Part shown: piece after piece, positions 1-64,000 of the stretch
How the letters are laid out: the number at the start of each line of letters is the position of its first letter
Numbering within the stretch: position 1 is the stretch's first letter
DNA from: an uncultured delta proteobacterium
GTDB taxonomy: Bacteria; Desulfobacterota; BSN033; UBA1163
NCBI GenBank assembly: GCA_963827685.1
Contig: CAWHBU010000004.1
Location: forward strand, 1 to 64,000
Reading direction: 5' to 3'
DNA length: 64,000 nucleotides
Notes under the pieces: model-generated
Told to the model about the DNA's origin: nothing
What the model saw: the letters and a program-made list of their open reading frames with translations, nothing else
Database searches by the model: none
Translations under genes and position numbers: made by a program

Positions 1-200
1 TGCCCTGCCGGGGGTGCTATGGACCTCCTCCGGACATAACGGATCAGGGGGCCAAGATGCTAAGTGCTGTTGGTTCCATCATTGATTCTCAGGACCCCGA
101 ACAGATCGAAAAGATCATCGATGGAATCGTCGATCCCTTGGGGACGTTTTATCGCTTCGGCTTGCCTGCCTCGGCATTGAGGAAGAAGAGGTTTCCATGA
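1..200 (+). CDS. mvhG: 3' end of F420-non-reducing [NiFe]-hydrogenase small subunit (MvhG-like), partial
   Basis: Reading from nt 3 gives PCRGCYGPPPDITDQGAKMLSAVGSII...DPLGTFYRFGLPAS, the typical MvhG C-terminus; stop TGA 198-200 overlaps the mvhA ATG (ATGA). Confidence 0.85.
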   Translation, partial: PCRGCYGPPPDITDQGAKMLSAVGSIIDSQDPEQIEKIIDGIVDPLGTFYRFGLPASALRKKRFP

Positions 201-1660
201 AAACAATATCGATTGATCCGATCACCCGATTAGAAGGACACGGCAAGATCGAGATTTTTTTGAACGACCAGGGGAACGTGGAGAATGCCTACTTTCAGGT
301 CCCTGAGTTGAGAGGATTCGAGGTCTTCTGTTTGGGAAGACCGGTAGAGGAGCTTCCCCGAATCGTTCCCCGAATCTGCGGCGTCTGACCCGGAGCTCAT
401 CACATGGCCTCGGGTAAGGCCGTAGATGCCGTTTATAAGACTGACCCTCCGCGGGCGGCCAAAAAGCTTCGGGAGCTTTTTTATTCTGCCCATTATGTCC
501 ATAGCCACACCCTTCATTTTTATGCCCTGGCAGCTCCCGATTTCGTGTTGGGTCCTGATGCAAAGCCTGCTGAAAGGAATATCCTTGGTCTGATTAACAA
601 GGTTGGCTTGGAGATCGGAAAAGAGGTCATCAAGAATAGAGCCTATTCTCAAGATATCCAGAGAACCATTGCTGGACGCGCCACCCATCTGGTTTGGAGC
701 CTGCCCGGAGGGGTGAGCAAAGGTATCACCGAGGAGGAGCGGAAGAAGATTTTAGAAATGGCCAAGGTGAACCTGGAATTCGCAAAATTCGGACTTAAGC
801 TCTTCGACGATGTGGTCCTGAAAAACCAGGCGTATGTAGATCTCATTCTGAGTGATGCCTATCAGACCGTGACTAATTATATGGGGCTTGTGGACCGAAA
901 CAATAAGGTTAACTTCTACGATGGCATGGTCCGAGTCGTTGACACCGAAGCCAAGGAGATTGCCAAATTCAAACCGGCGGACTACCTCCAGCATATCAAG
1001 GAACATGTAGAACCATGGTCCTATTTAAAGTTTCCGTTCCTTAAGAAGATTGGGTGGAAAGGTTTTGTGGAGGGTCCGAAAAGCGGAGTCTACCGGGCAG
1101 CGCCATTAGCAAGGCTCAATGTGGCGGATGGGATGGCCACTCCTCTGGCCCAGGAGGCCTATGAGAAATATTTCGATACCCTCGGAGGGAAACCGGTCCA
1201 CTCAACGTTAGCCATGCATTGGGCGAGATTGGTAGAACTCCTCTATGCCGCAGAAAGGCAGTTGGAGCTCGTTCAAGATATCGAGATCACGGACCCTAAG
1301 GTGAGGATTATCCCGAATAAGATTCCTGACGAAGGCGTTGGAGTGGTGGAGGCACCGAGGGGAACTTTGTATCACCATTACAAGACCGATGAAAAAGGAA
1401 TGGTGACCAGGGTGAATCTCATCGTCGGGACGACCAATAACAACGCTCCGATCTGTATGTCCATCCGGAAGGCCGCACAGGGCCTGATCAAGGCAGGTAC
1501 GATTGTCACGGAGGGCCTTCTCAACAGGATCGAAATGGCCTTTCGAGCCTATGACCCGTGCCTCAGCTGTGCAACCCATTCCCTGCCGGGACAGATGCCA
1601 TTGCAGGTGGTCATCAAGGGCCCCCAGGGGGAGATATTGAGAACGATTACCAGGGGCTGA
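197..1660 (+). CDS. mvhA: Group 3c-type [NiFe]-hydrogenase large subunit, probable selenoprotein (TGA 386-388 = Sec)
   Basis: ORFs 197..388 and 404..1660 are in one frame: IDPITRLEGHG...PRICGV*PGAHHMAS...EAPRGTLYHHY...RAYDPCLSCATH plus a cleavable C-terminal tail. TGA occupies the second Cys of RICGxC. Confidence 0.9.
404..423 (+). promoter_or_regulatory. SECIS-like hairpin for mvhA
   Basis: ATGGCCT/AGGCCGT stem (one G-U pair), loop CGGGTA starting 22 nt after the UGA, G at loop position 2. Confidence 0.7.
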
Positions 1661-1720
1661 CCCTGATTTTATGTTGAAAAGGCAGTTAGGTGTGCCTTTT
1701 GGAACTGGCGGATTGAGACG

Positions 1721-2284
1721 ATGAAAACTCTGTTATTAGGATTAGGCAATCCCATACTGAAAGATGACTCTGTTGGTCTGAAGGTCGTGAGGGAGCTTGG
1801 AGAGAAGGTAACAGAGGAGGATGTCCATGTCGAGGAGGCGAGTTTTGCTAATATCGATATCCTGGAAGCTATTGGTTCCTATGATCGATTGATCATCGTG
1901 GACAGCATCAAGACCAAGGAGGGAAACCCCGGAGAGCTCTACCAGTTGAGTCTGGATGACTTCCGGTCAACCTTGCATTTGAGCTCTCCCCATGACATCA
2001 ACTTGGCCACGGCCTTGGAGTTAGGTAAACGCCTGGGAATGCACGTTCCCAGAGAGATTCGCATTTATGCTATCGAGATCGAGGACAATCAGACTTTCTC
2101 TGAGACCTGCAGCCCATCGGTGGAACGCGCGACTCCACGAATCGTGAAGGAGATCGCCGAAAGAGAGCGTTCCATCTTTGGAAGAAAAAGTCTTGGTTGT
2201 CGAGAAGAAGCACCAAATAACAAGCACCTGCCTTCGCCGGAGCGCTTCGCGCAGGCAGGCCAAATGACAAATAAATTCCAATGA
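1721..2284 (+). CDS. Hydrogenase maturation endopeptidase (HyaD/HybD/HycI family)
   Basis: LLLGLGNPILKDDSVG, IIVDSI, SSPHDINL motifs; the last ~25 aa run into repeat DNA and may be spurious. Confidence 0.9.
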   Translation: MKTLLLGLGNPILKDDSVGLKVVRELGEKVTEEDVHVEEASFANIDILEAIGSYDRLIIVDSIKTKEGNPGELYQLSLDDFRSTLHLSSPHDINLATALELGKRLGMHVPREIRIYAIEIEDNQTFSETCSPSVERATPRIVKEIAERERSIFGRKSLGCREEAPNNKHLPSPERFAQAGQMTNKFQ

Positions 2285-2376
2285 GGGAAATTCAAAATCC
2301 AAACAAAACTCTTTTGGTCATTTGGAATTGTGAATTGGGATTTATTTGGAATTTGGGATTTGAAATTTGTAATTTC
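2205..2376. repeat. Degenerate heptamer-repeat palindrome with a nested CCTGCC...GGCAGG insert
   Basis: A-rich arm (caaataacaagcac, caaatgacaaataaattccaa) facing a T-rich arm (tttggtcatttggaattgtgaattgggattt); insert at 2227-2259. Confidence 0.6.
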
Positions 2377-2451
2377 ACTCTGTTCCTGGTGAGTGTAAAT
2401 TTTTTTAGCTCCCTCAGGTTTTAAGGGAGTTCAGGGGCTGAAGGAGAACCT

Positions 2452-5400
2452 ATGGATCGGGTTGCATTGCCGGCAAAGAATGACAAGGTTGGAGCCGTCA
2501 TGGTGGTGGGAGGAGGCATTGCCGGAATTCAAGCCTCTCTCGACCTGGCCGAATCGGGTTATTTCGTCTATGTGGTAGAGAGGGCTCCTGGCATCGGAGG
2601 GGTCATGGCTCAGCTGGATAAGACCTTTCCCACTCACGATTGTGCCATGTGAATCCTCTCTCCCAAGCTCGTGGAGCTTGGTCGCCATCTGAATGTAAAG
2701 ATCTTGTCCTATGCCGAGGTTTTGGAGGTAGAGGGTGAACCGGGTCGGTATCGGGTGCGCGTGAAGGAGCACTCCAGATATATTGACCCGCTGAAGTGCA
2801 CCGGTTGCGGCGAATGTCCCCGGGTTTGTCCGGTTGAACTGCCCAGCGAATATCAGGGGGGCCTGGCCAAGAGGAAGGCCACCTATATTCCCTATGCGCA
2901 GTCCATTCCCAATGTCTATGCCATCCAAAAGGCGGAGAGGCCACCTTGTGTGATGGCATGTCCCGCTGGTGTGAACGTCCAAGGTTATGTTGCCCTCACT
3001 TCTCAGGGGAGGTATCAGGATGCTTTGGAGGTTATCAAGAGAGACCTTCCCTTCCCCGGGATATTGGGTCGGATCTGTCCTCACCCTTGCGAGGGGGTAT
3101 GCAATCGTGAGTTGGTTGATGAACCCGTTGCGATTTGCGGCCTCAAGCGGTATGTGGCAGACCGGGTGAAGTCCGGTAACGGTGATACGAAGCCTACGGT
3201 TGCTGAACGAAGGCCTGAACGAGTGGCCGTAGTGGGTTCCGGACCGGCCGGGTTAGCGTGCGCTTACTATCTGGCATTGCGCGGTTATGGGGTGACGGTC
3301 TTTGAGGCATTGCCCGTTGTGGGCGGAATGCTTTCCGTAGCGATTCCCGAGTACCGATTGCCAAGGGATATATTAGCCGACGAGGTCAAGGCCGTGACAG
3401 ATCTTGGAGTAGAGATCAGGGTGAACACTCCCATTGGCGGAGACCTGACGTTGGATGGGCTTTTCGAAGAGGGCTACAAGTCGGTTTTTCTGGCGATGGG
3501 CGCTCATGGTAATTTACCCCTCAACATCAGAGGTGAGGGTGCCAAGGAAGTTGTTTCGGGCGTGAAATTTCTGCGGGATTTTAATCTTGGCAGGAAAATG
3601 GAGGTTGGCCAAAAGGTTGTGGTCGTCGGCGGTGGGAATGTGGCCATCGATGGAGCGCGATCGGCTTTAAGGCTGGGCGCAAAAGAAGTGACGATTCTTT
3701 ATCGGAGGTCCAGGCAGGAAATGCCCGCCAGTGATGAAGAGATAGAGGCCGCCATATCTGAAGGGGTGACGATTACCTATCTTGCTGCTCCGATTGAGGT
3801 ACTGGTGGAGGAAGAGGGAAAGGTTAGAGGGTTACGGTGTATCCGGATGCGTTTGGGTCCTCTTGATGCCAGCGGTAGGAGTCGGCCTGTGCCTATCGAA
3901 GGATCTGAGTTTTATGTCGGTGCGGACATGGTCGTCGTGGCCATCGGTCAGGTTCCTGAGGTGGGTTTCTTGGAATCGAGCGGAGTTAAGATCACGAAGG
4001 CTGGGACGGTAGATGTCGATCCTCTCAGCCTGGCTACGAGTCGGCAGGCTGTCTTTGCAGGAGGTGATGCTCAGACCGGTCCGTGGATCGCCATTGGCGC
4101 AGTGGAAGCCGGAAAGCGCGGAGCGGAATCGATTGATCGTTATCTGCGCGGTGAGGATTTACGGCAGGGTCGGCAGTTACGTGAGAAGGCCAAACAATGG
4201 GATCTCAGTGGAATCCCTCTCGGTCAAGAGACAAGTCCTCGGCAGCGGATGCAGCATCTTTCCGTGGCAAGGAGGAAAGCTGGTTTTGAAGAGGTGGAGC
4301 TCGGGTTTTCAGAAAAGCAGGCCCTGGAGGAAGCGAAGAGGTGTCTCAACTGCGGCATCTGTTGTGAGTGCTTAATGTGCGTCGCTGCCTGTAAGGCCCA
4401 GGCCATCGATCACAAACGGGAAGACACGATCTTGGAATTCGAGGTGGGAGCCGTCATCGTTAGCCCCGGCTTCGAGGAATATGATCCCACTCCTCTCTAT
4501 GAACTGGGTTACGGAAGATTGCCAAACGTGGTGACCTCGACGGAGTTCGAGCGGATATTGAGCGCCTCGGGTCCTTTTGAAGGCCATTTGCGAAGGCCCT
4601 CCGATGGGAAGGCTCCCCGAAGGGTTGCCTGGATTCAGTGCGTCGGGTCGAGGGATCCCGCGAATGGGTGCGGCTTCTGCAGCTCTGTCTGCTGCATGTT
4701 TGCGATCAAGGAGGCTGAAATAGCGAGAGAGCACAGCGAGCAGCCTCTCGATTCGACCATCTTCTTCATGGACATGCGGACCTATGGGAAGGACTTCGAT
4801 CGATACTACGAACAGGCGAAGAAGGTCCATGGGGTGAGGTTCGTCCGTTCCAAGGTATATGGCATCGAAGAACTTGACGGAACAGGGGAAGTCTCTGTTC
4901 GATTTACCACGGAGGACGGTAAGACACGGCGAGAGCCTTTCGATCTGGTGGTTCTCTCTGCAGGCCTTCATCCGCCTAAGGAAGGCAGGGAACTGGCTGA
5001 GAAGCTCGGAATCGAGCTTGATCAATACGGATTCTGCAAGTCCCGTGAATTCATGGCCGTTGATACGTCGAGAGATGGAGTATTCTCGTGTGGGGCCTTC
5101 AACGGTCCTAAAGATATTCCAGAAACCGTGATGCAGTCGAGCGGCGCGGCGGCCAGGGCTTCGGCATTACTCGCCTCAGTGAGGCACACCCTTACGAGGA
5201 AGAAGGAGTATCCTCCGGAAAAGGACGTTGCAGGAGAGGAGCCCAGGGTCGGGGTCTTCGTCTGCAAGTGCGGGATTAATATTGCGGGTGTGGTGAACGT
5301 TCCGGATGTCACCGAGTACGCAAAGGCCCTTCCCAATGTGGTCTTTACGGATAACAACCTGTATACCTGCAGCCAGGATACTCAGGAGATCATCAAACAA

Positions 5401-6927
5401 AAAATCTTGGAACACCGGCTCAACCGTGTGGTGGTGGCCTCTTGCAGTCCCAGGACACATGAACCCCTCTTCAGAGAGACCCTGAAAGAAGGAGGGCTCA
5501 ATCAGTACCTCTTTGAGATGGCGAATATTCGGGATCAATGTTCATGGGTTCATGCTCAGGATCCGACGGGGGCCACGGAGAAGGCAAAGGACCTGGTCCG
5601 GATGGCCGTGGCCAAGGCGAGATTGATCGAACCCTTGAAGCGGATGGCGGTTGATCTCACCCCGAGTGCTCTTGTGATCGGAGGAGGGATGGCAGGAATG
5701 ACGAGTGCCCTGAACCTTGCTGACCAGGGGTTTGAAGTCAGCCTGGTTGAGAAATCGGAGCGCCTCGGCGGGAATGCAAACCGGATTTACCGGAGCTTAA
5801 GCGGCGGAGATGTGCAGGCATTCTTGCATCAACAGATTGACAGGGTCATGGACCATCCTAAAATCCGGGTGCATCTGGGAAGTCGGGTGGCCGATTCTTC
5901 TGGTTACGTTGGAAACTTCGTTACCCGATTAAACGTGGGAAACGGTACCGAAGAAGAGGTCCGGCATGGTATCACCATTCTCGCGATTGGCGGTCGGGAG
6001 TTCAAGCCGGAAGAATATTATTACGGAAAAGATGAGCGGGTGCTGACGGGCCTTGAACTGGAAGAGGGGTTGGCTCTTCATCCTGAAAGATATGCGAACT
6101 GCGATAATGTCGTGATGATTCAGTGTGTCGGTTCACGGAATGAGGAACACCCGTGGTGCAGCCGAGTTTGCTGCGCAAAGTCGGTCAAGAATGCTCTGAA
6201 ACTAAAGGAACTCAACCCTGAGATGAATATCTATGTCCTCTACCGGGATATGAGGACCTACGGGCTCATGGAGGACTTTTTCAACGAGGCCAGGGAGAAA
6301 GGGATTGTGTTCCTTCGATTCGATCCCGAAGACTCACCGGTGGTGACAAAGGTTCGGGGGCATGGAAAGGATCTTTTGCAAGTGGAGATAAAAGATGCCC
6401 TCCTTGGAGAAAGGTTTGCCATCCATACGGATCTTTTGCAGCTGGCCACGGCGGTCCTTCCTCCTGAGGATAATAAGGTCCTTTCTCAATTCTACAAGGT
6501 CCCTGTCAATCAGGACGGCTTCTTCTTAGAAGCCCATATGAAACTTCGGCCCGTCGATTTTGCAACGGAGGGAGTCTTTTTATGCGGCCTCTGTCATAAT
6601 CCGAAGAGTATTGAAGAAAGTATCTCCCAGGCCAATGCAGCGGCTTCGAGGGCAAGCACGATCCTATCCAAAGAGAAGCTGGAGTCAGAAGGGGCGATCG
6701 CTTACATCAACAAGGACCTTTGCGTGGGCTGCCGGGGCTGCATCGATGTCTGCCCCTATACTGCCATCTCCTACGTGGATGAGAAGGCGAAGTGTGAAGT
6801 TAATGAGGTCCTTTGCAAAGGATGCGGGGGATGCGCCGCTACCTGTTCTTCGGGAAGCATCGCTCTCAGAGGATTCAGGTTCGATCAGATCTACGCCCAG
6901 ATTGAGAAGGCCTTTGAGACATTATGA
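2452..6927 (+). CDS. hdrA: Large heterodisulfide-reductase A-type flavoprotein (HdrL-like: HdrA modules plus an embedded GltD-like NAD(P)H module), probable selenoprotein (TGA 2650-2652)
   Basis: 2452..2652 and 2671..6927 in frame (1491 aa): [26 protein letters not shown] (CxxU), [39 protein letters not shown]...CSSVCC, second GGGMAG module, C-terminal 2x[4Fe-4S]. Confidence 0.9.
2663..2681 (+). promoter_or_regulatory. SECIS-like hairpin for hdrA/hdrL
   Basis: Perfect 8-bp stem CCAAGCTC/GAGCTTGG, loop GTG starting 18 nt after the UGA. Confidence 0.75.
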
Positions 6928-7206
6928 GATTACGGATACGGTTAGGGTTACGAAGCCCGTTTGGTTTAGGATCAAAGAAAATATCGATTAACGGCGACAA
7001 CGCTCGTATCGAAGCATGAAGCTCGATCAAAAAGAAGCTCGACCATCCGGTATCGATAGACAAGTCTCGATACGAGCTTCGACAACGATATACGTTGATT
7101 CCTTTAAGTTTTTTGAGCCCAAGACGTAACCGAATGACGAAACGGGCATCTTTACCCTTGCCCTGAGACGAAACTTTTATTTTCTAGGCAACGAGGGAGA
7201 GATCGT

Positions 7207-7644
7207 ATGGCAAAGGAAGCGCAAAGTGCAGCGGGTTTCGAGCCCAAGATAATTGCTTTTTTGTGTAACTGGTGCAGTTACGGAGGCGCTGACCTGGCTG
7301 GGGTCAGCCGGTTACAGTATCCGGCTAATACGCGGACGATCCGCGTCATGTGTACGGCGACTGTTTCTCCGCACCATATCCTGAAGGCCTTTCAGAAAGG
7401 GGCGGATGGAGTGTTGGTGGCTGGCTGTCACATTGGAGACTGCCACTATATGAAAGGAAACTATATGACCATCAAGCGTGTGGCCATCTTGAAGGAGCTC
7501 TTGAGGTTTACTGGGTTTCAGGAAGAAAGGTTGTATCTCGATTGGATCTCCTCAGCGGAAGGCGTGAGGTTTGCCGAGGTGATCCGAAACTTTACTCAGA
7601 AGGTTAAAGAGATGGGACCGTCGCATCTGAGAACAACCTACTAA
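7207..7644 (+). CDS. mvhD: Hydrogenase/Hdr [2Fe-2S] adaptor subunit (MvhD/FlpD)
   Basis: FEPKIIAFLCNWCSYGGADLAG, IRVMCT, GADGVLVAGCHIGDCHY; all ligands are Cys. Confidence 0.92.
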   Translation: MAKEAQSAAGFEPKIIAFLCNWCSYGGADLAGVSRLQYPANTRTIRVMCTATVSPHHILKAFQKGADGVLVAGCHIGDCHYMKGNYMTIKRVAILKELLRFTGFQEERLYLDWISSAEGVRFAEVIRNFTQKVKEMGPSHLRTTY

Positions 7645-7692
7645 TAAACGCATAGCGCATAGCAAAGCTCAAGTGGCTCACAGGGAGCAAAG

Positions 7693-8502
7693 ATGAAAGC
7701 AATGCAGGCAAGAGTCAGGAAGCTGCTCGAAGAAAAAACAGTCGATGGTTTCATCGGCCTGAAGATTGAGCATGGGCACCCCGCGCCCTTTATGTTCAGT
7801 CGTGAGAATTTAGACGAGATGGAAACATTGGTCGTAGGAGATGTCCGGTATCCGTTAAATAAAGCCCTGCTTAAGGTGGCCCATCAATACCCTGAGCTCA
7901 CTTTTGGAGTGATGGTAAGGGGATGCGACGAGAGGGGGTTGATAGAACTTTTTAAGTGGAATCAACTTAACCGAAATCGAGTCGTCCCTGTCGGGGTTGC
8001 CTGTGCTCGTGAACTGGCCGAGTCGTGTGAGTGCTACAAACCCTATCCTTCAGATTGGGTGGCAGGGGAGAAGACGGAAGGGATTACGAAGAGCAAGCGG
8101 CTGCAAAAGATCGAAGGAATGAACCAGAAGGAGAGGTTGGGTTATTGGTTAAATCAGTTCAATAAATGCATCAAATGTTATGGATGCAGGGATGTCTGCC
8201 CCATGTGTTTCTGCGAAGTCTGTAGCCTCGAGGATCGAAATTTCATCTTGACCGGCAAACTGCCTCCCGAGAACCCTACCTTTCACCTGAGCCGGGCGGT
8301 CCATATGGTAGGCAGGTGTATCGACTGCGGTCTCTGTGAAGAGGCCTGCCCTTCGAACATTCCGGTGAGGACCCTTTATAAGAAAGTAAATGAGATTGTC
8401 AAAGATTTTTTCGATTACAAGACAGGGGAATCTTTGGAAGGAAAATCGCCTCTCAATCTATTGGGGGAAGTGACCTTAGAGTTGTCGGACGTGAATAAAT
8501 AG
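7693..8502 (+). CDS. 2x[4Fe-4S] protein, FdhB/FlxC-like
   Basis: CIKCYGCRDVCPMCFC..C and HMVGRCIDCGLCEEACP motifs; lies between mvhD and fdhA. Confidence 0.75.
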   Translation: MKAMQARVRKLLEEKTVDGFIGLKIEHGHPAPFMFSRENLDEMETLVVGDVRYPLNKALLKVAHQYPELTFGVMVRGCDERGLIELFKWNQLNRNRVVPVGVACARELAESCECYKPYPSDWVAGEKTEGITKSKRLQKIEGMNQKERLGYWLNQFNKCIKCYGCRDVCPMCFCEVCSLEDRNFILTGKLPPENPTFHLSRAVHMVGRCIDCGLCEEACPSNIPVRTLYKKVNEIVKDFFDYKTGESLEGKSPLNLLGEVTLELSDVNK

Positions 8503-8514
8503 AAAGAGGTAAAG

Positions 8515-10554
8515 ATGGAGTACAAGACAGTTTTAACGACGTGTGGTTATTGCGGGTGTGGATGCGGACTTTATTTAGAGGTCTTGGACGGCCAGCTTGT
8601 GGGTGCCAAGCCTTGTAAGACAGACTCTGTCAGCCAGGGAGGGCTCTGTATCAAGGGTTGGAATATCCACGAATTCGTCCAGAATAGCGAAAGGCTGACT
8701 CAACCCCTGATCAGGAAAGATGGGCAATTCAAAGAAGCCACCTGGGATGAGGCCCTCGACACGGTCGCTTCCCGTCTCAAGAAAATTAAAGAGGAGAACG
8801 GGCCCGACAGAATCGCTTTTCTGACCTCGGCCAAGTGCACGAATGAAGAGAATTACCTTCTCCAGAAACTGGCCCGGGCAGTCGTAGGAACGAATAATGT
8901 CGACCACTGTGCAAGGCTCTGACACTCCTCCACGGTGGCTGGGCTAGCCGCCGCCTTTGGAAGTGGGGCCATGACGAACTCCATCGCCGAGATCGAAAAT
9001 TCTAAGTGCATTTTCATTATCGGGTCCAATACGTCGGAAGCCCATCCCCTCATCGGCTCAAGGATTCTCAAGGCAAAGGAGAAAGGGGCCAAACTCATTG
9101 TCGCGGATCCAAGAAGGATTCAGCTCTCCTTCTACGCAGATGTTTTTGTCCGTCAACAACTGGGGACAGATGTTGCCCTGATCAATGGGATCATGAATGT
9201 GATTCTTAAAGAGAAATGGTACGACCGCAAATTCGTCGAAGAGCGGACAGAAGGTTTCAAGGAGTTTCAGAAGGCAGTAGAAAGGTACACGCCGGAAAGT
9301 GTCGAAAAGATCACGGGCGTTCCTGCGCAGGATATCAGAAAAATTGCAGATCTGTACGCCCGATCGGAATCATCCTCCATCATCTATGCCATGGGGATCA
9401 CCCAGCACATCACCGGAGTGGATAACGTCAAATCTCTGGCCAACCTGGCGATGCTCTGTGGACAGATCGGAAGGGAGAGTACAGGGGTCAACCCACTTCG
9501 GGGTCAGAACAATGTGCAAGGGGCGTGTGATATGGGTGGGCTCCCGAATGTTTATCCAGGCTATCAGTCCGTCTCCGATGGTCAGATGGCTGAAAAGTTT
9601 GAAAAGGCCTGGGGGACAAAACTCTCTACCAAACCTGGAATGACAGTGACAGAGATGTTGAAAGCGGCCATGGCAGGAGAGGTGAAGGCCATGTTTATCC
9701 TGGGGGAGAACCCGATGGTCAGCGATGTTGATATTCAACATGTGGAGAAATCCCTGGAGGCCCTGGATTTTCTGGTCGTCCAGGATATCTTCATGTCGGA
9801 GACGGCAAGGCTGGCAGATGTGGTTCTTCCAGGCGTCTCCTTCGCTGAGAAGGATGGCACTTTCACCAATACGGAGAGGAAGGTCAAAAGAGTCAGAAAG
9901 GCGATTGAGCCGATAGGGTCGTCTCGGCAGGATTGGGAGATCATCTGTGACCTATCGACCAGGATGGGCTACCCCATGCGTTATGATGATCCGTCGAAAA
10001 TTCTTGAAGAGGTGGCCCAGGTAACGCCCAGCTACGGTGGCATCTATTATGACCGGATTGAGACAGAGGGGCTTTATTGGCCTTGTCCGAACCGGGCACA
10101 TCCGGGCACGCCTTATCTCCATAAGGATCGATTTAGCCGGGGTCTAGGCCTGTTCCATGCGATTGAGTATCTTCCCCCTGACGAGCTGCCGGATAAGGAA
10201 TATCCCTATCTCCTGACCACCGGAAGGATATACGTTCACTATCACACGGGGACCATGACGCGTCGTTCTCCCTCATTGAACAAAGAGGTCGAAGAGGGAT
10301 TTGCAGAGATCAATCCCAGACAGGCCAAGGAATTGGGGATTATTCAGGGAGAGAGGATTAAGGTTTTTTCAAGAAGGGGAGAAATTGAGATTAAAGCTGA
10401 CCTCAGCGAACGGATGGAGGGGAATACGATCTTTATTCCCTTTCATTTTGTTGAGAGTGCGGCCAACAGGCTGACCAATCCCGTCTTCGATCCTATCGCC
10501 CAGATCCCGGAATTTAAGGTCTGCGCCGTGAAGATCGAAAAGGTGAATCATTAA
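8515..10554 (+). CDS. fdhA: Cytoplasmic Mo/W formate dehydrogenase alpha subunit, selenoprotein (TGA 8920-8922)
   Basis: TCGYCGCGC...LCIKG, NNVDHCARL*HSSTVAGL (classic Sec site), PLRGQNNVQGACDMG, LTTGR..HYHTGTMTRRS, PEFKVCAVK; no Tat signal. Confidence 0.95.
8933..8953 (+). promoter_or_regulatory. SECIS-like hairpin for fdhA
   Basis: Stem CGGTGGCT/AGCCGCCG (one G-U pair), loop GGGCT starting 18 nt after the UGA. Confidence 0.75.
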
Positions 10555-10765
10555 GACCCGTGGCTTATAGCGGATGGGTTTGAGGTTCGAATTCTGCCAG
10601 ATACACTGAGCACGGGAAATAGTAAAATAGTAAACAGCATGCCTCCTTATTTGGTCGGAAGATTTTGTCCCCGCGTCTTCCCATCTCCTCATGTCCCCAT
10701 CTCTTCTACGCTCCATGCCTACACCGAATAACTTCGACTAATTTCCATATTACTGAAAAAAAGTC

Positions 10766-10797
10766 TTGACTTTTTTACGTATTTATGTAAAAAAGTC
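10766..10797 (+). promoter_or_regulatory. Putative sigma70 promoter overlapped by an 11-bp inverted repeat (operator)
   Basis: TTGACT at 10766; GACTTTTTTAC (10768-10778) / GTAAAAAAGTC (10787-10797) immediately before ATG 10801. Confidence 0.55.
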
Positions 10798-10800
10798 GGC

Positions 10801-12039
10801 ATGGAGAGGTTGGTCGGAAAATATATCTTCGACCCTGAAATCAGTGCCGGAAAGATGATTTTCCTCACGGGTCCCCGCCAGGTTGGCAAAACCACTTTTG
10901 CAAAAAACTGGCTTTCTTCTCAAAGGGTTGAGGAGACTTACTTTGACTGGGATGATCCGGCGATCAGGAGTGAGCACAGCCGGAATCCTCTTTATTTCCG
11001 AAATATTATCAACGCTAAGTTTAAGGGCAGACCTGTTCCCATGGTTTTTGATGAGATACACAAGCAGAAAAATTGGAAGAACATTCTCAAAGGAGTTTAC
11101 GATCCCAACAGGGAAAAAGTGCAACTCCTTGTGACAGGGAGTGCCCGCCTCGGGCTTTATCGAAAGTCAGGGGATTCCCTTGTCGGTAGATACTTTTCCT
11201 TTCAGATGTTCCCTCTGGGGCTACCCGAGGCTACGAGTGATTTTTCCTGGGTTCTTGAAGAAGATCGTCCCCTTGTTGACGGCGATTCACTGGTAGAACA
11301 CGCGAGGAAAGTTAATAACAAACACGTCGAAGAAGGCCTTGAGAAGCTCCTGACCTTTGGAGGATTTCCAGAGCCTTTCTTGAAAGCTTCACCAAGGTTC
11401 CATCAGCGATGGATCAAGGAATATAAAACGTTGCTCACAAGGGAAGAGGTTCGGGACCTTTCAAGGATCTCAGACATTAGAGGTCTTGAACACCTGATTG
11501 ACATCCTTCCTTCGAAGGTGGGTTCCCCACTCAGTATCAATTCATTGAGAGAAGACTTGGGATATCATCACAGTACCCTTGTCAATTGGATCAATATCCT
11601 CAAGGAGCTCTATCTGGTATTTACCATCCGCCCGTGGCACAAGAATATCCTCCGTTCGATCAGGAAAGAAGCAAAACTCTTCTTTCTTGACTGGTCCAGC
11701 CTTCCGGATCAGGGGAAGCGTTTCGAAAACCTGATGGCGGTAAGCCTGATCAGGATGGCTGCCAGGTTCACAGAAATGGGTTTGGGAGTTTTTGAGGTCA
11801 TGTATATTCGGGACAAAGAAAAGCGCGAGGTGGACTTCGTCCTGATTAAGGATAATAGACCGATGGCTCTCTTTGAAACAAAGGAAGGAGATTCTGAAAT
11901 CAGTCCATCCGGGAGATATTTTGGGAAAAGGCTCGACATCCCTCTTTACCAGATCGTGCACCGTTGTGGAAGGTGTGAAGCATTTCCGGGCAATTGCTTC
12001 AAAATTCCTGCGTCAAAGTTCCTGATGCTTACCGGATAA
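10801..12039 (+). CDS. AAA_14-type ATPase with DUF4143/PD-(D/E)xK-like C-terminus
   Basis: GPRQVGKTT Walker A, VFDEIHK Walker B, VTGSA, FGGFPEP, FENL, REVDFVL..ETK. Confidence 0.85.
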   Translation: MERLVGKYIFDPEISAGKMIFLTGPRQVGKTTFAKNWLSSQRVEETYFDWDDPAIRSEHSRNPLYFRNIINAKFKGRPVPMVFDEIHKQKNWKNILKGVYDPNREKVQLLVTGSARLGLYRKSGDSLVGRYFSFQMFPLGLPEATSDFSWVLEEDRPLVDGDSLVEHARKVNNKHVEEGLEKLLTFGGFPEPFLKASPRFHQRWIKEYKTLLTREEVRDLSRISDIRGLEHLIDILPSKVGSPLSINSLREDLGYHHSTLVNWINILKELYLVFTIRPWHKNILRSIRKEAKLFFLDWSSLPDQGKRFENLMAVSLIRMAARFTEMGLGVFEVMYIRDKEKREVDFVLIKDNRPMALFETKEGDSEISPSGRYFGKRLDIPLYQIVHRCGRCEAFPGNCFKIPASKFLMLTG

Positions 12040-12142
12040 GTTTAATACCAATAGTCCTCTCGTCCTCCATACGCAGAACTCGATTTTTTCTGAGCCAATC
12101 GGTGAAAAGAAGCGAGGCGGCTGAAAGGTGTCTCTTGGATAC

Positions 12143-12254
12143 TTGACCCATTCGGCGGCGCCAAGCTCCGCCCTTTAGGACGGTGTGTAAGGCGCCGCTC
12201 AGGGTCAACCCTGAGCAGGCCCCAGCATTTATGCTGGGGGGTCGAAGGGTTGAC
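12143..12254. repeat. REP-like palindromic element, copy 1 (TTGAC-bounded)
   Basis: TTGACCCATTCGGCGGCGCCAAGC...GCTCAGGGTCAACCCTGAGC...GTCGAAGGGTTGAC; homologous to 62916-63102. Confidence 0.8.
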
Positions 12255-12278
12255 ATTCGTTGTAGGACAGCGTAATAT
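12250..12278 (+). promoter_or_regulatory. sigma70 promoter of the DUF433/PIN TA pair
   Basis: TTGACA-17 bp-TAATAT; SD GGAGG before ATG 12309. Confidence 0.65.
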
Positions 12279-12308
12279 AATGAATAACAATGCAGAAGGG
12301 AGGTTTTT

Positions 12309-12725
12309 ATGGCAGGCGTTCAGAAAAGCTTACGTCTCCCGGTTGAGACCATGAAGGAAATTGAGCAAATGGCTCAAGAGACAGGGCAGGATTTCTCAAA
12401 CGTGACCAAAGATCTCTTGCAGGAAGCCATTAAGATGAGGCGCTGTCCAGGGATATTATTTGCCGAAGGGACCGGTGGAAGAAGAGCCCGAGTGGCGGGA
12501 ACAGGAATTGAAGTTTGGGAAGTGATTGCCACTTACAAAAGCGTGAAGGGGGATTTCAAAAGGCTGCAAAAAGCCTATCATTGGCTATCCGCGGAGCAGC
12601 TCAAGGCGGCTCTTGGGTATTATAGGATCTATCCCCAGGAAACTGACCGACTCATTGAGCGGAATGAGCAGTGGAATGATGAGAAGGTTCGTGACCGTTA
12701 TCCCTTTATGAGGTCGTCCTCGTGA
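12309..12725 (+). CDS. DUF433-type antitoxin with N-terminal RHH-like segment
   Basis: KSLRLP N-terminus; ARVAGTGIEVWEVI...YHWLSAEQLKAALGYY; overlaps the PIN gene. Confidence 0.8.
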   Translation: MAGVQKSLRLPVETMKEIEQMAQETGQDFSNVTKDLLQEAIKMRRCPGILFAEGTGGRRARVAGTGIEVWEVIATYKSVKGDFKRLQKAYHWLSAEQLKAALGYYRIYPQETDRLIERNEQWNDEKVRDRYPFMRSSS

Positions 12726-13078
12726 AATTTTACCTGGATGAAGACCTCAGCCCTAAGATTGCCGAAATACTTAGAAAAAACGGGATTGACACACTTAGCG
12801 CTCATGACGCTGGGATGTGCGAGGCATCGGATCGAAGGCAACTCGAGTTTGCAGCGACACAGAAAAGATGTTTGGTGACCAGAAATAGGGATGATTTTGT
12901 TAGGCTCACGGTTCAATTCTTCAATGACCAACGTCCCCATTGCGGGGTGCTTGTCGTTCCTTACACTCTGCCTGGGGACCAATTTTCTCGAATAGCCAGC
13001 CTGATTAAGAAATTCTCCTTCCGGCATCGCAAAGGGTTGGCTCCCTATTCAATTGCCTTTCTCCCGATCCGGTCTTAA
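12722..13078 (+). CDS. DUF5615/VapC45-like PIN toxin
   Basis: MKFYLDEDLS..IAEILR..GID, ASD..QLEFA, LVTRNRDDF, HCGVL. Confidence 0.85.
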   Translation: MKFYLDEDLSPKIAEILRKNGIDTLSAHDAGMCEASDRRQLEFAATQKRCLVTRNRDDFVRLTVQFFNDQRPHCGVLVVPYTLPGDQFSRIASLIKKFSFRHRKGLAPYSIAFLPIRS

Positions 13079-13135
13079 TGAGCGGGATCTTTTTCCGGGA
13101 GGCCCCGGACGAGAAGGAGGAGCATTTAAAGCGAA

Positions 13136-14820
13136 ATGGCGAACGAATCACAGAAAATCATTTACACCATGATCGGCGTGAGCAAGTATCACGAAAAAAG
13201 GTCGATTTTGAAGGACATTTCCCTATCTTATTTTTACGGAGCCAAGATCGGCGTGATCGGTCTCAACGGCTCCGGGAAGAGTTCTCTCCTGCGCATCATG
13301 GCCGATGTCGATAAAGAATTCAACGGACAGACGATCCTCACGCCCGGTTTCACCATCGGCTTTCTTGAACAAGAGCCAAACTCAACGAGACCAAGAGGGT
13401 GCAGGAGGTGGTGGAAGAGGGGGTTCAGGAGATGGTCGACCTTCTAAAAGAATTCAACCGGATCAGCGAGAGGTTCTCCGAGCCCCTTTCGGAAGAGGAG
13501 ATGAATCGCCTCATCGAGCGACAGGGTGAAGTACAGGGGAAACTCGATGCCCTCGATGCCTGGGACCTCGATTCACGCCTCGAAATGGCCATGGATGCCC
13601 TCCGTTGCCCTCCAGGCGATACACCGGTGAAGGTGCTTTCGGGTGGAGAGAGGAGGCGCGTGGCCCTGTGCCGGCTTCTGCTGCGAAAGCCCGACATCCT
13701 GCTTCTGGATGAGCCGACCAACCATCTCGATGCGGAGACCGTGGCGTGGCTTGAACAGCATCTGAAGCGATACGACGGAACGGTCATCGCTGTGACTCAT
13801 GACCGCTACTTTCTTGACAATGTTGCCGGATGGATTCTGGAGCTCGACCGGGGGGAAGGCATTCCGTGGAAAGGAAACTACTCTTCATGGCTTGAGCAGA
13901 AAGAGAATCGCCTCAGGCTGGAGGAAAAGGCGGAGAGCGAGCGTCGGAAGACGCTGCAGCGGGAGCTGGAGTGGATCCGGATGTCGCCAAAAGGAAGACA
14001 TGCGAAATCGAAAGCCCGAATCACCTCTTACGAAACCCTCCTTACAGACGAGAGTGAAAAGGTGGCGAAGGAGCTCGAAATCTATATTCCTCCTGGACCA
14101 CGGCTCGGAGGCGTCGTGATTGAAAGCCGTGGCGTCACCAAGGCATATGGGGATCGGATTCTGATGGAGAATCTCTCCTTTTCGCTTCCACCCGGCGGGA
14201 TCGTCGGGATTATCGGTCCGAACGGTGCAGGCAAGACCACGCTCTTGCGATTGATTACAGGACAGGAAAACCCGGATTCCGGAACGATACGAATGGGCGA
14301 AACGGTCAAAATGGCTTACGTCGACCAGAGCCGCGACATCCTCGATCCGGAGAAGACCATCTGGGAGGTGATCTCCGAAAAACAGGATACCATCCAGCTT
14401 GGCAGCAGACAGATCAATTCAAGGGCCTATGTGGCCCGCTTCAATTTCTCGGGCGCCGATCAGCAGAGGAAGGTTGGGGTCCTTTCTGGGGGAGAGAGAA
14501 ACCGCGTCCACCTCGCACGAATGCTCAAGGAAGGAGCGAACGTCCTTCTTCTGGACGAGCCGACAAATGACCTGGATGTGAATACCCTGAGGGCACTGGA
14601 GCAGGCCCTCGAAAACTTTGCGGGCTCCGTGGTGGTGGTCAGCCATGACCGGTGGTTCCTCGATCGTATCGCCACCCATATTCTGGCCTTTGAAGGTGAG
14701 AGCAACATTGTCTCGTTCGAAGGAAACTATTCCGAGTACGAGGCCGACCGAAAGAGTCGTCTTGGAGTTGCGGCGGATCAGCCCCACCGGATCAAATACC
14801 GGCAGTTGACAAGAAATTAG
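13136..14820 (+). pseudogene. ettA: Energy-dependent translational throttle ABC-F protein EttA, frameshifted near 13378-13380
   Basis: IIYTMIGVSK..ILKDISLSYFYGAKIGVIGLNGSGKS continues in another frame with LSGGERRRVALCRLL...HRIKYRQL; adding one A to CCAAACTC restores EQEPKLNETKRVQEVV. Confidence 0.85.
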
Positions 14821-15038
14821 AAAGCAAGGCGCTCATCCGGGATAAAGCAATCTCCCCCCTTTTTTGAAGCCCAATTTTGTTTTTCCAAAACTCCAGCAGG
14901 TTTCTAAAATCCTTGAGGGATCGGCCAAAGACCTATCAATTTCTTAAAGTGTAATTTTTCGAGAATGTCCCCGGGGTGGCCTCAAAACTTCTCTTACTAA
15001 TGAGTCCATAATTGATTAGACATATTCTTCCAAAAATA

Positions 15039-15132
15039 TCCCCTCCCCACGGTGGGAGGGGACGAAGGGGAGGGGGGACCAAAAAGGTCTTCGTCTTGTC
15101 CACCCCCGCCCTCCCCCATCAAAGGGGGAGGG
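15039..15132. repeat. G/C-tract REP-like palindromes
   Basis: CCCCTCCCCCACGGTGGGAGGGG and CCCTCCCCCATCAAAGGGGGAGGG hairpins; a similar style of element lies at 49285-49382. Confidence 0.65.
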
Positions 15133-15259
15133 TATTATTGGGGAGATTTGAAAATATTCTTTGTTAATCTTTCACGTCCATACAATTTTGGACTGATTAG
15201 TAAGTTGTATTAGAATCCACGTTCGCCTCCTTCCCGTCCCCGGCCCTGAACATTCAGTT

Positions 15260-16315
15260 TTGATCTCTGCGCTCTGCAATTTTAATGATGCGGCTGAGTC
15301 CGTAGGCTACTGTTCGGCTGAGGGGGGGTACCTCTTACCGACTTATACTATTGACGAAATATTAAAAGAGTACGAGGTTATTTTCGGAAAGGCTCTTCGT
15401 GATCCGAGTAATCTAGTTGAGGACTTGGCACATCCTGACGGCACTCCATACGTACGTAAAGACCCATACGGGCCGGAAGAACCTGGAATTGAGAGTATTA
15501 AATCATGGGATGATTTTTGTGAGTTTGTTAAGGGGCAACGGCGGTTTACAGCACTCATGCCAACTGGGGATCAACCCTTTCCCGAGGAGAATCACTTCGA
15601 TTTTTTGAATCAACTCGCAGACAGGCTGAATGATAGATTGCTCATAGAACTTAGTCCAGGGACGAAAATATACAGGGCTAGGTTAGAACAAAAAGGGACG
15701 ATATTCAAACACAAAGATTTGACGAGCCCTCCCATAGAGAAAACAAGAAACAGTCGTATGAGTCCAGCCGGCATCTCTCTTTTTTATGGAGGATTAGATG
15801 TGGAAACTTGTATATGTGAAGTCCGTCCGAATGTTGGCGAAAAAGTAATAGTTGCAGAATTCCAGGTCTTAAAAACACTGAAGATATTGAACCTCTCGGC
15901 CAGAGAATTAGAGGAACAGCCACTGAGTATTTTTGACGAAAAATACTCGTTCGAGTATGAGGAGTATTTCAAGCCGTTCATCAATTACTTTGTACGCGAT
16001 ATATCAAGACCCATTCGGCCAAATGATGCGGCTGTAGACTATACACCCACACAGGTTTTTACAGAATTCATGAGGATCAGAAAGTTCCGGGACTTAATTG
16101 AGGTGATCACTAATAATACCGGAGAAACTTATAATATAACTGGCCTATTGTACAATAGCTTTTTGAATAAAGACGGCGTGAATATCGTATTATTCAGAGG
16201 TCCCGACATTTCAACTGATCAACCGGGTCAGAATCCGAGCGCTTGGCTTTCATACCAGGGTTTTAGTACTTATGAAGCCAAGGAATTGAAGCTGACTTAC
16301 GAGAAATTGACTTAG
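15260..16315 (+). CDS. RES-domain protein (HEPN-associated-NTD/RES type), probably N-terminally truncated
   Basis: IYRAR, SPP...NSRMSPAGISLFYG..D.ETCICEVR, DYTPTQVFTEF, GLLYNS...NIVLF; weak TTG start with no clear SD. Confidence 0.7.
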   Translation: MISALCNFNDAAESVGYCSAEGGYLLPTYTIDEILKEYEVIFGKALRDPSNLVEDLAHPDGTPYVRKDPYGPEEPGIESIKSWDDFCEFVKGQRRFTALMPTGDQPFPEENHFDFLNQLADRLNDRLLIELSPGTKIYRARLEQKGTIFKHKDLTSPPIEKTRNSRMSPAGISLFYGGLDVETCICEVRPNVGEKVIVAEFQVLKTLKILNLSARELEEQPLSIFDEKYSFEYEEYFKPFINYFVRDISRPIRPNDAAVDYTPTQVFTEFMRIRKFRDLIEVITNNTGETYNITGLLYNSFLNKDGVNIVLFRGPDISTDQPGQNPSAWLSYQGFSTYEAKELKLTYEKLT

Positions 16316-16433
16316 TAGGGGGCCGCGGTATCAGGTGCACATTTCTAGGAGAAATATGAGTGGACAAATATAGTTGGCGTTGGAACCGTCATTTTATGTA
16401 TCCAGAGAGGTTCACATTAAAAGAGGTAAACAA

Positions 16434-17591
16434 ATGAGCTTGACAGAATTATGGCTAAAGAATCCTTCTCAGATAAAAGAAAAGCACATCCAGCAGATTA
16501 TAGCTTTTTCTGGAGAAGGGCAGTTGAAAGATGGTAGTAGTACCTCGCTTGAATTTAGAAATTTCCTTGGCCATATCCCTTCAAATCTAATCTATAAATA
16601 CGCTGGGGAATGCCTAATGGAATCGTTTCCGGGATCAGGATTAGCACTCCAGGACATCGTAAATCAGATTGGTAGTCGACTGGGTTTTGCCGTAACTGAT
16701 GGACGCTATAGGGGGTCGACTAAGGCAGTGGGGTTTGATGGCTTATGGAAGTCTAAGGACGGTCATTATATATTGATCGAGGTCAAAACGACAGACACAT
16801 ATCGAATCGATCTCGGTACAATTGTTGGCTATAGAAACTCTCTTCAGGAGAGTAATGAAATTGATGCAGAAAAGTCTACTGTGCTGATTGTTGTAGGGAG
16901 AATGGAAACCGGGGACCTTGAAGCTCAGGTAAGAGGATCAAGACATGCTTGGGATATTCGGCTAATAAGCGTCGATGCTTTGTTAAGTCTGATGAAGATC
17001 AAGGAGGAGATTGAAGATCCGAATATTGTTAAACGGATTCATGAGATACTGATTCCAAGGGAATTTACGAAACTGGACGGCATAATTGATCTGTTATTTT
17101 CTACCGCTGAAGATATTAAACAAGAGGTATTTGTTGACGAAGGAGAGGGAGATGAAAAGAAGCCAAAATTTACTCCTGTTTCTTTTCATGAGGCATGCGT
17201 TAAAAGGCTTGAGCAGCATCTTAAGACGCCCCTTTTAAGACAATCTCAGGCTTCTTACTACTCTTCCAAGAGGGATATCGGAATAGTTTGCAGCATATCA
17301 AGAGAACGTAAAATTGGTGTGCGAGGAACGTATTGGTTTGCTTTTCATCCACATCAAAGGGATTATTTACAAGGATTTGAAAGAGCATTTGTCGCATTTG
17401 GATGCGGATCTGAAAACCAAATTATTCAGATACCGTTCAATGAATTTAAGACATGGGTAGATGGGTTTAATATTACAGAAAAAGAGGATCGGCTTTATTG
17501 GCATATTCATATATCAAAGGAAGAAAATAGGTTTCTTCTTCATAGAAAAAAAGGCCATTCAAATATTGACATATCGAAGTATCTTATCTAA
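16434..17591 (+). CDS. Putative PD-(D/E)xK restriction-endonuclease-like protein
   Basis: LQDIVN...GFDGLW.SKDGHYILIEVKTT core; SD AGAGG before ATG 16434; AT-rich. Confidence 0.65.
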   Translation: MSLTELWLKNPSQIKEKHIQQIIAFSGEGQLKDGSSTSLEFRNFLGHIPSNLIYKYAGECLMESFPGSGLALQDIVNQIGSRLGFAVTDGRYRGSTKAVGFDGLWKSKDGHYILIEVKTTDTYRIDLGTIVGYRNSLQESNEIDAEKSTVLIVVGRMETGDLEAQVRGSRHAWDIRLISVDALLSLMKIKEEIEDPNIVKRIHEILIPREFTKLDGIIDLLFSTAEDIKQEVFVDEGEGDEKKPKFTPVSFHEACVKRLEQHLKTPLLRQSQASYYSSKRDIGIVCSISRERKIGVRGTYWFAFHPHQRDYLQGFERAFVAFGCGSENQIIQIPFNEFKTWVDGFNITEKEDRLYWHIHISKEENRFLLHRKKGHSNIDISKYLI

Positions 17592-17830
17592 TGGCCATGA
17601 GCGGGACGTTGGTGACTAGGTTGCTGGCTTTATAGATTGTCCGGGGAGGCATCCATAGAATTATAAGAATCTTAAAAGGGATTTAGGTCATCCATAAAAA
17701 AGTTGGGCCACTATTAATTAAACAGATAAATCCAGGAGGGGAGCATAGAGAGATTGTTCACGCGTCGCGGATCAAGGGCTTTGGTGTCAGGTCTGCACTC
17801 TTCAGGGATTGTGGCAGGACCACCGGGTTG

Positions 17831-18090
17831 TCCTTAAGTTATTTAGGTAACCCTAATAAGGCTTCTTTAATTCTTGGGGCGCTCGCTGGTCAGGGTGGCA
17901 ATATTGCAATTTAGGGAGCGGCTTCTCATAACTTCTTCTTCTCTCCGCTAAATCCAAATCCTTTTTAATCCTTACCTGTAACCGCTTCGCCGCTGAACTT
18001 AATCATTGTCATATTCCGGCCCGTCACCTACCCCAACTCTCTGAGCGTGGAACTTCCCAACTCCAAAATCACCCATCCTCCCATCCCACT
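17831..18090 (-). mobile_element. Remnant resembling the 3' end of a Y1/RAYT-type transposase gene plus flank, copy 1
   Basis: Minus strand reads GMGGWVILELGSSTLRELG*VTGR...LSSAAKRLQVRIKKDLDLAER; shared with 19915-20138 and 20991-21108. Confidence 0.55.
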
Positions 18091-18262
18091 GGGTCCCAAC
18101 AATCCCCGAGTTCTACCCGATCCTTCCAATTCGGTACTGTCCTAATTTGAAATTTAAAGATTTTAAATTCAAGTCATTTTGTGACTTGAGTTTGGGAAGA
18201 TAAGATTGATCATGAACAATAAATAACGTTGGTTCTAAAACAACCTGCAAGGTCCTGCCCGG

Positions 18263-19180
18263 TTATTGGCGCCATGGGCCCGGTGCCCTCCAGGTTGCTT
18301 TGAAAACGTGGCCTGCTGCCAGACGTTGCGCAATTGGTCTGAGAAAGGCAGCGATGCCCGTGACCACTTCGACGAGGTTCTGCGGAACATCTACCAGTCG
18401 GCTTTTACGGACGAACCCACGCCATTGAGCAGCTTTTGTAGGATCCCCGGCAAAGTTGTTCGTTAAGGCAACGGGGTCAGGCTGAATGGTTGTTCCTCGT
18501 GTGGAAAAGGTCTTCGAGATGGCTTTTGCCAGTGTGGCGCCATCGAAGTTAAACTGGCGCGACATGAGCCATATATCAAAGAAGTCTTTCATCCGGCTGT
18601 TCAAGATGCCAAACTTTACCATCGATTCAAACTTCTCGGCGATAGTGCTTTCCCTGCTGTAACCACGAATTCGTGGAGCTGGGAAATCGAGAAGTGTCGG
18701 ATAATTCGTAGGTTCGGGCGAGGGGATGACTATGTCGCCAAAGCCAATATCAAGTTGCATCACGATTTGCGCAGTTTCTAATGACCCCCAAAACCGGACG
18801 CGTATTCCTTCGTACTCGGCGTCCTCCACGATGCGCTCTGCTTCGATCGTTGCTATATCGAAATCAATACCATCGGGCTCCACTTTCTGAAGGCATATTT
18901 CTCTTGTTACCTCAACCATGGTTTCGACCCTGTTGTCGATTCGACCGAGCAGGTCAATGTCCATCGTTGGGCGCGTAAACGGTGCCTCCCATACGGTTAA
19001 CATCAAAGCACCTTTAAGAACGAAGTTGCCGGCATAGCGGGACTTGGATAATCGATAGAGAAAACGTTCCATCGCGAAGTATTGAAGTAGTTCGCTGAAA
19101 GGTCGCCCTCTCTCCCTGGCCTTGCTTAGCAGACGCTGGTGTACAGAAGCGGCGATATTCCTGGGGGGACGTTTCGTCAC
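18263..19180 (-). CDS. abiEii: Type IV TA toxin, AbiEii nucleotidyltransferase
   Basis: ERFLYRLS, FVLKGALML, RPTMDIDLL, AEKF, NSRMKDFFDI. Confidence 0.9.
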   Translation of the reverse strand: MTKRPPRNIAASVHQRLLSKARERGRPFSELLQYFAMERFLYRLSKSRYAGNFVLKGALMLTVWEAPFTRPTMDIDLLGRIDNRVETMVEVTREICLQKVEPDGIDFDIATIEAERIVEDAEYEGIRVRFWGSLETAQIVMQLDIGFGDIVIPSPEPTNYPTLLDFPAPRIRGYSRESTIAEKFESMVKFGILNSRMKDFFDIWLMSRQFNFDGATLAKAISKTFSTRGTTIQPDPVALTNNFAGDPTKAAQWRGFVRKSRLVDVPQNLVEVVTGIAAFLRPIAQRLAAGHVFKATWRAPGPWRQ

Positions 19181-19791
19181 AGCAGTGCCTCAAGGTAAGG
19201 CCGGATCACCTTCTCAACCCGGCACACTCGCGCGATTTGCACGAGACCTTCGGGTTTAAACCGCTTCTTTTCACGGTAAAGCTTAAGTGCTTCGATAGCC
19301 GTATCGAGGCCGATTTTATTTCGATATTTGAAGCAGTCGATGATTGTTTTTTCCGAGCTATAGATGCGTACTGGAACGCCATCTATTTTATGTGTTTGGA
19401 CTCCAAGGGTGAATGCCTGTCCTGAAAACCAGAAGACCCGAATAGGGGGATGACCCAGACGAGGAGTCTCGGTTCCACGCTCCAGAGCGACGTAGACCTC
19501 ATGGGGGACTTGAGTGGTGATCTCATGGTATGCAAGGGCAGAAATAAGACAAATGACACCGCTCGATATCTTCAGGGAGACCGACACGAGGTCCGGATTA
19601 CCGAGTGGAGGCAGATCGGTAAGCCGATAGAGACCTCGATTAAGTTGTTCTATAAGGCCAACTTCCAGCATGGAGTAAAGCATTCGACGGTGAATGCCAG
19701 CTTGAAGGGCTTCGCTCATTCTCAGTACGCCGCCATGACTCCGAAATGTTTTTCTTGCTTTTTCAAACCCATCCTGACTTTTCATCTTCAT
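19177..19791 (-). CDS. abiEi: Type IV TA antitoxin AbiEi
   Basis: RGLYRL, GVICLISALAYHEITTQVP, YSSEKTIIDCFKYRNKIGLD; overlaps abiEii; ATG 19791 follows GAGG. Confidence 0.9.
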   Translation of the reverse strand: MKMKSQDGFEKARKTFRSHGGVLRMSEALQAGIHRRMLYSMLEVGLIEQLNRGLYRLTDLPPLGNPDLVSVSLKISSGVICLISALAYHEITTQVPHEVYVALERGTETPRLGHPPIRVFWFSGQAFTLGVQTHKIDGVPVRIYSSEKTIIDCFKYRNKIGLDTAIEALKLYREKKRFKPEGLVQIARVCRVEKVIRPYLEALL

Positions 19792-19841
19792 CGAACCTCT
19801 CTCATGATACAAATTACTGACACTTGTATATATTTGCAGGT

Positions 19842-19870
19842 ATTATGTCTCAACTCTAGCTAATTGTCAA
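19842..19870 (-). promoter_or_regulatory. sigma70 promoter of the abiE operon
   Basis: Minus strand TTGACA-17 bp-CATAAT. Confidence 0.7.
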
Positions 19871-19914
19871 TGAAAAGCGAGGTTTCGTTCATATTAAGCT
19901 TTAGGGAGAACAAT

Positions 19915-20138
19915 GGGGACATCCTTAAGTTATTCAAGTAACCTTGATGAGACTTCTTAAATTTGTGATGGGCAGTCTCGGGGTAGGCTTGCATTATTCC
20001 AATTCAGGAAAGAATTTCTAACGACTTCCTCGTTCTCTCCGCTAAATCCAAGTTTTTTTGTGCCCTTATCTGTAACCGCCTCGTTGCTGAACTTAATGTC
20101 GTAACATCACGTTCTGTCCGGTTGCTCAGTTGCTCAAG
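19915..20138 (-). mobile_element. Y1/RAYT-like transposase 3'-end remnant, copy 2
   Basis: Minus strand reads LEQLSNRTERDVTTLSSATRRLQIRAQK..DLAER...IGIMQAYP; on + begins GGGGACATCCTTAAGTTATT. Confidence 0.55.
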
Positions 20139-20253
20139 GGGAATAAAGTGTTTTAATTGCCCCGCTACCACACGAAAAAGAAATCGTCATTATCTCCGCA
20201 GGCTCTTCGCATCTGGGGGATGTAATCCGGATACCCCAGGAGATAAAAACTCC

Positions 20254-20282
20254 TTGCTCCCGTGATGGGATCATATTATAAT
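20254..20282 (+). promoter_or_regulatory. higBA promoter with operator palindrome
   Basis: TTGCTC-17 bp-TATAAT containing TCCC-GTGAT-GGGA; ATG 5 nt after the -10. Confidence 0.7.
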
Positions 20283-20287
20283 GTTTT

Positions 20288-20581
20288 ATGCGCATCATCT
20301 CCCGGAAGACCCTTAAAGAATTTTGGGACCAACATCCGGATGCGCAACAACCTTTGCAGGCCTGGTATCATGATACCAAACATGCCTTATGGAAGTCTCC
20401 GACGGATATTAAAGAAGTCTATCGCAATGCCAGTTTTATCGCAAAGAACCGAGTTGTTTTCAATATCAAGGGAAACAAATATAGACTGATCGTAGCAATA
20501 CAGTATGAGTACGGCATCGTGTATATCCGTTTTGTGGGTACACATCGGGAATACGACCGCATAGACGCATCTACGATTTAA
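20288..20581 (+). CDS. higB: HigB-family mRNA interferase toxin
   Basis: MRIISRKTLKEFW..HPDA, RVVFNIKGNKYRLI, YIRFVGTH.EYD. Confidence 0.92.
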   Translation: MRIISRKTLKEFWDQHPDAQQPLQAWYHDTKHALWKSPTDIKEVYRNASFIAKNRVVFNIKGNKYRLIVAIQYEYGIVYIRFVGTHREYDRIDASTI

Positions 20582-20596
20582 TCGGAGGGATTCACC

Positions 20597-20974
20597 ATGA
20601 GAATCAAACCTGTAAAAACAGAGGCAGATTATCATACGGCTCTTAAAGAAATCGAGCGCATCTTTGATGCCGCTCCCGGAACACGGGAAGGAGACCGACT
20701 GGAGGTATTAACAACCCTTGTCGAAGCCTATGAAGAGAAACACGTCCGTATTCCATTGCCCGATCCAATTGAGGCGATCTTGTATTACATCGAGACCAGG
20801 GGACTTACCCGCCGCGATCTTGAACGTTACGTTGGTAGCCGTGCCAGGGTGTCGGAAGTTCTGAACAGGAAAAGGCCCCTGACCATGGAGATGATCCGCA
20901 ATCTCCATAAAGGACTCGGTATACCCGCAGAGGTTTTAATACAGCCGTACCGCACTTTCAAGGACGCTGCTTGA
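20597..20974 (+). CDS. higA: HigA HTH antitoxin
   Basis: IKPVKTEADY..AL, LEVL.TLVEAYE, PDPIEAI, SRARVSEVLNRKRPLT. Confidence 0.92.
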   Translation: MRIKPVKTEADYHTALKEIERIFDAAPGTREGDRLEVLTTLVEAYEEKHVRIPLPDPIEAILYYIETRGLTRRDLERYVGSRARVSEVLNRKRPLTMEMIRNLHKGLGIPAEVLIQPYRTFKDAA

Positions 20975-20990
20975 TTCAAAAACAGCTTCC

Positions 20991-21108
20991 GGGGCAGGTC
21001 TGCAATACTGCAATTCAGGGAAGGGCTTCTAGTAACTTCTTCATTCTCTCCGCTAAATCCAAGTTTTTTTGTGCCCTTATCTGTAACCGCCTCGCTGCTG
21101 AACTTAAT
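20991..21108 (-). mobile_element. Y1/RAYT-like transposase 3'-end remnant, copy 3
   Basis: GGGGCAGGTCTGCAATACTGCAATT...TTCTCTCCGCTAAATCCAAG...CTGTAACCGC...GCTGAACTTAAT, close to copy 2. Confidence 0.55.
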
Positions 21109-21260
21109 GAGATGTTCGTCAGTCAGGTAGAGTGCGGCGACCCGGAATTAAGCAAAGAAGATCCGGCCTTTCGGTATGGTTACTCCGTTTCGGGGGTGAA
21201 ACCGGATTGTGTTAAGCATAAGGTGGGGACCCGTTTGCAACTTCCGCCAAGATTTACCTG

Positions 21261-21290
21261 TTGACAATGGTTAACATGTAGGTTAACATG
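21261..21290 (+). promoter_or_regulatory. Promoter/operator of the RelE-HTH pair
   Basis: TTGACA-17 bp-TAACAT, with tandem GGTTAACATG repeats; GTG start at 21296. Confidence 0.65.
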
Positions 21291-21295
21291 ATTTT

Positions 21296-21595
21296 GTGAA
21301 GAGAAATGTTATCTTCTACAGGACAGTTGATGGCAAATGCCCTGTACAGGATTTTCTGGATTCCCTGCCGGGAAAAGTTGCACAGAAGGCGGGGGGGAAG
21401 CTAATTGGAACCGAGGAGATCTGGGAATGCCGAATTCAATTTGGGTCAAATGCGTATCGTCTATTGTGTTTCTTTTTAAATCGTTCCGTCGTTGTGCTTA
21501 GCCATGGATTTGTGAAAAAGAGTCAAAAGACGCCTGTCCATGAAATAGAAAGGGCAGAAGCTTATCGAAGAGATTTTTTGAAAAGGAGGATATAA
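21296..21595 (+). CDS. RelE/ParE (Gp49/DUF891-like) toxin, apparently internally shortened
   Basis: [19 protein letters not shown]...IWECRI..GSNAYRL..F...[21 protein letters not shown]. Confidence 0.8.
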
Positions 21596-21596
21596 A

Positions 21597-21872
21597 ATGA
21601 GTGATCTTAAAAAATATATAAGGGAGAGGAAGAAGAGGGATAAGGAATTTGCGAAAGGGTTTGACGAGGGGTATGAGCAATTCAAAATCGGAGTCGTACT
21701 CCGTCAGGCACGGGAGAGAGCAGGGTTGACACAAGAAGAATTAGCCCGTCGGCTTAAAACCAAGAAAACCTCCATATCGAGGATTGAAAACCATGCCGAA
21801 GACATCAAGCTTTCGACATTGAAACGTACCGCTTCTGCCTTAGGAAAACGTCTTCAGGTGAGTATTATTTAA
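21597..21872 (+). CDS. XRE-family HTH antitoxin
   Basis: [30 protein letters not shown]; directly follows the toxin. Confidence 0.88.
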
Positions 21873-21928
21873 AATGAGGGAACGCTTCTATTTATTGCAA
21901 GAAATTTTGATGAACTCATCCCAATGCG

Positions 21929-22031
21929 ATCAGCCTTTTTAGATTTTTAGAAAGTATCCATTCTTTCTTCTAATTCCCGATCGGTAAAGAAAGAATTTTT
22001 GCAATTCCCATTTCATCCGCCTACGCAGAAG
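21929..22031 (+). repeat. 103-bp direct repeat, copy 1
   Basis: 4 mismatches versus 25635-25737 by manual alignment. Confidence 0.9.
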
Positions 22032-22247
22032 CCCTTACGCCGGTTAATAGGTCGATTCTGGTTGCAGGTCGGTTGCCTGTAACAAATTTGGCCACCCTCC
22101 TGTAAATATGTCGATCACTATGGAAGGTAGAAATCCATGTAGTTGTATTAACTCTCTGAAATCATGTATGTATTTTCACGCAGACCCTTTGGCTTAATTT
22201 TTGCTTAAATAAGATTCGGATACAAGAATTTTTTGGTAGAATCGAAG

Positions 22248-22721
22248 ATGAATCTTAATAGAATTAGAAAATTGTTTGTCCCTCTTGCAACTATATTCAT
22301 CCTGCTGTCTATGGGTGGAAATGTTTCGCCCGTCTGTGCCTCCCCAACGATTGCAACCGTTCAGAAGGCGAGTGGAACGGCGGCGATTGTCAGACAAGGG
22401 CAGACGATATCCGCAACCGTCGGTCTAGAGATATGGGAAAATGATACACTTCGCACTGGTCCTGACGGATTCATTGGCGTGATATTTAGTGACGATACTC
22501 TCTTGTCATTGGGACCAGAGAGCACCTTAGTCATTGATAAGTTTGTGTTTGCTCCAAGGGAAGGAAAATTCTCGATCGTTCTCAGGATGATAAGAGGAAC
22601 TGCAGCCTATCTTTCGGGGCTCATCTCCAAGCTTGCACCGGACTCAGCACATTTTGAAACCCCCACTGCTTCGATAGGCATTAGGGGAACGAGATTTGTC
22701 GTGAGGGTCGAAGGGAAGTAG
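22248..22721 (+). CDS. Exported FecR-domain protein
   Basis: Signal peptide; DTLRTG.DG..GVIFSDDT..SLGPES, FETPTASIGIRGTRF. Confidence 0.8.
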   Translation: MNLNRIRKLFVPLATIFILLSMGGNVSPVCASPTIATVQKASGTAAIVRQGQTISATVGLEIWENDTLRTGPDGFIGVIFSDDTLLSLGPESTLVIDKFVFAPREGKFSIVLRMIRGTAAYLSGLISKLAPDSAHFETPTASIGIRGTRFVVRVEGK

Positions 22722-22761
22722 ACAAAGAGACGCCCTACACTCAAGAAAACTGAGAAAACAG

Positions 22762-23385
22762 ATGAGGCAGTGGAGAAATGTTCTTTTTGTTTTGATCTTT
22801 TTTTGCCTTCTAAGCGGATGTGCTGCACACCGAGCAAAGCGAGATCTGATCGTCCTCTTACCTGATCAGAATGGTAAGGGAGGTGTGATCACGGTGACAA
22901 CCAAGGGAGGCTCTCAGATACTTGACAAGCCTGGATACGGAATCGAATTTGAAGATCTCAATAAGCCGCCGGTCGCTCCCAAACCCGTAGAAGAAAAAGA
23001 AATCAGCGATGTCTTTGCACCAGCCCTCTCAGTGCTACCGGATCGAACGAGCCGATTTATCTTATTCATTCTGTACTTTGAGCGTAATACAACCAAACTC
23101 ACCCATGAATCCAACGACTTGCTGTCCGGAGTCCAGAAGACTATTAAAAGCCGTAATTCAAACGAAGTCTACGTAGTGGGTCATACCGATCTTGTGGGAA
23201 CAGAGGCTTACAACGTCGGCCTCTCTTCAAGGAGGGCAAACTACGTCCGAGATCTGCTCGTTTCGAGCGGCATTAAACCGAAAACGCTGTTCGTTTCATT
23301 TTATGGCAAAGCAAGACCCTTGGTGCCTACCAAGGATCAAATCCCTGAACCCCGTAACAGGAGAGTCGAAGTCATTGTCAGATAA
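22762..23385 (+). CDS. OmpA-family lipoprotein
   Basis: Lipobox LSGC; VVGHTD..G...YN..LS.RRA..V, YGK..PL...NRRVEV. Confidence 0.88.
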   Translation: MRQWRNVLFVLIFFCLLSGCAAHRAKRDLIVLLPDQNGKGGVITVTTKGGSQILDKPGYGIEFEDLNKPPVAPKPVEEKEISDVFAPALSVLPDRTSRFILFILYFERNTTKLTHESNDLLSGVQKTIKSRNSNEVYVVGHTDLVGTEAYNVGLSSRRANYVRDLLVSSGIKPKTLFVSFYGKARPLVPTKDQIPEPRNRRVEVIVR

Positions 23386-23541
23386 CTGGAGTGAGCTCGT
23401 TTTCTTTGGAAAGGCACAGCATTTTTGATTGGAGAAAATTAAGGAGTGGCTCATTGGCCACTCTCTCGCTATTGATCGTGATCCATTTGGATCGACGTGC
23501 TGGAAAATGGTGATCTTAGCGTTTTTATGTAGTCTAAATGC

Positions 23542-25545
23542 ATGGTGGACTCGGAAAGCAGGAAACTTAATATTAGGAGAGATCGAAGAAACAGGTCACC
23601 TGTCCTACTCTATGGTATCCTTTTTTCAGTTCTACTTTTTTTTATAAATCTTGCCAAACCCACCTTTACCGACTTCCTTCATAATCGAGTTTACGACTCC
23701 CTGCTGTCCGCCGGCACAGGAAAGCCCTCTCCTGTTCCCGTCATCGTTGACATAGATGAAAAAAGCCTCAAACAATACGGCCAATGGCCCTGGCCGCGCT
23801 ATCGGATCGCCATCCTGGTGGACAAACTCAGAAATCTTGGGGCTTTGAGCATTGGCCTTGATATGCTATTCGCAGAAGAGGACAGAACTTCGATTCATTC
23901 GATAAGAAAGGAGATCCTGCGTGACTTTGGAGTCGATCTCGGATTCAGAGGGGTTCCCCAAGGGCTCAGAGACAATGACCAGAGGCTAGCGGAGGCTCTT
24001 TCAAGAGGCCCCTTTCTGTTAGGTTATCAATTCCTGTTCGAAGAAGATTCTAATTCGGAGGACTGCCTGTTACATCCATTACATGTCAACAAAATAGGAC
24101 ACGACAAGGCAGAAAAGGATTCACCCCTGTTCATTCATGCCCGTAGTGTATCCTGTAACCTAAAGATGTTTTCCGAGGCTGCGGCTGGATCCGGTTTCTT
24201 CAATGTTTTGCCGGACTCAGATGGCATCCTGAGACGCGTGCCCTTGATCATTGAACACGGAGGCAAATTGTATCCGAGCCTCGGGTTGGTAACACTGATG
24301 AAGGCTCTGGGTGTACGCGACGTCCTCCTGAAGACCGACACGAGTGGTGTGGAGTCATTATATCTAAACCAAACGGCTGTCCCCCTTACCTCAAAAGGGA
24401 GTATGCTGATCCGTTTTCGCGGGAAAGGTAAAACCTTCGACTATGTCTCAGCGGCAGACATCCTGTCCGATCGCATCCCGGATGGGAAGATACAAGGGAA
24501 AATAGTGTTCGTCGGAACCTCTGCGTCGGGATTGAAAGAGCTCAAATCCACCCCTTTCGATCCCGTTTTTCCGGGGGTGGAGGTTCACGCAACCGTTGTT
24601 GATAATATCCTAAAAAAGGATTTCCTCTCTCGACCGAAATGGGCCGCGGGCCTGGAGTCTGTAGGAATGTTAGTATTAGGCTTGCTTTCCGCATTTATTC
24701 TGGCTTGGACTGGCGCCGCTTGGAGTTCACTTTTCCTTGGAGTCGTCGCGGTGGGCGTTTGGCAGACTTCGGTGTGGATGTTTCGAAACGAAGGCATCTT
24801 CATTTCACCGGTTTTACCCTTGATCGTCTTGGCGTGTAATTTCTCCGTCATTACTTTTTTCAGATTCTGGCAGGAGGAGCAGAGAGTTAAAGAGCGAACT
24901 CGCGAGCTTGCAATGGTTCAGGAGGCAACGATTGAAAGCATGTCCTCGCTGACCGAAACGCGGGATCCGGATACAGGTGGGCATATCAAGCGCACTCAGA
25001 ACTATATCCGGCTTCTCGCCGACTACTTGAAGAATCAACCCAGATTCATTCGATTCCTGGATGACGAAGCCATCGACCTGTTGTGCAAGTCCGCCCCGCT
25101 CCACGATATTGGGAAGGTCGGGGTTTCAGACAGAATCTTGCTGAAGCCCGGCAAACTGACCGACCAAGAATTTGAAGAAATGAAACAACATACGGTTTAC
25201 GGCCGCGATACCATCCTTGTTGCCGAAAGAAAGCTTGGAAATACCTCCTTTCTGCGGATTGCTCGTGAAATTGCTTACACCCACCATGAACGATGGGACG
25301 GGTCTGGATATCCGGAGGGTCTCAAGGGAGAGCAAATTCCGGTACCGGGCAGACTCATGGCTTTGGTCGACACCTACGACGCGTTGACGAGCAAACGGGT
25401 CTACAAATCTCAGCTCCCTCATGAAAAGGCCGTCCAAATCATCATCGAAGCAAAAGGGACACAGTTCGATCCAGCCGTGGTCGACGCCTTCCTAGAGGTC
25501 AAGGAGGATTTCCGTCGGATCGGCCTCAGATATGCTGACGCTTAG
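23542..25545 (+). CDS. CHASE2 sensor + HD-GYP c-di-GMP phosphodiesterase
   Basis: IVDIDEKSL..YGQWPWPR, PDSDGILRRVPL, PGVEVHA, three TM helices, DTGGH..R, APLHDIGK, HHERWDGSGYP.GL.G. Confidence 0.9.
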   Translation: MVDSESRKLNIRRDRRNRSPVLLYGILFSVLLFFINLAKPTFTDFLHNRVYDSLLSAGTGKPSPVPVIVDIDEKSLKQYGQWPWPRYRIAILVDKLRNLGALSIGLDMLFAEEDRTSIHSIRKEILRDFGVDLGFRGVPQGLRDNDQRLAEALSRGPFLLGYQFLFEEDSNSEDCLLHPLHVNKIGHDKAEKDSPLFIHARSVSCNLKMFSEAAAGSGFFNVLPDSDGILRRVPLIIEHGGKLYPSLGLVTLMKALGVRDVLLKTDTSGVESLYLNQTAVPLTSKGSMLIRFRGKGKTFDYVSAADILSDRIPDGKIQGKIVFVGTSASGLKELKSTPFDPVFPGVEVHATVVDNILKKDFLSRPKWAAGLESVGMLVLGLLSAFILAWTGAAWSSLFLGVVAVGVWQTSVWMFRNEGIFISPVLPLIVLACNFSVITFFRFWQEEQRVKERTRELAMVQEATIESMSSLTETRDPDTGGHIKRTQNYIRLLADYLKNQPRFIRFLDDEAIDLLCKSAPLHDIGKVGVSDRILLKPGKLTDQEFEEMKQHTVYGRDTILVAERKLGNTSFLRIAREIAYTHHERWDGSGYPEGLKGEQIPVPGRLMALVDTYDALTSKRVYKSQLPHEKAVQIIIEAKGTQFDPAVVDAFLEVKEDFRRIGLRYADA

Positions 25546-25634
25546 AGAGAAAATTGTTGGAACAAAGGGGACGGAGAATAAGGAACAACGGTTGTATTTT
25601 GTGGATGAATTTTCAGCTAAACTATCCCGATTCA

Positions 25635-25737
25635 ATCAGCCTTTTTAGATTTTTAGAAAGTATCCATTCTTTCTTCTCATCCCCGATCGGTAAAGAAAGA
25701 ATTTTTGCATTTTCCATTTCATCCGCCTACGCAGAAG
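25635..25737 (+). repeat. 103-bp direct repeat, copy 2
   Basis: Matches 21929-22031. Confidence 0.9.
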
Positions 25738-25792
25738 ACCACGTCTATATAACCTCCACGAGGACCAAGGCGCAGACCAATCTCACCGCAGT

Positions 25793-27694
25793 CTATGATG
25801 CCACAATCTCCTCGGGGGCAAAAGGAAGATGGATAATGAAGGTGGTTCCAAGGCCCTCTTCACTTTCCACATGAATCTCGCCGCCATGTTGATCCACGAT
25901 TTCTTTAACGATGGTCAGCCCCAAGCCGGTGCCAATGACGTGCTTGACATTTGAGGCTCGAAAGAACTCTGTAAACAAACGAGGTATTTCTTCCCTGGGT
26001 ATTCCAATGCCACTATCACTGAGGACAATGCGGATGGTTTCATTGGCGCCGGACCAAAAGGTCATCCCGATCCGTCCGCCCTCGGGAGTGTATTTGATGG
26101 CGTTCGAAACAAGATTTTCCAGCATCTGTTCGACCATCTCCTGGTCGCCCTTAATCTTGGGCAAATCCTCCGGGACGGTCACGTTGAAGGAGACCCCCTT
26201 TTCGGCTGCCTTTTCCTGGAAGGTTTGGTGGATCCGGTCCGTCACCACTTTGAGGTCTACGGGCCTGCATTCCAGACGCCGTTGTTTGCTTTGACTCTTT
26301 GCCAAGGTCATCAGCTCGTTGATCATGAGGAGCATATTCCGAACCCGTAGGTCAATCCGGTTTAGATGTTTCTGTAGCGCATCATTCAAGTTACCCAGGT
26401 AGCCGTTTTGCACCACCTCGAGCATGCTGGCCAAGGCAGCCAGCGGCGTCCGAAGGTTATGAGCCACTCGATTCATAAACCGCGATCGTTCCTGGACCAG
26501 GTTTTCGATGGCCTCATAAGCTCGGGCGTTCTCAATGGCGATGGCCACCAGCCCGGCTGCCTGACGGAAGAAATTCAATTCATCCGGGCCAAACTGCTCC
26601 GGCCAAGTGGAATAGGCTCCCAAGATACCGATGACGCGGTTTTCCACGATTAAAGGTACGAACTGAACCGATTGCACTCGGGCGGCTTCCAGATCTTCGC
26701 CAAATTGAAAAGACTCCCGCTCGGTCACATGGCCGGTCACGAAGGGTTCGCCCTCAATGACCCTGCGGTTGAGAGGGCTTTTGGCCACCTCTACCACCTT
26801 GTGTTTGAGAAACTCTGCCGGCAATCCGTGCGCTGCAGCAAATTGCAGGAATTTTCCGTCCTCGCTAAGGAGTTTGACCGAGATCGCTTGAACATCCATC
26901 ACGCGAGCGAGCTCCGAGCTCACAATAGTGAGGACCTGTTCGAGATGCTGTTTGGACCCAATGGCCTGGGTCATGGTATAGAGGGTATTGAGCTTGTCAT
27001 TCAGTGTTGTGACTGCCTCGGTCAGTGCGGCCAGATCGAAGATCCTTTTCCCGACCATTCGCATCACGGCCGTGATAGAGATGGCGGTGATGAAGATGAA
27101 ACCGGCAAAAAACCCGAAAATCACGATCAGGTGGAAAGGTTGTTGCCTCAGATCGATGGCCTTTCCTTGAAAGAGCAAATGGTGATGGGGAACCCAACCC
27201 AGGTAGTCCGCGGCAGCCAGCAGGCCCATGCCTGCGGCGGCGATGGCAGCAAAACTGTAAGTGGAACGGCGGGACAGAAAAATAGCAGAAAAGGTGATGT
27301 GGAAGATGAAAAAAAAGATGAACGGGCTCGCCAGGCCGCCTGTGAAATGGATGAGGAGAAACATGGTGCCATAGTCAAAGCCCACCTGCCAGTAGGTGAA
27401 ACGTTCGATAGATTCCTTCTGATGGGTTTCCCTCTTAACCCGCCGGCTCAAAAAAAAGAAAACGACATTGTAGGTCAGAATGAAACCGGCCAACAACAGG
27501 AGGGCACTCGCATTGAACTCGACCCCAATCCAATGGGCGACGGCAATCCCTATCCCCATGCTCACGGGGACGCACCAGCGTAGTTTGATGAACCAGAGTG
27601 TTCTCTCCTTCAGTTCACCCAGGATAATCTTTCTACGCTTGTCGAGTTCATCAGGCAAGTTGAGCAGGCCTGTTCCCTTTGCCGGATCGGCCAT
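25793..27694 (-). CDS. Membrane-bound GAF sensor histidine kinase
   Basis: About 6 TM segments, GAF domain, VAHNLRTPL H-box, NLVSNAIKY, DSGIGIP, FFRA, GTGLGL. Confidence 0.9.
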   Translation of the reverse strand: MADPAKGTGLLNLPDELDKRRKIILGELKERTLWFIKLRWCVPVSMGIGIAVAHWIGVEFNASALLLLAGFILTYNVVFFFLSRRVKRETHQKESIERFTYWQVGFDYGTMFLLIHFTGGLASPFIFFFIFHITFSAIFLSRRSTYSFAAIAAAGMGLLAAADYLGWVPHHHLLFQGKAIDLRQQPFHLIVIFGFFAGFIFITAISITAVMRMVGKRIFDLAALTEAVTTLNDKLNTLYTMTQAIGSKQHLEQVLTIVSSELARVMDVQAISVKLLSEDGKFLQFAAAHGLPAEFLKHKVVEVAKSPLNRRVIEGEPFVTGHVTERESFQFGEDLEAARVQSVQFVPLIVENRVIGILGAYSTWPEQFGPDELNFFRQAAGLVAIAIENARAYEAIENLVQERSRFMNRVAHNLRTPLAALASMLEVVQNGYLGNLNDALQKHLNRIDLRVRNMLLMINELMTLAKSQSKQRRLECRPVDLKVVTDRIHQTFQEKAAEKGVSFNVTVPEDLPKIKGDQEMVEQMLENLVSNAIKYTPEGGRIGMTFWSGANETIRIVLSDSGIGIPREEIPRLFTEFFRASNVKHVIGTGLGLTIVKEIVDQHGGEIHVESEEGLGTTFIIHLPFAPEEIVAS

Positions 27695-27721
27695 GCCTTT
27701 CCTCCAATTCCGGGGCTAAGA

Positions 27722-30700
27722 TCAGCCTCCGGCCAGGATGCCCTCGATCTTAGCCATGAGTTTCTTGGTGTCGACCGGCTTTTCGAACATCCACCGGGCA
27801 GGCCATTCTTCTCCCGTGATGTGCTGGAATTTGTCGGGTCCCTCTTTCCGGACCTTTTCAAGGAAACTGGTTAAGAGGATGATGGGAAGGTCTTTGAACC
27901 CGGGTTTTTTCTTGAGGTCGTAAGCCAAATCAAACCCCTCGGTATCCGTGGCCATCATCACATCCAGGATCATGAGGTCGGGCTTCTTGACTTTCAGTGC
28001 TTCAAGGGCCTCCGTACCGTTTGCTGCGGTCCGAACCGTATAGCCGTAGTTCTCCAAGATGATCAGAAGAGAGTCGCGAAAGTCAGGGTCGTCGTCCACA
28101 AGGAGAATTTCGCCTTTGGTCGCCATGTTGTCTCCTTTTGGGAACGGGTGAGCCGAATCATCAAATCCCCCGGCCGCATCGCAACGCAGGCAACGACAAG
28201 CCTCGGCGCAGGCCATCTCCAAGGTGTAGCCTAATTCCACCTCGCGGAAATCGGTCCGTCGAACCTTCGGCGGGCCTTCCGGCATTGGGATCTGAGGTTG
28301 CTCTACTGGCTCCTCATCCACTCTTAAGGGGATGCCGATCATTTCTTCAGCCGGAGCAATCCATGGCTTCTCTCCATGGGTCACCCGGATGGAAGTATCT
28401 ATTGCACGGGCTGCGGTCTGGCCAGCTTTGATGGCATCAACGACCATCGCAGGCCCCGTGACGACATCTCCGCCAGCCCACACCTTAGCATGGGTTGTAC
28501 GGAGGTTCTTATCCACTTTGACCGTGGTCCGGTTTCTCTCTATACCACTCCCCGTGGACAAAAAATCAAGATCAGCCACGCGGCCAATGGCGAATATTAC
28601 CGTTTCTGCCTTTTCAATGAATTCCGAGCCCAATATCGGCTTGGGTTGCCTCCGGGCACTTTGGTCAAACTTACCGGGTCGTGTCTGGGTCAGTTCGAGC
28701 CCTGTCACCTTCCCATATTGGGTAATCACTCTCACAGGAGCTACCTGAACCATGATCCGTACACCTTCCTCCTCTGCTGCCTTGATGTTCCATGCCTGTA
28801 CTGGCATATCGTTGCGCTCGCGGCGGTAGTAAAGAGTAACCTTTTTCGCCCCCAACCGGATAGCCGTGCGAGCAGCGTCCACGGCTGAGATTCCGCCGCC
28901 GATCACAGCAACCTTTTTGCCCACCTTGATTCCTCTGCCCAGATGGTAAGCCCTGAGAAACTCAACAACACCGAACACCCCTTCGGCATCTTCTCCAGGA
29001 ATGTTTAGAGAAGAACTTTTTTGCGCGCCCGTTGCTAAGTAAATAATATCAAAGCTCCTGTCCAACTCTTCGAAAGTAATATCGCGCCCGACGCGAGTGT
29101 TGGTCTGGAGTTGTACACCGATTTGGAGGATATCTTCAATCTCGCGATCGAGCTCGTTTCGTGGAAGTCTGTAGGCAGGGATGCCCCACCGAAGCATTCC
29201 TCCTGCTTCAGGTAACGCTTCGTAAACGGTGACTCCATATCCTCGTTTCTTAAGCTCCAGGGCAGCGGTGAGCCCTGAGGGCCCTGCACCGATGATAGCG
29301 ACCTTCTCCTTCCGGATGATCGGCAGGGGTTCTGTTTTAGGCCGTTTCGCATTGTCGGTAATGAACCGCTTAAGATGCATGATTGCCACTGGCTCATCGA
29401 GTTGCCCCCGTCGGCATTTCGTCTGGCAGTCATGTCCACAGACTCGACCGCACACGCTTGGAAAGGGATTTGTCCATTTGAGTACTTTGTAAGCGTCGTC
29501 GAGGCGGCCGGCCCGAATCAGGGCGATGTAAGCCGGGGCGTCCATGTCCACGGGACAGAGGTGCTGACAAGGGCTCTTGAAAAGCTCTGAACAGACTGCG
29601 GCAGGACAGCACTTGTCAAGGATGTGAGCTTCGTACTCATGCCGGAAGTAGCGGATGGTGCTCAATATTAGATTCGGCGCGGTTTTACCGAGAGCACAAA
29701 AGGCTGTCTCTCTGATCTTTTGCGCCTGGTCTTCAAGGCCTTCAATATCTCCCTCGCGGCCATTGCCCAGACAGATTCTCTGGAGGATCTCTATCATCCG
29801 CATCGTCTCCACGCGACAGGAGATACTCTTATCACTGGCCTTATCCCGACAGAAATTCATAAAGGAGCGGACCATGTCCACCATGCAGGTATCCTCATCG
29901 ATGACGGTCATGCCGCCAGAGCCCATGATCGCGCCCACCTTCGCGAGGGCATCGTAGTCGATGGGAATGTTTAGGTGCTCCGGAGGTATGCAAGCACCGG
30001 ACGGTCCTCCTAACTGAACGGCTTTAAACTTCTTTCTGCGGGGAATGCCACCACCGATGTCGAAGACAATTTCACCCACGGAGGTACCCATAGGCACTTC
30101 AATCAGGCCGGCGTTATTGACCTTGCCGGTCAGCGAAAAAAGTTTGGTGCCCTTGGACGACTCTGTTCCTATATCGGCATAAGCTTCCCCACCCAGTAGA
30201 ATAATCCGAGGCAGGTTAATATAGGTCTCAGCATTGTTGTGGAGCGTTGGCTTCTTCCATAATCCCAATGCGGCCGGAAGGGGGGGCCGGGGCATGCCAT
30301 GCCCTCCTTCGATCGCACCCATCAAAGCTGTCTTCTCACCACATACGGACACGCCAGCCCCCTGATGTACCTCGATGTCGAAATCGAACCCTGAGTTGAG
30401 AATGTCTTTGCCAAGAAGTCCATGGGCGCGGGCTTGATCAATAGCGAGATTAATTTTCTTCACTGCCAGAGCGTATTCGTCGCGACAATAGATATAACCC
30501 TGGTGAGCCCCGATCGCCTTTGCCGCAATGATCATTCCTTCGAGCACGGCATGAGGGTCTGCTTCCATCACGCTGCGACTCACAAAAGCCGCTGGATCGG
30601 CTTCATCTGCAGCGCAAAGAACATACCTGACATCCTCTCTTGAGTTGGCACAGAATTCCAACATGATCCCGGTGGGAAAGCCACCGTCTCCCCGTCCCCG

Positions 30701-31309
30701 AAGACCTGAGATCTTGACTTCAGAAATAATCTCCGAAGAAGTCATCTCCAGCAGGGCCTTGGCCGCCGCAAGATAGCCGTCGCGCCAGATATAGTCATCG
30801 ATCCGGTCAAGATCAATCAAACCCTTATTATGAAGCACCAAGGATTGCTGAAGGGCAAAAAATTTAAGCTGTGAGATGTGGGGGATGATTCCTTCTAAAG
30901 CCGATTTATTTGGCATTGGTTCTTCGTTGACCGCTTTGCCCCGCGCGAGGGCAAGGTCGACTTGAACCTTGCCGCCCAGCATGTGCTGTTTGAAGATCTG
31001 CTGGGCTTTCTGGTCGTCAACCCGTTGATAGATTACCGGCTCCTGACCCAGGAGTTCCACCGTTACCAACGGCTCCTGGTTACACAGCCCGATACAGCCT
31101 GAGCTACTGACAGCGATATCCGACCGGCCGCATTCCGATATTTCTTGGAGCAATCGATCCATTATGTTCTGGGCGTCTGAAGCAAGTCCGCAGGTACCCA
31201 TGTGAACCGTTATTCTTCCCACGGTGCCGTCCTTGCGGAGTTCTCTTTGCTCCCCGACTCGATTCCTGATGGCCTTTAAATCCTCCAATGTCATCTTCTT
31301 GGCGGCCAT
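27722..31309 (-). CDS. Fusion: Trx-like [2Fe-2S] + degenerate NuoF/HydB + GltD-like FAD oxidoreductase + C-terminal receiver domain
   Basis: AGGAG SD before ATG 31309; VHMGTCG/GCIGLC, SGLRGRGDGGFPTG, QLGGPSG, CQHLCP..VCGHDC, GAGPSG, then ILLVDDD..MILDVMM..LLTS..EKP. Confidence 0.85.
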   Translation of the reverse strand: MAAKKMTLEDLKAIRNRVGEQRELRKDGTVGRITVHMGTCGLASDAQNIMDRLLQEISECGRSDIAVSSSGCIGLCNQEPLVTVELLGQEPVIYQRVDDQKAQQIFKQHMLGGKVQVDLALARGKAVNEEPMPNKSALEGIIPHISQLKFFALQQSLVLHNKGLIDLDRIDDYIWRDGYLAAAKALLEMTSSEIISEVKISGLRGRGDGGFPTGIMLEFCANSREDVRYVLCAADEADPAAFVSRSVMEADPHAVLEGMIIAAKAIGAHQGYIYCRDEYALAVKKINLAIDQARAHGLLGKDILNSGFDFDIEVHQGAGVSVCGEKTALMGAIEGGHGMPRPPLPAALGLWKKPTLHNNAETYINLPRIILLGGEAYADIGTESSKGTKLFSLTGKVNNAGLIEVPMGTSVGEIVFDIGGGIPRRKKFKAVQLGGPSGACIPPEHLNIPIDYDALAKVGAIMGSGGMTVIDEDTCMVDMVRSFMNFCRDKASDKSISCRVETMRMIEILQRICLGNGREGDIEGLEDQAQKIRETAFCALGKTAPNLILSTIRYFRHEYEAHILDKCCPAAVCSELFKSPCQHLCPVDMDAPAYIALIRAGRLDDAYKVLKWTNPFPSVCGRVCGHDCQTKCRRGQLDEPVAIMHLKRFITDNAKRPKTEPLPIIRKEKVAIIGAGPSGLTAALELKKRGYGVTVYEALPEAGGMLRWGIPAYRLPRNELDREIEDILQIGVQLQTNTRVGRDITFEELDRSFDIIYLATGAQKSSSLNIPGEDAEGVFGVVEFLRAYHLGRGIKVGKKVAVIGGGISAVDAARTAIRLGAKKVTLYYRRERNDMPVQAWNIKAAEEEGVRIMVQVAPVRVITQYGKVTGLELTQTRPGKFDQSARRQPKPILGSEFIEKAETVIFAIGRVADLDFLSTGSGIERNRTTVKVDKNLRTTHAKVWAGGDVVTGPAMVVDAIKAGQTAARAIDTSIRVTHGEKPWIAPAEEMIGIPLRVDEEPVEQPQIPMPEGPPKVRRTDFREVELGYTLEMACAEACRCLRCDAAGGFDDSAHPFPKGDNMATKGEILLVDDDPDFRDSLLIILENYGYTVRTAANGTEALEALKVKKPDLMILDVMMATDTEGFDLAYDLKKKPGFKDLPIILLTSFLEKVRKEGPDKFQHITGEEWPARWMFEKPVDTKKLMAKIEGILAGG

Positions 31310-31838
31310 GTCATTCTCCTGATCTCTGTGCAGATACACCCAACAGTTGCGTAAAAAACATTCCAAAAGGTAGTTGGGTGTGCCGGGAAACCTTTACAGC
31401 GGGACCATTGAACGTTTTGGTACTTCGTTTCCAGATAAATTTCAAAGGTCACCTGAGGTCACGTCGCATGTTACCCATAAAACATAGTAAAGAACCGCTT
31501 GGTAAAGGTTGGGAAGCACACTTAACTACCTTTTCAATGCAACATTTGGGTACATTCACGGTTTGTTTCTTTCCCCCGTTTCGCATCATACAGAGGTTCA
31601 CAAGTGGACCAAAATTCTTTCAGAAAGGAAATTTCGACAGGATCGCAAAAAACGATCTTCCTTTCTGTAGGCTTGCGTTAACCGAAACACTTTCAAATTA
31701 ACATTTTGGAGATAAGATCTCAAGACAAATTCGCAATAATAGGGGAGATAAAAAAGCTTAACTCATTAGAATCATTTAGCTCTCAATGCCTCGATATTTT
31801 CCCAAAAATCTGATATGATTTTTTACAGGAGGGTATCT

Positions 31839-33719
31839 ATGGATGTGAAAGAGACGGATGAAATGAGAGAGAAATACCCAGAGAAATTTGTGTCAGAAGA
31901 GAGGATATTCAGCCATATCCATCGAGGGGACAGAATATTTATAGGGACGGGGTGTGGTGAGCCACAATATCTTGTCCTTGCCCTCATCCGTTATGTCGAG
32001 TCTCACCCCACTGCCTTTTATGATGCCGAGGTTTTTCAAGTATGGACCCTTGGCCTTGCTCCTTACGCAGAGGAACGATTCAAATCAAATTTCCGGCATA
32101 ACTCTTTTTTCATTTCGAACAATACGAGAGCGGCGGTCAATCAAGGAGTTGCCGACTATACCCCAATATTTTTGTCGAAGGTTCCAGACTTAATTTGGCG
32201 CGGTCTTGTCCCCATCGATGTCGCTCTCATCCAAACCTCCCCACCCGATGACCATGGCTACATGAGTCTGGGAGTGAGCGTTGATATTGTCAAGGCGGCC
32301 GCAGAAAAAGCTTCCTTGGTGATCGCTCAGGTTAATTCAAATATGCCACGTGTTCACGGAGACGGGTTCATTCATATCGAAGATGTGAATTTTATCATCC
32401 CCCGTGATGAACCGGTATTGGAATATGTTTCCGAAGCAGATAGTGATACGGCCCAGGAGATCGGGAAGTATGTTTCCCGTTTGATCAGGGACGGGGAAAC
32501 CATTCAGGTGGGATACGGAAGCATACCTAATGCGATTCTTTCAAACCTTTATGATAAGAAGCACTTAGGCGTCCACACGGAACTTCTGACGGACGGCATC
32601 GTCACGTTGATGAAAAAGCGTGTGATCGACAATACAAGGAAAAGTATCCATCCCGGAAAGGCCGTCGCTGCATTCTGCATGGGCAGGAAAGAGACCTATG
32701 AATATATCCATGATAACCCCGCCGTTGAATTTAGAACGATCGACTATACGAACAATCCTCTGGTCATCGCCCAGCATCATCGTATGACGGCGATCAACAC
32801 GGCTCTGGAGATTGACCTGACGGGTCAGGCCACTGCGGAATCCATCGGGAAGTTGTTCTATAGTGGGGTCGGAGGCCAGGCTGACTTTATGAGAGGTGCG
32901 GTTTTGTCGCCTGACGGCAAAACCATTCTCGCCATACCATCCACGGCGGAGCGGGGGACTATTTCAAGGATCGTCCCTTTTCTGAAGGAAGGGGCGGGTG
33001 TGACACTTCATCGAGGCGATGTTCAGTACGTGGTGACCGAATATGGGATTGCCTACTTACAGGGGAAGAATGTCCGGGAGCGTGCCATGGAATTAATCTC
33101 CATCTCCCATCCGAAATTCAGACCCTGGCTGATCGAAGAAGCGAAAAAACTCAATCTTATCTATCGAGATCAGGCATTCATCCCGGGAAAGAAAGGGGAA
33201 TACCCCGAGGCCTTGGAAACCCATAGAACGACAAAGACGGGTACGGAGATCCTTCTCCGGCCGGTGAGGATAAGCGATGAGCCTCTCCTCAAAGACTTCT
33301 TCTATTCTCTCTCGGAGAACAGCCTCTACCGCCGGTTTATCTCGGTGAGGAAGGATATGCCCCACGAGCGCCTTCAGGATTTTGTGGCCATTGATTTTAC
33401 ACGAGAGATGGTTATTCTTGCCGCGATTCAAAAAGAAGAAAAGGAAGTGATCGTAGGCGTCGGACAGTTTGGAATTAACCAGGAGATCCATACGGCAGAG
33501 GTTGGATTTGCGGTGAGGGACGATCATCAGAACCAAGGAATCGGAGCAGAGTTACTCTCCTACCTTACCTATCTGGCGAAGAAACAGGGGCTCCTTGGTT
33601 TCGATGCAGAGGTGTTGGTAGAAAACAGGCCCATGCTCCATCTCTTTGAGAAGATGGGATTCGATATCAAGAAGAGGCGCGAGGAAGGGGTGTATGAACT
33701 GGAGATGACGTTCCGATGA
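31839..33719 (+). CDS. Acyl-CoA hydrolase/CoA-transferase (Cat2/ACH1-like) fused to a Pat-like GNAT domain
   Basis: LGVHTELLTDG, SGVGGQADF, VVTEYGIA; C-terminal LRPV..SDEP.L..FF..LS..SLY.RF, QNQGIG, ENRPML.LFEKMGF; SD AGGAGG. Confidence 0.88.
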   Translation: MDVKETDEMREKYPEKFVSEERIFSHIHRGDRIFIGTGCGEPQYLVLALIRYVESHPTAFYDAEVFQVWTLGLAPYAEERFKSNFRHNSFFISNNTRAAVNQGVADYTPIFLSKVPDLIWRGLVPIDVALIQTSPPDDHGYMSLGVSVDIVKAAAEKASLVIAQVNSNMPRVHGDGFIHIEDVNFIIPRDEPVLEYVSEADSDTAQEIGKYVSRLIRDGETIQVGYGSIPNAILSNLYDKKHLGVHTELLTDGIVTLMKKRVIDNTRKSIHPGKAVAAFCMGRKETYEYIHDNPAVEFRTIDYTNNPLVIAQHHRMTAINTALEIDLTGQATAESIGKLFYSGVGGQADFMRGAVLSPDGKTILAIPSTAERGTISRIVPFLKEGAGVTLHRGDVQYVVTEYGIAYLQGKNVRERAMELISISHPKFRPWLIEEAKKLNLIYRDQAFIPGKKGEYPEALETHRTTKTGTEILLRPVRISDEPLLKDFFYSLSENSLYRRFISVRKDMPHERLQDFVAIDFTREMVILAAIQKEEKEVIVGVGQFGINQEIHTAEVGFAVRDDHQNQGIGAELLSYLTYLAKKQGLLGFDAEVLVENRPMLHLFEKMGFDIKKRREEGVYELEMTFR

Positions 33720-33994
33720 GATGGAGATAAAAGCAATGTCAAGCGTGAAATAATGACTTGAGTAGAAGATCAGGCAGGGATATCTTCAAAGCTTTACCAA
33801 ACGATCATTTTGCAGGTAAGGGTCATTGGCCACGTTAGATAACCGACATTGCAAAGCTTTTGTACCTTGTTATTAATCCTGGAAAAGGTGTCGCTGTAAA
33901 GCTTCTCCGATACCCCTGCCCGACCTCCTTGTCTCATAAAAATTTTGTCACACCTTCCCTTTTTCAAAGGGGAAATTTTGATTTTTATTTGACA

Positions 33995-34795
33995 TTAGTA
34001 GATCTGACCCGGGAATGAATTGACCTTGAAATCTTCACCCAGCTTCTTATACATTTTGGGGCTTTCCCATTCCTCGTCAAAGGCCTCAACGAAAATGCCG
34101 TCATAAATGGCCCAACTCCTTCCCCGAACCGTTTTCTCCATCCCCTTTCTTCGAAAAGGGGTTGAATCATCCAGTTTTTCGTAAAGCAATCCTCCAGGCT
34201 GAAACTCCTGGTGGATCCTTTCCATCATCTTGCCGCCTTTGAAGTAGGTAAAACCATGTCTCTCCCACAATATGGCATTGTGATAAAAAAAAGCACCCAG
34301 GCCAATGAACTTAAGACCGATTGATGCGGCAAAGGTTTCCACACACGTCAGGGACTCCCCGAGAAGCTTTAACCCCTGCCTGACCATGCCGGGGGCAAGA
34401 CCGGCCTCCATGGCCCGAACCTCTTCAGGGATATTCCTCGATCGTGCACCGAAAAAAGTTTCCTTTCCAAATTCGTCAACATCTACATTGAATCTCTCGG
34501 GAAATGGGTTGTTAATGATTAGAAAATCGATATAAACGCTCTTCATAAAGGGATCCAAAGAAACCTGTAGGGAGAAGATGCAATCTTTATCATCGGGCTT
34601 GTATTTGACCTCGATACATCCAAAATTTTCATCAGTAGGAAAGATACCCTTGACGACCCTCTCGCCATAGGTGTTCGTCAATGTCTTAGGGTCTATCTGA
34701 TAGGTACGAAAAATGGTAGGCGGGATGAGCTGGAGGTAAAGGGAATCTCTGTCTTGCTTGGGGAGTTTATTTAGAACCTCTAAGGAAAATACCAT
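33995..34795 (-). CDS. Conserved protein with GNAT-like motifs, downstream of acs
   Basis: RNIPEE.RAMEAGLAPGMVRQGL and YHNAILWERHGFTY resemble acetyl-CoA-binding motifs A and B; open 266 aa. Confidence 0.6.
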   Translation of the reverse strand: MVFSLEVLNKLPKQDRDSLYLQLIPPTIFRTYQIDPKTLTNTYGERVVKGIFPTDENFGCIEVKYKPDDKDCIFSLQVSLDPFMKSVYIDFLIINNPFPERFNVDVDEFGKETFFGARSRNIPEEVRAMEAGLAPGMVRQGLKLLGESLTCVETFAASIGLKFIGLGAFFYHNAILWERHGFTYFKGGKMMERIHQEFQPGGLLYEKLDDSTPFRRKGMEKTVRGRSWAIYDGIFVEAFDEEWESPKMYKKLGEDFKVNSFPGQIY

Positions 34796-34812
34796 GAGAA
34801 GAGCCCATCTCT

Positions 34813-34852
34813 AAAAAAATGCCTGCCCCCATTATGTCAAGAGGGCAGGCAT
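34813..34852 (-). terminator. Intrinsic terminator after acs
   Basis: ATGCCTGCCC/GGGCAGGCAT stem followed by a 7-U tract on the minus strand. Confidence 0.75.
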
Positions 34853-34883
34853 CCTGTCAACGCATATTATAAGGTGCTTTTGG

Positions 34884-36860
34884 CTAAAGCCTTTCATCAA
34901 CGAGCTGTTTCACCACGCTTGGATCCGCAAGGGTGGAGGTGTCGCCCAGTTCCTCAATTTTGTCTTCGGCGATCTTTCTCAATATCCTCCTCATGATCTT
35001 GCCGCTTCTTGTTTTAGGAAGGGCATCCGCAAATTGAAGTTTGTCGGGTAACGCGATCGGGCCGATTACCGTCCTCACATGGGCCACCAGGTCTTTCTTG
35101 AGCTTGTCGCTCTTTTCTATGCCGGCCTTCAACGTAACGAAGGCATAGATCCCCTGACCCTTGATATCATGGGGGTAACCGATCACTGCTGCCTCTGCCA
35201 CGGAGGGATGTGACACCAGTGCGCTCTCCACTTCGGCTGTTCCGATTCGATGCCCCGACACGTTGATGACATCGTCGATACGACCCATGAGCCAGTAATA
35301 CCCATCTCCGTCTTTGCGCGCTCCGTCGCCGGTAAAGTACTGCCCCGGAAACATTGAGAAATAGGTATCTTTGAATCTCTTATTGCCTGTATCATTCCAA
35401 AACCCTCTGAGCATGCCAGGCCATGGTCTGGCGATGACAAGAGAACCTCCTTCGTCCGTTCCGCATTCGCTCCCATTCTCCCTGAGGACTTTCGGAACCA
35501 CTCCGAAAAATGGAATCGTGGCCGATCCGGGTTTCAGCGGAGTGACGGGGAGAGGAGAAATCAGATAGCCGCCTGTCTCGGTCTGCCACCAGGTATCCAT
35601 GATCGGGCACTTCTCCTTCCCAACATTCTTGTAGTACCACATCCAGGCTTCCGGATTGATGGGTTCCCCCACGGAACCGAGAATTTTGAGGCTTGAGAGA
35701 TCTCTCTTTTCCACCCACTTTTCGCCCTCTCTCATCAAGGCCCTGATGGCTGTCGGGGCGGTATAAAATTTACTGACCCGGTACCTCTCTACGATCTCCC
35801 AGAAACGGTCAGGATTAGGAAAGGTGGGAACCCCTTCAAACATCAAGCTGGTACCGCCGATTCCAAAGGGACCATACACCACGTAGCTGTGGCCGGTGAC
35901 CCATCCGATATCGGCCGTGCAGAAGAATACGTCGTCGTCTTTGATGTCAAAAACATACTTGAGCGTCTGGGCGCAAAAGACGAGATAACCTGCCGTGGTA
36001 TGAATCACCCCTTTGGGTTTCCCCGTGCTTCCGCTCGTATAAAGGATGAAAAGGATATCCTCGGCATCGACCTTGGCGGGATCGCAATTGGGTGTAATGT
36101 CCCCTTTCGCCATCTCGTCATGCCACCAGACGTCCCTCTCTTTGTCAAAAGGTATCTCGATTCCCATCCGTTTGACAACGATCACTCTCTGGATAGAGGG
36201 GCATTCCTTGAGGGCCTGGTCTGCGCCGACCTTACTCCCGACAGTCTTTCCGCTTCTGTAATAGCCGTCCGCCGTGATCAGGAGCTTTGCTTCGCAATCA
36301 TTAATCCGATCCCTGAGTGCCTCGGCACTAAAGCCTCCAAAGACCACGCTGTGAATCGCTCCTATTCTTGCACAGGCAAGCATAGCAATGGGGAGTTCGG
36401 GAATCATCGGGAGGTAGATGGAGACTCGGTCTCCCTTTTTAACTCCATGCTTTTTCAAGACATTTGCAAACTTGCAGACATGATAGTGGAGCTGCTGGTA
36501 GGTGAAAACCCTGCTCTCCTCGAGAGGTTCGCCCTGCCAGATCAGAGCCGCTTTATTTCCTTTTCCTGCCTTGATATGTCTGTCAAGACAGTTATAGGAT
36601 ACATTCAACTTGCCGCCGACAAACCACTTAAGTTCGGGTTTGTTGAAGTCCCATTCAGAGACCTTCTCCCATTTTTTGAACCATTCGAGCTCATCCGCCA
36701 TCTCACTCCAAAACTCATCAGGCTTGTCAACGGACTTTCGATACAATTTCTTATAATCCGCCATGCTCAAATACGCCTGCTTCTTGATCTCCTCAGAAGG
36801 CTCAAAGACCCGGCTCTCCTCCATCATGGAAACAATATTACCTTTACCTTTCTCGGTCAT
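34884..36860 (-). CDS. acs: Acetyl-CoA synthetase (AMP-forming)
   Basis: [61 protein letters not shown] with the acetylatable Lys. Confidence 0.97.
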
Positions 36861-36897
36861 CTACATAACCTCCTCTCAAATTTTTACTCGTAGCACT

Positions 36898-36959
36898 TTG
36901 TTATTAAGTTCACAAGCGCTCAACAGCCTAAATATACTGCATAGGAAACTTTTTTTCAA
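36898..36959 (-). promoter_or_regulatory. acs promoter with a downstream Rex-like palindrome
   Basis: Minus strand TTGAAA-17 bp-TATATT (36931-36959); TTGTTAT-TAAG-TTCACAA at 36898-36915. Confidence 0.5.
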
Positions 36960-37246
36960 GTGGGAGAACCATTTTTTTTTCACCGAGAGGAATGATTAAT
37001 CTTAGGAACACGAAATTCAAATGCACTTTGTTGCAGATGTATCTGATTAGATTAGTGGTTTTAAAGGTGGGGCTGAAGCGAGATTGGAGAATGTTTCTAC
37101 GGTGATATTGAGATTACTTAAATTACGACGTCGTACTGTCTTAGACGTTAATCGTTTCCCTCTTGTGAGAATGTGTGGTGAACGAGAACACTATTCATTA
37201 TAGGTATGGAAGAGACCTCACATCGTTGATCTTTGCAAAATTTTTC

Positions 37247-37275
37247 TTGACAAAAAAGTGCCAATTTCGTAGTTT
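37247..37275 (+). promoter_or_regulatory. Putative nuo operon promoter
   Basis: TTGACA-17 bp-TAGTTT about 40 bp before nuoA. Confidence 0.55.
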
Positions 37276-37316
37276 GTTGCGGGACAAAAAATATTTTGTA
37301 AAAAACGGGGACGATC

Positions 37317-37673
37317 ATGTTGATTGAATATCTTGCCATTCTCATCTATATTGCCATCGCTGTTGTTTTTGCCCTCTTCGCCATCGTCGCTTCCGCTCTC
37401 TTAGGCCAGAGAAAACCCACCGCTCTCAAGCAGGCACCCTATGAGTGCGGGATGACGACCGTTGGCTCAAGCTTCCGCAGGATACCCATCAAGTACTACA
37501 TCATCGCCATGCTTTTTCTCCTCTTTGATATTGAGGTGGTTTTCCTCTATCCCTGGGCAGTGGTCTTCAAAGAGTTTAAGGTCTTTGCCTTCATCTCAAT
37601 GGCGGTCTTCATTGGAATTTTACTCATCGCCTATATCTACATCTGGAAAAAAGGAGCATTGGAATGGGAATAG
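37317..37673 (+). CDS. nuoA: Complex I subunit A
   Basis: [38 protein letters not shown]. Confidence 0.97.
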
Positions 37674-38170
37674 AAACTTACCTTGAAAAAACGGCTTTTA
37701 TGCCTGCTTTGGATTGGCTCGTCAACTGGGGTCGAAAGTATTCGATCTGGCCGGTGACCTTTGGCTTAGCCTGCTGCGCACTGGAGATGATTGTCACCAG
37801 TTCAGCGACGTGGGATATCTCTCGGTTTGGTTCAGAGGTTTTCAGGCCTTCCCCCCGGCAGGCAGATTTGATGATCGTTGCAGGGACCTTGACCAAAAAG
37901 ATGGCTCCTATGGTTAAACGCATCTATGAACAAATGCCAGAGCCCAAATGGGTCATTGCTTATGGAGCCTGTGCCTGCTCAGGCGGAATCTTCAAAACCT
38001 ACAGTGTGGTGCAGGGAGTGGATCAAATACTACCTGTGGACTTCTATGTCCCAGGTTGTCCACCCAGACCTGAAGCTTTGCTCACAGCGATTGTGAAGCT
38101 CCAGAAGAAGATCGAGAAAGAGACGCTTGCGAATCGAAAGAACGTTCGCAGCACCCTTGAACTGAAATAA
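37664..38170 (+). CDS. nuoB: Complex I subunit B
   Basis: [34 protein letters not shown]. Confidence 0.97.
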
Positions 38171-38186
38171 GGATAAGAGGAAAAGA

Positions 38187-38675
38187 ATGGCCGAAATCAA
38201 TCTCACGGTAAAGAAGTTGCAGGGGAAATTCCCGGCCTCCGTCTTGGAGGTAAAGACATTTCGGGATGAGGTCAACGTCACCGTTCAGAAGAAAGACATT
38301 TTTGAAATCTGTAAATTTCTTTATTCCGATCCAGATCTCCAATACCGGATGCTCACCGACCTCTGCGGCGTGGATTTCTTTCCAGAGTCCCCCCGTTTTG
38401 AAGTGGTTTATCTTCTCTATTCGATGAAGGAACAGCAAAGGCTGAGACTGAAAATAAAAGTTGGCGATTCTGAATCGGTTTTAAGTGTGGAGTCCATCTG
38501 GAAAGCAGCCGACTGGTTGGAAAGGGAGGTCTATGACCTCTTTGGGATTTCCTTTGACAACCATCCCGATTTGAGGAGAATTCTCCTCTGGGATGGTTAC
38601 GAGGGTCATCCCTTGAGAAAGGATTTTCCGGTCGAGGGACCGGATTTTGACAAACCCTTCGTTCCCGAGGTTTGA
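38187..38675 (+). CDS. nuoC: Complex I subunit C
   Basis: WLEREVYDLFGI.F..HPDLRRILL...GHPLRKDFP. Confidence 0.97.
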   Translation: MAEINLTVKKLQGKFPASVLEVKTFRDEVNVTVQKKDIFEICKFLYSDPDLQYRMLTDLCGVDFFPESPRFEVVYLLYSMKEQQRLRLKIKVGDSESVLSVESIWKAADWLEREVYDLFGISFDNHPDLRRILLWDGYEGHPLRKDFPVEGPDFDKPFVPEV

Positions 38676-38676
38676 A

Positions 38677-39849
38677 ATGGCAGAGACACGGTTAATGACC
38701 ATCAACATGGGACCTCAGCACCCGGCCACTCACGGGGTTTTGAGGCTTGTGTTGGAATTGGATGGAGAGGTGATCGTTAAGGTCGTCCCCCATATCGGCC
38801 ACCTGCACCGGGGGGTTGAGAAACTGGCTGAAAGTAAAACGTATCACCAAGTCATTCCCCTCACCGACCGTTTGGATTATACGAATGCGATGGGTAATAA
38901 CCTGGGCTATGTGTTAGCCGTGGAAAAACTATTGGGCATTGAAATCCCCAGACGGGCTCAATATCTTAGAGTGATGATGGCTGAGCTTCAGAGGATTGCT
39001 GCCCATCTTATCTGGTTGGGAACGCATGCCTTGGACATCGGCGCCATGACCCTCCTCTTCTACAACTTTCGGGAAAGGGAAGAGATCCTGAGAATCTTTG
39101 AGGAAGTGGCAGGAGGGAGGCTCACCCCTACCTACATGAGAATTGGCGGAGTTTCAAAAGACCTTCCAGATGGCATAGAAGATAAGATCAAGGAATTCGT
39201 TCAGGCCTTTCCAGACCATATCAAAGAATATGAAACGCTTTTGACGAAGAATGTGATCTGGTTGAAGCGGACGAAAGGCGTTGGGATCATTTCGAAAGAG
39301 GATGCGATCAACTGGGGCATGACCGGGCCAAGCCTGCGTGGCTCCGGAGTCAAATACGATGTGAGGAAGGCCTTTCCCTATTCGAGTTATGATGAGTTCA
39401 ATTTCGATATCCCCATCGGCTCAACGGGGGATGTCTACGATCGGTACATCGTGCGGTTGAGGGAAATGGAATGGTCGAATGCCATTGTGAAACAGGCATT
39501 GGAACGGCTGCCCAAGGGACCTATTATCGCGAACGACCCAAGGATCACCCTTCCACCCAAAGACGATGTGACAAGAGACATCGCTTCATTAATCCGACAG
39601 TTCAAAATCGTCTCCGAAGGCTTCCAACCCCCGAGAGGCGAGGTCTATGTGAGCGTGGAGGCTTCTAAGGGAGAGTTGGGATACTATCTCGTCAGTGATG
39701 GATCGAATAAGCCCTTGCGGATGAGGATTCGACCGCCCTCTTTCTTCAATCTCAGTGCCCTTCCCAAAATGGTTGAGGGAAGTTTGATCGCTGATGTGAT
39801 TTCGGCAATTGGCAGCATTGACATCGTCCTGGGGGAAATCGATCGATAA
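38677..39849 (+). CDS. nuoD: Complex I subunit D
   Basis: INMGPQHPATHGVLRL, LHRGVEK, DRLDY, IDIVLGEIDR; no Ni-binding CxxC motifs. Confidence 0.97.
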   Translation: MAETRLMTINMGPQHPATHGVLRLVLELDGEVIVKVVPHIGHLHRGVEKLAESKTYHQVIPLTDRLDYTNAMGNNLGYVLAVEKLLGIEIPRRAQYLRVMMAELQRIAAHLIWLGTHALDIGAMTLLFYNFREREEILRIFEEVAGGRLTPTYMRIGGVSKDLPDGIEDKIKEFVQAFPDHIKEYETLLTKNVIWLKRTKGVGIISKEDAINWGMTGPSLRGSGVKYDVRKAFPYSSYDEFNFDIPIGSTGDVYDRYIVRLREMEWSNAIVKQALERLPKGPIIANDPRITLPPKDDVTRDIASLIRQFKIVSEGFQPPRGEVYVSVEASKGELGYYLVSDGSNKPLRMRIRPPSFFNLSALPKMVEGSLIADVISAIGSIDIVLGEIDR

Positions 39850-39852
39850 AAG

Positions 39853-40013
39853 AAAATGTCAAATGTCAAAGCTCGCACGAAGTGATGAACCGAAGGTGAA
39901 TCAAGTTCAAATCACTGTCAAATACCAAAGTTCAAATTTCAAGAATTGAGTTTTGGCATTTGGAATTTAGATTTCATTTGTCATTTGGATTTTGACATTT
40001 AGCATTTGACATT
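39853..40013. repeat. Heptamer-repeat palindrome (AATGTCA / TGACATT type)
   Basis: aaatgtcaaatgtcaaag...tttgacatttagcatttgacatt between nuoD and the sfrB-like gene. Confidence 0.75.
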
Positions 40014-40024
40014 GTGAGGTACAC

Positions 40025-41977
40025 ATGACGGACATTCTTTTTAGCAGTTGGGGGGGAGTGGTCACCGATAATCGAAGGAAACCTGAAGCAGAGAGGCAAC
40101 CCGTCTCCGCTCTCAATCTCCCCCTGGAATTTGATAAAGAGAGAAAGGTCAGAGCCTTTATTGGATGGGACGGGATTGTCATCAGAGACACTGAAGTCAA
40201 TATGGTCGATTTGATTCGGGCTTATGTGGAAGCGGTCCAGAGTGAATCCTGCGGAAAGTGTACACCCTGCCGGGTAGGGACTCGGATCATGGCGACCATC
40301 ATGAATCGAATTGCCGATGGTCAGGGCAAAGGTGAGGACTTAAAACAATTAAGATATTTAGGGGAGATGATTCAGAAGAGTTCCAAATGCAACCTCGGAC
40401 AGACCGGTCCGAAGCCTGTGTTGGATGCGATCGATCATTTTGAAGATCAATTCTCCGGTGCCATCCGGTTGCAAAAAAAAGTTCCTCGCCAGGAATACAA
40501 AGTCAAGGTGACAGCACCCTGTGAAAGCGCCTGTCCCTCCCATCTTCCCATCAGCCGTTATGTTGAATTGATCAAAGAGGGGAGATTCGAAGAATCCCTT
40601 GCCGCCATCCGAGGGGCGACCTGCCTGGCCGGAATCTTAGGAAGGATCTGCGTCCGTCCCTGCGAAGACAACTGTCGTCGGGGAAATGTGGATGAATGTA
40701 TTTCCATTAAATGGCTGAAACGGTTTGTCGCCGATTATGAACTGGAGAAGAGGAAGGATCCTTCGGTTAAGAAAGGGGAAATGCGTTCAGAGAAAGTGGC
40801 CGTCATTGGCGCAGGCCCAGCTGGTCTCTCGTGCGCTTACTACCTTGCCCTCAAAGGTTATCCTGTCACCATTTTCGAGAGGTTAGGTGAGCCAGGCGGG
40901 ATGGCAGCCATGGGGATCCCTGACTATCGTCTCCCGAGAGATATCGTTGGATACGAAGCAGAGATTGTAAAGAGGTTGGGGGTCGAGATTCGGTATAACA
41001 CGCAGGTGGGAAAGGATATCACCCTCTCTCAGATGTTTGAGCAGGGTTATAAGGCCATCTTTGTCGGTGTGGGCGCGCAGACCAATACGCCCATGGGTGT
41101 TGAGGGAGAAGATAAGGGATATAAGGGATTCATCCCGGGCGTTTATTACCTCTTGGAGATCAATCTGGGAAGAGACCCCTATCCTGAAGGCAAGAGGGTG
41201 GTGGTGGTCGGTGGTGGAAACGTGGCCATTGACTGTGTTCGGTCTTCTTTCCGCATTGGCAAAGCGGATGTGAACCTGGTTTATCGAAGGACGAAAAAAG
41301 AGATGCCTGCCGATCATGTGGAAATCCATGATGCAGAGGAAGAGGGCGTTAAATTTCATTACCTCTGCAATCCGGTCCGGATCATTGAGAAAGAGGGAAA
41401 GGTTGTTGGAATGGAGTGTATTCGGATGGAGCTGGGTGAACCGGATGAAAGCGGGAGGCGCAGACCCGTTCCCATCAAGGGTTCAGAATTTTTCATCGAA
41501 GCTGATATTGCTATCCCTGCCATTGGACAAGCGATCGATCTGTCCTTCCTCGAAGAAAAGGACGGGGTGAAGACGACGAGACGATCCACGATCGCCATCC
41601 AAGAAGGAACCTTTATGACAAGCCATCCGGGGATCTTCTCCGCCGGGGATTGTGTGACCGGACCCGATGTTTTGGTTCGTGCTGCAGGCCATGGAAAGAG
41701 AGCCGCTGACAAGATTGACCTGTTCCTTCGCGGAATGGAGGTAAGGGAATCTGAGGAAGAACTTCTGGAGACCCTGGTGGAGAAGATCAAGGTTTATAAC
41801 AAGAATGAAAAGATTGGAATCTCCGGCGGGCAGAAGAGGGCGACGTTGAACATGCTTCCTCCTGATTCGAGAAAATGGATCTTCGATGAGGTGGAGGAAG
41901 GATTTTCCATCCCGGTGGCTCAAAAGGAAGCAGAACGTTGTCTCAGGTGTGTGCGAATCGGACTGTTTGCAATTTAA
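40025..41977 (+). CDS. sfrB: SfrB-like NADPH oxidoreductase beta subunit (NuoF-type [4Fe-4S] domain + GltD/NfnB-like FAD module)
   Basis: N-terminus LFSSWG..V.DNR recalls Geobacter SfrB; [48 protein letters not shown]; no NuoF FMN domain. Confidence 0.75.
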   Translation: MTDILFSSWGGVVTDNRRKPEAERQPVSALNLPLEFDKERKVRAFIGWDGIVIRDTEVNMVDLIRAYVEAVQSESCGKCTPCRVGTRIMATIMNRIADGQGKGEDLKQLRYLGEMIQKSSKCNLGQTGPKPVLDAIDHFEDQFSGAIRLQKKVPRQEYKVKVTAPCESACPSHLPISRYVELIKEGRFEESLAAIRGATCLAGILGRICVRPCEDNCRRGNVDECISIKWLKRFVADYELEKRKDPSVKKGEMRSEKVAVIGAGPAGLSCAYYLALKGYPVTIFERLGEPGGMAAMGIPDYRLPRDIVGYEAEIVKRLGVEIRYNTQVGKDITLSQMFEQGYKAIFVGVGAQTNTPMGVEGEDKGYKGFIPGVYYLLEINLGRDPYPEGKRVVVVGGGNVAIDCVRSSFRIGKADVNLVYRRTKKEMPADHVEIHDAEEEGVKFHYLCNPVRIIEKEGKVVGMECIRMELGEPDESGRRRPVPIKGSEFFIEADIAIPAIGQAIDLSFLEEKDGVKTTRRSTIAIQEGTFMTSHPGIFSAGDCVTGPDVLVRAAGHGKRAADKIDLFLRGMEVRESEEELLETLVEKIKVYNKNEKIGISGGQKRATLNMLPPDSRKWIFDEVEEGFSIPVAQKEAERCLRCVRIGLFAI

Positions 41978-41983
41978 CGTGTT

Positions 41984-42056
41984 GGTGAATCGTGAATGGT
42001 GGATCGTGATGAGATTCTAAATCACGAATCACGAGTCACGAATCTCGATCCACGAG
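41984..42056. repeat. Heptamer-repeat palindrome (GTGAATC / TCACGAA type)
   Basis: gtgaatcgtgaatggtggatcgtga...tcacgaatcacgagtcacgaatctcgatccacga. Confidence 0.7.
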
Positions 42057-42067
42057 GTTTGATAAGA

Positions 42068-44695
42068 ATGTTAAAGCTGACCATTGATGGAAAAGAAGTT
42101 ACGGGAAGACCGGATCAAACGATCTTCGAGGTGGCCAAGGAAAACGGGATCTATATTCCCACTCTCTGCTATCACCCCAGATTAAGCCTGCTCAAATCCT
42201 GCCGTATCTGTTTGGTCGATGTCGAGGGTGCGGAGATGCCTATGGCGTCTTGTGCGACGCCTGTGGTCGAGGGGATGGTGATTCGTACCCGCACGGAGCG
42301 CGTCGAAAAGATGAGACTTGAGGCTTTAAAATTATTACTGGTCAACCATCCTCTGGACTGTCCTGTCTGTGATGCCGGAGGAGAATGCCAACTCCAGAAC
42401 CGCACCTATGAATTTGGGATCGAGAAGAACGAGTTTCCTCCAGAGAAAAGAGAAACTCCGTCCACTCCCTATGGAACCCCCCTGATCATGCAGTGGTTTG
42501 ACCGATGTGTGATGTGTCTCCGCTGTATCCAGGCCTGTGTGGATGTGCCAGGGGCGGATGTCCTCGAGGTGGCAGAGCATGGTTTCCCATCTCATGTGAA
42601 GGCGGTTCGGAAGGAGAACTGTATCTCATGCGGCGAATGTCTCCAGATGTGTCCCGTGGGTGCTTTAACAGAGAATCTCAGCCCCATCAAAGGAAGAACA
42701 TGGCAACTTGACAGAATACGGACCACCTGCACTTTCTGTGGATGCGGTTGTCAACTCGAGCTCAACACCCTCGCCGATAGGAAAGTGGTCAAGGTGACCA
42801 CAAAAGGGGAAGCCGGGGTCAACCAGGGGAGCCTCTGTGTGAAAGGAAGATTCGGTTTTGATTTTATTCATCATCCTGACAGGCTTCAAAAACCTCTTGT
42901 AAAAAAATCCGGGGTGTTTGTGGAGGTCTCCTGGGAAGAAGCTCTGGGTCTGGTTGCCACAAAACTTCAGGAAATAAAAGAGAAGTATGGTGCCCAGAGC
43001 ATCGGGGGAATCTCTTCCTCCAGGGGAACGAATGAAGAAAACTATCTCTTCCAGAAATGGATGAGAGCCTGCATCGGGACAAACCATATCGACAATGGTG
43101 CCCGATTGTCCAGTGGGTCTTCTCTCTTTGGAATGATGGCCTCCACCGGATATGGAGCGATGACTCATGCGATGGACGAAGTAACCAAGGCTGACCTCAT
43201 CCTTATCGTCGGTGCGGATTCGTATGATGATAATCTCATCTTCAGTAATAAGATGAGGGAGGCCATCCGAAAGAACAACGCTAAGATCATCCTGGTCGAT
43301 CCTCGGAAGACCCAATGGGAAAAATGGGCTGACCTATGGTTGAGGCCGCTGCCGGGGACGGATATTGCCTGGATCAATGGTCTAATTCGTCTCCTCATCG
43401 AGAAGGGTGCTCCCTCCAAAGAGTTTATCGGATCCAAGACAGAGGGTTTTGAAAGCCTGCGGTCCTCTGTAGAGAAATTTTCCGCCCAGTTTGTCAAGAA
43501 TACTACAGGGATCTCTCAAGCAGATTTAGAGGGAGTCGCCCATCTCTATGTGTCGGCGAAAAAGAGGGCGATCGTCTTTGGCTCTGGTGTGACCCAGCAT
43601 GCCAATGGAACGGAGATAGTCAAAGCTCTCTGCAACCTGGCCCTGCTGACTGGAGAGACAGAAGACGGAGGAGGAGGGGTCTACCCGCTGCTCACTCAGA
43701 ATAATGTCCAGGGCGCTTTCGATATGGGTTCACTCTCCGAATTCCTTCCCGGTTATCAGAAGGTGGGAGACGAAAAGGCGCGCAGAAAGTTTGAGGAAAT
43801 CTGGAAGAGAAGGATTCCAGAAAAACCGGGCCTCACCTATATGGAGATGTTCGATAAGATTCTGGAAGGAAAGATCAAAGCCCTCTATATCTTCGGTGAA
43901 GACCCCTTCATCAACCTCCCCAACTTAGAGAGACTGAAGAACGGACTCCATCAGTTGGAGTTTTTGGTGGTGCAAGATCTTTTCATGACCCACATCGGGA
44001 GTTATGCCCATGTCATTTTGCCCGGGGTGAGTTTTGCTGAGAAGGATGGGACCTTCACCAACATGGAGAGAAGGATTCAAAGGGTGCGGAAGGCCATCTC
44101 ACCGGTCGGCGATTCCAGACCCGACTGGAAGATCCTCTGTGATCTTTCTACGAAAATGGGTTATCCAATGGGATGCCAGAACCCTGCTGAGATCATGGAG
44201 GAGATCGTCTCTCTGGTGCCCTTCTATGCCGGAGTTACATATTCTGATTTAGAGAAGGGCGGAATCCGGTGGTCCTCAAAGAATGGATGGAAGCGGAGCT
44301 TCTCCCCGATAGAATACAAAGGGCCAGCAGAAAAGCCTGATAACAAATATCCTTTATGGATCATCCCCAGAGGTTTCCATTACCATTACGGAATCGGAAC
44401 GGCGAACAAGAGAGCCATAGGATTAGCCAAGGTTTTTCCTGATTCCTGTATCGAAGTTCACCCGGAGGATGCCACGAGGGCAGGATTGCAAGAAGGGGGA
44501 AAGGTGAAGGTCGTCTCACCCAGGGGTGAGGTGGAGACGATCTGCAAGATTTCCGGAGCCGTTCCCAAAGGGGTGGCCTATTTTGCCACCACATTCTTCC
44601 CTGTTTTTGTAAATAATCTTTTAATCTCCGGATATGATGCGATAAGTCAACACCCTGAATACAAGGTCTTTATCGGAAGGGTGGAGAAACGATAG
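42068..44695 (+). CDS. sfrA: SfrA/NuoG-like Fe-S protein with a molybdopterin-oxidoreductase fold lacking the catalytic Cys/Sec
   Basis: IPTLC..CRIC..C, HPLDCPVCDAGGECQLQ, two CxxCxxCxxxC, TCTFCGCGC..C; FDH site reads NHIDNGARLSS instead of DHCARL(C/U)H. Confidence 0.75.
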   Translation: MLKLTIDGKEVTGRPDQTIFEVAKENGIYIPTLCYHPRLSLLKSCRICLVDVEGAEMPMASCATPVVEGMVIRTRTERVEKMRLEALKLLLVNHPLDCPVCDAGGECQLQNRTYEFGIEKNEFPPEKRETPSTPYGTPLIMQWFDRCVMCLRCIQACVDVPGADVLEVAEHGFPSHVKAVRKENCISCGECLQMCPVGALTENLSPIKGRTWQLDRIRTTCTFCGCGCQLELNTLADRKVVKVTTKGEAGVNQGSLCVKGRFGFDFIHHPDRLQKPLVKKSGVFVEVSWEEALGLVATKLQEIKEKYGAQSIGGISSSRGTNEENYLFQKWMRACIGTNHIDNGARLSSGSSLFGMMASTGYGAMTHAMDEVTKADLILIVGADSYDDNLIFSNKMREAIRKNNAKIILVDPRKTQWEKWADLWLRPLPGTDIAWINGLIRLLIEKGAPSKEFIGSKTEGFESLRSSVEKFSAQFVKNTTGISQADLEGVAHLYVSAKKRAIVFGSGVTQHANGTEIVKALCNLALLTGETEDGGGGVYPLLTQNNVQGAFDMGSLSEFLPGYQKVGDEKARRKFEEIWKRRIPEKPGLTYMEMFDKILEGKIKALYIFGEDPFINLPNLERLKNGLHQLEFLVVQDLFMTHIGSYAHVILPGVSFAEKDGTFTNMERRIQRVRKAISPVGDSRPDWKILCDLSTKMGYPMGCQNPAEIMEEIVSLVPFYAGVTYSDLEKGGIRWSSKNGWKRSFSPIEYKGPAEKPDNKYPLWIIPRGFHYHYGIGTANKRAIGLAKVFPDSCIEVHPEDATRAGLQEGGKVKVVSPRGEVETICKISGAVPKGVAYFATTFFPVFVNNLLISGYDAISQHPEYKVFIGRVEKR

Positions 44696-44829
44696 AGGAG
44701 AGCTCTGAAGATACGATAGAGCCTCTCTTGATTACACACCTGCCTGCCGCAGGCAGGGATTTCAAAAAATGATTCAACAGATCTTCAGAGATTTCTGGTT
44801 TTTTAGAAACGTCGTGGAGGAGAAGCAGG

Positions 44830-45849
44830 ATGCAACTGTTCTATCTTCTCGTTGAGATGGTTGTCAAATGCGTGGTGGTTTTTGCCGGTCTGATGATCGT
44901 CGTGGCCTATTTGACTTGGCTGGAACGGAAGGTTTTGGGTCATATCCAGATTCGTTTTGGCCCCAATCGTTGCGGGCCCTTTGGATTGCTTCAACCCTTT
45001 TCGGATGCCGTCAAAGCCTTCTTCAAAGAGGACCTGGTTCCCGCAAGGGCGGATAAGGTCGTCTTCGTCATGGCCCCGATGATATCGATCATCGCCGCTA
45101 TCAGCATCTTTGCTGTCATCCCCTTTGGCAATCAGTTTACCATTCCTGGAACGAATTGGGTGGTCAAACTGCGAATAGCCGACATTGACGTAGGGCTTCT
45201 CTATATCTTCGGCATAGCCTCTCTTGGAGAATTTGGAATTATCTTAGGAGGCTGGTCTTCCGGGAATAAGTATGGTCTAACCGGTTCCCTTCGAGCCGCG
45301 GCTCAGATGATCAGTTATGAAACGGCTCTCGGCATCGCGATCGTCGGAGTCCTCATTCTCTCACAAAGTCTGAGGCTGACCGAGATCGTTCAACTTCAGG
45401 GAGGAGGGTTCTGGAATTGGAATATCTGGTATCAGCCGGTGGCCTTTGTTCTTTATCTGATTTGCGGCCTAGCTGAGATCAACCGGACTCCTTTTGATAT
45501 GCCCGAGGCAGAAGCCGAGCTGGCCTGTGGGTTCAACATCGAATACAGCAGCATGAAATTTGCCCTTTTCTTCATGGCCGAATATGCGCATATGGTTACG
45601 ATGGGCGCGGTCGCTGTGACGCTCTTCATGGGAGGATGGCAGCCCATCATTCCTCAACTCAGTTTCATCCCCGGCATCGTCTGGTTCTGTGCGAAGCTCT
45701 TTATCTTTCTCTTCTTCTTCATCTGGGAGCGAGGAACGATGCCGCGGCTCCGATACGATCAGATCATGAAGTTTGGATGGAAGATCTTGATACCCTTAGC
45801 CCTGATCAATCTCTTAGTGACTGGATTGATCGTCTCGTTGAAAGGTTAA
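44830..45849 (+). CDS. nuoH: Complex I subunit H
   Basis: ERKVLGHIQ.R.GPN..GPFGLLQP..D..K, AQMISYE, NRTPFDMPEAEAEL, PRLRYDQ. Confidence 0.97.
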   Translation: MQLFYLLVEMVVKCVVVFAGLMIVVAYLTWLERKVLGHIQIRFGPNRCGPFGLLQPFSDAVKAFFKEDLVPARADKVVFVMAPMISIIAAISIFAVIPFGNQFTIPGTNWVVKLRIADIDVGLLYIFGIASLGEFGIILGGWSSGNKYGLTGSLRAAAQMISYETALGIAIVGVLILSQSLRLTEIVQLQGGGFWNWNIWYQPVAFVLYLICGLAEINRTPFDMPEAEAELACGFNIEYSSMKFALFFMAEYAHMVTMGAVAVTLFMGGWQPIIPQLSFIPGIVWFCAKLFIFLFFFIWERGTMPRLRYDQIMKFGWKILIPLALINLLVTGLIVSLKG

Positions 45850-45863
45850 TAAAGAGGTCGAAG

Positions 45864-46277
45864 ATGATACTCCCATTGTTAAAAGGTTTGGCACTTACTT
45901 TGAATCGGTTTTTCTCCAAACCCATCACCATCCAATATCCGGAACAGAAAATACCTCCGGCGAAACGTTGGAGGGGAATTCAATATTTTGAGAAGGATGA
46001 GCACGGGAAGACCAAGTGTGTCGCCTGCGGCCTCTGTATGATCGTCTGTCCTTCTCAATGCATCTACATCGAGACGGCTGAGGATGAAGAGGGGAAACGG
46101 TACCCACTCACCTACGAACTTGATGCCACTCGATGTATTTTTTGTGGTTATTGCGAAGAGGCGTGTCCCGTTAAGGCGATCTTTATGGGAAAGAACTATG
46201 AATGGGTGGAAGGGGATCGAAAAGTTTATCTTATGACCACCGAGAAACTATTAGAAGAGAAAAAGGTTAATCCGTAA
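45864..46277 (+). CDS. nuoI: Complex I subunit I
   Basis: ITIQYPE, CVACGLCMIVCP, CIFCGYCEEACP; SD AGAGG before ATG 45864. Confidence 0.95.
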   Translation: MILPLLKGLALTLNRFFSKPITIQYPEQKIPPAKRWRGIQYFEKDEHGKTKCVACGLCMIVCPSQCIYIETAEDEEGKRYPLTYELDATRCIFCGYCEEACPVKAIFMGKNYEWVEGDRKVYLMTTEKLLEEKKVNP

Positions 46278-46349
46278 TTTAATGAAGCGCATAGCGCATG
46301 GAGCATAGCGCAAAGCGTAAGAACTGTTAAATTCATTTGGAGCAAGACA

Positions 46350-46877
46350 ATGGCTGAAAATGTCGTAACGATATTTCAATGGTTGATCTTTTTAGGAGTG
46401 GCGTTTACCTCCATCATCGCCTCCTTATTGGTCATCAGTCGAAAAAACCCTATCCACAGCGCTCTTTTTCTGGTGCTAACCTTCCTCTGCGTGTCGGTGC
46501 TTTACTTGCTGCTTTACCAACAATTCATGTTCATCATCCAGATTTTCGTTTACGCCGGCGCCATCGTGATGCTGATCGTCTTTGTCATCATGCTTCTGGA
46601 TCTGGAGGTGGAGCTTCGATCCGGTTTGAAACTTTTTTATTCGAAGGTGATCGGTGGCCTGCTGATGGTTCTCTTTCTTTTCGGGATCATTTATTCGGTT
46701 GTGGCGAAATCTCCGACTGGAAAGATGGGTTCCTATACGCCGGATAAGGCGAGTGCCAATGTGAAGGCTGTCGGTGAGATGCTTTTCACTCAATATCTTT
46801 TTCCCTTCGAGATTGTTTCTGTCCTCCTCGCGGCAGCCGTCGTCGGAGCGGTCATCTTGAGCAAGAAAAGGAATTAA
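46350..46877 (+). CDS. nuoJ: Complex I subunit J
   Basis: NPIHSALFL, QIFVYAGAIVML, YLFPFEIVSVLL. Confidence 0.95.
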   Translation: MAENVVTIFQWLIFLGVAFTSIIASLLVISRKNPIHSALFLVLTFLCVSVLYLLLYQQFMFIIQIFVYAGAIVMLIVFVIMLLDLEVELRSGLKLFYSKVIGGLLMVLFLFGIIYSVVAKSPTGKMGSYTPDKASANVKAVGEMLFTQYLFPFEIVSVLLAAAVVGAVILSKKRN

Positions 46878-46887
46878 GGAGAGGATT

Positions 46888-47202
46888 ATGGTGATTCCAG
46901 CTGTTCCCCCTGAATTATATCTGGTCTTGAGCGGAATACTCTTCACAATCGGAGTGATCGGAGCCCTGACCCGGCGAAATGCGATTGTGGTCTTCATGTG
47001 TATTGAGATGATGCTCAATGCGGTGAACATTTCTTTCATTACCCTATCCCGCTTTCTCCAATCTCTGGACGGGGTACTCTTTGCCTTCTTTGTCATCGCT
47101 GTAGCAGCGGCTGAGGCAGCGGTTGGGCTGGCAATCTTTGTGATGATTTATCGCTCGAGAGAAACGATCAACGTGGATGAAATTAATATATTAAAATGGT
47201 AA
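46888..47202 (+). CDS. nuoK: Complex I subunit K
   Basis: RRNAI..MCIEMMLNAVN, VAAAEAAVGLAI. Confidence 0.96.
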   Translation: MVIPAVPPELYLVLSGILFTIGVIGALTRRNAIVVFMCIEMMLNAVNISFITLSRFLQSLDGVLFAFFVIAVAAAEAAVGLAIFVMIYRSRETINVDEINILKW

Positions 47203-47205
47203 AGC

Positions 47206-47277
47206 GAGTTAAGAATTATGAATTGAGAATTACGAATTTTTTAAACTCTAAACTCATAACTCCTAATTCTTAATTCT
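47206..47277. repeat. Heptamer-repeat palindrome (GAATTAn / TAATTCT type)
   Basis: gagttaagaattatgaattgagaattacgaatt...aactctaaactcataactcctaattcttaattct. Confidence 0.7.
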
Positions 47278-47292
47278 CCGGAGGAGATATTC

Positions 47293-49284
47293 ATGCTTAA
47301 TTATGTCTGGTTGATCCCCCTGTTTCCGGCGATCGGTTTTATGATCAATGGGTTCTTCGGCAGAAGTTTGGGGAAGAAGGCGGTCAGCTGGGTGGGACCC
47401 TCAGTGATTGGTCTTTCCTTTCTCACCTCTATCCTGATCTTCTTCGAATTGATCGGAAGGCCACCGACGGAGCGTCTCTTTGAAAAAGTGATTTTTGATT
47501 GGGTGGTCTCGGGCTCATTCCAAACGGTGGTCGGCTACCAGATCGATCCTCTCTCCATCCTGATGGCTCTGGTGGTCAGTGGGGTTAGCTTCTTCATCCA
47601 TATCTACTCAGTGGGATACATGCATGATGATCCGGGATATACTCGGTATTTCACCTACCTCAACCTCTTCGTCTTCATGATGCTCAATCTCATCCTGGCG
47701 AACAACTTTTTATTGATGTTTGTGGGATGGGAGGGTGTCGGCCTCTGTTCCTATCTCTTGATCGGTTTCTGGTATGAAAAGGATTCCGCCTCCAATGCAG
47801 GGAAAAAGGCTTTTGTGGTCAACCGAGTGGGTGACTTCGGTTTCATTCTCGGAATATTCCTTCTCTTCACCAGTCTCGGAAAACATGGGGTCTGGACATT
47901 GGATTTTACTGAGGTCTTCGCCAATGCTCATTTGCTGGAACCTGGAACCGTAACAGCCATCACGATTCTGCTCTTTGTGGGTGCCTGTGGAAAATCGGCG
48001 CAAATTCCGATATATGTTTGGCTTCCTGACGCCATGGAAGGTCCTACACCGGTCAGCTCCCTCATCCATGCGGCCACGATGGTGACCGCAGGGGTTTATA
48101 TGGTCGCGCGGTGCAATATACTCTACAGCATGGCACCCATTTCCATGGCCATCGTGGCCATCGTCGGCGTGGCCACTGCCATCTTTACCGCCTCTATTGG
48201 ATTCTGCCAGAACGATATCAAAAAAGTTCTGGCCTACTCTACAATCAGCCAGTTGGGATATATGTTCCTGGGTGTGGGAGTAGGTGCATACAGTGCTGGG
48301 ATCTTCCACCTAATGACCCATGCCTTCTTCAAGGGGCTTCTCTTTCTCGGCGCCGGAAGTGTGATGCATGCTCTGAGTGGCGAATTGGATATGAGAAAGA
48401 TGGGAGCTCTCAGAAAAAAGATTCCCTATACCTTCTGGACCTTCTTCATCGCCACGCTTGCCATCGCCGGGATTCCCGGCTTGAGTGGATTTTTCAGTAA
48501 GGACGAAATTCTCTGGCAAGCCTTCTCCAGCTCCCATGGCCATTTCATCTTATGGGGGGTGGCTGCTATCGCTGCTGGAATGACGGCCTTCTATATGTTC
48601 AGGGCTCTGTTCATGACTTTCTTTGGTCAGTCCAGGGTCGATGAGCATGTAGCACATCATGTCCATGAATCACCCAAAATCATGACCGTTCCTTTAATGG
48701 TTCTTGCTGTTCTCTCCATCATTGGAGGTTATATAGGTGTTCCTCACGTTTTGGGAGGAGCCAACCACATCCATGAGTTCCTCGCTCCTGTATTGGGAGG
48801 TGGGGCTGAGCCGGCCAAAGCCCATGCCGGGATCACACTCATCTCACAGGCTTGGGCATCTGGAGGAGAGGGGGCAGGACATTTGGCTACATGGGAGTTC
48901 CCGATGATGGTAATCTCTGTGGTTATCGCCCTCATAGGGATCGGGATCGCTTATCTCTTCTATGTGAAGAATCCAGCTCTTCCCAAACTCGTGGCGGAAA
49001 AATGGAAGGGACTCTACAAGCTGGTCTTCAATAAATATTATGTCGACGAACTCTACGAAATCCTTTTCATCAACTCTCTTAAAAACTTGGGCACGGCGCT
49101 CTGGAAAGGATTTGATGACTTTGTCATCGATGCTACGATCAATGGCATTGCTTATTTCATCGGTCTGATCTCGGGAACGATAAGAAAGATGCAGACCGGT
49201 TTGGTTCAAAACTATGCCTTTTCAATGGTCATCGGGGGAATCGTCCTCGTAGCCTATTACATCGCGCGCGCTATTTTTTATTAA
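47293..49284 (+). CDS. nuoL: Complex I subunit L
   Basis: GWEGVGLCSYLLIGFW, GKSAQ.P..WLPDAMEGPTPVS, HLMTHAFFK. Confidence 0.97.
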   Translation: MLNYVWLIPLFPAIGFMINGFFGRSLGKKAVSWVGPSVIGLSFLTSILIFFELIGRPPTERLFEKVIFDWVVSGSFQTVVGYQIDPLSILMALVVSGVSFFIHIYSVGYMHDDPGYTRYFTYLNLFVFMMLNLILANNFLLMFVGWEGVGLCSYLLIGFWYEKDSASNAGKKAFVVNRVGDFGFILGIFLLFTSLGKHGVWTLDFTEVFANAHLLEPGTVTAITILLFVGACGKSAQIPIYVWLPDAMEGPTPVSSLIHAATMVTAGVYMVARCNILYSMAPISMAIVAIVGVATAIFTASIGFCQNDIKKVLAYSTISQLGYMFLGVGVGAYSAGIFHLMTHAFFKGLLFLGAGSVMHALSGELDMRKMGALRKKIPYTFWTFFIATLAIAGIPGLSGFFSKDEILWQAFSSSHGHFILWGVAAIAAGMTAFYMFRALFMTFFGQSRVDEHVAHHVHESPKIMTVPLMVLAVLSIIGGYIGVPHVLGGANHIHEFLAPVLGGGAEPAKAHAGITLISQAWASGGEGAGHLATWEFPMMVISVVIALIGIGIAYLFYVKNPALPKLVAEKWKGLYKLVFNKYYVDELYEILFINSLKNLGTALWKGFDDFVIDATINGIAYFIGLISGTIRKMQTGLVQNYAFSMVIGGIVLVAYYIARAIFY

Positions 49285-49382
49285 AATCCCCCTCAATCCC
49301 CCTTTTGCCTGTCTTTGACAGGAAAAAGATTACAAAGGGGGAGGTTACTCCTCCCTTTCGTAAAGGGAGGCAGGGAGGGATT
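49285..49382. repeat. REP-like CCCCCTTT/AAAGGGGG palindromes
   Basis: aatcccccttttg...caaagggggagg and ctccctttcgtaaagggag hairpins between nuoL and nuoM. Confidence 0.65.
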
Positions 49383-49403
49383 TAAAAAAAAGGAGTCGAT
49401 TTC

Positions 49404-50954
49404 ATGACTATCCTGGGTATTCCCATCCTATCGCTGTTGATCTTCTTTCCGATCTTGGGTGCCATCGTTCTCCTCTTCATCAACAAAGAGAATGGGAGAG
49501 CTCTGAGGTGGGTCACTTTAATCTTCTCTTTCATCGAATTTATTTTCTCACTGCCCCTTTTCTTCGCCTTCGATCCCAAGACAGCAGCGATGCAATTCGT
49601 GGAGAATTCGTGGTGGATTCAGAGCTATGGGATCAGCTACAAATTGGGCATCGATGGAATCAGTCTCCTTCTGGTCCTCTTGACTACCTTTTTGACCATC
49701 CTCTGTATCCTATGCTCATGGACAGCGATCACCTTCCGGGTAAAGGAATTCATGATCTCGTTCCTCTTTCTTGAGACAGGGATGATCGGTGCCTTGGCGG
49801 CCCTCGATCTCATCCTTTTCTATGTCTTCTGGGAAGTCATGCTGATCCCGATGTATCTGCTCATTGGTGTTTGGGGTGATCCCAAGAGAAGGATTTATGC
49901 AGCAGTCAAGTTCTTCCTTTTTACCATGGCCGGAAGTGTGCTCATGCTCGTGGCGATCCTGGCCCTCTATTTCCTGAATCAGAAGACAACCGGTGTCTCC
50001 ACCTTTGACGTGATCGAACTCTATAAATTGGGATTGCCCGTCGGGGCGCAGTACTGGCTTTTTGGAGCTTTTGCCCTGGCCTTTGCCATCAAGGTTCCGA
50101 TGTTCCCCTTTCATACCTGGTTGCCCGATGCTCATACCGAGGCGCCGACTGCTGGAAGTGTGATCCTGGCAGGCGTCCTGCTGAAGATGGGAACCTATGG
50201 GTTCATCCGATTTGCCATACCCCTGTTTCCGAAGGCCGCCTTCGATCTTTTACCGTTAGTTTCGATCTTGGCCCTTATTGGAATTATTTACGGTGCGTTG
50301 GTTTCAATGATGCAGCCCGATCTGAAGCGACTGGTCGCTTTCTCGAGCGTGAGCCACCTGGGATATGTCATGCTCGGAATGTTTGCTTTCAACATGCAAG
50401 GGGTCGAGGGCTCGATCTATCAGATGCTCAACCATGGCATCAGCACGGGGTCCCTCTTTTTGATTGTCGGGATGATCTATGAGCGCCGCCATACGCGTTT
50501 GATCGCTGACTTTGGAGGACTCTCGAAGGTGATGCCGATCTATGCTGTCTTCTTCATGATCGTGACCCTCTCATCGATCGGCCTGCCCGGGACGAATGGG
50601 TTTGTGGGAGAATTTCTGATCCTGCTCGGTGCTTTTCGATCCAACGTCGTCTACGGGGTGTTTGCTGCGACGGGCGTCATCTTGGGAGCCGCTTACATGC
50701 TGTGGATGTTTCAGAGAGTGATGTTTGGAAAGATCACCCGGCCTGAAAATGAAAAGCTGAAAGACCTCAATGCTCGAGAAATTACCATCCTCGTTCCGAT
50801 GGTGATTCTAATCTTTCTTATGGGCATCTATCCCAAGCTTTTCTTCAGCAAGATGGACGCCAGCGTGGAGCAGTTTATAAAGGATTTCAAGGGAAGGGTT
50901 GAAATGAAGGCCGACCTTCCCTCGCAAAAAGTGGCCGAAGTCGTGAAGAAATAG
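49404..50954 (+). CDS. nuoM: Complex I subunit M
   Basis: [51 protein letters not shown]. Confidence 0.97.
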
Positions 50955-51049
50955 ATGGGAAGACACGGAGAAACAAGAGATAATTAGAGTTTCACCGTGT
51001 CACCGAGTCACGTATTCCCCGTGTCAAGGTATAGCGGAGGATTCTTTAG

Positions 51050-52501
51050 ATGAAAATACCAGAGATTGACCTCTATCTCATTGCACCGGAGATTATCATC
51101 ACTGCCTTTGGGTTTTTGGTGCTTCTGTTGGACGTCTTTTTACCCAAAGGAGAGAGAAAGGGGTACCTTGGAGTCATCAGCCTCATCGGGATATTTTTTG
51201 CCGGTCTTTATACTTTGCCGCAGATGGGATCTGTTAGATCCGGGTTTGAAGGGATGTTCATCTCGGATGGGTATGCTCTTTTTTTCAAAATCACTTTTCT
51301 GATCATCGCCTTTTTGACCGTCCTGATCTCTATTGGTTACATTCATAGGGAAATGATCGAGTTTGGGGAATATTATGCCCTGATCCTTTTTGCGACCCTC
51401 GGGATGATGCTGATGGCAGCGGGGTCTCATTTGATCATCATCTTCCTCGGTCTGGAAACGATGTCCATTTCCATCTATATCCTGGCCGGAATGATGCGAG
51501 AGGATAAAAGGTCAGTGGAAGCCGCATTGAAATATTTTCTTCTGGGTGCTTTTGCCACAGGATTCCTCCTCTATGGCATTGCCCTCATCTATGGTGCCAC
51601 AGGATCCCTTTATCTGAAGGACATCGCTTCTTATATTACCTCCAAAAATCTCTTGAGAAGCCCGATGCTTCTGATGAGCCTTGTTTTTCTCACCATTGGT
51701 TTCGGCTTCAAGATTGCTTCTGTCCCTTTTCATATGTGGACGCCCGATGTCTATGAAGGCGCTCCGACTTCCATTACTGCTTTCATGGCCACAGGTGTGA
51801 AGGCTGCCGGTTTTTCGGCCTTGATCAGAGTCTTCTTCTCCGCCTTGCCGGCATTTCGCCCTGATTGGACATCGATCATGTGGCTGATTTGCGTGGCCAC
51901 GATGACGGTCGGAAACATCGTAGCGATCTCCCAGGCCAATATTAAACGGATGTTAGCTTACTCGAGTATTGCGCATGCCGGGTACATTTTGGTTGCCTTT
52001 GTCGCGGGGAACGATTTAGGGACTTCAGGCATGCTTTTCTATCTCATGGCCTATGCCTTTATGAACATCGGTGCCTTTACCGTGGTCATCCTTCTCGGGA
52101 AGAAGGGAGAAGAGAACACCCTGATTAAGGATTATGCAGGGATTGGATTCAAATACCCGCTCCTGGCCGCTTCCATGACCATCTTTCTCCTCTCCATGGC
52201 AGGCATTCCTCCTCTGGGAGGATTCATGGCCAAATTCTATATTTTTAGTGCAGCGGTGAAGTCGAAATTTTATTGGTTGGCCATCCTCGGTGTCCTGAAC
52301 AGTGCGGTTTCGGTTTACTATTATCTGCGGGTCACTGTGCTCATGTATTTCAGGGAATCCGAGCGAGAGATCACCGGCCTCGAATTTTCACCTGCTTCTG
52401 TGATCGCATTGATTTTGGCCGTGATCGGAACCCTCTACATGGGGATCTTCCCCGCCAATGTGCTTTCCTTAGCTCAACGCTCCATCGCAGGGTTAATGTA
52501 G
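51050..52501 (+). CDS. nuoN: Complex I subunit N
   Basis: EAALKYFLLG, FKIASVPFHMWTPDVYEGAPT, KRMLAYSSIAHAGY, AGIPPLGGF.AK. Confidence 0.97.
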   Translation: MKIPEIDLYLIAPEIIITAFGFLVLLLDVFLPKGERKGYLGVISLIGIFFAGLYTLPQMGSVRSGFEGMFISDGYALFFKITFLIIAFLTVLISIGYIHREMIEFGEYYALILFATLGMMLMAAGSHLIIIFLGLETMSISIYILAGMMREDKRSVEAALKYFLLGAFATGFLLYGIALIYGATGSLYLKDIASYITSKNLLRSPMLLMSLVFLTIGFGFKIASVPFHMWTPDVYEGAPTSITAFMATGVKAAGFSALIRVFFSALPAFRPDWTSIMWLICVATMTVGNIVAISQANIKRMLAYSSIAHAGYILVAFVAGNDLGTSGMLFYLMAYAFMNIGAFTVVILLGKKGEENTLIKDYAGIGFKYPLLAASMTIFLLSMAGIPPLGGFMAKFYIFSAAVKSKFYWLAILGVLNSAVSVYYYLRVTVLMYFRESEREITGLEFSPASVIALILAVIGTLYMGIFPANVLSLAQRSIAGLM

Positions 52502-52633
52502 GAAATGGAAGAGTTTAAAGACACCCATTTTAATTCCTCAATTGACTCCATAAAATACATTCAACAAACTATAAGCAGAACCTAAAGCTATCTTTTCAAA
52601 ACCTAATCAACATTCTTGGCAGGAGAGAATATT

Positions 52634-52777
52634 ATGGTGCAAAAAGAACGCCGATCTAGAATAGATAGAAGGAGAGGTGTGGATCGCAGGAAATTTAACG
52701 ATCCGAATTACAAAGGTCCTGAACGCAGAGGCGGAAAAGACAGGAGATCTAGAAAAGAAAGAAGGAAATCTGCTTAA
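52634..52777 (+). CDS. 47-aa Arg-rich microprotein with repeated (D/E)RR motifs
   Basis: MVQKERRSRIDRRRGVDRRKFNDPNYKGPERRGGKDRRSRKERRKSA; AGGAG SD upstream; below the ORF-track cutoff. Confidence 0.65.
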   Translation: MVQKERRSRIDRRRGVDRRKFNDPNYKGPERRGGKDRRSRKERRKSA

Positions 52778-53801
52778 TAGACCAATAAGTTCAGCTCTTG
52801 ATCCTTTTGCTAAGAATCAATTTCAGGATTGGTACCATTCGCTGTCTTCCCTATCTTTCCCATCAGTTGGATGTAGCATTGGCGTTCCTGCCTACCGGCA
52901 GGCAGGTATTGCCGACGTATTCTTCTATTTAATTCCGGCAATCCGAAAAACCTACCATTTTTATTCCTGTTTGACTTCTTTGCCCAAATTCAATAAACTC
53001 TAAACGAGATTATAGCTTCGCTTCGTTTGTGGCCAAAAAGATCCCGAAGGCTTGGGGACGCTAAGGTGAGAGGTGAAAAATGGAGGAGAAAGCAAGGTTT
53101 AGCAAGGAGGATATAGGTGGTGAAATACTCCCTATACTGACAACAGGACTCTACAAGGATATTTTGGATACTATCCGTGAGTACATTCAAAATGCGATTG
53201 ATGCCCAAAGTCGCCGGATAGAAATCATCATAGATCCCGACACAATAACAATTACTGACAATGGCTTAGGCATGGATTTCCAGGAGGCAAGAAAAGCAAT
53301 AAAATTAGGTGTTTCTGAGAAGAATCCTTTGGAAAACGTAGGATTCCGGGGAATTGGAATTTACAGTGCTTTTAATTTATGCAATGGCCTTGAAATCTAT
53401 ACCAAACCAGCATCTGAAGATCACTGCAGCGTTATTCGTTTTGATTTTAAGAAAATGCGCGAGGCACTGCTTAAGGACCAGGAACAAAGAAAGAGAGGAA
53501 AGCCCTCTTCTCTGTACCTTGAAAAATTACTTAATGATACGGTCATTGTAGAAATTGATAAAGAAAAAACACTAAAAGAGCACGGCACTAGAGCAATAAT
53601 GTTTGATCTATTAGAAGATGTTTATCGGCGAATAAACAATTGGGATGAGATAGTGGGTTACCTTCAAGATGTTGTCCCTTTGCCGTTTCAGGCAAATTTT
53701 AAGTACGCCACTGTTATTAAGAAGAAATTCGAGCAAGAAGATTATAGAGTAGTTCCTCTTGAACTTCAAATTGGTAACCGACGAGAGGAAATATATCGAC
53801 C

Positions 53802-55129
53802 CAGTACTGTCCGGTTAAGGATTTTTAAAAACTGACAATGTTAAACAATGTTAATAGGATAAACATAACAATGACCGTTTTCGATTTCAGATCGTCTGCT
53901 TTTATTGGCCATAATACTTCCATCTCAGAGTGGAAAGGAATGGTCAATGCACTGTGGACGAATGATCTTTTCACAACTCATAAACTTTCTGCCCAAACAC
54001 GAATTCAACAAGTGTGTGCGAAGATACCAAGGCAATTACCGAGTCCGAAGATTTTCCTGTTTCGATCAATTTCTCTGCATGGCCTTCGCCCAGCTTACTT
54101 ACCGAGAAAGTCTTCGCGAGACCGAAACGTGCTTGCGCGCCTTGCAGTCCAAACTCTACCATGTAGGGATTCGGAGCAAAGTCGCTCGAAGCACCCTGGC
54201 CGAAGCCAACGAAAACAGAGACTGGCGGATCTACGCCGATTTTGCTCAAGTGCTGATCCGAAGAGCAAGGTACCTGTATGCCAAAGAAGATTTCGGCGTG
54301 CTCTTGGATCAAGCCGCCTATGCCTTCGATTCGACGACGATCGATCTCTGTCTCTCGCTTTTTCCTTGGGCCCATTTTCGCAAACGCAAAGGCGCCATCA
54401 AACTCCATACGCTGATGGACCTCCATGGCAGTATCCCCTGCTTTATCCGCGTTACCGAAGGCAATGTTCACGACGTCAATCTCCTCGACCAATTGATCTT
54501 AGAGCCTGGCTCTTTTTACATTATGGATCGCGGCTATATCGATTTTGCCCGCCTGTATGTGTTCGCCCTCCATTCAGCCTTCTTTATCATTCGCGCCAAG
54601 AGAAATCTCGATTGCACTCGTCGAAGCTACCGCCTCGTCGACAAAACCACGGGACTCCGAAGCGATCAAACGATTCTTCTCAATGGCCCAAAGACCTCCC
54701 AGGAATATCCCGATCCCCTTCGCCGGATCAGCTATTTCGATATCGTAACGTCCAAACGATTCGTATTCCTGACAAACAATTTTATGCTCAACCCTCTGAC
54801 CATTACCCAACTGTACAAATGCCGCTGGCAGGTGGAACTCTTCTTCAAGTGGATCAAACAGCACCTTCGAATCAAATCCTTTTATGGAACCTCCGAGAAT
54901 GCAGTGAAAACCCAAATCTGGATTGCAATAAGTATTTATGTTCTCTCCGCTATTATCAAGAAAGAATTGAAACTCGACCGAAGTCTCAACGAAATCCTGC
55001 AAATCTTGAGCATCACTTTATTCGAGAAAAACCCCATTTATCAGGTGCTTTCAGGTTTTTTTGATGATATTAAAAAACCCGATTTCTGTAACCAATTGTC
55101 TTTATTCAATTCTTAACCGGACAGCACTG
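53802..55129 (+). mobile_element. IS4-family insertion sequence, 1328 bp
   Basis: TIRs CAGTACTGTCCGGTTAAG / CTTAACCGGACAGCACTG; 9-bp TSD ATATCGACC at 53793-53801 and 55130-55138. Confidence 0.95.
53947..55116 (+). CDS. IS4-family DDE transposase (DUF4372 + DDE)
   Basis: FSC.DQFLCMAFAQLT.RESLR, AFDSTTI, IMDRGY, YKCRWQVELFFKWIKQ (YREK motif). Confidence 0.95.
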   Translation: MHCGRMIFSQLINFLPKHEFNKCVRRYQGNYRVRRFSCFDQFLCMAFAQLTYRESLRETETCLRALQSKLYHVGIRSKVARSTLAEANENRDWRIYADFAQVLIRRARYLYAKEDFGVLLDQAAYAFDSTTIDLCLSLFPWAHFRKRKGAIKLHTLMDLHGSIPCFIRVTEGNVHDVNLLDQLILEPGSFYIMDRGYIDFARLYVFALHSAFFIIRAKRNLDCTRRSYRLVDKTTGLRSDQTILLNGPKTSQEYPDPLRRISYFDIVTSKRFVFLTNNFMLNPLTITQLYKCRWQVELFFKWIKQHLRIKSFYGTSENAVKTQIWIAISIYVLSAIIKKELKLDRSLNEILQILSITLFEKNPIYQVLSGFFDDIKKPDFCNQLSLFNS

Positions 55130-56157
55130 ATATCGACCATATAATAATGATATGTTTTCACATGGAGGTGAACACCCTCCCAAATTCTTTGAGATATCGT
55201 CAGGGAAAGAAAAGTTTGGTTTTGCTTGGGTGTGCATAAGCGATGCCCGTCAGGTCTTAAAAAACCCTAAACTTCGGGGCTTTCTAATAAAAAAGTCTGG
55301 TTTTTCAATTTCTGACCGAAACTACTTTGAACCCTACTTCGGCCGTACTGTTATTAACCGACGTATTACTGGGGAAGTCATTGTTAAACACACGAATCTA
55401 ATTCCTAACGCAGCAAGAAGTGACTTCGAACATAATTCATCACGCCAAGCCTTTCTAGAAGCTTTACCTAAATTTATTCTAGAAGTTACATCGTGGGCCA
55501 ATAAAATACAAGATGAGGACAAAGCCAAAGAAGTTCTCGCGCAAGTTTCAGAGGAAATCGTGCAAATCAATAAAACACTCAGAATAAGTTCACGTGACAG
55601 AGTGAATGTTCCTTCGATTATGTCGAAAGGAATACTCTCACACAAACATGCAAAAAAGATAAACCACAATTCCGTTGCCATGGAGGAAATACAAGACCGG
55701 AGGGAAAAGAAAGTTGTTCCGGGTGGGCGCCCATTACATGAATATGTGAATTTGTATTTCCATGCAAGAAATCCAATGCTTTACGTTCGGCGATCTCACC
55801 ATATTGATCTTTGTATCTTGTGTGTAGGTACACAAATTCTTGACTTGCCAGGGGTTGTCATTGCTGATCGGAACGCTTCCAGTGATTATGCGCGGTTCGC
55901 TCCTGCACCGCACGGGCTTTCAATTGTTGACAAGGAGACCACGTTTGCTGAATACTGGACTCATCAGGACCCGTTTGAGGCGATGCGTCGTAAATCGGCA
56001 AAATGTGCCGAAGTTTTGGTTCCGGATCGCATAGACCCTTGTCTTATTATGGGAGCCTATGTTTCTTGTCTAGAGGCAAAGACGAAGTTTGAAGCATTGG
56101 CGGTTGATATTCCAGTGACAGTAAATTCATATCTTTTCTTCAAATAGGGAGGGAGAA

Positions 56158-57282
56158 ATGGTCAAAGTATTGATGGGTGACATTCTGAAATCTAAGGCCC
56201 AGACCCTTGTCAATACTGTAAATTGTGTTGGAATTATGGGCAAGGGGATTGCGCTTGAATTTAAGGAGCAGTTCCCCGACATGTTCAATGATTATGTGGA
56301 GCGGTGCAATCGTAATGAGGTTAGACTCGGCAAACCTTACTTGTTCAAGAGACTAACACCACCCTGGATTTTGAACTTCCCGACAAAGGGCCACTGGCGT
56401 TCAGTGTCACGGATCGAAGACATTATAAAGGGTCTAAAATATTTGCTTCAACACTATAAAGAATGGGGAATTACGTCTCTTGCTGTACCCCCACTTGGGT
56501 GTGGTCAAGGTCAACTGGAGTGGAAGATAGTTGGTCCAACGCTATACCGTTATTTGAACCAATTAGATATACCCGTCGAACTCTATGCACCTCACGGCAC
56601 GTCACATGAAGAACTGCAGCCTGAATTTCTTGATCAAGAGATAGATATTAAACCTGTTGAGCCAGGATTGGCTCCGGAAAGGGTTAAACCCGCGTGGCTT
56701 GCGGTAGTTGAGATTCTAAGCCGGTTGGAACAAGAACCCTATCACTGGCCTGTAGGTCGAACTACATTCCAAAAAATTGCGTACATTGCTACCCAAGAAG
56801 GCTTGCCCACCGGACTACACTATCAAAAATCAAGTTTCGGCCCTTTCTCACCAGAGTTAAAGGGTGTTATCACCCGACTAGTCAACAATGGCTTAATACG
56901 AGAGGAGCAGCTTGGACGAATGTTTGCGGTTAAAGTTGGGCGAACCTTCTCAGACGCACGGAAAGCCTACATGAATGAACTGGCTCAATGGGAACCAATT
57001 ATTGAGAAAACAACAGATCTATTCATGCGTATGCAAACGAGGCAATCCGAGGTCGTGGCGACAGTCCTTTTCGCTGCAAACACATTGGTAAATAGAAATA
57101 AAGAGCAACCTTCCGAAAAAGAAGTCTTGAATGAGGTGATGGAATGGAAGCAACGTCGCCGTCCAAAACTTGATGACAAGGAAGTTGCCTACACCATTCG
57201 AAATCTGGCTGCTTTGAGTTGGCTAAAAGTCAAACCAAGTTCAGACTTACCGATACCGGATGAAATTATTGCTGAAGCATAA
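56158..57282 (+). CDS. darG: DarG macrodomain antitoxin (DNA ADP-ribosylglycohydrolase)
   Basis: GDIL.S.AQTLVNTVNCVGIMGKGIALEFK..FP, NFPTK.HW, PPLGCG.GQL.W; C-terminal QKIAY...FGPFS; follows darT. Confidence 0.9.
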   Translation: MVKVLMGDILKSKAQTLVNTVNCVGIMGKGIALEFKEQFPDMFNDYVERCNRNEVRLGKPYLFKRLTPPWILNFPTKGHWRSVSRIEDIIKGLKYLLQHYKEWGITSLAVPPLGCGQGQLEWKIVGPTLYRYLNQLDIPVELYAPHGTSHEELQPEFLDQEIDIKPVEPGLAPERVKPAWLAVVEILSRLEQEPYHWPVGRTTFQKIAYIATQEGLPTGLHYQKSSFGPFSPELKGVITRLVNNGLIREEQLGRMFAVKVGRTFSDARKAYMNELAQWEPIIEKTTDLFMRMQTRQSEVVATVLFAANTLVNRNKEQPSEKEVLNEVMEWKQRRRPKLDDKEVAYTIRNLAALSWLKVKPSSDLPIPDEIIAEA

Positions 57283-57507
57283 TTTAATAATGATTATGAA
57301 GTTCTCTCAAAGGGTTGCAGAGTCCAATTAGGGACAAGACCTGGATTATGTATCTTAAGGAAAGTTAAGGTTGGAGGAAGAGAATTGAATCAATGCCATA
57401 TATTTGGACTCACCGAACAATCATTGATTATTAAAGAGGGAAACATATCAACGAGTAGCCCTTTACAAATTTAGCGAACCGAATCATGCCCTGTCCCTGA
57501 AAAATCA

Positions 57508-60003
57508 ATGAAAGACCTTGAAAACCTTCGAACCCAGCTCCAAAAAGCATTAGCCGAATGTGCTTCCTTAAGGGAGGAAAATAAACAATTAAAGAAACTA
57601 CTTGGTCTGTCTTCTGAAGAAATTGTTCCACTTCACGAACTTGCCATTTCAGAACCATTGAGCCTATACACTGTCACAAGCACTCCGGTGATCAATAACT
57701 TTTCGATAGAAGAGCAAGTTACTCTTTTCCGCTCTCTATTTCGTGGGCGGGAAGACGTGTATCCAGTCAGATGGGAAGGGAAATATGGAAGATCCGGATA
57801 TTCTCCTGCGTGTGCAAACGAATGGAAACGTCCCTTATGCGGTAAACCTAAGACGAAATGTGGGGATTGCGGAAACCGAAATCTCGTGCCAGTGACGGAT
57901 GAGGTAATCCGGGGCCATCTAATCGGAAAACATATCATTGGAGTCTACCCACTCTTATTGGATGAAACTTGTTGGTTTCTTGCTATAGATTTCGATAAGA
58001 AGACCTGGCAGGAGGATGTGGTCGTTTTTCTTCGGGTCTGCCGAGAAATAGGGGTTCCTGCGGCGCTTGAGCGTTCCCGGTCAGGACAGGGTGGTCACGT
58101 TTGGATATTCTTTGATCGTCCAATTGAGGCTTCAATAGCCCGGAAGTTCGGTTGTACCATCCTGACGCGTGCTATGGAGCGGAGACATCAAATTGGTTTG
58201 GATTCCTATGACCGATTCTTTCCTAGCCAAGATACTCTGCCAAAAGGCGGGTTTGGTAATCTCATTGCCCTTCCATTGCAATTTACTTCAAAAAAGAAGG
58301 GTAATAGCGTTTTCGTGAACGAAGGCTTTGAAGCTTTTCCCGACCAGTGGCTGTTCCTTTCCACAATCAAAAGAATTCGGAGGGACGAGGTAGAAGCTAT
58401 TGTTCAGGAGGCATCGAGAAATGGAAGCATCATTGACGTCCGCATAAGTCTTACTGATGGAGAAGCCTCTGAAGACCCTTGGACTTTACCTCCGTCAAAG
58501 AAAAGAATTGAAAAAACCATTCAAGGACGTTTGCCCCAAACTGTTCAGTTGGTCCAAAGTAACCTGGTCTATATAGAAAAAAAGGGGTTACCCCCTGCTA
58601 TGCTAAACCGACTAATTCGTTTAGCTGCTTTCCAAAACCCCGATTTCTACAGGGCTCAGGCGATGCGGCTGTCGACATTCGGCAAACCGCGAGTTATTGG
58701 TTGCGCTGAGGATTTTGCCGACCATATCGGTCTTCCCAGAGGCTGTATCGATGATGCACTAGCAGTGTTTAAAGCCCACAATATCAACACAAAAATCGAC
58801 AATAAGCGTTTAGAGGGTACCACGATAGACGCAACTTTTCGTGGCGAACTCCATCCTTTCCAACAAGAGGCGGGCGACAAAATGCTAGCTTATGACAACG
58901 GCATTTTGTTAGCTCCCACCGCTTTTGGCAAGACGGTGTTAGCGGCATGGCTCATTGCTCAAAGAAAAGTGAATACCCTCGTATTAGTGCATCGCAGACA
59001 ACTCATGGATCAGTGGAGAGAACGGTTAGCACTGTTTCTTGATAAACCTATAGAAGATCTTGGTCAGATAGGTGGGGGCAAGACGAAGGTGACTGGTCAT
59101 ATTGACGTTGGTTTAATACAGAGCCTCATTCGCAAGGGCGAGGTCAAGGACATGGTGGCTGAATACGGTCAAGTCATCATTGATGAGTGCCACCATATTC
59201 CTGCCTTTACCTTTGAACAAGTTCTCAAACAGGCGAAGGCTAGGTATGTTGTCGGCCTTACGGCAACCCCTATTCGTAAGGATGGTCATCACCCAATAAT
59301 CATGATGCAGTGCGGTCCAATTCGTTTCAAGGAGAACGCTAAAAGACACGCAACGATAACGCCATTTGAACATGTCGTCTTGACAAGGTTCACTGATTTC
59401 AAATTGCCTCCGGAATTAACCGATCCTAAAATACAAGATATTTATTCAGCCCTTGTATTTGACAAACATCGCAACGAATTAATCTTCAACGATCTACTGA
59501 AAGCTTTAGAAACAGGACGGTCGCCCCTACTCCTAACAGAGCGTACTGAGCATTTAGAATGGTTCGCAGAACATCTTAAGGGTTTTGCTCAGAATATCAT
59601 AATTCTTAGGGGCGGCATGGGCACAAAACAACGTAAAGCACTGGCTGAACAGATTAAAGCAATTCCCGATTCAAAGGAGAGGGTAATCATTGCCACAGGG
59701 CGGTATATCGGTGAGGGTTTTGATGATGCTAGACTGGACACATTATTTTTGGCTATGCCAATCTCTTGGCGTGGCACACTCCAGCAATATGTAGGCCGTC
59801 TTCACCGACTTCACGATAATAAGCAAGTGGTGCAAGTTTATGATTATGTTGACATTCATATTCCGACATTGATGAGAATGTATAAGAAACGGCTGAAGGG
59901 TTATGACGCAATCGGGTATTTGGTTCAAAATTCTCAGGAAAACCAGGGAGAAAAGAGCGATGAATTACTGCCCGAAACCAAAGACACTGTCTTGGATATC
60001 TAA
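57508..60003 (+). CDS. AEP-type primase (TOTE-conflict-like) fused to an SF2 DEAD/DEAH helicase
   Basis: LFRGREDVY, FLAIDFD, ERSRSG.GGHVW, GNLIALPLQ; APTAFGKT, IIDECHH, GLTATP, GEGFD, QYVGRL.R. Confidence 0.8.
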   Translation: MKDLENLRTQLQKALAECASLREENKQLKKLLGLSSEEIVPLHELAISEPLSLYTVTSTPVINNFSIEEQVTLFRSLFRGREDVYPVRWEGKYGRSGYSPACANEWKRPLCGKPKTKCGDCGNRNLVPVTDEVIRGHLIGKHIIGVYPLLLDETCWFLAIDFDKKTWQEDVVVFLRVCREIGVPAALERSRSGQGGHVWIFFDRPIEASIARKFGCTILTRAMERRHQIGLDSYDRFFPSQDTLPKGGFGNLIALPLQFTSKKKGNSVFVNEGFEAFPDQWLFLSTIKRIRRDEVEAIVQEASRNGSIIDVRISLTDGEASEDPWTLPPSKKRIEKTIQGRLPQTVQLVQSNLVYIEKKGLPPAMLNRLIRLAAFQNPDFYRAQAMRLSTFGKPRVIGCAEDFADHIGLPRGCIDDALAVFKAHNINTKIDNKRLEGTTIDATFRGELHPFQQEAGDKMLAYDNGILLAPTAFGKTVLAAWLIAQRKVNTLVLVHRRQLMDQWRERLALFLDKPIEDLGQIGGGKTKVTGHIDVGLIQSLIRKGEVKDMVAEYGQVIIDECHHIPAFTFEQVLKQAKARYVVGLTATPIRKDGHHPIIMMQCGPIRFKENAKRHATITPFEHVVLTRFTDFKLPPELTDPKIQDIYSALVFDKHRNELIFNDLLKALETGRSPLLLTERTEHLEWFAEHLKGFAQNIIILRGGMGTKQRKALAEQIKAIPDSKERVIIATGRYIGEGFDDARLDTLFLAMPISWRGTLQQYVGRLHRLHDNKQVVQVYDYVDIHIPTLMRMYKKRLKGYDAIGYLVQNSQENQGEKSDELLPETKDTVLDI

Positions 60004-60147
60004 GAAAAATGGGCATCAATACTGTTGAGACTGACACTCAATCAGCAAAAATTTTAGACTCCGCATGGAAAATCCAGAACAATGTTTCGTAAGTCACCAA
60101 ATCCGCAGACGCTATTTGCTAAGTCTGGACCGATCCACGAAAAAAAT

Positions 60148-60180
60148 AAAGGGCACACTCTGAAATGAAGTGTGCCCTTT
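60148..60180. terminator. Bidirectional intrinsic terminator
   Basis: AAAGGGCACACT/AGTGTGCCCTTT stem with A/T tracts, between convergent genes. Confidence 0.8.
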
Positions 60181-60216
60181 TATAAAAAACGGGAATGACT
60201 TCCCGGTTATTTTGTT

Positions 60217-60606
60217 TTAATAGCCCTTTTCAGAAGGAGCTTTTTCCTTCATCCCTGTGGTTTTTGGTGCACTCACACTGACCGTATCAGCCACCGATTT
60301 GTTCCCTTCTTTGGCGTATTCGACAGTGACTTCCTGTCCTTTCTTCAAATCGGCGAGGGCGAGCGTCTTCGTGCCTTCAGTGATCTTTGCCTTGTCACTC
60401 AACGGGAAGGTTATTTCTTCTTTTCCGCTCTTCACGGAAAAATCCTTCCTGGCCACATCCACCCTTTCGATAACACCAATGTACTTCTCGAGTTTGGGTG
60501 CGGCTGGTGTTGCTGAGACAGGAGCTTTTTGTTCTGCTGCCATGACAGCGGCGACAAAGATCACTGAAGCGGCTAAGACCATAACCGTCAACATTGTTCT
60601 TCTCAT
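60217..60606 (-). CDS. Small exported beta-barrel/OB-fold-like protein
   Basis: Signal peptide; GVIERVD...LADLKKGQEVTVEY; SD AGGAGG before ATG 60606. Confidence 0.7.
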   Translation of the reverse strand: MRRTMLTVMVLAASVIFVAAVMAAEQKAPVSATPAAPKLEKYIGVIERVDVARKDFSVKSGKEEITFPLSDKAKITEGTKTLALADLKKGQEVTVEYAKEGNKSVADTVSVSAPKTTGMKEKAPSEKGY

Positions 60607-60837
60607 GTTGTTCACCTCCTGTCTGTTGAGATTTTGTTTCCTAATTTAATTTTGAGCGAGGAGAATGAATTCTGTCAAGAATGGGAATTGGGCTGGTGTA
60701 GAAAAAATAAAGGTGCTATCTTTCGGGATAAGAAGGTTCTCTTTTTTTGGTCAACGGAACCGGTTATAATATCGTTTGCAAAATTTAGACCGTCCGATAT
60801 AACGCAGCAAAAAATCAAATTCCAGGGATGTGGTGTG

Positions 60838-62298
60838 ATGGCAGAGAAGGACATGAACGGGGAGCCCAGTTTTGAGGAACTTTTGAAGGCCAGTTCTGAG
60901 GGCCCGGGTCGCAGGCTTTTCCCCGGAGATAAGGTTTCAGGGAAGGTGTTGAAAGTCTCCAAGGATACGATCTTTGTTGATTTAGGAGGCAAGAGCGAGG
61001 GGATTGCGGATATTCAGGAATTCCTGGACAAGGAGGGCCACCTCACCCTCAAGGAGGGAGATTGGGTTGAGATGAGGGTGTCATCGACCCGGGATGGAAT
61101 CCATCTCACAAAGGGAATGAAGGTTCAGGGTGCGGATTCTCTCGACATCCTCCGGGAGGCAAAAGAAAACCTCATCCCTGTTGAAGGAAGAGTGACTAAT
61201 GTCGTGAAGGGAGGTTTTGAGATCAAACTTTCTGGAATTCGTGCCTTTTGCCCTTTAGGCCAGATGGACATCCAGTTCTGTGAGAAGCCTGAGGAGCATG
61301 TTGGAGCGAGATATCCGTTTCGCATCATGGAGATCAAAGAAAAAGGGAAGAATATTATCGTCTCCAGACGCGTGCTCCTGGATGAAGAGCAGGAGAAAAA
61401 GTCAAAAGAGACTTTAGCGAGACTCAGGCCTGACCTTGAGTGTGAGGGGAAGGTGACCAAACTGACCGACTTTGGTGCCTTTGTCGATATCGGAGGAATC
61501 GAAGGGATGGTCCATATCTCTGAAATATCCCATGGAAGGATAAGCCATCCATCGGAGATTCTAAAACCTGGCCAGCAGGTGAAGGTAAAAGTGATGAAGT
61601 TCGAACCGGATAGGGAAGGCCGTCCCAAAGTCTCTCTTTCCATCAAAGCCTTGGAGCTTGACTCATGGGGGAAAGGCCTTGGATTTGAAGAGGGAGAGAT
61701 CATCCGCGGCAAAGTCTCCAGGCTCACGGACTTTGGGGCTTTTGTCGAAGTGGCACCGGGGGTGGATGGTCTTGTTCACATTTCTGAGATCAGTTACGAA
61801 CGTGTTTCCCATCCGAGCAGATTCCTCCATGAAGGGGATAGGGTGGATGTGCTGGTCATGGGAATAGACCGTGAAACGCGCCGCATCTCCCTGTCAATTA
61901 AAGAGGTGACGATCAAGAAAAGGATGGAGATGGAAGGAGAGGGATCGGATAAGGTGCGCCTTGAAGTAGGACAAGTCCTGAGAGGGATTGTTGAAGACAG
62001 TAAGCCTTACGGTATTTTTATCCGCCTTCCACAGCTTGGACCAAAGGTGAAAGGCCTGCTTCCCATGGAGGAACTGAAAGATTCTGGGGAAAAAGATATT
62101 AAAAAGAAATTTGCCAAAGGTCAGGAGATTCAAGTGGAGATCATCGTTATAGATGAAAAAGGAAAAATAAGACTATCACAAAGAGTGATAGAGGAGAGAG
62201 AGGACCGGGAAGATTACAAAGAGTTTTTGGGAAAGGAAGATAAGGGTGGGAAGTTGGGAACTTTAGGAGACATTTTCAAGAACTTGAAGCCGAAGTGA
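60838..62298 (+). CDS. rpsA: Ribosomal protein S1-like protein (five S1 domains, possibly a secondary paralog)
   Basis: SFEELL, VDLGGKSEG, repeated GKV..LTDFGAFV...G..G.VHISEIS, LGTLGD tail. Confidence 0.8.
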   Translation: MAEKDMNGEPSFEELLKASSEGPGRRLFPGDKVSGKVLKVSKDTIFVDLGGKSEGIADIQEFLDKEGHLTLKEGDWVEMRVSSTRDGIHLTKGMKVQGADSLDILREAKENLIPVEGRVTNVVKGGFEIKLSGIRAFCPLGQMDIQFCEKPEEHVGARYPFRIMEIKEKGKNIIVSRRVLLDEEQEKKSKETLARLRPDLECEGKVTKLTDFGAFVDIGGIEGMVHISEISHGRISHPSEILKPGQQVKVKVMKFEPDREGRPKVSLSIKALELDSWGKGLGFEEGEIIRGKVSRLTDFGAFVEVAPGVDGLVHISEISYERVSHPSRFLHEGDRVDVLVMGIDRETRRISLSIKEVTIKKRMEMEGEGSDKVRLEVGQVLRGIVEDSKPYGIFIRLPQLGPKVKGLLPMEELKDSGEKDIKKKFAKGQEIQVEIIVIDEKGKIRLSQRVIEEREDREDYKEFLGKEDKGGKLGTLGDIFKNLKPK

Positions 62299-62435
62299 GT
62301 TACAAAAGCGCATAGGGCATAGCGCATAGCGCATAGGGCCGCAAAATAAAACCAAGGACTATATTTTCATGGTTTGTGGGGTCGAGGATGTCATGAAAGA
62401 TTCCTTTGAAAATAGAATAGCCGGGATTTCTTTCT

Positions 62436-62912
62436 ATGAAAAAAACAAATGCGGTAAGGTTTCTGGATAGTTTAAAGGTTGATTACAAACTTCTGGAATA
62501 TGAGATTGATGGGTCAGACCTCAGTGCTGAAAGTGTTGCAAAGAAGGTGGGTTTGCCTCCAGAGCAAGTATTTAAGACACTGGTTGCCAGGGGAGATAAA
62601 ACAGGAATATTGATGGGTTGCATTCCAGGAAACAATGAACTCGATCTGAAGGCAATGGCTATGGTCAGCGGAAACAAAAAGGTAGAGATGGTCCATGTGA
62701 AAGAGATTCAACAATTAACAGGTTATATCCGGGGAGGCGTCTCACCGATTGGGACAAAAAAACAATATCCCATTTTTTTGGATGAGAGTGCCATGAGGTT
62801 TCCACTTATCTCGATCAGCGCTGGGGCGCGGGGTTCCCAAATTTTTATTTCGCCGGAGGATTTAATCGAGGCGCTGGATATAGAGCTATGCAAGATCGCC
62901 CGAAGTGAATAA
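62436..62912 (+). CDS. ybaK: Cys-tRNA(Pro) deacylase
   Basis: KTNAVR.L, QVFKTLV, TGYIRGGVSPIG.KK, ISAGARG. Confidence 0.93.
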   Translation: MKKTNAVRFLDSLKVDYKLLEYEIDGSDLSAESVAKKVGLPPEQVFKTLVARGDKTGILMGCIPGNNELDLKAMAMVSGNKKVEMVHVKEIQQLTGYIRGGVSPIGTKKQYPIFLDESAMRFPLISISAGARGSQIFISPEDLIEALDIELCKIARSE

Positions 62913-62915
62913 AGG

Positions 62916-63102
62916 TTGACCCATTCGGCGGCGCCAAGCCCCGCCTTTGAAGGCTAGTAAAGAAGCACCGCTCTCTTCGGCAAGCTCAGAACACTGAGTC
63001 TGTCGAAGTGCAGGGTCAACCGTGAGCCCTCGGCCTGAAATGAATCGAACGCTCGGGCCGAAGGTAGGCCTGGCCTTCAGGCCGGGGAGTCGAAGGGTTG
63101 AC
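62916..63102. repeat. REP-like palindromic element, copy 2, with nested inserts
   Basis: Same ends and central GGGTCAACC as 12143-12254, plus extra hairpins. Confidence 0.8.
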
Positions 63103-63182
63103 TTTAAGGGGATGTCCTGGGTTATGATACAGTTTACTGAGGATCCATAGAAGGAACAAATAATAAGAAAGGAGCTTATTAA

Positions 63183-63908
63183 ATGAGATTAAAACTGATC
63201 GTCGTCTTAGGGATTCTGTTTTTAGTGAGCCAGGTGAGTGCGGAGGAAAAATTGGTCCTGAAAAACCAGAAGGAAAAAGTCAGCTATATCATCGGCATGG
63301 ATATCGGAGGTAAACTAAAAACACAGTCGGTCGATATTGACCCGAATATTCTCGTAAAAGGAATCCAGGATGCCCTTATCGGTGCGAAGCCTTTATTGAC
63401 CAATCAGGAAATTCAGGAAACCATGCTTGCTTTTCAGAAAGAGATGATGGCGAAGCGGGAGGAGATGGCCAAGAAAAACAAGGCAGAGGGAGAGGCTTTT
63501 CTCGCTGAGAATAAGAAGAAGGAAGGCGTTAAAACCTTGCCGAGCGGTTTGCAGTATAAGGTGATCAAGGCAGGAACCGGTAAGAAACCGAAAGCAGATG
63601 ATACGGTAACAGCGGATTATCGGGGTACCCTGATTAGTGGGACGGAGTTTGACAGCTCTTATAAGCGTGGACAACCTGCAACCTTTTCAGTTTCCGGTGG
63701 CATGATTCCGGGTTGGACCGAGGCTTTGCAGCTGATGGAGGTGGGTGCGAAATGGCAGCTCTTTATTCCTTCGAATCTCGCCTATGGTGAACGTGGAGCG
63801 GGCGGCATAATCGGACCCAATGCGACTCTAATTTTCGAAGTTGAACTGGTCTCAATTAAAGAGAAAGCACAAGAGAATAAACCTGAAAATAAACAAGAGA
63901 AAAAATAA
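63183..63908 (+). CDS. FKBP-type peptidyl-prolyl isomerase (Mip/FkpA-like), exported
   Basis: Signal peptide; KVSYIIG.DIG, LPSGLQYKV, YRGTLI.GTEFDSS, IPGWTEAL, IPSNLAYG, IGPNATLIFEVEL. Confidence 0.93.
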   Translation: MRLKLIVVLGILFLVSQVSAEEKLVLKNQKEKVSYIIGMDIGGKLKTQSVDIDPNILVKGIQDALIGAKPLLTNQEIQETMLAFQKEMMAKREEMAKKNKAEGEAFLAENKKKEGVKTLPSGLQYKVIKAGTGKKPKADDTVTADYRGTLISGTEFDSSYKRGQPATFSVSGGMIPGWTEALQLMEVGAKWQLFIPSNLAYGERGAGGIIGPNATLIFEVELVSIKEKAQENKPENKQEKK

Positions 63909-64000
63909 GATCATCCAGGCATTTAGAAAAGGTCCTTGAAAAAGGGCGGTAACGGGGTGTGCAAAAGAAATGAAGAATCCATTGAGACGGATTACGGTCA

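Follow-up and report, generated by a model that had tools for sequence, protein, structure and literature searches.

A predicted selenocysteine at the Ni-Fe bridging position of an Mvh-type hydrogenase large subunit from an uncultured deltaproteobacterium

Genes and features at the locus

The window analysed here (the whole stretch of 64,000 nucleotides, from the start of contig CAWHBU010000004.1 of an uncultured deltaproteobacterium) opens inside a hydrogenase gene cluster, in which the following genes and features were found.

3 to 200, + strand: 3′ end of an MvhG/VhuG-like gene for the hydrogenase small subunit, truncated where the contig starts; NCBIfam VhuG NF045875, E 6.7e-5, profile positions 232-284 of 286
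197 to 1660, + strand: MvhA-type [NiFe] hydrogenase large-subunit gene; 487 residues when translated with TGA as U, with Sec64
377 to 379, + strand: Cys61, at the first of the two Cys positions in the N-terminal motif; role as a terminal ligand of Ni assigned from homology and passages of PMC13582414
386 to 388, + strand: UGA predicted to be read as Sec64, at the second Cys position of the RxCGxC motif; Ni-Fe bridging ligand by homology
404 to 423, + strand: bacterial SECIS-like hairpin with a stem of 7 bp, 6 of them conserved, and the hexaloop CGGGUA; begins 16 nt past the UGA
1553 to 1579, + strand: C-terminal motif D-P-C455-L-S-C458-A-T-H461, all Cys
1721 to 2284, + strand: hydrogenase maturation endopeptidase; TIGR00072, 100.3 bits against a cut-off of 47.45
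2452 to 6927, + strand: HdrL-like giant flavoprotein (HdrA - GltD-like NAD(P) module - HdrA); NCBIfam HdrA2 965.7 bits, PRK12771 581 bits
7207 to 7644, + strand: MvhD (FlpD) subunit, Cys form; Pfam PF02662, 181 bits
7693 to 8502, + strand: 4Fe-4S ferredoxin-domain protein (FdhB-like electron-transfer subunit); Pfam Fer4 families
8515 to 10554, + strand: formate dehydrogenase alpha subunit, with Sec136 at 8920-8922; Pfam Molybdopterin families

The large-subunit gene thus lies beside a VhuG-like gene end, an HdrA-family gene and an FlpD/MvhD gene, as expected of an Mvh-type cluster; no hdrBC genes were found within the annotated stretch. Two further Sec codons occur in the same cluster. That of the HdrL-like flavoprotein (Sec67, 2650-2652) lies in the motif DCAMU with a hairpin 3′ of the UGA, and that of FdhA coincides with an Rfam SECIS_3 match at 8917-8975 (48.7 bits, below the gathering score of 63; E 6.5e-9).

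The best NCBIfam match of the large subunit was VhuA (NF041785), at 422.5 bits against an equivalog cut-off of 800, which makes it, as judged by profile score, a bacterial relative of methanococcal VhuA and not an equivalog. Its best-scoring relatives of solved structure were 7t2r_D (409 bits), MvhA 5odc_F (403 bits) and VhuA 9sw2_F (394 bits), while Group 1 [NiFeSe] structures scored at most 148 bits. By these comparisons the predicted protein is of the Mvh/Vhu type and Group 3c-like, with MvhA/VhuA closer than Group 1, 2 or 4. Its nearest relatives and its neighbourhood being of Mvh/Hdr type, it is not a membrane-bound, energy-converting Group 4 enzyme.

An in-frame TGA in the N-terminal metal-binding motif

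The reading frame of 197-1660 (+) contains a single internal TGA, at 386-388, which falls at residue 64 in the motif R-I-C-G-V-U. Both motifs of a [NiFe] large subunit are otherwise present: RICGVU at residues 59-64, with U for the second Cys, and DPCLSCATH at 453-461, in which Cys455 is encoded at 1559-1561 and Cys458 at 1568-1570, and in which His461 is presumably the mark of the maturation cleavage site. The codon at 1559-1561 is TGC, so that the gene lacks the DPUxxC motif, with Sec at the first C-terminal Cys, of canonical [NiFeSe] hydrogenases. The preliminary description of this DNA had proposed just this arrangement, an in-frame TGA at the second Cys of the N-terminal motif (L1) together with an all-Cys C-terminal motif (L2) and a SECIS-like hairpin, and each of the three proved to be there. 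By homology, and according to passages of PMC13582414 and PMC8020662, residue 64 would be the position that bridges Ni and Fe.

The hairpin downstream of the TGA

The hairpin folds with its stem at 404-410/417-423 and its loop at 411-416. All six conserved stem pairs were retained in 13/13 TGA-type genes from genome assemblies but in only 10/77 Cys-type genes, although many of the latter encode the same M-A-S-G-K-A peptide by other codons. The consensus structure of the 13 TGA-type genes has six pairs, of which five are invariant, and in the closing pair just one partner changes (U-G in 8, U-A in 5); no compensatory changes were seen in this set. Because the stem is nearly invariant, it is the frozen synonymous sites, rather than covariation, that support the hairpin. 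The hairpin was also present in 77/80 metagenome contigs (described below), with loops CGGGTA (35), CGTGTA (32) and CGTGCA (10); an apical loop of CG(G/U)G(U/C)A, with its conserved G, is therefore common to the 13/13 genome and 77/80 metagenome sequences. The three exceptions are L139, which has another fold, L204, which has no hairpin, and L147.

Taken by itself, folding energy argues only weakly for a SECIS element here: the z-score was -2.2 for the 28-nt hairpin, and longer windows were no better than shuffled sequences (-0.91 for 380-450, 71 nt; -0.78 for 386-435, 50 nt). Scanning of positions 1-11000 against the Rfam SECIS families, with E values up to 10 admitted, gave no match at the hydrogenase UGA (386-445), the SECIS_3 match in FdhA being the sole one in that range.

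As an alternative, ribosomes might terminate at the UGA and reinitiate at ATG 404, 15 nt past it, to give a 63-residue peptide and a 418-residue protein, split in the manner of Methanococcus VhuA/VhuU. The open reading frame list does contain a 418-aa frame at 404-1660, and methanococci are known for split large subunits (the NCBIfam VhuU model). However, such a split would remove the bridging ligand together with residues 65-69 (P-G-A-H-H), which are conserved across all homologues, and the restart ATG is itself not conserved, since Met is replaced by Leu (CTG or TTG) in 6/13 TGA-type genome sequences. We give this split reading almost no credence.

Conservation of the TGA codon in relatives

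TGA occupies the same codon in 13/90 close homologues from genome assemblies. Among 30 loci from related genomes, seven have TGA at the homologous codon, all seven with an all-Cys L2; these include a second copy in the same assembly, 93% identical, which lies on contig C5, also at a contig end, without the protease/HdrL neighbourhood, and which may be a true paralogue or stem from another strain binned with the first. A search through 185,579 species genomes yielded 80 loci, six of them with TGA (65-90% identity), carried, as the genomes are labelled, by a member of the Syntrophaceae, three Dehalococcoidia, a member of the Latescibacteria and one of the Peptococcaceae. Genomes of the same genus also hold canonical Mvh paralogues of the DPULSC type.

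Metagenomes were searched with a pattern that required the TGA and left the hairpin free; at least 120 stretches matched, and 80 contigs were fetched. Recognisable hydrogenase genes with the TGA were found on 79/80 of these, the exception being L147, which bears no resemblance to a hydrogenase gene. Where the downstream frame was complete (60/60 contigs) it ran on for 422-436 residues and carried DPCxxC. The 73 full-length TGA-type sequences form 40 clusters at 90% identity, with a lowest pairwise identity of 56%, and thus the Group 3 CxxU form is a diverse set and not a single sequence. According to their labels, the runs that hold the gene are wetland, peat and freshwater-sediment metagenomes. 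The predicted natural L1-Sec variant is, from these sequences, common in uncultured anaerobes.

Could the TGA be a sequencing or assembly error for TGC/TGT, or the mark of a pseudogene? A single base change would be enough, the gene lies at a contig end, and contamination of this metagenome-assembled genome is estimated at 7.98%. Against this, the same TGA recurs in independent assemblies, and purifying selection acts on both sides of the codon: in comparison with seven orthologues dN/dS was 0-0.054 for codons 1-63 and 0.021-0.055 for codons 65-487, thus at most 0.055 on either side, with dS of 0.19-1.17. Moreover, when four public runs were aligned to the gene, no change at 386-388 appeared among the differences listed. 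All four runs are contigs, and hence silent on expression level; one 1872-nt contig from an RNA library spans the TGA, where DNA carry-over is possible. Error or decay of the gene is, to our minds, extremely improbable.

A tree of TGA- and Cys-type sequences needs only two to three changes of state, with the two forms interleaved. Since the TGA-type sequences are related to each other, their counts are not counts of independent events. The comparative signal for the TGA and hairpin together lies far beyond chance, and the TGA at 386-388 is, on this signal, almost certainly a genuine and selected Sec codon.

Selenocysteine machinery of the genome

The preliminary description had named conservation of the TGA in homologues and the presence of Sec machinery as its checks; the first is answered in its favour by the genome loci (7/30 and 6/80) and metagenome contigs above, and the second by tRNA-Sec, selA, selB and selD, all of which were found in the genome. 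The tRNA-Sec scored 81.7 bits and was the only Rfam tRNA-Sec match above the cut-off; selA, selB and selD each exceeded their profile cut-offs.

We also considered that the UGA might be decoded as Cys, by a tRNA of the ReC/selC* type, or be read through by a near-cognate tRNA (for example as Trp), which would leave an ordinary [NiFe] hydrogenase in the first case and a non-ligand residue 64 in the second. The identity of the inserted residue is beyond the reach of bioinformatics. Yet ARAGORN found only one UCA-anticodon tRNA among 49, which it called tRNA-SeC, although in an assembly that is 94.5% complete (estimated contamination as given above) a second such tRNA could be missed; and the SelB-type hairpin is kept at synonymous sites (13/13, 77/80), which decoding by a Cys-tRNA with EF-Tu would not need. 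Decoding as an amino acid other than Sec is, we consider, very unlikely.

Relation to known hydrogenases

In canonical [NiFeSe] hydrogenases (Desulfovibrio vulgaris and Desulfomicrobium baculatum Hys, Group 1a; methanococcal Vhu/Fru, Group 3) the same fold likewise has one Cys replaced by Sec by means of UGA and SECIS. There, however, the Sec is a terminal ligand, at the first C-terminal Cys and beside the proton-relay Glu, whereas here that residue is Cys455 and the Sec is placed in the N-terminal bridging site. To our knowledge, every characterised [NiFeSe] hydrogenase has its selenium at one terminal ligand. The fast H2 production and O2 resilience of [NiFeSe] enzymes are attributed to this terminal Sec position.

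The preliminary description had implied that a Sec at the L1 position was new, and in this it did not hold up: CxxU-type hydrogenase sequences had already been published by 2007/2011, and those of Group 4 followed in 2026. Zhang and Gladyshev (2007, PMC1976440) reported a CxxU variant of ‘FrhA’ (COG3259) from the Olavius algarvensis symbiont metagenome, which resembles ours in being, according to passages of that paper, a Group 3 large subunit from a deltaproteobacterium with a new Sec position, CxxU instead of the known UxxC; those passages do not say whether the motif is N- or C-terminal, whereas here it is N-terminal. Takano et al. (2026, PMC13582414) describe Group 4 CxxU-type [NiFeSe] hydrogenase sequences, and passages of their paper attribute to Baltazar et al. 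(2011, Eur J Inorg Chem) the N-terminal CXXU of two sequences in Group 1 and one in Group 3. The citing papers, as far as their passages go, differ on the bridging Cys in Baltazar et al., PMC13582414 giving the N-terminal CXXU and PMC8020662 giving C579. The sequences in passages of PMC13582414 share with ours an all-Cys C-terminal motif, a downstream hairpin with a G in the apical loop, selABCD, and the fact of being known from sequence only; theirs belong to a Group 4 membrane-bound complex, ours to a cytoplasmic, Mvh-type, Group 3-like enzyme. Because the variant is already in print, the value of the present work lies in confirmation and scope, not in discovery. A literature search for a biochemical study of a natural variant with Sec at the bridging position found none.

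The closest experimental counterpart is the engineered E. coli Hyd-1 variant C79U (Evans et al. 2021, PMC8020662), which, from passages of that paper, matured and had 13% of native activity, the highest of four Cys-to-Sec variants, with KM(H2) lowered and prolonged O2 less well tolerated. It carries Sec at the equivalent second N-terminal Cys, and it demonstrates that maturation and turnover are possible with a site of this kind; unlike ours, it is artificial, made by UAG suppression in an O2-tolerant Group 1d enzyme, and is neither natural nor of Group 3.

As for the cluster, methanogen MvhAGD-HdrABC (PDB 5odc) also sets an Mvh-type hydrogenase beside MvhD and an HdrA-family flavoprotein, and passages on the HdrL/MvhD/FeS clusters of Desulfobacterium autotrophicum and Syntrophobacter fumaroxidans (PMC2702500, PMC5947623) describe an HdrA Sec in D-C-x-x-U and an HdrL-type NAD(P)-module fusion, as found here. 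The present cluster differs from both in lacking hdrBC within the annotated stretch, in its attached Sec-type formate dehydrogenase and in its L1 Sec.

Proposed mechanism and significance

We propose, as the very probable reading, that Sec is inserted at 386-388 by way of SelB and SECIS, and bridges Ni and Fe in a cytoplasmic Mvh/HdrL/Fdh complex of a Syntrophaceae-like bacterium. The hairpin at 404-423, inside the coding sequence, would recruit SelB-GTP-Sec-tRNA(Sec), so that the UGA at 386-388 is decoded as Sec. The nickel would then be held by Cys61 and Cys455 as terminal ligands, Cys455 being at the canonical Sec position of [NiFeSe] enzymes but predicted to offer sulfur in this one, and by Sec64 (between Ni and Fe) and Cys458 as bridging ligands, once the protease encoded by the adjacent gene had presumably cut off the C-terminal tail after His461. 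The enzyme may serve as the H2 module of a cytoplasmic Mvh(AGD)-HdrL-Fdh(AB) complex, flavin-based and electron-bifurcating or confurcating, in this Syntrophaceae-like anaerobe. Actual selenium incorporation, the bridging geometry and any catalytic effect we infer from sequence; Sec64 could act by tuning the electronic structure of the Ni-Fe site or its H2 affinity, rather than in the proton-relay role of the canonical Sec.

Alternatively, Sec may be inserted but be of mainly regulatory value, tying hydrogenase synthesis to selenium supply, with the exchange of Se for S catalytically near-neutral. A search for signature residues that accompany Sec (columns at >=90% in TGA-type and <=25% in Cys-type sequences) found none, and relaxed thresholds gave only lineage-type differences; since no other residue separates the two types, the sequences hold no hint of an adapted active-site environment. 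This swap without a co-varying active-site residue, the interleaving of the types on the tree, and the near-native overpotential and transient O2 response of C79U (PMC8020662) all favour such neutrality. On the other side, TGA has been retained across deep divergence, with TGA-type sequences as little as 56% identical, even though decoding Sec is costly, and passages of PMC8020662 report that in C79U the KM(H2), the activation enthalpy and the tolerance of prolonged O2 were all altered. We hold the mainly regulatory explanation to be unlikely.

Returning to a bridging Sec with a role of its own, we suggest, tentatively, that the Mvh hydrogenases with L1-bridging Sec may amount to a large, ancient and environmentally abundant subclass whose SECIS is its own and almost invariant, spread over at least four bacterial phyla and distinct from co-occurring L2-Sec paralogues. 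If this subclass is real, it would have been missed systematically in hydrogenase surveys, because gene callers would stop at UGA, and it would be functionally distinct, because it coexists with canonical L2-Sec paralogues in some genomes. Where gene callers do stop at the TGA, as we presume, surveys of H2 metabolism that rely on predicted proteins would undercount or truncate such genes. With a natural family that has bridging Se, one could readily test how the placement of the chalcogen tunes the Ni-Fe site, as a complement to the engineered Hyd-1 variants. If such a subclass exists, nature would have explored a selenolate-bridged Ni-Fe site unlike those of both [NiFe] and canonical [NiFeSe] enzymes, which could differ, for example, in H2 affinity, hydride stability or sulfide resistance.

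The hydrogenase gene and its in-frame TGA

The window begins at base 1 of contig C4 of the assembly under study (5.2 Mb in 14 contigs, 94.5% complete, 7.98% contamination). On the + strand, frame 2 is open from an ATG at 197 to a TGA stop at 1658-1660, and its sole internal TGA lies at 386-388; with this codon read through, it encodes a 487-residue [NiFe] hydrogenase large subunit. The features on which our argument turns are:

Residues 59-64, + strand: L1 motif R-I-C-G-V-U, from the translation
Residues 453-461, + strand: L2 motif D-P-C-L-S-C-A-T-H, from the translation
404-410/417-423, + strand: stem of a SECIS-like hairpin with loop CGGGUA, 15 nt after the TGA, from folding

The preliminary description had placed the TGA at the second L1 cysteine of an enzyme whose L2 is all cysteine, and both points are borne out by the translation. 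We consider it very probable that UGA 386-388 is read as selenocysteine (Sec).

The top NCBIfam model for the large subunit is VhuA, at 422.5 bits, below the 800-bit equivalog cut-off. Among solved structures the top score goes to a NiFe hydrogenase large subunit (7t2r_D, 409 bits), followed by MvhA of 5odc (403) and VhuA of 9sw2 (394); Group 1 [NiFeSe] enzymes score at most 148 bits against it. Ser103 (about 503-505), in the motif H-S-H-x-x-H-F-Y, is serine in 72 of 73 sequences that share the TGA (TGA-type); of 77 homologues with a cysteine codon (Cys-type), 48 have Asp and 29 have Ser at the equivalent residue, a split which may reflect lineage only. Ser103 may correspond to the 'canopy' position where canonical [NiFeSe] enzymes show an Asp-to-Ser change. 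That canopy position is mentioned in PMC8020662.

Conservation of the TGA

Conservation of the TGA in related mvhA genes had been proposed as a check, and the same codon was found in two sets of loci, 7 of 30 from related genomes and 6 of 80 from species genomes. The first set came from 61 genomes (our assembly and 60 relatives), 22 of which matched at E<=1e-30. Its seven loci with CxxU in L1 and CxxC in L2 are the window's gene, a further copy (93% identical) on contig C5, and single loci of the related genomes G004, G005, G006, G012 and G028. The 30 loci also include six Mvh paralogues of lower identity (46-49%) with the canonical DPULSC and two Group-1-like genes with DPULGC. Two genomes of the same genus, G006 (L026/L046) and G012 (L024/L047), each carry a CxxU Mvh gene together with a 46-49% identical DPULSC paralogue; therefore the position of Sec follows the enzyme lineage, not the organism.

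For the second set, a scan of 185,579 species genomes confirmed 501 relatives, of which the best 80 were kept; six of these 80 are CxxU/CxxC, 73 are CxxC/CxxC and one ends before L2. Going by the titles of their records, three of the six are from Dehalococcoidia (70-71% identity) and the others from one MAG each of Syntrophaceae (90%), Latescibacteria (68%) and Peptococcaceae (65%).

Metagenome contigs were scanned with a degenerate pattern, I-C-G-x-U-P-x-A-H-H, in which the TGA was obligatory and no hairpin sequence was included. At least 120 stretches matched and 80 were retrieved; in all 60 with enough downstream sequence the frame runs on for 422-436 residues and DPCxxC is present, 19 others run off the contig end and one (L147) is unrecognisable as a hydrogenase. 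Pooling all searches gave 73 full-length TGA-type sequences, forming 40 clusters at 90% identity, with pairwise identities of at least 56% (median 69%).

The C5 copy, an mvhG-mvhA pair (G000:C5:372215-373675; L044, L132), is followed by genes for an ABC-2 transporter, a metallo-beta-lactamase fold protein and Fur, with no protease or HdrL genes there. It may be a paralogue or derive from a second strain, given that each copy sits at the end of a contig and that contamination of the bin is 7.98%.

A pseudogene is ruled out, because purifying selection acts strongly on the coding sequence on either side of the retained TGA. By the Nei-Gojobori method, comparison with seven orthologues gave dN/dS values of 0-0.054 over codons 1-63 (dS 0.39-1.07) and 0.021-0.055 over codons 65-487 (dS 0.19-1.17). 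Public sequencing runs in which 38-54% of the gene's sampled words occur carry the labels wetland, peat, freshwater sediment, soil or plain metagenome. When contigs of four runs were aligned to 150-1700, no change at 386-388 appeared among the differences listed; one contig of 1872 nt, which comes from a Nanopore metatranscriptome library, a type of library in which DNA may occur, covers the whole gene with 86 differences. These contigs lend the TGA weak support.

A frozen hairpin and the decoding machinery

The hairpin was compared across 90 loci, namely the best 80 of the species-genome scan with L022-L029, L044 and L045; 20 more distant or fragmentary related-genome loci were omitted. In all 13 TGA-type genes the codons of (M/L)-A-S-(G/C)-K-A are fixed in a way that gives six pairs beneath a hexaloop CG(G/U)G(U/C)A, with a mean of -8.9 kcal/mol for the 20-nt window. 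Among the 77 Cys-type genes the six pairs are kept in only 10 (mean 3.96 pairs, -3.7 kcal/mol), and many encode the same peptide with synonymous sites drifting. The RNAalifold consensus is exactly the same 6-pair helix, in which five pairs never vary and the closing one changes on one side; the support therefore comes from frozen synonymous sites, not covariation. The hairpin is also present in 77 of the 80 retrieved metagenome contigs, the exceptions being L139, with a different fold, and L204 and L147, without it. The closest Cys-type Dehalococcoidia genes (L053, L066, L067) keep a GGCCUC...AAGGCC stem after TGC/TGT, but their loops do not have the conserved Gs. The element may be what is left of a SECIS or the forerunner of one, and it is like the Group 4 pattern described in PMC13582414.

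The Sec machinery, another check proposed beforehand, was found: the organism can decode UGA as Sec, because tRNA-Sec (81.7 bits, over the cut-off), selA (630 bits), selB (357 bits) and selD (384 bits) are all in the assembly. The tRNA-Sec is the only UCA-anticodon tRNA among its 49 ARAGORN tRNAs. The selD gene (G000:C6:489003-489929) itself has one in-frame TGA, making it a selenoprotein SelD.

A quick IQ-TREE of these 90 loci (SH-aLRT support; midpoint root for drawing only) recovered three TGA-type clades: eight Syntrophaceae genes (support 99), a Latescibacteria and Peptococcaceae pair (94), and three Dehalococcoidia genes (97) that sit within the Cys-type genes of that class. At least three changes between TGA and Cys are needed on this tree, and well-supported branches force at least two.

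Gene neighbourhood

The genes around the hydrogenase are:

Upstream, truncated at the contig start: small-subunit gene, VhuG-like, 3' end only (NCBIfam)
1721-2284: maturation endopeptidase, downstream of the hydrogenase gene
2452-6927: HdrL-type HdrA/GltD-like NAD(P)-binding/HdrA fusion, 1491 residues
7207-7644: MvhD
7693-8502: 4Fe-4S protein
8515-10554: formate dehydrogenase alpha subunit (FdhA), with Sec136

The name HdrL for such a fusion follows PMC5947623. Its gene in the window has a TGA in frame at 2650-2652, within D-C-A-M-U, and after it an 8-bp hairpin whose loop is GUG; standard gene calling would break the gene there into ORFs of 66 and 1418 aa. The FdhA gene has an in-frame TGA at 8920-8922 and an Rfam SECIS_3 match at 8917-8975 (48.7 bits, below the gathering score). 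The hairpins of both genes likewise have G-rich apical loops, and three Sec codons thus fall within about 10 kb.

The cluster is predicted to encode a cytoplasmic hydrogenase of the Mvh type, connected with a flavin-based bifurcating module and with formate dehydrogenase; that FdhA directly follows the MvhD and 4Fe-4S genes suggests one complex, with H2 and formate both used. The stretch 2285-2451, which separates the protease gene from hdrL, is AT-rich and contains recurring GGAATT/GGGATTT-like words. Shortly downstream of the cluster lie an AAA_14/DUF4143 ATPase gene (10801-12039) and a toxin-antitoxin-like HEPN_RES_NTD1 and RES domain gene (15260-16315).

Proposed role of the selenium

Sec decoding here has as its observed basis the UGA, the conserved hairpin and the Sec machinery. 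By established bacterial Sec decoding, SelB would bind the hairpin loop and bring Sec-tRNA to the UGA; the large subunit would then, as in [NiFe] maturation generally, take up Fe(CN)2CO and Ni and be cleaved after His461. Homology would make the first Cys in either motif a terminal Ni ligand and the second a bridge between Ni and Fe, and PMC13582414 also states that the second position of an N-terminal CXXU is bridging. Since ligand roles are assigned in this way, the selenium would be a bridging Ni-Fe selenolate, and the sulfur of Cys455 would remain terminal beside the proton-relay Glu.

The sole experimental guide for Sec at this position is the engineered Hyd-1 variant C79U, reported in PMC8020662. 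It retained 13% of native H2 oxidation, the most of four Cys-to-Sec variants. Its KM(H2) was lower than native and its activation enthalpy higher, and it became almost inactive in prolonged 10% O2; special O2 tolerance was the feature of C576U, at the canonical position, not of C79U. Because of this behaviour we would expect the L1 Sec to bring electronic or affinity tuning, not the canonical [NiFeSe] phenotype.

Natural L1-CxxU hydrogenases are already known as a kind, and little studied. PMC13582414 (2026) reports an N-terminal CXXU, UXXC or UXXU in 47 Group 4 sequences, and credits Baltazar et al. 2011 with three N-terminal CXXU sequences, two of Group 1 and one of Group 3; the accessible parts of two recent selenoproteome reviews, PMC13188914 and PMC9312934, give UxxC alone for MvhA/VhuA/VhuU. 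In literature outside subscription journals we found neither a biochemical study of a natural CxxU-L1 hydrogenase nor a survey of the Group 3 CxxU form. What our analysis adds is scope, a diverse Group 3 TGA-type clade in at least four phyla, together with its frozen SECIS.

Follow-up and report, generated by a model that had tools for sequence, protein, structure and literature searches.

Relic of an [FeFe]-hydrogenase subunit, joined to a receiver domain and kept by selection beside a histidine kinase in an uncultured deltaproteobacterium

Why should a large iron-sulfur flavoprotein with ruined catalytic motifs end in a receiver domain and be followed by a histidine kinase? The gene which raises this question was found in the window, a stretch of 64,000 nucleotides from an uncultured delta proteobacterium (GCA_963827685.1, CAWHBU010000004.1:1-64000). 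It is an intact ORF of 1195 aa on the minus strand (27725-31309), consisting of a Trx-like domain, a NuoF/HydB core, a GltD module and a receiver domain (REC), and was annotated from the open frame, Pfam matches and orthologues as a fused HydB(NuoF)::GltD relic with a receiver. The open frame spans 27722-31366, and the start codon is the ATG at 31309, which is preceded by GGAG. Full-length orthologues of the fused gene (75-81% identity) occur in 7 other genomes, and a protein search returned 29 clusters of full-length fused-gene proteins.

All features are on the minus strand, and Pfam positions have been converted to the 1195-aa numbering. The N-terminal Trx-like domain of the [2Fe-2S] type (aa 1-130, 30920-31309) was delimited by alignment to the solved N-terminal domain of HydB/HoxF. 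It is followed by the NuoF FMN/NADH domain with its degenerate motifs (aa 196-370, 30200-30724; Complex1_51K at aa 198-367, E 2.6e-36), by an SLBB-like middle domain (aa 371-475, 29885-30199), for which the Pfam SLBB match stays below the cut-off, and by the NADH_4Fe-4S (N3/B1) domain (29615-29884; aa 478-562, E 6.2e-22). The HydB fold is evident from phmmer matches to 8oh5_B, 7t2r_B and 7q4v_B over aa 33-579, with E-values down to 2e-172. The GltD/NfnB-type module (aa 566-1045, 28175-29614), assigned by Pfam, NCBIfam and PDB matches, comprises Fer4_20 with 2x[4Fe-4S] (aa 570-656, E 6.9e-24), FAD and NAD(P)H Rossmann domains (Pyr_redox_2 at aa 669-963, E 3.7e-35) and a Cys-bearing tail.

A 16-residue linker (aa 1046-1061, 28127-28174) leads to the receiver domain (aa 1062-1195, 27725-28126), where Response_reg matches at aa 1068-1152 (E 2.4e-17; 63.5 bits vs a cut-off of 30.2; profile positions 1-82 of 111 covered). 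Receiver residues, placed by eye, are DDD 1072-1074, the putative phospho-acceptor D1116, T1147 and K1177. The domain also matches receiver chains from PDB, that of PleD weakly. The ATG of the presumed cognate sensor histidine kinase (25793-27694), which according to Pfam carries a 6TM PilS-like region, GAF, HisKA and HATPase_c, is located 27-28 nt downstream of the stop codon, and the kinase is always directly downstream of REC in the loci compared. The original prediction of an intact 1195-codon frame ending in a receiver, with a GAF kinase close downstream, thus holds. Apart from the HydB::GltD-REC protein, neither Pfam nor the neighbouring genes revealed a DNA-binding or enzymatic output in the operon.

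Motif changes were read residue by residue against the solved HydB/HoxF chains 8oh5_B, 7t2r_B and 7q4v_B. The motifs GRGGxGF, NADEGDPGAF and CGEETAL, which we take to be those of FMN/NADH binding, are all altered. Solved chains have GRGGAGF or GRGGGGF where the window protein has GRGDGGF, CNADEGDPGAF where it has CAADEADPAAF, and GAGAFVCGEETAL where it has GAGVSVCGEKTAL (GVSVCGEKTAL, with CGEKTAL vs CGEETAL). At the N3/B1 [4Fe-4S] site, ESCGKCxxCR is replaced by DKASDKSISCR, and four-Cys ligation is lost by C492S and C495S (S492, S495), both encoded by AGT. These are the substitutions that had been named from the sequence at the outset, and the accompanying claim that they concentrate at functional sites is confirmed: when positions with the same residue in 95% or more of 54 canonical homologues are compared, substitutions affect 34 of 162 within the FMN and N3 domains but 12 of 181 elsewhere (Trx, linker, Fer4_20, GltD and tail; Fisher p = 1e-4, odds ratio 3.7). 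Not one of the 29 fused-clade proteins has the canonical FMN/NADH motifs unaltered, G208 being lost in 28 of them, and the catalytic motifs differ from species to species. Only 41% of the canonical-invariant columns are kept by the fused clade in the FMN domain, 57% in the SLBB-like domain, and 10 of 10 in the Trx-like domain. Of the N3/B1 cysteines, C498 and C538 persist in 93-97% of the fused-clade proteins, as against 38% for C492 and 55% for C495; some fused orthologues (L030-L034) still carry B1 cysteines that the window protein has lost.

Ligand retention was counted across the same 29 proteins. The Trx-like C40, C72, C76 and H109 are present in 97-100%, as are C475, H562, C568 and C573 of the C/H/C/C site; the eight Fer4_20/tail cysteines and the FAD GxGxxG are conserved in 100%. 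Altogether 17 Cys/His ligands outside the B1 site show 97-100% retention, and YYRR after the second Rossmann motif is kept as well, so that the earlier claim of retained Trx-like, C/H/C/C and GltD cluster/FAD motifs stands. N807, the Asn of GGGN in the NAD(P)H site, is Ile in the window protein and is changed in every lineage without hydA, which suggests that the NADPH site of the GltD module may be impaired, too. The module resembles the PRK12771/gltA type of NCBIfam, below the cut-offs for all named equivalogs, and matches subunit A of 9bov, 8oh5 and 9n5u in the PDB search. With Fer4_20/DPD_II and an FAD/NAD(P) domain after N3, it has the C-terminus of a sub-type I BfuB.

A protein of 650 aa encoded in the genome's own nuo operon (40025-41977; NADH_4Fe-4S, Fer4_20 and Pyr_redox_2) is 36% identical to residues 437-1049 and is a precedent for a GltD module that is joined to the NuoF cluster domain and works without an FMN domain. 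It differs in that the FMN and Trx-like domains are absent altogether, it lies between nuoD and a nuoG-like gene, and it has no receiver. Other HydB-like and GltD-bearing proteins are also present in the genome.

The origin of the fused gene becomes visible in relatives. In four genomes from the same order (G006, G045, G002, G042), the syntenic locus, which lies between Acs/unk266/acetyl-CoA-hydrolase-GNAT and the kinase, holds hydC, hydB::gltD, hydA (an [FeFe]-hydrogenase with Fe_hyd_lg_C and SSU domains), a stand-alone REC, the kinase and hydG. Operon-type HydB::GltD has 1026-1062 aa and is 68-72% identical to the window protein, while the stand-alone REC of 134 aa is 68-84% identical to the fused one. 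HydB motifs are canonical in 4 of 4 operon-type genomes and degenerate in 8 of 8 fused genomes. In the window genome and in 7 other species, hydC, hydA and hydG are missing, and tblastn detected no remnants of them in the window or in L030-L036, the only matches being to the N-terminus of the nuoG-like gene or at chance level. The original prediction was therefore correct in finding no adjacent HydC or HydA partner in the window; operon-type relatives have both. PF02906, present in 6 of the 55 genomes of the order, is absent from all 8 fused genomes, including the window's own (94.5% complete; control genomes give matches), where HydG was not found either.

By these comparisons, the ancestor of the gene was the BfuB/HydB subunit of an [FeFe]-hydrogenase resembling group A3, a subunit that combines a NuoF core with a C-terminal NADPH/FAD module of GltD type. 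Deletion of hydA brought hydB::gltD in frame with the stand-alone REC. After the loss of hydA, the NADH/FMN site was released from constraint, and so was the adjacent [4Fe-4S] site in the window's sub-lineage. The earlier reading as a repurposed enzyme subunit was right about the anatomy but, made from the sequence alone, could not reveal this origin, namely HydB::GltD of a hydC-hydB::gltD-hydA-REC-HK-hydG operon with hydA deleted.

Eight fused orthologues gave an NG86 dN/dS of 0.17 overall, with 0.22 for FMN, 0.25 for N3, 0.13 for SLBB-like, 0.15 for GltD and 0.08 for REC, and maximum likelihood omega (n = 11) was 0.26 for the NuoF core, 0.22 for GltD, 0.27 for Trx and 0.14 for REC, where the REC values apply to fused sequences only, the unfused rows of the alignment being without REC. 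The domain-wise check proposed earlier thus places all domains at 0.08-0.27; the kinase has 0.14 and neighbouring genes have 0.10-0.16, the acetyl-CoA hydrolase-GNAT gene being left out because its dN of 0.73 was an artefact of the coordinates used. Each domain has a higher omega than its counterpart in the operon-type relatives (FMN 0.22 vs 0.035 by NG86, GltD 0.22 vs 0.065 and Trx 0.27 vs 0.08 by maximum likelihood), so that relaxation is general and not confined to the dead site. The comparison is weakened by saturation of the operon-type dS (3-5 of 6 pairs undefined), which makes the operon-type omega rough.

This general rise could be taken as the sign of a slowly decaying relic, whose frame remains open by luck or since its translation supports expression of REC and the kinase, the protein being functionless. 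Such a view could also draw on the faster evolution of the fused gene (75-81% amino acid identity vs 83-96% for the kinase, CHASE2-HD and acetyl-CoA hydrolase), on the variation of catalytic motifs between species, and on the visible degeneration of the locus in two genomes (G053, G051). However, dN/dS is 0.12-0.27 in all domains of the fused gene, far from 1, and if read-through were all that is needed, amino acid changes would be unconstrained. No stop codon occurs in 11 DNA copies and 29 full-length protein clusters. Pairwise dS among fused genes is about 0.66, and a neutral frame of 3.6 kb should at this distance have gathered many stops, by rough estimate rather than computation. The original prediction had set against itself homologues whose motifs are intact and whose REC is a gene of its own, together with dN/dS near 1 as in a decaying pseudogene; such homologues do exist and represent the ancestral state, but dN/dS is 0.17 (NG86) or 0.14-0.27 (maximum likelihood) and stops are lacking. 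Decay is thus largely refuted by dN/dS, the retention of the 17 non-B1 ligands and maximum likelihood omega, and we consider it highly improbable. The fused gene is not a pseudogene, and its whole frame is under purifying selection.

It is a separate question whether the fusion itself matters. Unfused orthologues stop 2-8 residues past ..RCD, and the 16-residue linker is therefore attributed to the hydA deletion; its distal part looks like the old hydA-REC spacer when spacers are compared by eye. The original ATG of REC (28124-28126) persists inside the fused frame, 4 nt downstream of a Shine-Dalgarno sequence, AAAGGAGA (28131-28138, identified by pattern comparison), which is retained within what is now coding sequence. 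AAAGGAGG or AAAGGAGA with the ATG is found in 10 of 11 fused genes, and also in unfused genes matching the pattern. HydB::GltD and REC are separate genes in sister lineages (B, C, D). As the internal start is kept and sister lineages have separate genes, the tether of REC may be incidental, and free REC may still be made.

Taken further, this would make the two parts unrelated survivors: a free-standing NADPH:ferredoxin-type oxidoreductase (or one joined to another complex), for which other HydB-like and GltD-bearing proteins of the genome could serve as partners, and an independent REC-kinase pair with REC made from the internal start, their adjacency and single frame resulting only from deletion of hydrogenase genes. 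An accidental in-frame join could persist unselected, since a linker of 16 codons is a small target, and dN/dS of the linker region (aa 1051-1066) is 0.48, a value that applies to fused sequences only. What renders this quite unlikely is the pattern of loss and retention. At least three lineages separated in the tree are without hydA, cleanly stripped of hydC and hydG as well, yet have HydB::GltD, REC and the kinase still adjacent, with a ruined FMN loop in each. In all lineages checked in context (L127/L128/L144, matching P0071/P0036/P0059; L134 = P0084; L136 = P0079), the contexts of degenerate unfused lineages being taken from a metagenome scan, hydA is gone, REC and kinase are directly downstream, and the FMN loop is ruined. 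A search for a close genome representative of the degenerate unfused lineage (query P0054) matched only known operon-type Syntrophaceae MAGs and distant phyla.

Among the 55 genomes, an intact kinase orthologue occurs in exactly the 12 with an intact HydB::GltD, and none has one of the two intact without the other; both are broken in G053 and G051, and the kinase is absent from 40. Being missing from 40 of 55 genomes and decaying in two more, the module is dispensable. For the TGA codons in G053 and G051, selenocysteine was considered and rejected, as they occur together with frameshifts and other stops. Since one deletion can remove neighbouring genes at once, their co-loss is weak evidence of coupling. 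The REC-kinase pair is not a generic neighbour of the enzyme type, because it is found beside it only in the window's lineage and in none of about 30 distant sub-type I loci examined. HydB::GltD, REC and kinase together are the lasting unit, whether or not they are fused.

The unfused parent enzyme type has already been published. In sub-type I BfuB/HydB of group A3 [FeFe]-hydrogenases, as outlined in the part of PMC11406978 (mSystems 2024) cited here, the C-terminal ferredoxin domain is replaced by DPD_II (2x[4Fe-4S]) and an FAD/NAD(P) domain, and the window protein shares this architecture up to residue ~1045 (Trx-like, FMN, SLBB, N3, DPD_II/Fer4_20, FAD/NAD(P)). The enzymes are intact in that account, which in the same part mentions no REC-kinase pair inside such operons, whereas the window protein lacks the FMN/NADH motifs, two B1 cysteines and the partners HydA, HydC and HydG but has a receiver and a following kinase. 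The best solved matches are StnABC/NfnABC, Bfu-type NADH/NADPH/ferredoxin transhydrogenases (8oh5, 9bov, 9n5u). Residues 32-579 are matched by their HydB-like chains, with E-values reaching 2e-172, and residues 578-1050 by the GltD part of their A subunits. Both nucleotide modules are found together in these complexes, too, and an H-cluster is not; however, the GltD module there belongs to the HydA-like subunit, and the complexes have an intact FMN site, a NuoE-like subunit and no receiver. CheB, PleD and RpfG are response regulators with enzymatic effector domains and resemble the window protein in the covalent linkage of a receiver to a non-DNA-binding catalytic domain and in the adjacent kinase. 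In the window protein, by contrast, the receiver is C-terminal rather than N-terminal, the effector would be a multi-cofactor relic of 1045 residues, and the join stems from a recent deletion, with the receiver's own translation start surviving in the gene. Group C sensory proteins carry PAS and kinase-type domains, derive from the catalytic HydA with the H-cluster domain kept, and accompany a working hydrogenase. They, too, are Fe-S proteins of hydrogenase descent that are linked to components of phospho-signalling and whose genes lie with those of a hydrogenase, but the window protein comes from the flavoprotein subunit and persists after hydrogenase loss. BfuT/group C3 are listed as sensory [FeFe]-hydrogenase-derived proteins in the cited part of PMC11406978. 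For a receiver-linked or FMN-dead HydB/NuoF::GltD, we found no description in the open-access literature searched.

As the relic is joined to REC and kept by selection beside the kinase, the signalling system seems to have co-opted this half-dead part of an enzyme. With slightly better than even confidence, we propose that the relic flavoprotein and the two-component pair act as a single unit, most likely as a phosphorylation-controlled NADPH/Fe-S module. HydB::GltD, REC and kinase would then work together: the membrane GAF kinase would phosphorylate the receiver, which, tethered here and free in sister lineages, would control electron flow through the NADPH-FAD-[4Fe-4S] module, with the dead NuoF core as a scaffold. 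The fused protein would thus be a response regulator with a relic iron-sulfur flavoprotein as its effector part.

Signals might also run the other way: NADPH or ferredoxin would set the redox state of FAD and the Fe-S clusters, and this state would alter phosphorylation or dephosphorylation of REC or the grip of REC on the kinase, so that the pair reports the redox state of the cell to a target elsewhere. Cofactor sites able to read a redox state are indeed retained while the catalytic NADH/FMN entry is dead, the operon is without another DNA-binding or enzymatic output, an omega of ~0.2-0.27, above that of the enzyme-bound ancestor, fits a looser binding or sensing role, and the N807 change in all hydA-less lineages could tune rather than abolish nucleotide binding. 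Yet a receiver-attached domain is normally the output in two-component logic, GAF and membrane domains already serve the kinase as inputs, no downstream target is identifiable, and the conserved internal REC start may make the tether incidental; we regard a redox or NAD(P)H sensor, the main idea of the original prediction, as rather unlikely. More broadly, and tentatively, it is possible that after at least three independent hydrogenase losses the FMN-dead HydB::GltD, REC and kinase have been kept as a new redox-linked signalling device, with either an NADPH/ferredoxin redox input to a phosphorelay or a phosphorylation-switched output, and that, by extension, the stand-alone REC of intact operons is a post-translational regulator docking on the bifurcating hydrogenase.

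In summary, real genomes provide a dated natural series from the full hydrogenase operon via hydA-less separate genes and in-frame fusion to the loss of cluster cysteines, in which a multi-cofactor enzyme subunit becomes a half-dead protein still under selection. The name 'NADH-quinone oxidoreductase subunit F' is given to all such genes despite the loss of the NADH site and the lack of an [FeFe]-hydrogenase in the genome, which is a warning for annotation. If the coupling to REC and kinase is true, two-component signalling would gain a new type of effector or input, and the case would also point to phospho-control acting directly on the electron-bifurcating hydrogenases of syntroph-like bacteria, for which the balance between H2 and NAD(P)H is central.

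The fused gene at 27725-31309 (-) is a single open frame of 1195 codons, with an ATG start and GGAG upstream. Pfam assigns Complex1_51K (aa 198-367), NADH_4Fe-4S (aa 478-562), Fer4_20 (aa 570-656), Pyr_redox_2 (aa 669-963) and Response_reg (aa 1068-1152). The original prediction of an intact frame ending in a receiver (REC), with a GAF kinase just downstream, was confirmed by ORF and Pfam analysis: a histidine kinase of 633 aa (PilS-like 6-TM, GAF, HisKA and HATPase_c according to Pfam) starts 27 nt beyond the gene. All predicted substitutions in the NuoF/HydB domain were seen upon alignment to the solved HydB/HoxF chains 8oh5_B, 7t2r_B and 7q4v_B. The protein has GRGDGGF instead of GRGG(A/G)GF, CAADEADPAAF instead of CNADEGDPGAF and GVSVCGEKTAL instead of GAFVCGEETAL, and two of the four cluster cysteines are replaced by S492 and S495, both encoded by AGT. 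Their predicted concentration at functional sites also holds: 34 of 162 near-invariant positions are altered in the FMN and N3 ([4Fe-4S]) domains versus 12 of 181 in the other scored domains (Fisher p = 1e-4; near-invariant means at least 95% invariant among 54 canonical homologues, which have intact HydB motifs; SLBB was omitted from this count).

The same pattern is found in the fused clade, i.e. the proteins with a GltD-REC join, when columns are compared over 111 full-length rows of 121 (10 fragments omitted). Of the canonical-invariant columns, this clade has kept 41% in the FMN domain, 42% in N3, 57% in SLBB, 77% in GltD, 88% in Fer4_20, 93% in the C-terminal tail and 100% in the Trx-like domain. 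The Trx-like cysteine, the C/H/C/C site and the GltD-module cysteines had been predicted to be retained, and retention is 97-100% at C40, C72, C76, H109, C475, H562, C568 and C573 as well as at all eight cysteines of the GltD module. C492 is retained in 38% and C495 in 55%, while G208 is changed to D/N/E in 28 of 29 fused-clade proteins. All four cysteines of the N3/B1 cluster persist in some fused orthologues, and thus B1 was lost later than the FMN loop was changed.

The analysis of dN/dS per domain largely refutes the reading as a decaying pseudogene. Overall dN/dS is 0.17 (pairwise NG86, eight genomic fused orthologues, mean dS 0.66); values by domain range from 0.08 to 0.25 (Trx 0.19, FMN domain 0.22, SLBB 0.13, N3 0.25, Fer4_20 0.12, GltD 0.15, REC 0.08), with 0.48 for the junction and 0.10-0.16 for the adjoining genes, one of which was left out of this range because its value was an artefact. 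None of 11 DNA copies of the fused gene contains a stop. The gene is not decaying, and purifying selection continues. Maximum-likelihood omega (GY+F3X4) was estimated for 11 fused sequences, three of them metagenome loci (Trx 0.27, NuoF core 0.26, GltD 0.22, REC 0.14), and for six sequences from operon-type loci, which hold hydC, hydB::gltD, hydA, a stand-alone REC, the kinase and hydG (Trx 0.08, core 0.026, GltD 0.065). The rise is about ten-fold in the core and about three-fold in the rest, a rough comparison because dS is saturated in the operon set. Constraint has been shifted in the fused set, with site-specific loss.

The origin of the protein became evident from its relatives. A word-indexed homologue search scored 8000 candidates; among the best 120 of these, PF00072 occurs in 33 clusters, each 70-92% identical to the query, and receiver-less NuoF::GltD proteins of about 1050 aa set in at about 75% identity. 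Eight of the 55 species genomes of the order hold a full-length fused orthologue (the own genome, six more of its genus, one of another genus). Neighbourhoods (±8 kb) of fused orthologues and unfused relatives were compared. In four genomes (G006, G045, G002, G042) the syntenic locus, flanked on one side by Acs, a 266-aa unknown protein and an acetyl-CoA hydrolase/GNAT protein, holds six genes: a NuoE/HydC-type 2Fe-2S protein; NuoF::GltD (1026-1062 aa, ending 2-8 residues past ..RCD); an [FeFe]-hydrogenase of 575-582 aa (Fe_hyd_lg_C, E 1e-103, plus a small-subunit domain); a stand-alone receiver of 134 aa with the N-terminus M(A/T)(T/I)KGEILLVDDD; the kinase; and a HydG-like radical-SAM/BATS gene. 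Canonical HydB motifs are present in all four unfused orthologues and in none of the eight fused ones. Homologues with intact motifs and a separate receiver, which the original prediction had linked to decay, do exist, but the accompanying dN/dS near 1 is not seen (0.17).

As predicted, NuoE/HydC and HydA partners are absent: the fused loci lack hydC, hydA and hydG, and no remnants of these are detectable. The linker (aa 1046-1061) leads directly into the former start codon of the receiver, and its distal part resembles, by eye, the former hydA-REC spacer. Neither Fe_hyd_lg_C nor HydG has a match in the own genome (94.5% complete), control genomes being positive for the former. PF02906 occurs in six of the 55 genomes, five times as the syntenic hydrogenase locus, and in none of the eight fused genomes. 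The protein therefore originates from a HydB::GltD hydrogenase subunit that was fused to REC by deletion. The intact parent is already known from genome analysis: a BfuB (HydB) that carries DPD_II and an FAD/NAD(P) domain in place of the ferredoxin domain is described in PMC11406978 as 'sub-type I' among the group A3 hydrogenases, and this is the type of the parent enzyme.

The window also codes for a [NiFe]-hydrogenase large subunit, a HycI-type maturation protease and a 1418-aa protein (404-6927, +), the latter with Fer4_20/GltD-type and second FAD-binding (HdrA-like) parts and a 4Fe-4S dicluster end. The organism retains nickel hydrogenase capacity despite the loss of the [FeFe] enzyme. The region of 31815-33719 (+) and 34884-36860 (-) codes for an acetyl-CoA hydrolase/transferase that carries a GNAT acetyltransferase domain and is divergent from the fused gene, with a conserved 266-aa protein without family assignment and an acetyl-CoA synthetase beside it. 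These three genes border the locus in almost all relatives, whether the hydrogenase is present or not. Further away are a HEPN/RES-domain protein (15260-16315) and, downstream of it, three toxin-antitoxin-like pairs in series (18263-21872): AbiEii/AbiEi (-), a HigB toxin with HTH, and a Gp49-like protein with HTH.

Loss of hydA is recurrent. The family has 28 full-length degenerate-motif proteins without a receiver (among the 111 rows). Two trees were computed, from residues 1-1045 and from the non-relaxed parts only (residues 1-195 plus 566-1045). In both, the fused clade is one group with support 98, including P0035 (1078 aa), which is probably a truncated fused protein, and it nests in a 99-100-supported clade with 16-17 degenerate receiver-less proteins. 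The P0081/P0084 group and P0079 represent two more lineages with degenerate motifs and are placed among canonical proteins. Metagenome contigs represent lineage B (L127, L128 and L144, matching P0071 at 98%, P0036 at 92% and P0059 at 87%), lineage C (L134, P0084, 100%) and lineage D (L136, P0079, 100%). All five lack hydA and have a separate receiver 32-146 bp past HydB::GltD, followed by the kinase wherever the contig extends far enough (L128, L134, L136, L144). L128 still has the last 52 hydA codons, and hydC is frameshifted in L136. From these contexts and the tree positions, at least three separate lineages have lost the hydrogenase gene and kept HydB::GltD-REC-kinase with a ruined FMN loop. 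Recurrently altered positions are G205, G208 and N233, as well as N807 in the NAD(P)H motif of GltD. N807 (nt 28889-28891) is the second-Rossmann GGGN asparagine; at least 95% conserved among canonical proteins, it has been exchanged in all hydA-less lineages (fused clade, I/L; B, I; C, I/T/H; D, D).

HydB::GltD is co-retained with REC and the kinase. Among 55 genomes, the kinase is intact in exactly the 12 with intact HydB::GltD; it is broken in G053, together with hydB, and in G051, is a fragment at a contig end in G054, and is missing from the remaining 40. Association of REC-kinase with this type of enzyme is confined to this lineage: the pair is missing from all of the approximately 30 distant sub-type-I loci that were examined (42-47% identity; from Spirochaetes, Verrucomicrobiota and other groups). 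In G053 (L041, G053:C63) an operon-type locus is in decay, an assembly error being possible: TGAs and frameshifts interrupt hydB::gltD, the kinase gene is fragmented, and both hydG and the gene for acetyl-CoA hydrolase are cut short, while hydA (596 aa) and REC (134 aa) retain open frames. The kinase and the HydG-like gene of G006 and G045 form one uninterrupted frame (L037 2247-5648, -, 1154 aa; L038 2460-5933, -, 1160 aa) with 6TM_PilS, GAF, HisKA, HATPase_c, Radical_SAM and BATS (Pfam); in G002 and G042 the two genes are separate, overlapping by 11 nt or 13 nt apart. Convergent with the kinase in the window is a CHASE2 plus HD-GYP-type protein (23542-25545, +), which is 96% identical among the three fused genomes whose fetched flanks include it, far above the conservation of its neighbours.

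The importance of the REC tether itself should not be overstated. Lineages B, C and D use separate genes, and the linker presents a small target for mutation. In 10 of 11 fused genes the Shine-Dalgarno sequence and ATG of the receiver remain conserved within the frame, synonymous positions included, and thus a free receiver may still be made. In the open-access literature searched, we found no description of the FMN-dead form of HydB::GltD, of its persistence after hydrogenase loss, or of its link (covalent here) to receiver and kinase.

A GltD module without the FMN domain occurs elsewhere in the window. The nuo operon (37317-45849, +) has nuoA, B, C, D ... nuoH and lacks nuoE and nuoF. One of its genes, flanked by nuoD and by a nuoG-like gene whose molybdopterin domain is full, codes for a 650-aa protein (40025-41977; NADH_4Fe-4S, Fer4_20, Pyr_redox_2) in which the cluster domain of NuoF is combined with a GltD module. 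This arrangement suggests that complex I is fed through NADPH/FAD.

We infer that HydB::GltD, REC and kinase work as a unit. In the main rival reading, the protein is a sensor which would feed redox state into the phosphorelay. With the recurrent N807 loss and the general relaxation of all domains, the NADPH site may be impaired too. We favour the reading that the receiver would control the NADPH/FAD/Fe-S module of a relic flavoprotein, with the dead NuoF core acting as a scaffold, because the kinase has input domains of its own, because the domain to which a receiver is joined usually serves as its effector, and because the 650-aa nuo-operon protein of the own genome shows that a GltD module can work without any FMN domain.

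Follow-up and report, generated by a model that had tools for sequence, protein, structure and literature searches.

Gene content and order of the nuo operon

The window, i.e., the whole stretch of DNA analysed (64,000 nt; positions 1–64,000 of the forward strand of contig CAWHBU010000004.1, assembly GCA_963827685.1), originates from an uncultured delta proteobacterium (Desulfobacterota; BSN033; UBA1163). Open reading frames, Pfam and NCBIfam revealed 13 genes in a row on the plus strand (37317–52501), in the order nuoA-B-C-D, a gene for a 650-aa flavoprotein, a gene for an 875/899-aa Fe-S protein, and nuoH to nuoN. This order had been proposed in a first-pass annotation of the sequence and was confirmed, as was the placement of the two extra genes exactly between nuoD and nuoH, the position of nuoEFG; between them, the pair has what an electron-input module needs. 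As the 13 consecutive genes match their families with E-values from 1e-27 to 1e-233, the operon pattern is not due to chance. GC content was even along the operon (0.46–0.51), and neither a PF01512 (FMN) nor a PF01257 (NuoE) domain was detected within it by Pfam and NCBIfam. The features are as follows:

37317..37673, plus strand: nuoA, 118 aa (PF00507, E = 1.6e-36)
37664..38170, plus strand: nuoB, 168 aa, carrying cluster N2 (PF01058; NF005012, 242 bits, cutoff 116)
38187..38675, plus strand: nuoC, 162 aa (PF00329; TIGR01961, 152 bits, cutoff 122)
38647..39849, plus strand: nuoD, open reading frame from TTG (TIGR01962, 573 bits, cutoff 459)
39850..40024, plus strand: spacer between nuoD and the flavoprotein gene, 175 nt, with TGTCAAA/TTTGACA direct and inverted repeats
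40025..41977, plus strand: SfrB/FdhB-like flavoprotein, 650 aa (P0001; Pfam, PDB matches, motifs, family invariants, tree)
42068..44695, plus strand: large Fe-S subunit, FDH-like NuoG, 875 aa from the most likely start M25 (open reading frame from 41996, 899 aa, P0002; profiles, alignments)
44830..45849, plus strand: nuoH, 339 aa (PF00146, E = 2.5e-121)
45864..46277, plus strand: nuoI, 137 aa, with two CxxCxxCxxxCP motifs in the translation (TIGR01971, 138 bits, cutoff 113)
46350..46877, plus strand: nuoJ, 175 aa (PF00499)
46888..47202, plus strand: nuoK, 104 aa (PF00420; NF004320, 131 bits, cutoff 57)
47293..49284, plus strand: nuoL, 663 aa (NF005141, 776 bits, cutoff 556; full-length match, residues 2–658)
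49404..50954, plus strand: nuoM, 516 aa (TIGR01972, 648 bits)
51050..52501, plus strand: nuoN, 483 aa (TIGR01770, 475 bits)

The translated nuoB contains the tandem CC, one more C and the CPP motif. The true start of nuoD is likely the ATG at 38677 (390 aa), because the match to the related locus L001 (see below) begins at residue 11 and the L001 gene encodes 390 aa. For nuoI the start at 45864 was chosen, since a frame beginning at 45636 runs into nuoH and almost every one of the 120 homologs listed has 137 aa.

The second spacer flanking the inserted pair measures 134 nt. None of the three spacers next to the inserted genes contains a terminator-like site, and a scan of 36800–53200 gave 14 sites compared to 18.0 ± 4.1 in shuffled sequences. 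Both flanking spacers folded somewhat more stably than shuffled copies (z = −1.9 for 39875–40024). Because of the 175- and 134-nt spacers and promoter-like matches within the region, one of them at 39978–40005, separate transcription of the pair would be conceivable.

The window also encodes a hydrogenase, a selenocysteine-containing formate dehydrogenase (FDH) and an HdrA-like gene, and an acetyl-CoA synthetase gene adjoins the operon. A protein that combines a NuoF-type FMN part with a GltD module and a receiver domain is encoded 6 kb upstream of the operon on the minus strand (27722–31366), next to a histidine kinase gene.

The 650-aa flavoprotein

The flavoprotein consists of an N3-type [4Fe-4S] domain and a GltD/Nfn-type module with two [4Fe-4S] clusters, FAD and NAD(P)H parts. 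Pfam assigned PF10589 (NuoF Fe-S region, residues 62–144), PF14691 (163–242) and PF07992 (257–557), and found no PF01512 FMN domain in this protein. The motifs SCGKCTPC (75–82, with the fourth Cys at 122), GGGNVA (396–401) and YRR (420–422) were located, so that the earlier description of a NuoF N3-type motif joined to a GltD/NfnB-like FAD module with YRR was borne out. The best structural matches of the GltD-like part are StnABC/NfnABC (PDB 8oh5, 9bov, 9n5u; 332–383 bits), and its GGGNVA...YRR(T)..EMPA motif recurs at the aligned positions of NfnA 9n5u, 9bov_A, NfnI 5jca_L, 8oh5_C, and 5vj7_A. YRR was present in all 120 close homologs listed and invariant across 29 sequences of 36–64% identity. 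The GxGxxA pattern is described as an NADP(H)-type motif (PMC7483475). The flavoprotein thus probably prefers NADPH, judging from a motif common to its NADP(H)-linked relatives, to which the comparison was limited. The best NCBIfam subfamily model was NF009410, "NAD(P)-binding protein" (454 bits, below the cutoff of 516), while JGI labels some of the close homologs "formate dehydrogenase (NADP+) beta subunit."

Phylogenetic analysis of 38 rows grouped the flavoprotein in a clade with its L001 counterpart and the representative P0123 (SH-aLRT 99; 98 when P0124 is added), nested in the family of stand-alone N3+GltD proteins (97) and separate from full NuoF-GltD fusions (96). The label suggested earlier is to be corrected accordingly: the protein belongs to a clade of its own within the stand-alone family.

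The large Fe-S subunit

The large subunit most likely starts at M25 (42068), as most of the 120 listed close homologs are 875 or 869 aa long, covering 97% of the reading frame; the resulting 875 aa agree with the length of about 875 aa given in the first-pass annotation. Pfam identified Fer2_4, NADH-G_4Fe-4S_3, Fer4_Nqo3, Molybdop_Fe4S4, Molybdopterin, and Molydop_binding. The subunit has five Fe-S clusters, followed by a domain of the molybdopterin type whose catalytic positions are lost. Although its C-terminal part shares about 40% identity with formate dehydrogenases, alignment to chain 1aa6_A placed Ser372 at X140 (selenocysteine), Ser373 at His141, and Leu566 at Arg333; the Mo ligand and all three catalytic positions are therefore gone. 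NuoG-type Fe-S motifs on an FDH-like scaffold lacking the Mo ligand had indeed been claimed before. These residues also rule out that the subunit is a formate dehydrogenase. The window's own selenocysteine FDH (8515–10554), 39% identical to the large subunit, has the Sec-His pair and the Arg intact.

All 20 Fe-S ligands were invariant in 121 of 121 sequences. At position 372 these sequences have Ser (109), Ala (11) or Cys (1), at 373 Ser, Asn, Gly or Ala, and at 566 Leu, Phe, Val, Ile or His, but never Arg. Invariant columns make up 41–47% of the Fe-S domains compared to 16–21% of the molybdopterin-type domains. With residues 25–240 as query, the top 30 of 51 PDB matches were complex I 75-kDa/NuoG chains (171–143 bits); FdsA reached 125 and YjgC 99 bits. 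The whole subunit scored 429 against the NuoG equivalog (cutoff 470) and 665.9 bits against the Fdh-alpha model, just under its cutoff of 666.25. Since the N-terminal domain is nearest to genuine complex I chains, the protein is better called an FDH-like NuoG.

The FDH-like C-terminal part is best explained as a non-catalytic scaffold. Serine can ligate Mo in other molybdoenzymes, and for this reason the subunit may still bind a cofactor. That it holds Mo or W via Ser372 and catalyses another redox reaction, so that the complex would act on two substrates, we regard as very unlikely. The near-threshold Fdh-alpha score of an unusually intact molybdopterin-type part, its likeness to the window's FDH and the prevalence of Ser at 372 would fit such an activity, but Ala replaces this Ser in 11 sequences, positions 373 and 566 vary, the molybdopterin-type part evolves faster than the Fe-S part, and in the L001 ortholog the catalytic positions are occupied by Leu, Glu and Ala, with 64 gap positions in the domain.

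Predicted docking on NuoI

Modelling of the large subunit (residues 25–885) with NuoI predicted an interface with an ipSAE of 0.62 (runs 0.61–0.63), while the best of three controls reached 0.00. The partner pLDDT was at least 82, and the runs agreed in at least 100% of contacts. Of 157 solved complexes 116 pass the docking mark, as do 2 of 215 mismatched pairs; these counts hold only roughly for this model because our own alignments served as its input. On the large subunit the interface comprises residues 122–124, beside the His118/Cys122/Cys125/Cys131 cluster, and 230–237; on NuoI it comprises residues 53–60 and 102–103 at the cluster motifs. The large subunit is thus predicted to dock on NuoI via the region of its His-ligated cluster. 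As NuoG-NuoI is already a solved pair, the score may partly reproduce what the predictor has learned from solved complex I, and it shows likeness.

Recurrence in other genomes

The same arrangement was found in the MAG Syntrophobacterales Delta_02 (L001), where all 11 nuo genes surround a flavoprotein and a G-like gene in the same order. The L001 flavoprotein is 62% identical to that of the window, the core genes nuoB to nuoN 49–75%, and neighbouring genes there adjoin directly or overlap. The molybdopterin-type domain of the L001 G subunit shows much stronger decay, yet all 20 Fe-S ligands are kept. The gene order nuoD-flavoprotein-G-nuoH therefore recurs in a clearly diverged genome. Each inserted protein had at least 120 clusters at 85–94% identity, and the contigs of some span 100 kb to 1.2 Mb; close relatives are labelled in their sources as Syntrophaceae or Thermodesulfobacteriota MAGs.

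An assembly chimera, or an arrangement unique to this contig, has a negligible probability. L001 was the sole further locus with the arrangement among the matches listed (1 of 80 loci, from at least 599 matching stretches in one genome scan), but it is an independent assembly that shares the gene order at 62% flavoprotein identity, which refutes this explanation; the uniform composition through the operon and the numerous clusters of both proteins also speak against it.

Comparison with known systems

The operon shares with canonical NuoA-N all 11 membrane and Q-module subunits, including the N2 and N6a/b ligands, a G-type subunit with five Fe-S sites and a NuoG/75-kDa-like N-terminal domain, and the N3-type domain. 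It differs in having neither NuoE nor an FMN domain, in its GltD/Nfn-type FAD module with an NADP(H)-type signature, and in a G subunit that retains a nearly intact FDH-like molybdopterin-type part. SfrAB of Geobacter sulfurreducens, compared here by description of the proteins, likewise pairs a GltD-like NADPH/FAD subunit with an FDH/NuoG-like Fe-S subunit (PMC7483475, PMC9888536, PMC13186404), but is described as soluble and encoded apart from nuo, while the present pair lies between nuoD and nuoH. In the NADP-dependent FDH of Moorella thermoacetica the beta subunit is annotated sfrB2 and the alpha subunit sfrA2 plus fdhF3 (PMC13040438). Both systems combine a beta-like flavoprotein with an alpha-like large subunit, and JGI calls close homologs of our proteins formate dehydrogenase alpha/beta; the Ser, Ser and Leu at the catalytic positions set the large subunit apart.

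In the literature surveyed we found no description of such a module, the nearest concept being Nuo-Bfu (Schut et al., 2022, PMC9304861), reported from Geobacter and other anaerobes, predicted to reduce menaquinone and proposed to confurcate NADH and ferredoxin. As described there, Nuo-Bfu too has, in the middle of a nuo operon, genes for a non-canonical input module in place of NuoEFG, but it keeps the NuoE-like BfuC and the FMN-bearing NuoF-like BfuB, both missing here. Searching for BfuB by its FMN-domain signatures would miss the present operon. StnABC/NfnABC also join a GltD-like NADPH module to a NuoG/FDH-like part without catalytic Mo; these enzymes, however, have both parts fused in one chain, NuoF-like and NuoE-like partners, and no membrane arm, being soluble.

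Exchanged heads are known from other complex I-type enzymes, such as FpoF on Fpo and the ferredoxin-binding subunits on cyanobacterial NDH-1, and in Campylobacter two other proteins take the place of NuoE/F. A gltD-related flavoprotein has been reported from mbx-like operons (PMC4758237). All of these keep the membrane and Q modules and exchange the electron-input module, but none is known to pair an N3+GltD flavoprotein with an FDH-like G at the EFG position.

Proposed mechanism and alternative explanations

Gene content and order, domains, conserved ligands, lost catalytic positions, the second genome and the predicted interface between the large subunit and NuoI are the observations from which we conclude, with reasonable though not full confidence, that the operon encodes a 13-subunit complex I in which NuoE, NuoF with its FMN, and NuoG are replaced by a built-in two-subunit head. 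This module would serve as NAD(P)H:menaquinone input, probably NADPH-specific and possibly reversible. In the scheme that we infer, NAD(P)H (most likely NADPH) would donate a hydride to the GltD/Nfn-type FAD of the flavoprotein, which, in contact with the large subunit, would pass electrons to it via two [4Fe-4S] clusters and the NuoF-type N3 cluster. Acting as NuoG, the large subunit would conduct them through its 2Fe-2S, His-ligated 4Fe-4S and further 4Fe-4S clusters to the two NuoI clusters, N2 in NuoB and menaquinone at the NuoD/NuoH site, while proton pumping would fall to NuoL, M and N together with the small subunits of the membrane arm. The enzyme should be reversible, so that a reduced quinone pool together with a membrane potential could drive it backwards, yielding NADPH. 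Against the built-in head speak the NuoF-type FMN protein encoded upstream, the spacers and promoter-like matches around the pair, the scores of the large subunit below the NuoG and Fdh-alpha cutoffs, and the single further locus among the 80 listed. The earlier proposal of an SfrAB-like pair as built-in input module gains partial support, from position, parts, L001, predicted NuoI docking and the nucleotide-site signature, while its SfrA label gives way to FDH-like NuoG.

Alternatively, the pair could form a soluble NADPH oxidoreductase of the SfrAB type that just shares its location or its transcript with a "headless" complex I of 11 subunits and the ferredoxin type. Such 11-subunit Nuo without NuoEFG is described as common in anaerobes, ferredoxin being the donor usually assigned (PMC4911364, PMC9386147, PMC13040438), SfrAB is described as soluble (PMC7483475), and the spacers and the promoter-like match at 39978–40005 would suit a separate unit. 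We nevertheless consider this improbable, given the exact nuoEFG position in two genomes with just 62% identity between their flavoproteins, the abutting or overlapping L001 genes, the N-terminal domain nearest to genuine G subunits, the predicted docking on NuoI, and an L001 molybdopterin-type part decayed as in NuoG with all 20 ligands kept. A built-in module using NADH or both nucleotides also appears unlikely. Specificity is deduced from a motif, and the best subfamily model is named just for NAD(P) and falls short of its cutoff; yet the flavoprotein has exactly the GxGxxA and YRR site seen in NADP(H)-linked Nfn, Stn and GltD structures, this site is invariant within the family, JGI names of homologs include an NADP+-linked FDH beta subunit, and the beta subunit of the NADPH-dependent Moorella FDH is annotated sfrB2 (PMC13040438).

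A lesser possibility, but one to be kept in mind, is that the built-in module runs mainly in reverse, driven by the membrane potential from menaquinol (derived from acyl-CoA or succinate oxidation) to NADP+ in a syntrophic or fermenting lifestyle. Complex I is reversible, close relatives are labelled as Syntrophaceae or Thermodesulfobacteriota MAGs, and the window's hydrogenase, selenocysteine FDH and HdrA-like gene are typical of syntrophs and sulfate reducers. On the other hand, the sequence carries no sign of direction, the acetyl-CoA synthetase beside the operon fits acetate oxidation equally well, and electron flow from NADPH, with a potential of about −320 mV, to menaquinone is strongly downhill. 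For menaquinone −74 mV is quoted (PMC9304861), and NADH synthesis by complex I is mentioned in PMC4453560. Under the favoured reading of a built-in head, the NADH-oxidising head of complex I has been exchanged in this anaerobe, pointing to a proton pump that would be driven by NADPH or would form it.

Gene organization of the operon

ORF calling identified 13 genes on the + strand between positions 37317 and 52501, 11 of which encode NuoA, B, C, D, H, I, J, K, L, M and N according to Pfam and NCBIfam. The Pfam matches of all 11 subunits had E-values of 1e-30 or better, NuoI being recognized through 4Fe-4S ferredoxin families and NCBIfam TIGR01971. NCBIfam cutoffs were passed by NuoB, C, D, I, K, L, M and N, among them NuoD (TIGR01962, 573 bits versus a cutoff of 459), NuoL (NF005141, 776 versus 556) and NuoM (TIGR01972, 648 versus 264). 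The translated NuoB contains the N2 ligands (tandem CC, a further C and a CPP motif), and NuoI carries the N6a/N6b ligands in two CxxCxxCxxxCP motifs. Neither NuoE (PF01257) nor FMN-type NuoF (PF01512) was detected by Pfam in any of the 13 operon proteins. Of NuoF, only the C-terminal Fe-S region PF10589 is present, and the match to TIGR01959 is limited to positions 293–408; the operon therefore lacks the NADH-type N-module of canonical complex I, consisting of NuoE and a NuoF with the FMN/NADH site. Two genes are inserted between nuoD and nuoH, encoding a 650-aa flavoprotein (P0001, 40025–41977) and a large G-like subunit (P0002). The first-pass annotation had proposed that these genes replace nuoEFG, which was confirmed by the absence of PF01257 and PF01512 from the operon and extended by the same gene order in a second genome (L001).

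Translation of nuoD probably starts at the ATG at 38677, while a start of nuoI at 45864 gives a protein of 137 aa, the same as in its homologs. For P0002 the start is probably M25 (42068), giving 875 aa; most of the 120 close homologs among the matches listed have 875 or 869 aa. The GC content of the operon is even (0.46–0.51). Terminator-like sites were not enriched (14 versus 18.0 ± 4.1 in shuffled sequences), the promoter scan likewise gave no enrichment, and the terminator scan found no terminator-like site in the spacers that adjoin the inserted pair. An Rfam scan of the whole window returned 0 matches.

The spacers flanking the flavoprotein gene (39850–40024 and 41978–42067) consist of short direct and inverted repeats, with the motifs TGTCAAA/TTTGACA in the former and TCGTGA/TCACGA in the latter. 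Both fold better than shuffled sequences (z −1.9 for 39875–40024 and z −2.6 for 41978–42067). The corresponding junctions in L001 are 3 nt or overlapping. These spacers could be regulatory sites, RNA-processing sites or insertion scars. The spacer between the P0002 gene and nuoH contains a perfect 9-bp GC-rich hairpin at 44739–44757 (CCTGCCTGC / GCAGGCAGG, 1-nt loop), which lacks a downstream T run and did not register as a terminator in the scan.

The flavoprotein combines an N3-type cluster with a GltD/Nfn-type FAD module

Three Pfam domains were found in P0001, and an FMN domain was not detected by Pfam.

Pfam domains of the flavoprotein P0001
Residues 62–144: PF10589, NuoF Fe-S region
Residues 163–242: PF14691 (Fer4_20), two-cluster domain of the dihydropyrimidine dehydrogenase/GltD family
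Residues 257–557: PF07992, pyridine-nucleotide-disulfide-type FAD/NAD(P) fold

The N3-type cysteines are C76, C79, C82 and C122. In an alignment of 29 family members with 36–64% identity, C166, C170, C209, C213, C217, C639 and C642 were invariant, as were Y420, R421 and R422. The FAD motif GAGPAG lies at 262–267, the NADPH-type motif GGGNVA at 396–401 and YRR at 420–422. With Fer4_20, the FAD GxGxxG motif and GxGxxA plus YRR, P0001 has the features of a GltD/NfnB/DPD-type NADPH flavoprotein. An N3-type cluster joined to a GltD/NfnB-like FAD module with YRR had been read from the sequence at the outset, and the three Pfam domains and the YRR motif bear this out.

The closest solved structures to the FAD part were the NADP(H)-binding chains of Stn/Nfn transhydrogenases (9n5u_A, 383 bits; 9bov_A, 378; 8oh5_C, 332), the NfnB/NfnI chains 4ylf_B and 5jca_L also being among the best solved relatives. 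For the N3 part, HydB-type subunits were nearest in the PDB at 104 bits, with Thermus Nqo1 at 61 bits. The segment GGGNVA...YRR(T)..EMPA aligned residue for residue with 9n5u_A, 9bov_A, 5jca_L, 8oh5_C and 5vj7_A, all of which are NADP(H)-linked, and the GGGNVA/YRR nucleotide motif was present in all 120 close homologs among the matches listed. GxGxxA is described as the NADP(H)-type version of the motif (PMC7483475). Since the motif is common to the NADP(H)-linked chains and the close homologs and agrees with this description, we infer that P0001 may use NADPH, which is reasonable as an inference rather than a result.

The large subunit retains its Fe-S clusters and has lost the catalytic residues of formate dehydrogenase

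Pfam placed five Fe-S sites ahead of a molybdopterin-type part in P0002, and the two halves differ in their nearest relatives: complex I G subunits for the N-terminal half and formate dehydrogenases for the C-terminal half. With residues 25–240 as query, the best 30 of 51 PDB matches were 75-kDa/NuoG chains (171–143 bits), and FdsA and YjgC scored 125 and 99 bits. The C-terminal part matched FdhF of 7qv7 at 331 bits and YjgC and FdhH at 301–313 bits (PDB). Against the equivalog models, P0002 was 0.35 bit short of Fdh-alpha (TIGR01591, 665.9 versus a cutoff of 666.25) and reached 429 bits versus a cutoff of 470 for NuoG (TIGR01973).

The molybdopterin-type part is degenerate only at the catalytic positions. 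X140 (selenocysteine), H141 and R333 of 1aa6_A, the catalytic residues of FdhH, align with Ser372, Ser373 and Leu566 of P0002 (numbering read off the alignment). P0002 does not have the Sec/Cys ligand, His and Arg of a metal-dependent FDH alpha subunit. Constraint was analyzed in an alignment of P0002 with 120 close homologs among the matches listed, 85–91% identical (121 sequences). All 20 Fe-S ligands were invariant in 121/121 sequences, while position 372 was Ser in 109, Ala in 11 and Cys in 1, position 373 was Ser in 71, Asn in 40, Gly in 8 and Ala in 2, and position 566 was Leu in 107, Phe in 11 and Val, Ile or His in 1 each, with Arg in 0/121. Invariant columns made up 41–47% of the Fe-S domains and 16–21% of the molybdopterin-type domains. 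The first-pass view of NuoG-type Fe-S motifs on an FDH-like scaffold devoid of the Mo ligand thus holds, with Ser372, Ser373 and Leu566 at the catalytic positions and every Fe-S ligand kept. This pattern of constraint indicates that P0002 is conserved for electron wiring rather than for catalysis. A formate- or Mo-dependent activity of P0002 was rejected, because its catalytic positions are lost and drifting.

In the window's own selenocysteine-containing formate dehydrogenase (Sec-FDH), an internal control that shares 39% identity with P0002 across 639 residues, the Sec-His pair and the Arg are retained.

Formate dehydrogenase genes of the window
7693–8502, + strand: small Fe-S protein, just before the Sec-FDH gene
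8515–10554, + strand: Sec-FDH catalytic subunit, 679 aa, open only with TGA at 8920 (codon 136) read as Sec

In the source annotations, close homologs of the gene pair at 40025–44695 are called 'formate dehydrogenase beta subunit', 'formate dehydrogenase (NADP+) alpha subunit' or 'molybdopterin-dependent oxidoreductase'. As the catalytic positions are lost, such names are probably misleading for this clade. The protein atlas gave, as expected, only the cluster names FDH-alpha, FDH-beta and GltD-like.

The same arrangement occurs in a second genome

The alignment of 29 sequences was also used for a profile scan of a genome collection, which gave at least 599 stretches, 596 of them relatives among the matches listed, and 80 loci were kept. 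When the 13 window proteins were searched against these loci, nuo-like matches (E <= 1e-10) were found in 3 of the 80 (L001, L021 and L036), and all eleven nuo genes only in L001. This locus, on contig LVAA01000027.1 of the MAG Syntrophobacterales bacterium Delta_02, has the order nuoA-B-C-D, a 651-aa flavoprotein, an 811-aa G-like protein and nuoH-N, with adjoining genes 3 nt apart or overlapping. The flavoprotein is 62% identical to P0001 and shares its three Pfam domains.

G-like subunit of the second genome
L001 11937–14372: G-like subunit, 811 aa

This protein retains 20/20 Fe-S ligands, and its N-terminal domain is 52% identical to that of P0002. Its molybdopterin-type domain is 26% identical with 64 gap positions, and the residues at the three catalytic positions (P0002 372, 373 and 566) are Leu, Glu and Ala. 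NuoG ranked first among its NCBIfam matches (345 bits), with Fdh-alpha at 184. By alignment, it seems to be a much more decayed state of the same subunit as P0002, and it looks like an ordinary decayed NuoG. The presence of such a NuoG in the L001 operon is an argument for a NuoG role of the large subunit in the window as well. The order nuoD-flavoprotein-G-nuoH had been singled out for a synteny search; its recurrence in L001 means that it is not unique to this contig, and since the same operon is found in a second lineage, an assembly chimera is excluded.

The other two loci do not have this arrangement. In L021 (Bathyarchaeia), NuoD- and NuoB-like genes with 32–37% identity lie 3–5 kb upstream of a GltD-only homolog without N3, and in L036 an antiporter-like gene lies 9 kb downstream of a Stn-type cluster.

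Predicted docking of the large subunit on NuoI

A complex of P0002 (residues 25–885) and NuoI was modeled with an alignment of 34 rows for each protein. The model scored 0.62 (runs 0.61, 0.62 and 0.63), while the best of 3 controls scored 0.00; the pLDDT of the partner did not fall below 82, and at least 100% of contacts were shared between runs. Of 157 solved complexes, 116 attain the threshold of the tool, as do 2 of 215 mismatched pairs, counts that are rough since the alignments were user-made. Confident predicted contacts involve residues 122–124, 230–237 and 259–260 of P0002 and 53–60, 69–74, 79, 82 and 102–103 of NuoI, placing the region of the His118/Cys122/Cys125/Cys131 cluster against the NuoI cluster motifs. 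A predicted NuoI interface, one of the checks proposed for the operon, was thus obtained, and the model supports P0002–NuoI binding without showing it. As NuoG–NuoI is a solved textbook pair, the docking pass may reflect the predictor's prior knowledge of that pair; what the model shows is that P0002 is still NuoG-like at the predicted NuoI interface, a likeness rather than a proof of binding.

The N3+GltD unit belongs to a large family

Among 50%-identity representatives, P0001 had 26,628 relatives at E <= 0.001 and 4,663 at E <= 1e-30. A tree of 38 rows was built from the window protein, L001, 28 representatives, five NuoF-GltD fusions trimmed to the N3 domain onward and three Stn-type chains as outgroup. 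The 28 representatives, of about 630–690 aa and near-full coverage, were taken from 150 among the matches listed; the other 122 were left out because they were fusions, fragments or GltD-only proteins. P0001, the representative P0123 and L001 formed a clade with an SH-aLRT support of 99, or 98 with a further representative, P0124. This clade was nested within the stand-alone N3+GltD family (97), separate from the NuoF-GltD fusions (96). Within it, a nuo setting was seen for the window protein and L001.

Full NuoF(FMN)-GltD fusions were found in L009, L015, L027 and L047. Those in L009, L047 and L015 have 1050–1145 aa, and the fusion in L027 adjoins a small HoxU-like protein.

Settings of related units in the kept loci
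L009 1342–6106: NuoF(FMN)-N3-GltD fusion, beside MTHFR genes
L047 508–5727: NuoF(FMN)-N3-GltD fusion, beside [FeFe] hydrogenase
L015 8310–14306: NuoF(FMN)-N3-GltD fusion, beside a small HoxU-like protein and a Glu_synthase-domain protein
L014 2499–6343: N3+GltD protein adjacent to, or fused with, an [FeFe] hydrogenase; the two ORFs run together and the frame appears broken

Stn/Nfn-type clusters were recognized by ORF pattern in L007, L017, L028, L029, L036, L053 and L073, Pfam being run on L029 only. The N3+GltD unit looks like a portable, widely reused NADPH-side module that pairs with proteins carrying NuoG-type N-terminal domains; in the window, this NuoG-type partner belongs to complex I.

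The window contains a further member of this group next to a histidine kinase gene.

Fusion gene and its neighbor
25793–27694, − strand: GAF histidine kinase, adjoining the fusion gene
27722–31366, − strand: 1214-aa fusion of NuoF-type FMN, N3 Fe-S and GltD-type FAD/NAD(P)H parts with a C-terminal response-regulator receiver

In the tree it grouped with the NuoF-GltD fusions and not with the nuo-embedded P0001. It looks like a phosphorelay-controlled redox enzyme or a nucleotide-sensing regulator.

Comparison with known systems

Complex I is taken as an NADH enzyme, with known exceptions using F420H2, ferredoxin or flavodoxin. The literature searched (full text) gave no account of an operon with the order nuoD-[N3+GltD]-[FDH-like G]-nuoH. 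The closest concept is Nuo-Bfu, in which, as described by Schut et al. (2022, PMC9304861), BfuABC replaces NuoEFG inside the nuo cluster. The Bfu core given there consists of NuoE-like BfuC and NuoF-like BfuB, the latter bearing an FMN domain and additional clusters, whereas the module of the window has neither an FMN-type nor a NuoE-like subunit. Because the FMN (PF01512) and NuoE (PF01257) domains are absent from the operon, membership in Nuo-Bfu was rejected. [quoted passage not shown] Many genome papers list nuoABCDHIJKLMN as headless (e.g., PMC4911364, PMC9386147).

[quoted passage not shown] The window pair has the same domain make-up, with a GltD-like FAD/NADPH and Fe-S beta subunit and an FDH/NuoG-like alpha subunit. 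However, SfrAB as described is soluble and encoded apart from nuo, while the pairs of the window and L001 are embedded between nuoD and nuoH. The SfrAB label is an analogy, the window pair being likened to SfrAB by description and domain make-up.

The first-pass interpretation of a candidate NADPH-input complex I is partly supported: a built-in non-canonical head is favored, and its link to NADPH is probable from the nucleotide motif. A built-in input module on complex I is the best reading of the operon, and we hold it to be fairly likely. On motif grounds, this non-canonical head is probably NADPH-linked.

Proposed electron path and possible host

In the proposed mechanism, electrons would enter from NAD(P)H at the FAD of the flavoprotein, pass to its two 4Fe-4S clusters and N3-type cluster, and move on through the clusters of the G subunit to the two NuoI clusters. 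From NuoI they would reach N2 in NuoB and finally menaquinone, with proton pumping by NuoL, M, N, H, A, J and K. The potential of NADP+/NADPH is about −320 mV. For menaquinone, −74 mV is given (PMC9304861). A span from about −320 to −74 mV would be sufficient for pumping and small enough to reverse.

The source names of close homologs among the matches listed are Syntrophaceae, Thermodesulfobacteriota and Desulfobacterota MAGs. The window also carries hydrogenase-related genes.

Hydrogenase-related genes within 404–6927
404–1660, + strand: NiFe hydrogenase large subunit
1721–2284, + strand: HycI-type maturation protease
After the 1721–2284 gene, + strand: 1418-aa HdrA/Mvh-like protein with a GltD-type module, a second FAD domain and a 4Fe-4S dicluster

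The 1418-aa protein was called HdrA/Mvh-like on account of these three parts, and the genes at 404–6927 possibly form a flavin-based bifurcating hydrogenase cluster. From the homolog names together with the NiFe hydrogenase, the HdrA-like protein and the Sec-FDH of the window, the host is likely anaerobic, perhaps syntrophic. For such a host, both directions of the enzyme would make sense.

Two acetyl-CoA genes lie directly upstream of nuoA, divergently transcribed (31815–36860), which hints at a link of the operon to acetate metabolism.

Acetyl-CoA genes upstream of nuoA
31815–33719, + strand: acetyl-CoA hydrolase/transferase fused to GNAT acetyltransferase
34884–36860, − strand: acetyl-CoA synthetase

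The metabolic region lies between two patches of defence-type genes (15260–19812 and 53080–60003).

Defence-type genes
15260–16315: HEPN/RES protein
18263–19812, − strand: AbiEii/AbiEi
53080–53835: HATPase_c_3 protein
55152–56147: DarT
56158–57282: macro-domain partner of DarT
57508–60003: TOTE-type AEP primase-helicase

Implications

The operon probably encodes a complex I with an exchanged input module and is of clear interest for bioenergetics and genome annotation. A wider joint reading, which we put forward tentatively, is that it could be the prototype of a distinct, environmentally abundant Thermodesulfobacteriota complex I class with a two-subunit NADPH head, acting as a proton-pumping NADPH:menaquinone oxidoreductase or, reversed, as a membrane-potential-driven NADP+ reductase. 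The G subunit would then be a barely decayed FDH alpha, already NuoG-like in the L001 sister lineage; both genomes would capture the origin of NuoG from FDH, and the N-module would have been invented more than once.

For annotation, the close homologs are named formate dehydrogenase alpha/beta, and module-based surveys would miss the complex I in such genomes. The FDH-to-NuoG transition can be followed in the G subunit as a natural series. That SfrAB-type enzymes feed respiration was suggested long ago, and the operon makes this directly testable on one enzyme. If wired to NADPH, the complex would tie the pool of the anabolic nucleotide to that of quinones and to the membrane potential, with no need for a transhydrogenase. 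Acetate-oxidizing, sulfate-reducing and syntrophic Thermodesulfobacteriota are important in sediments and anaerobic digesters, and if true, this would alter the models of their redox balance and energy yield.
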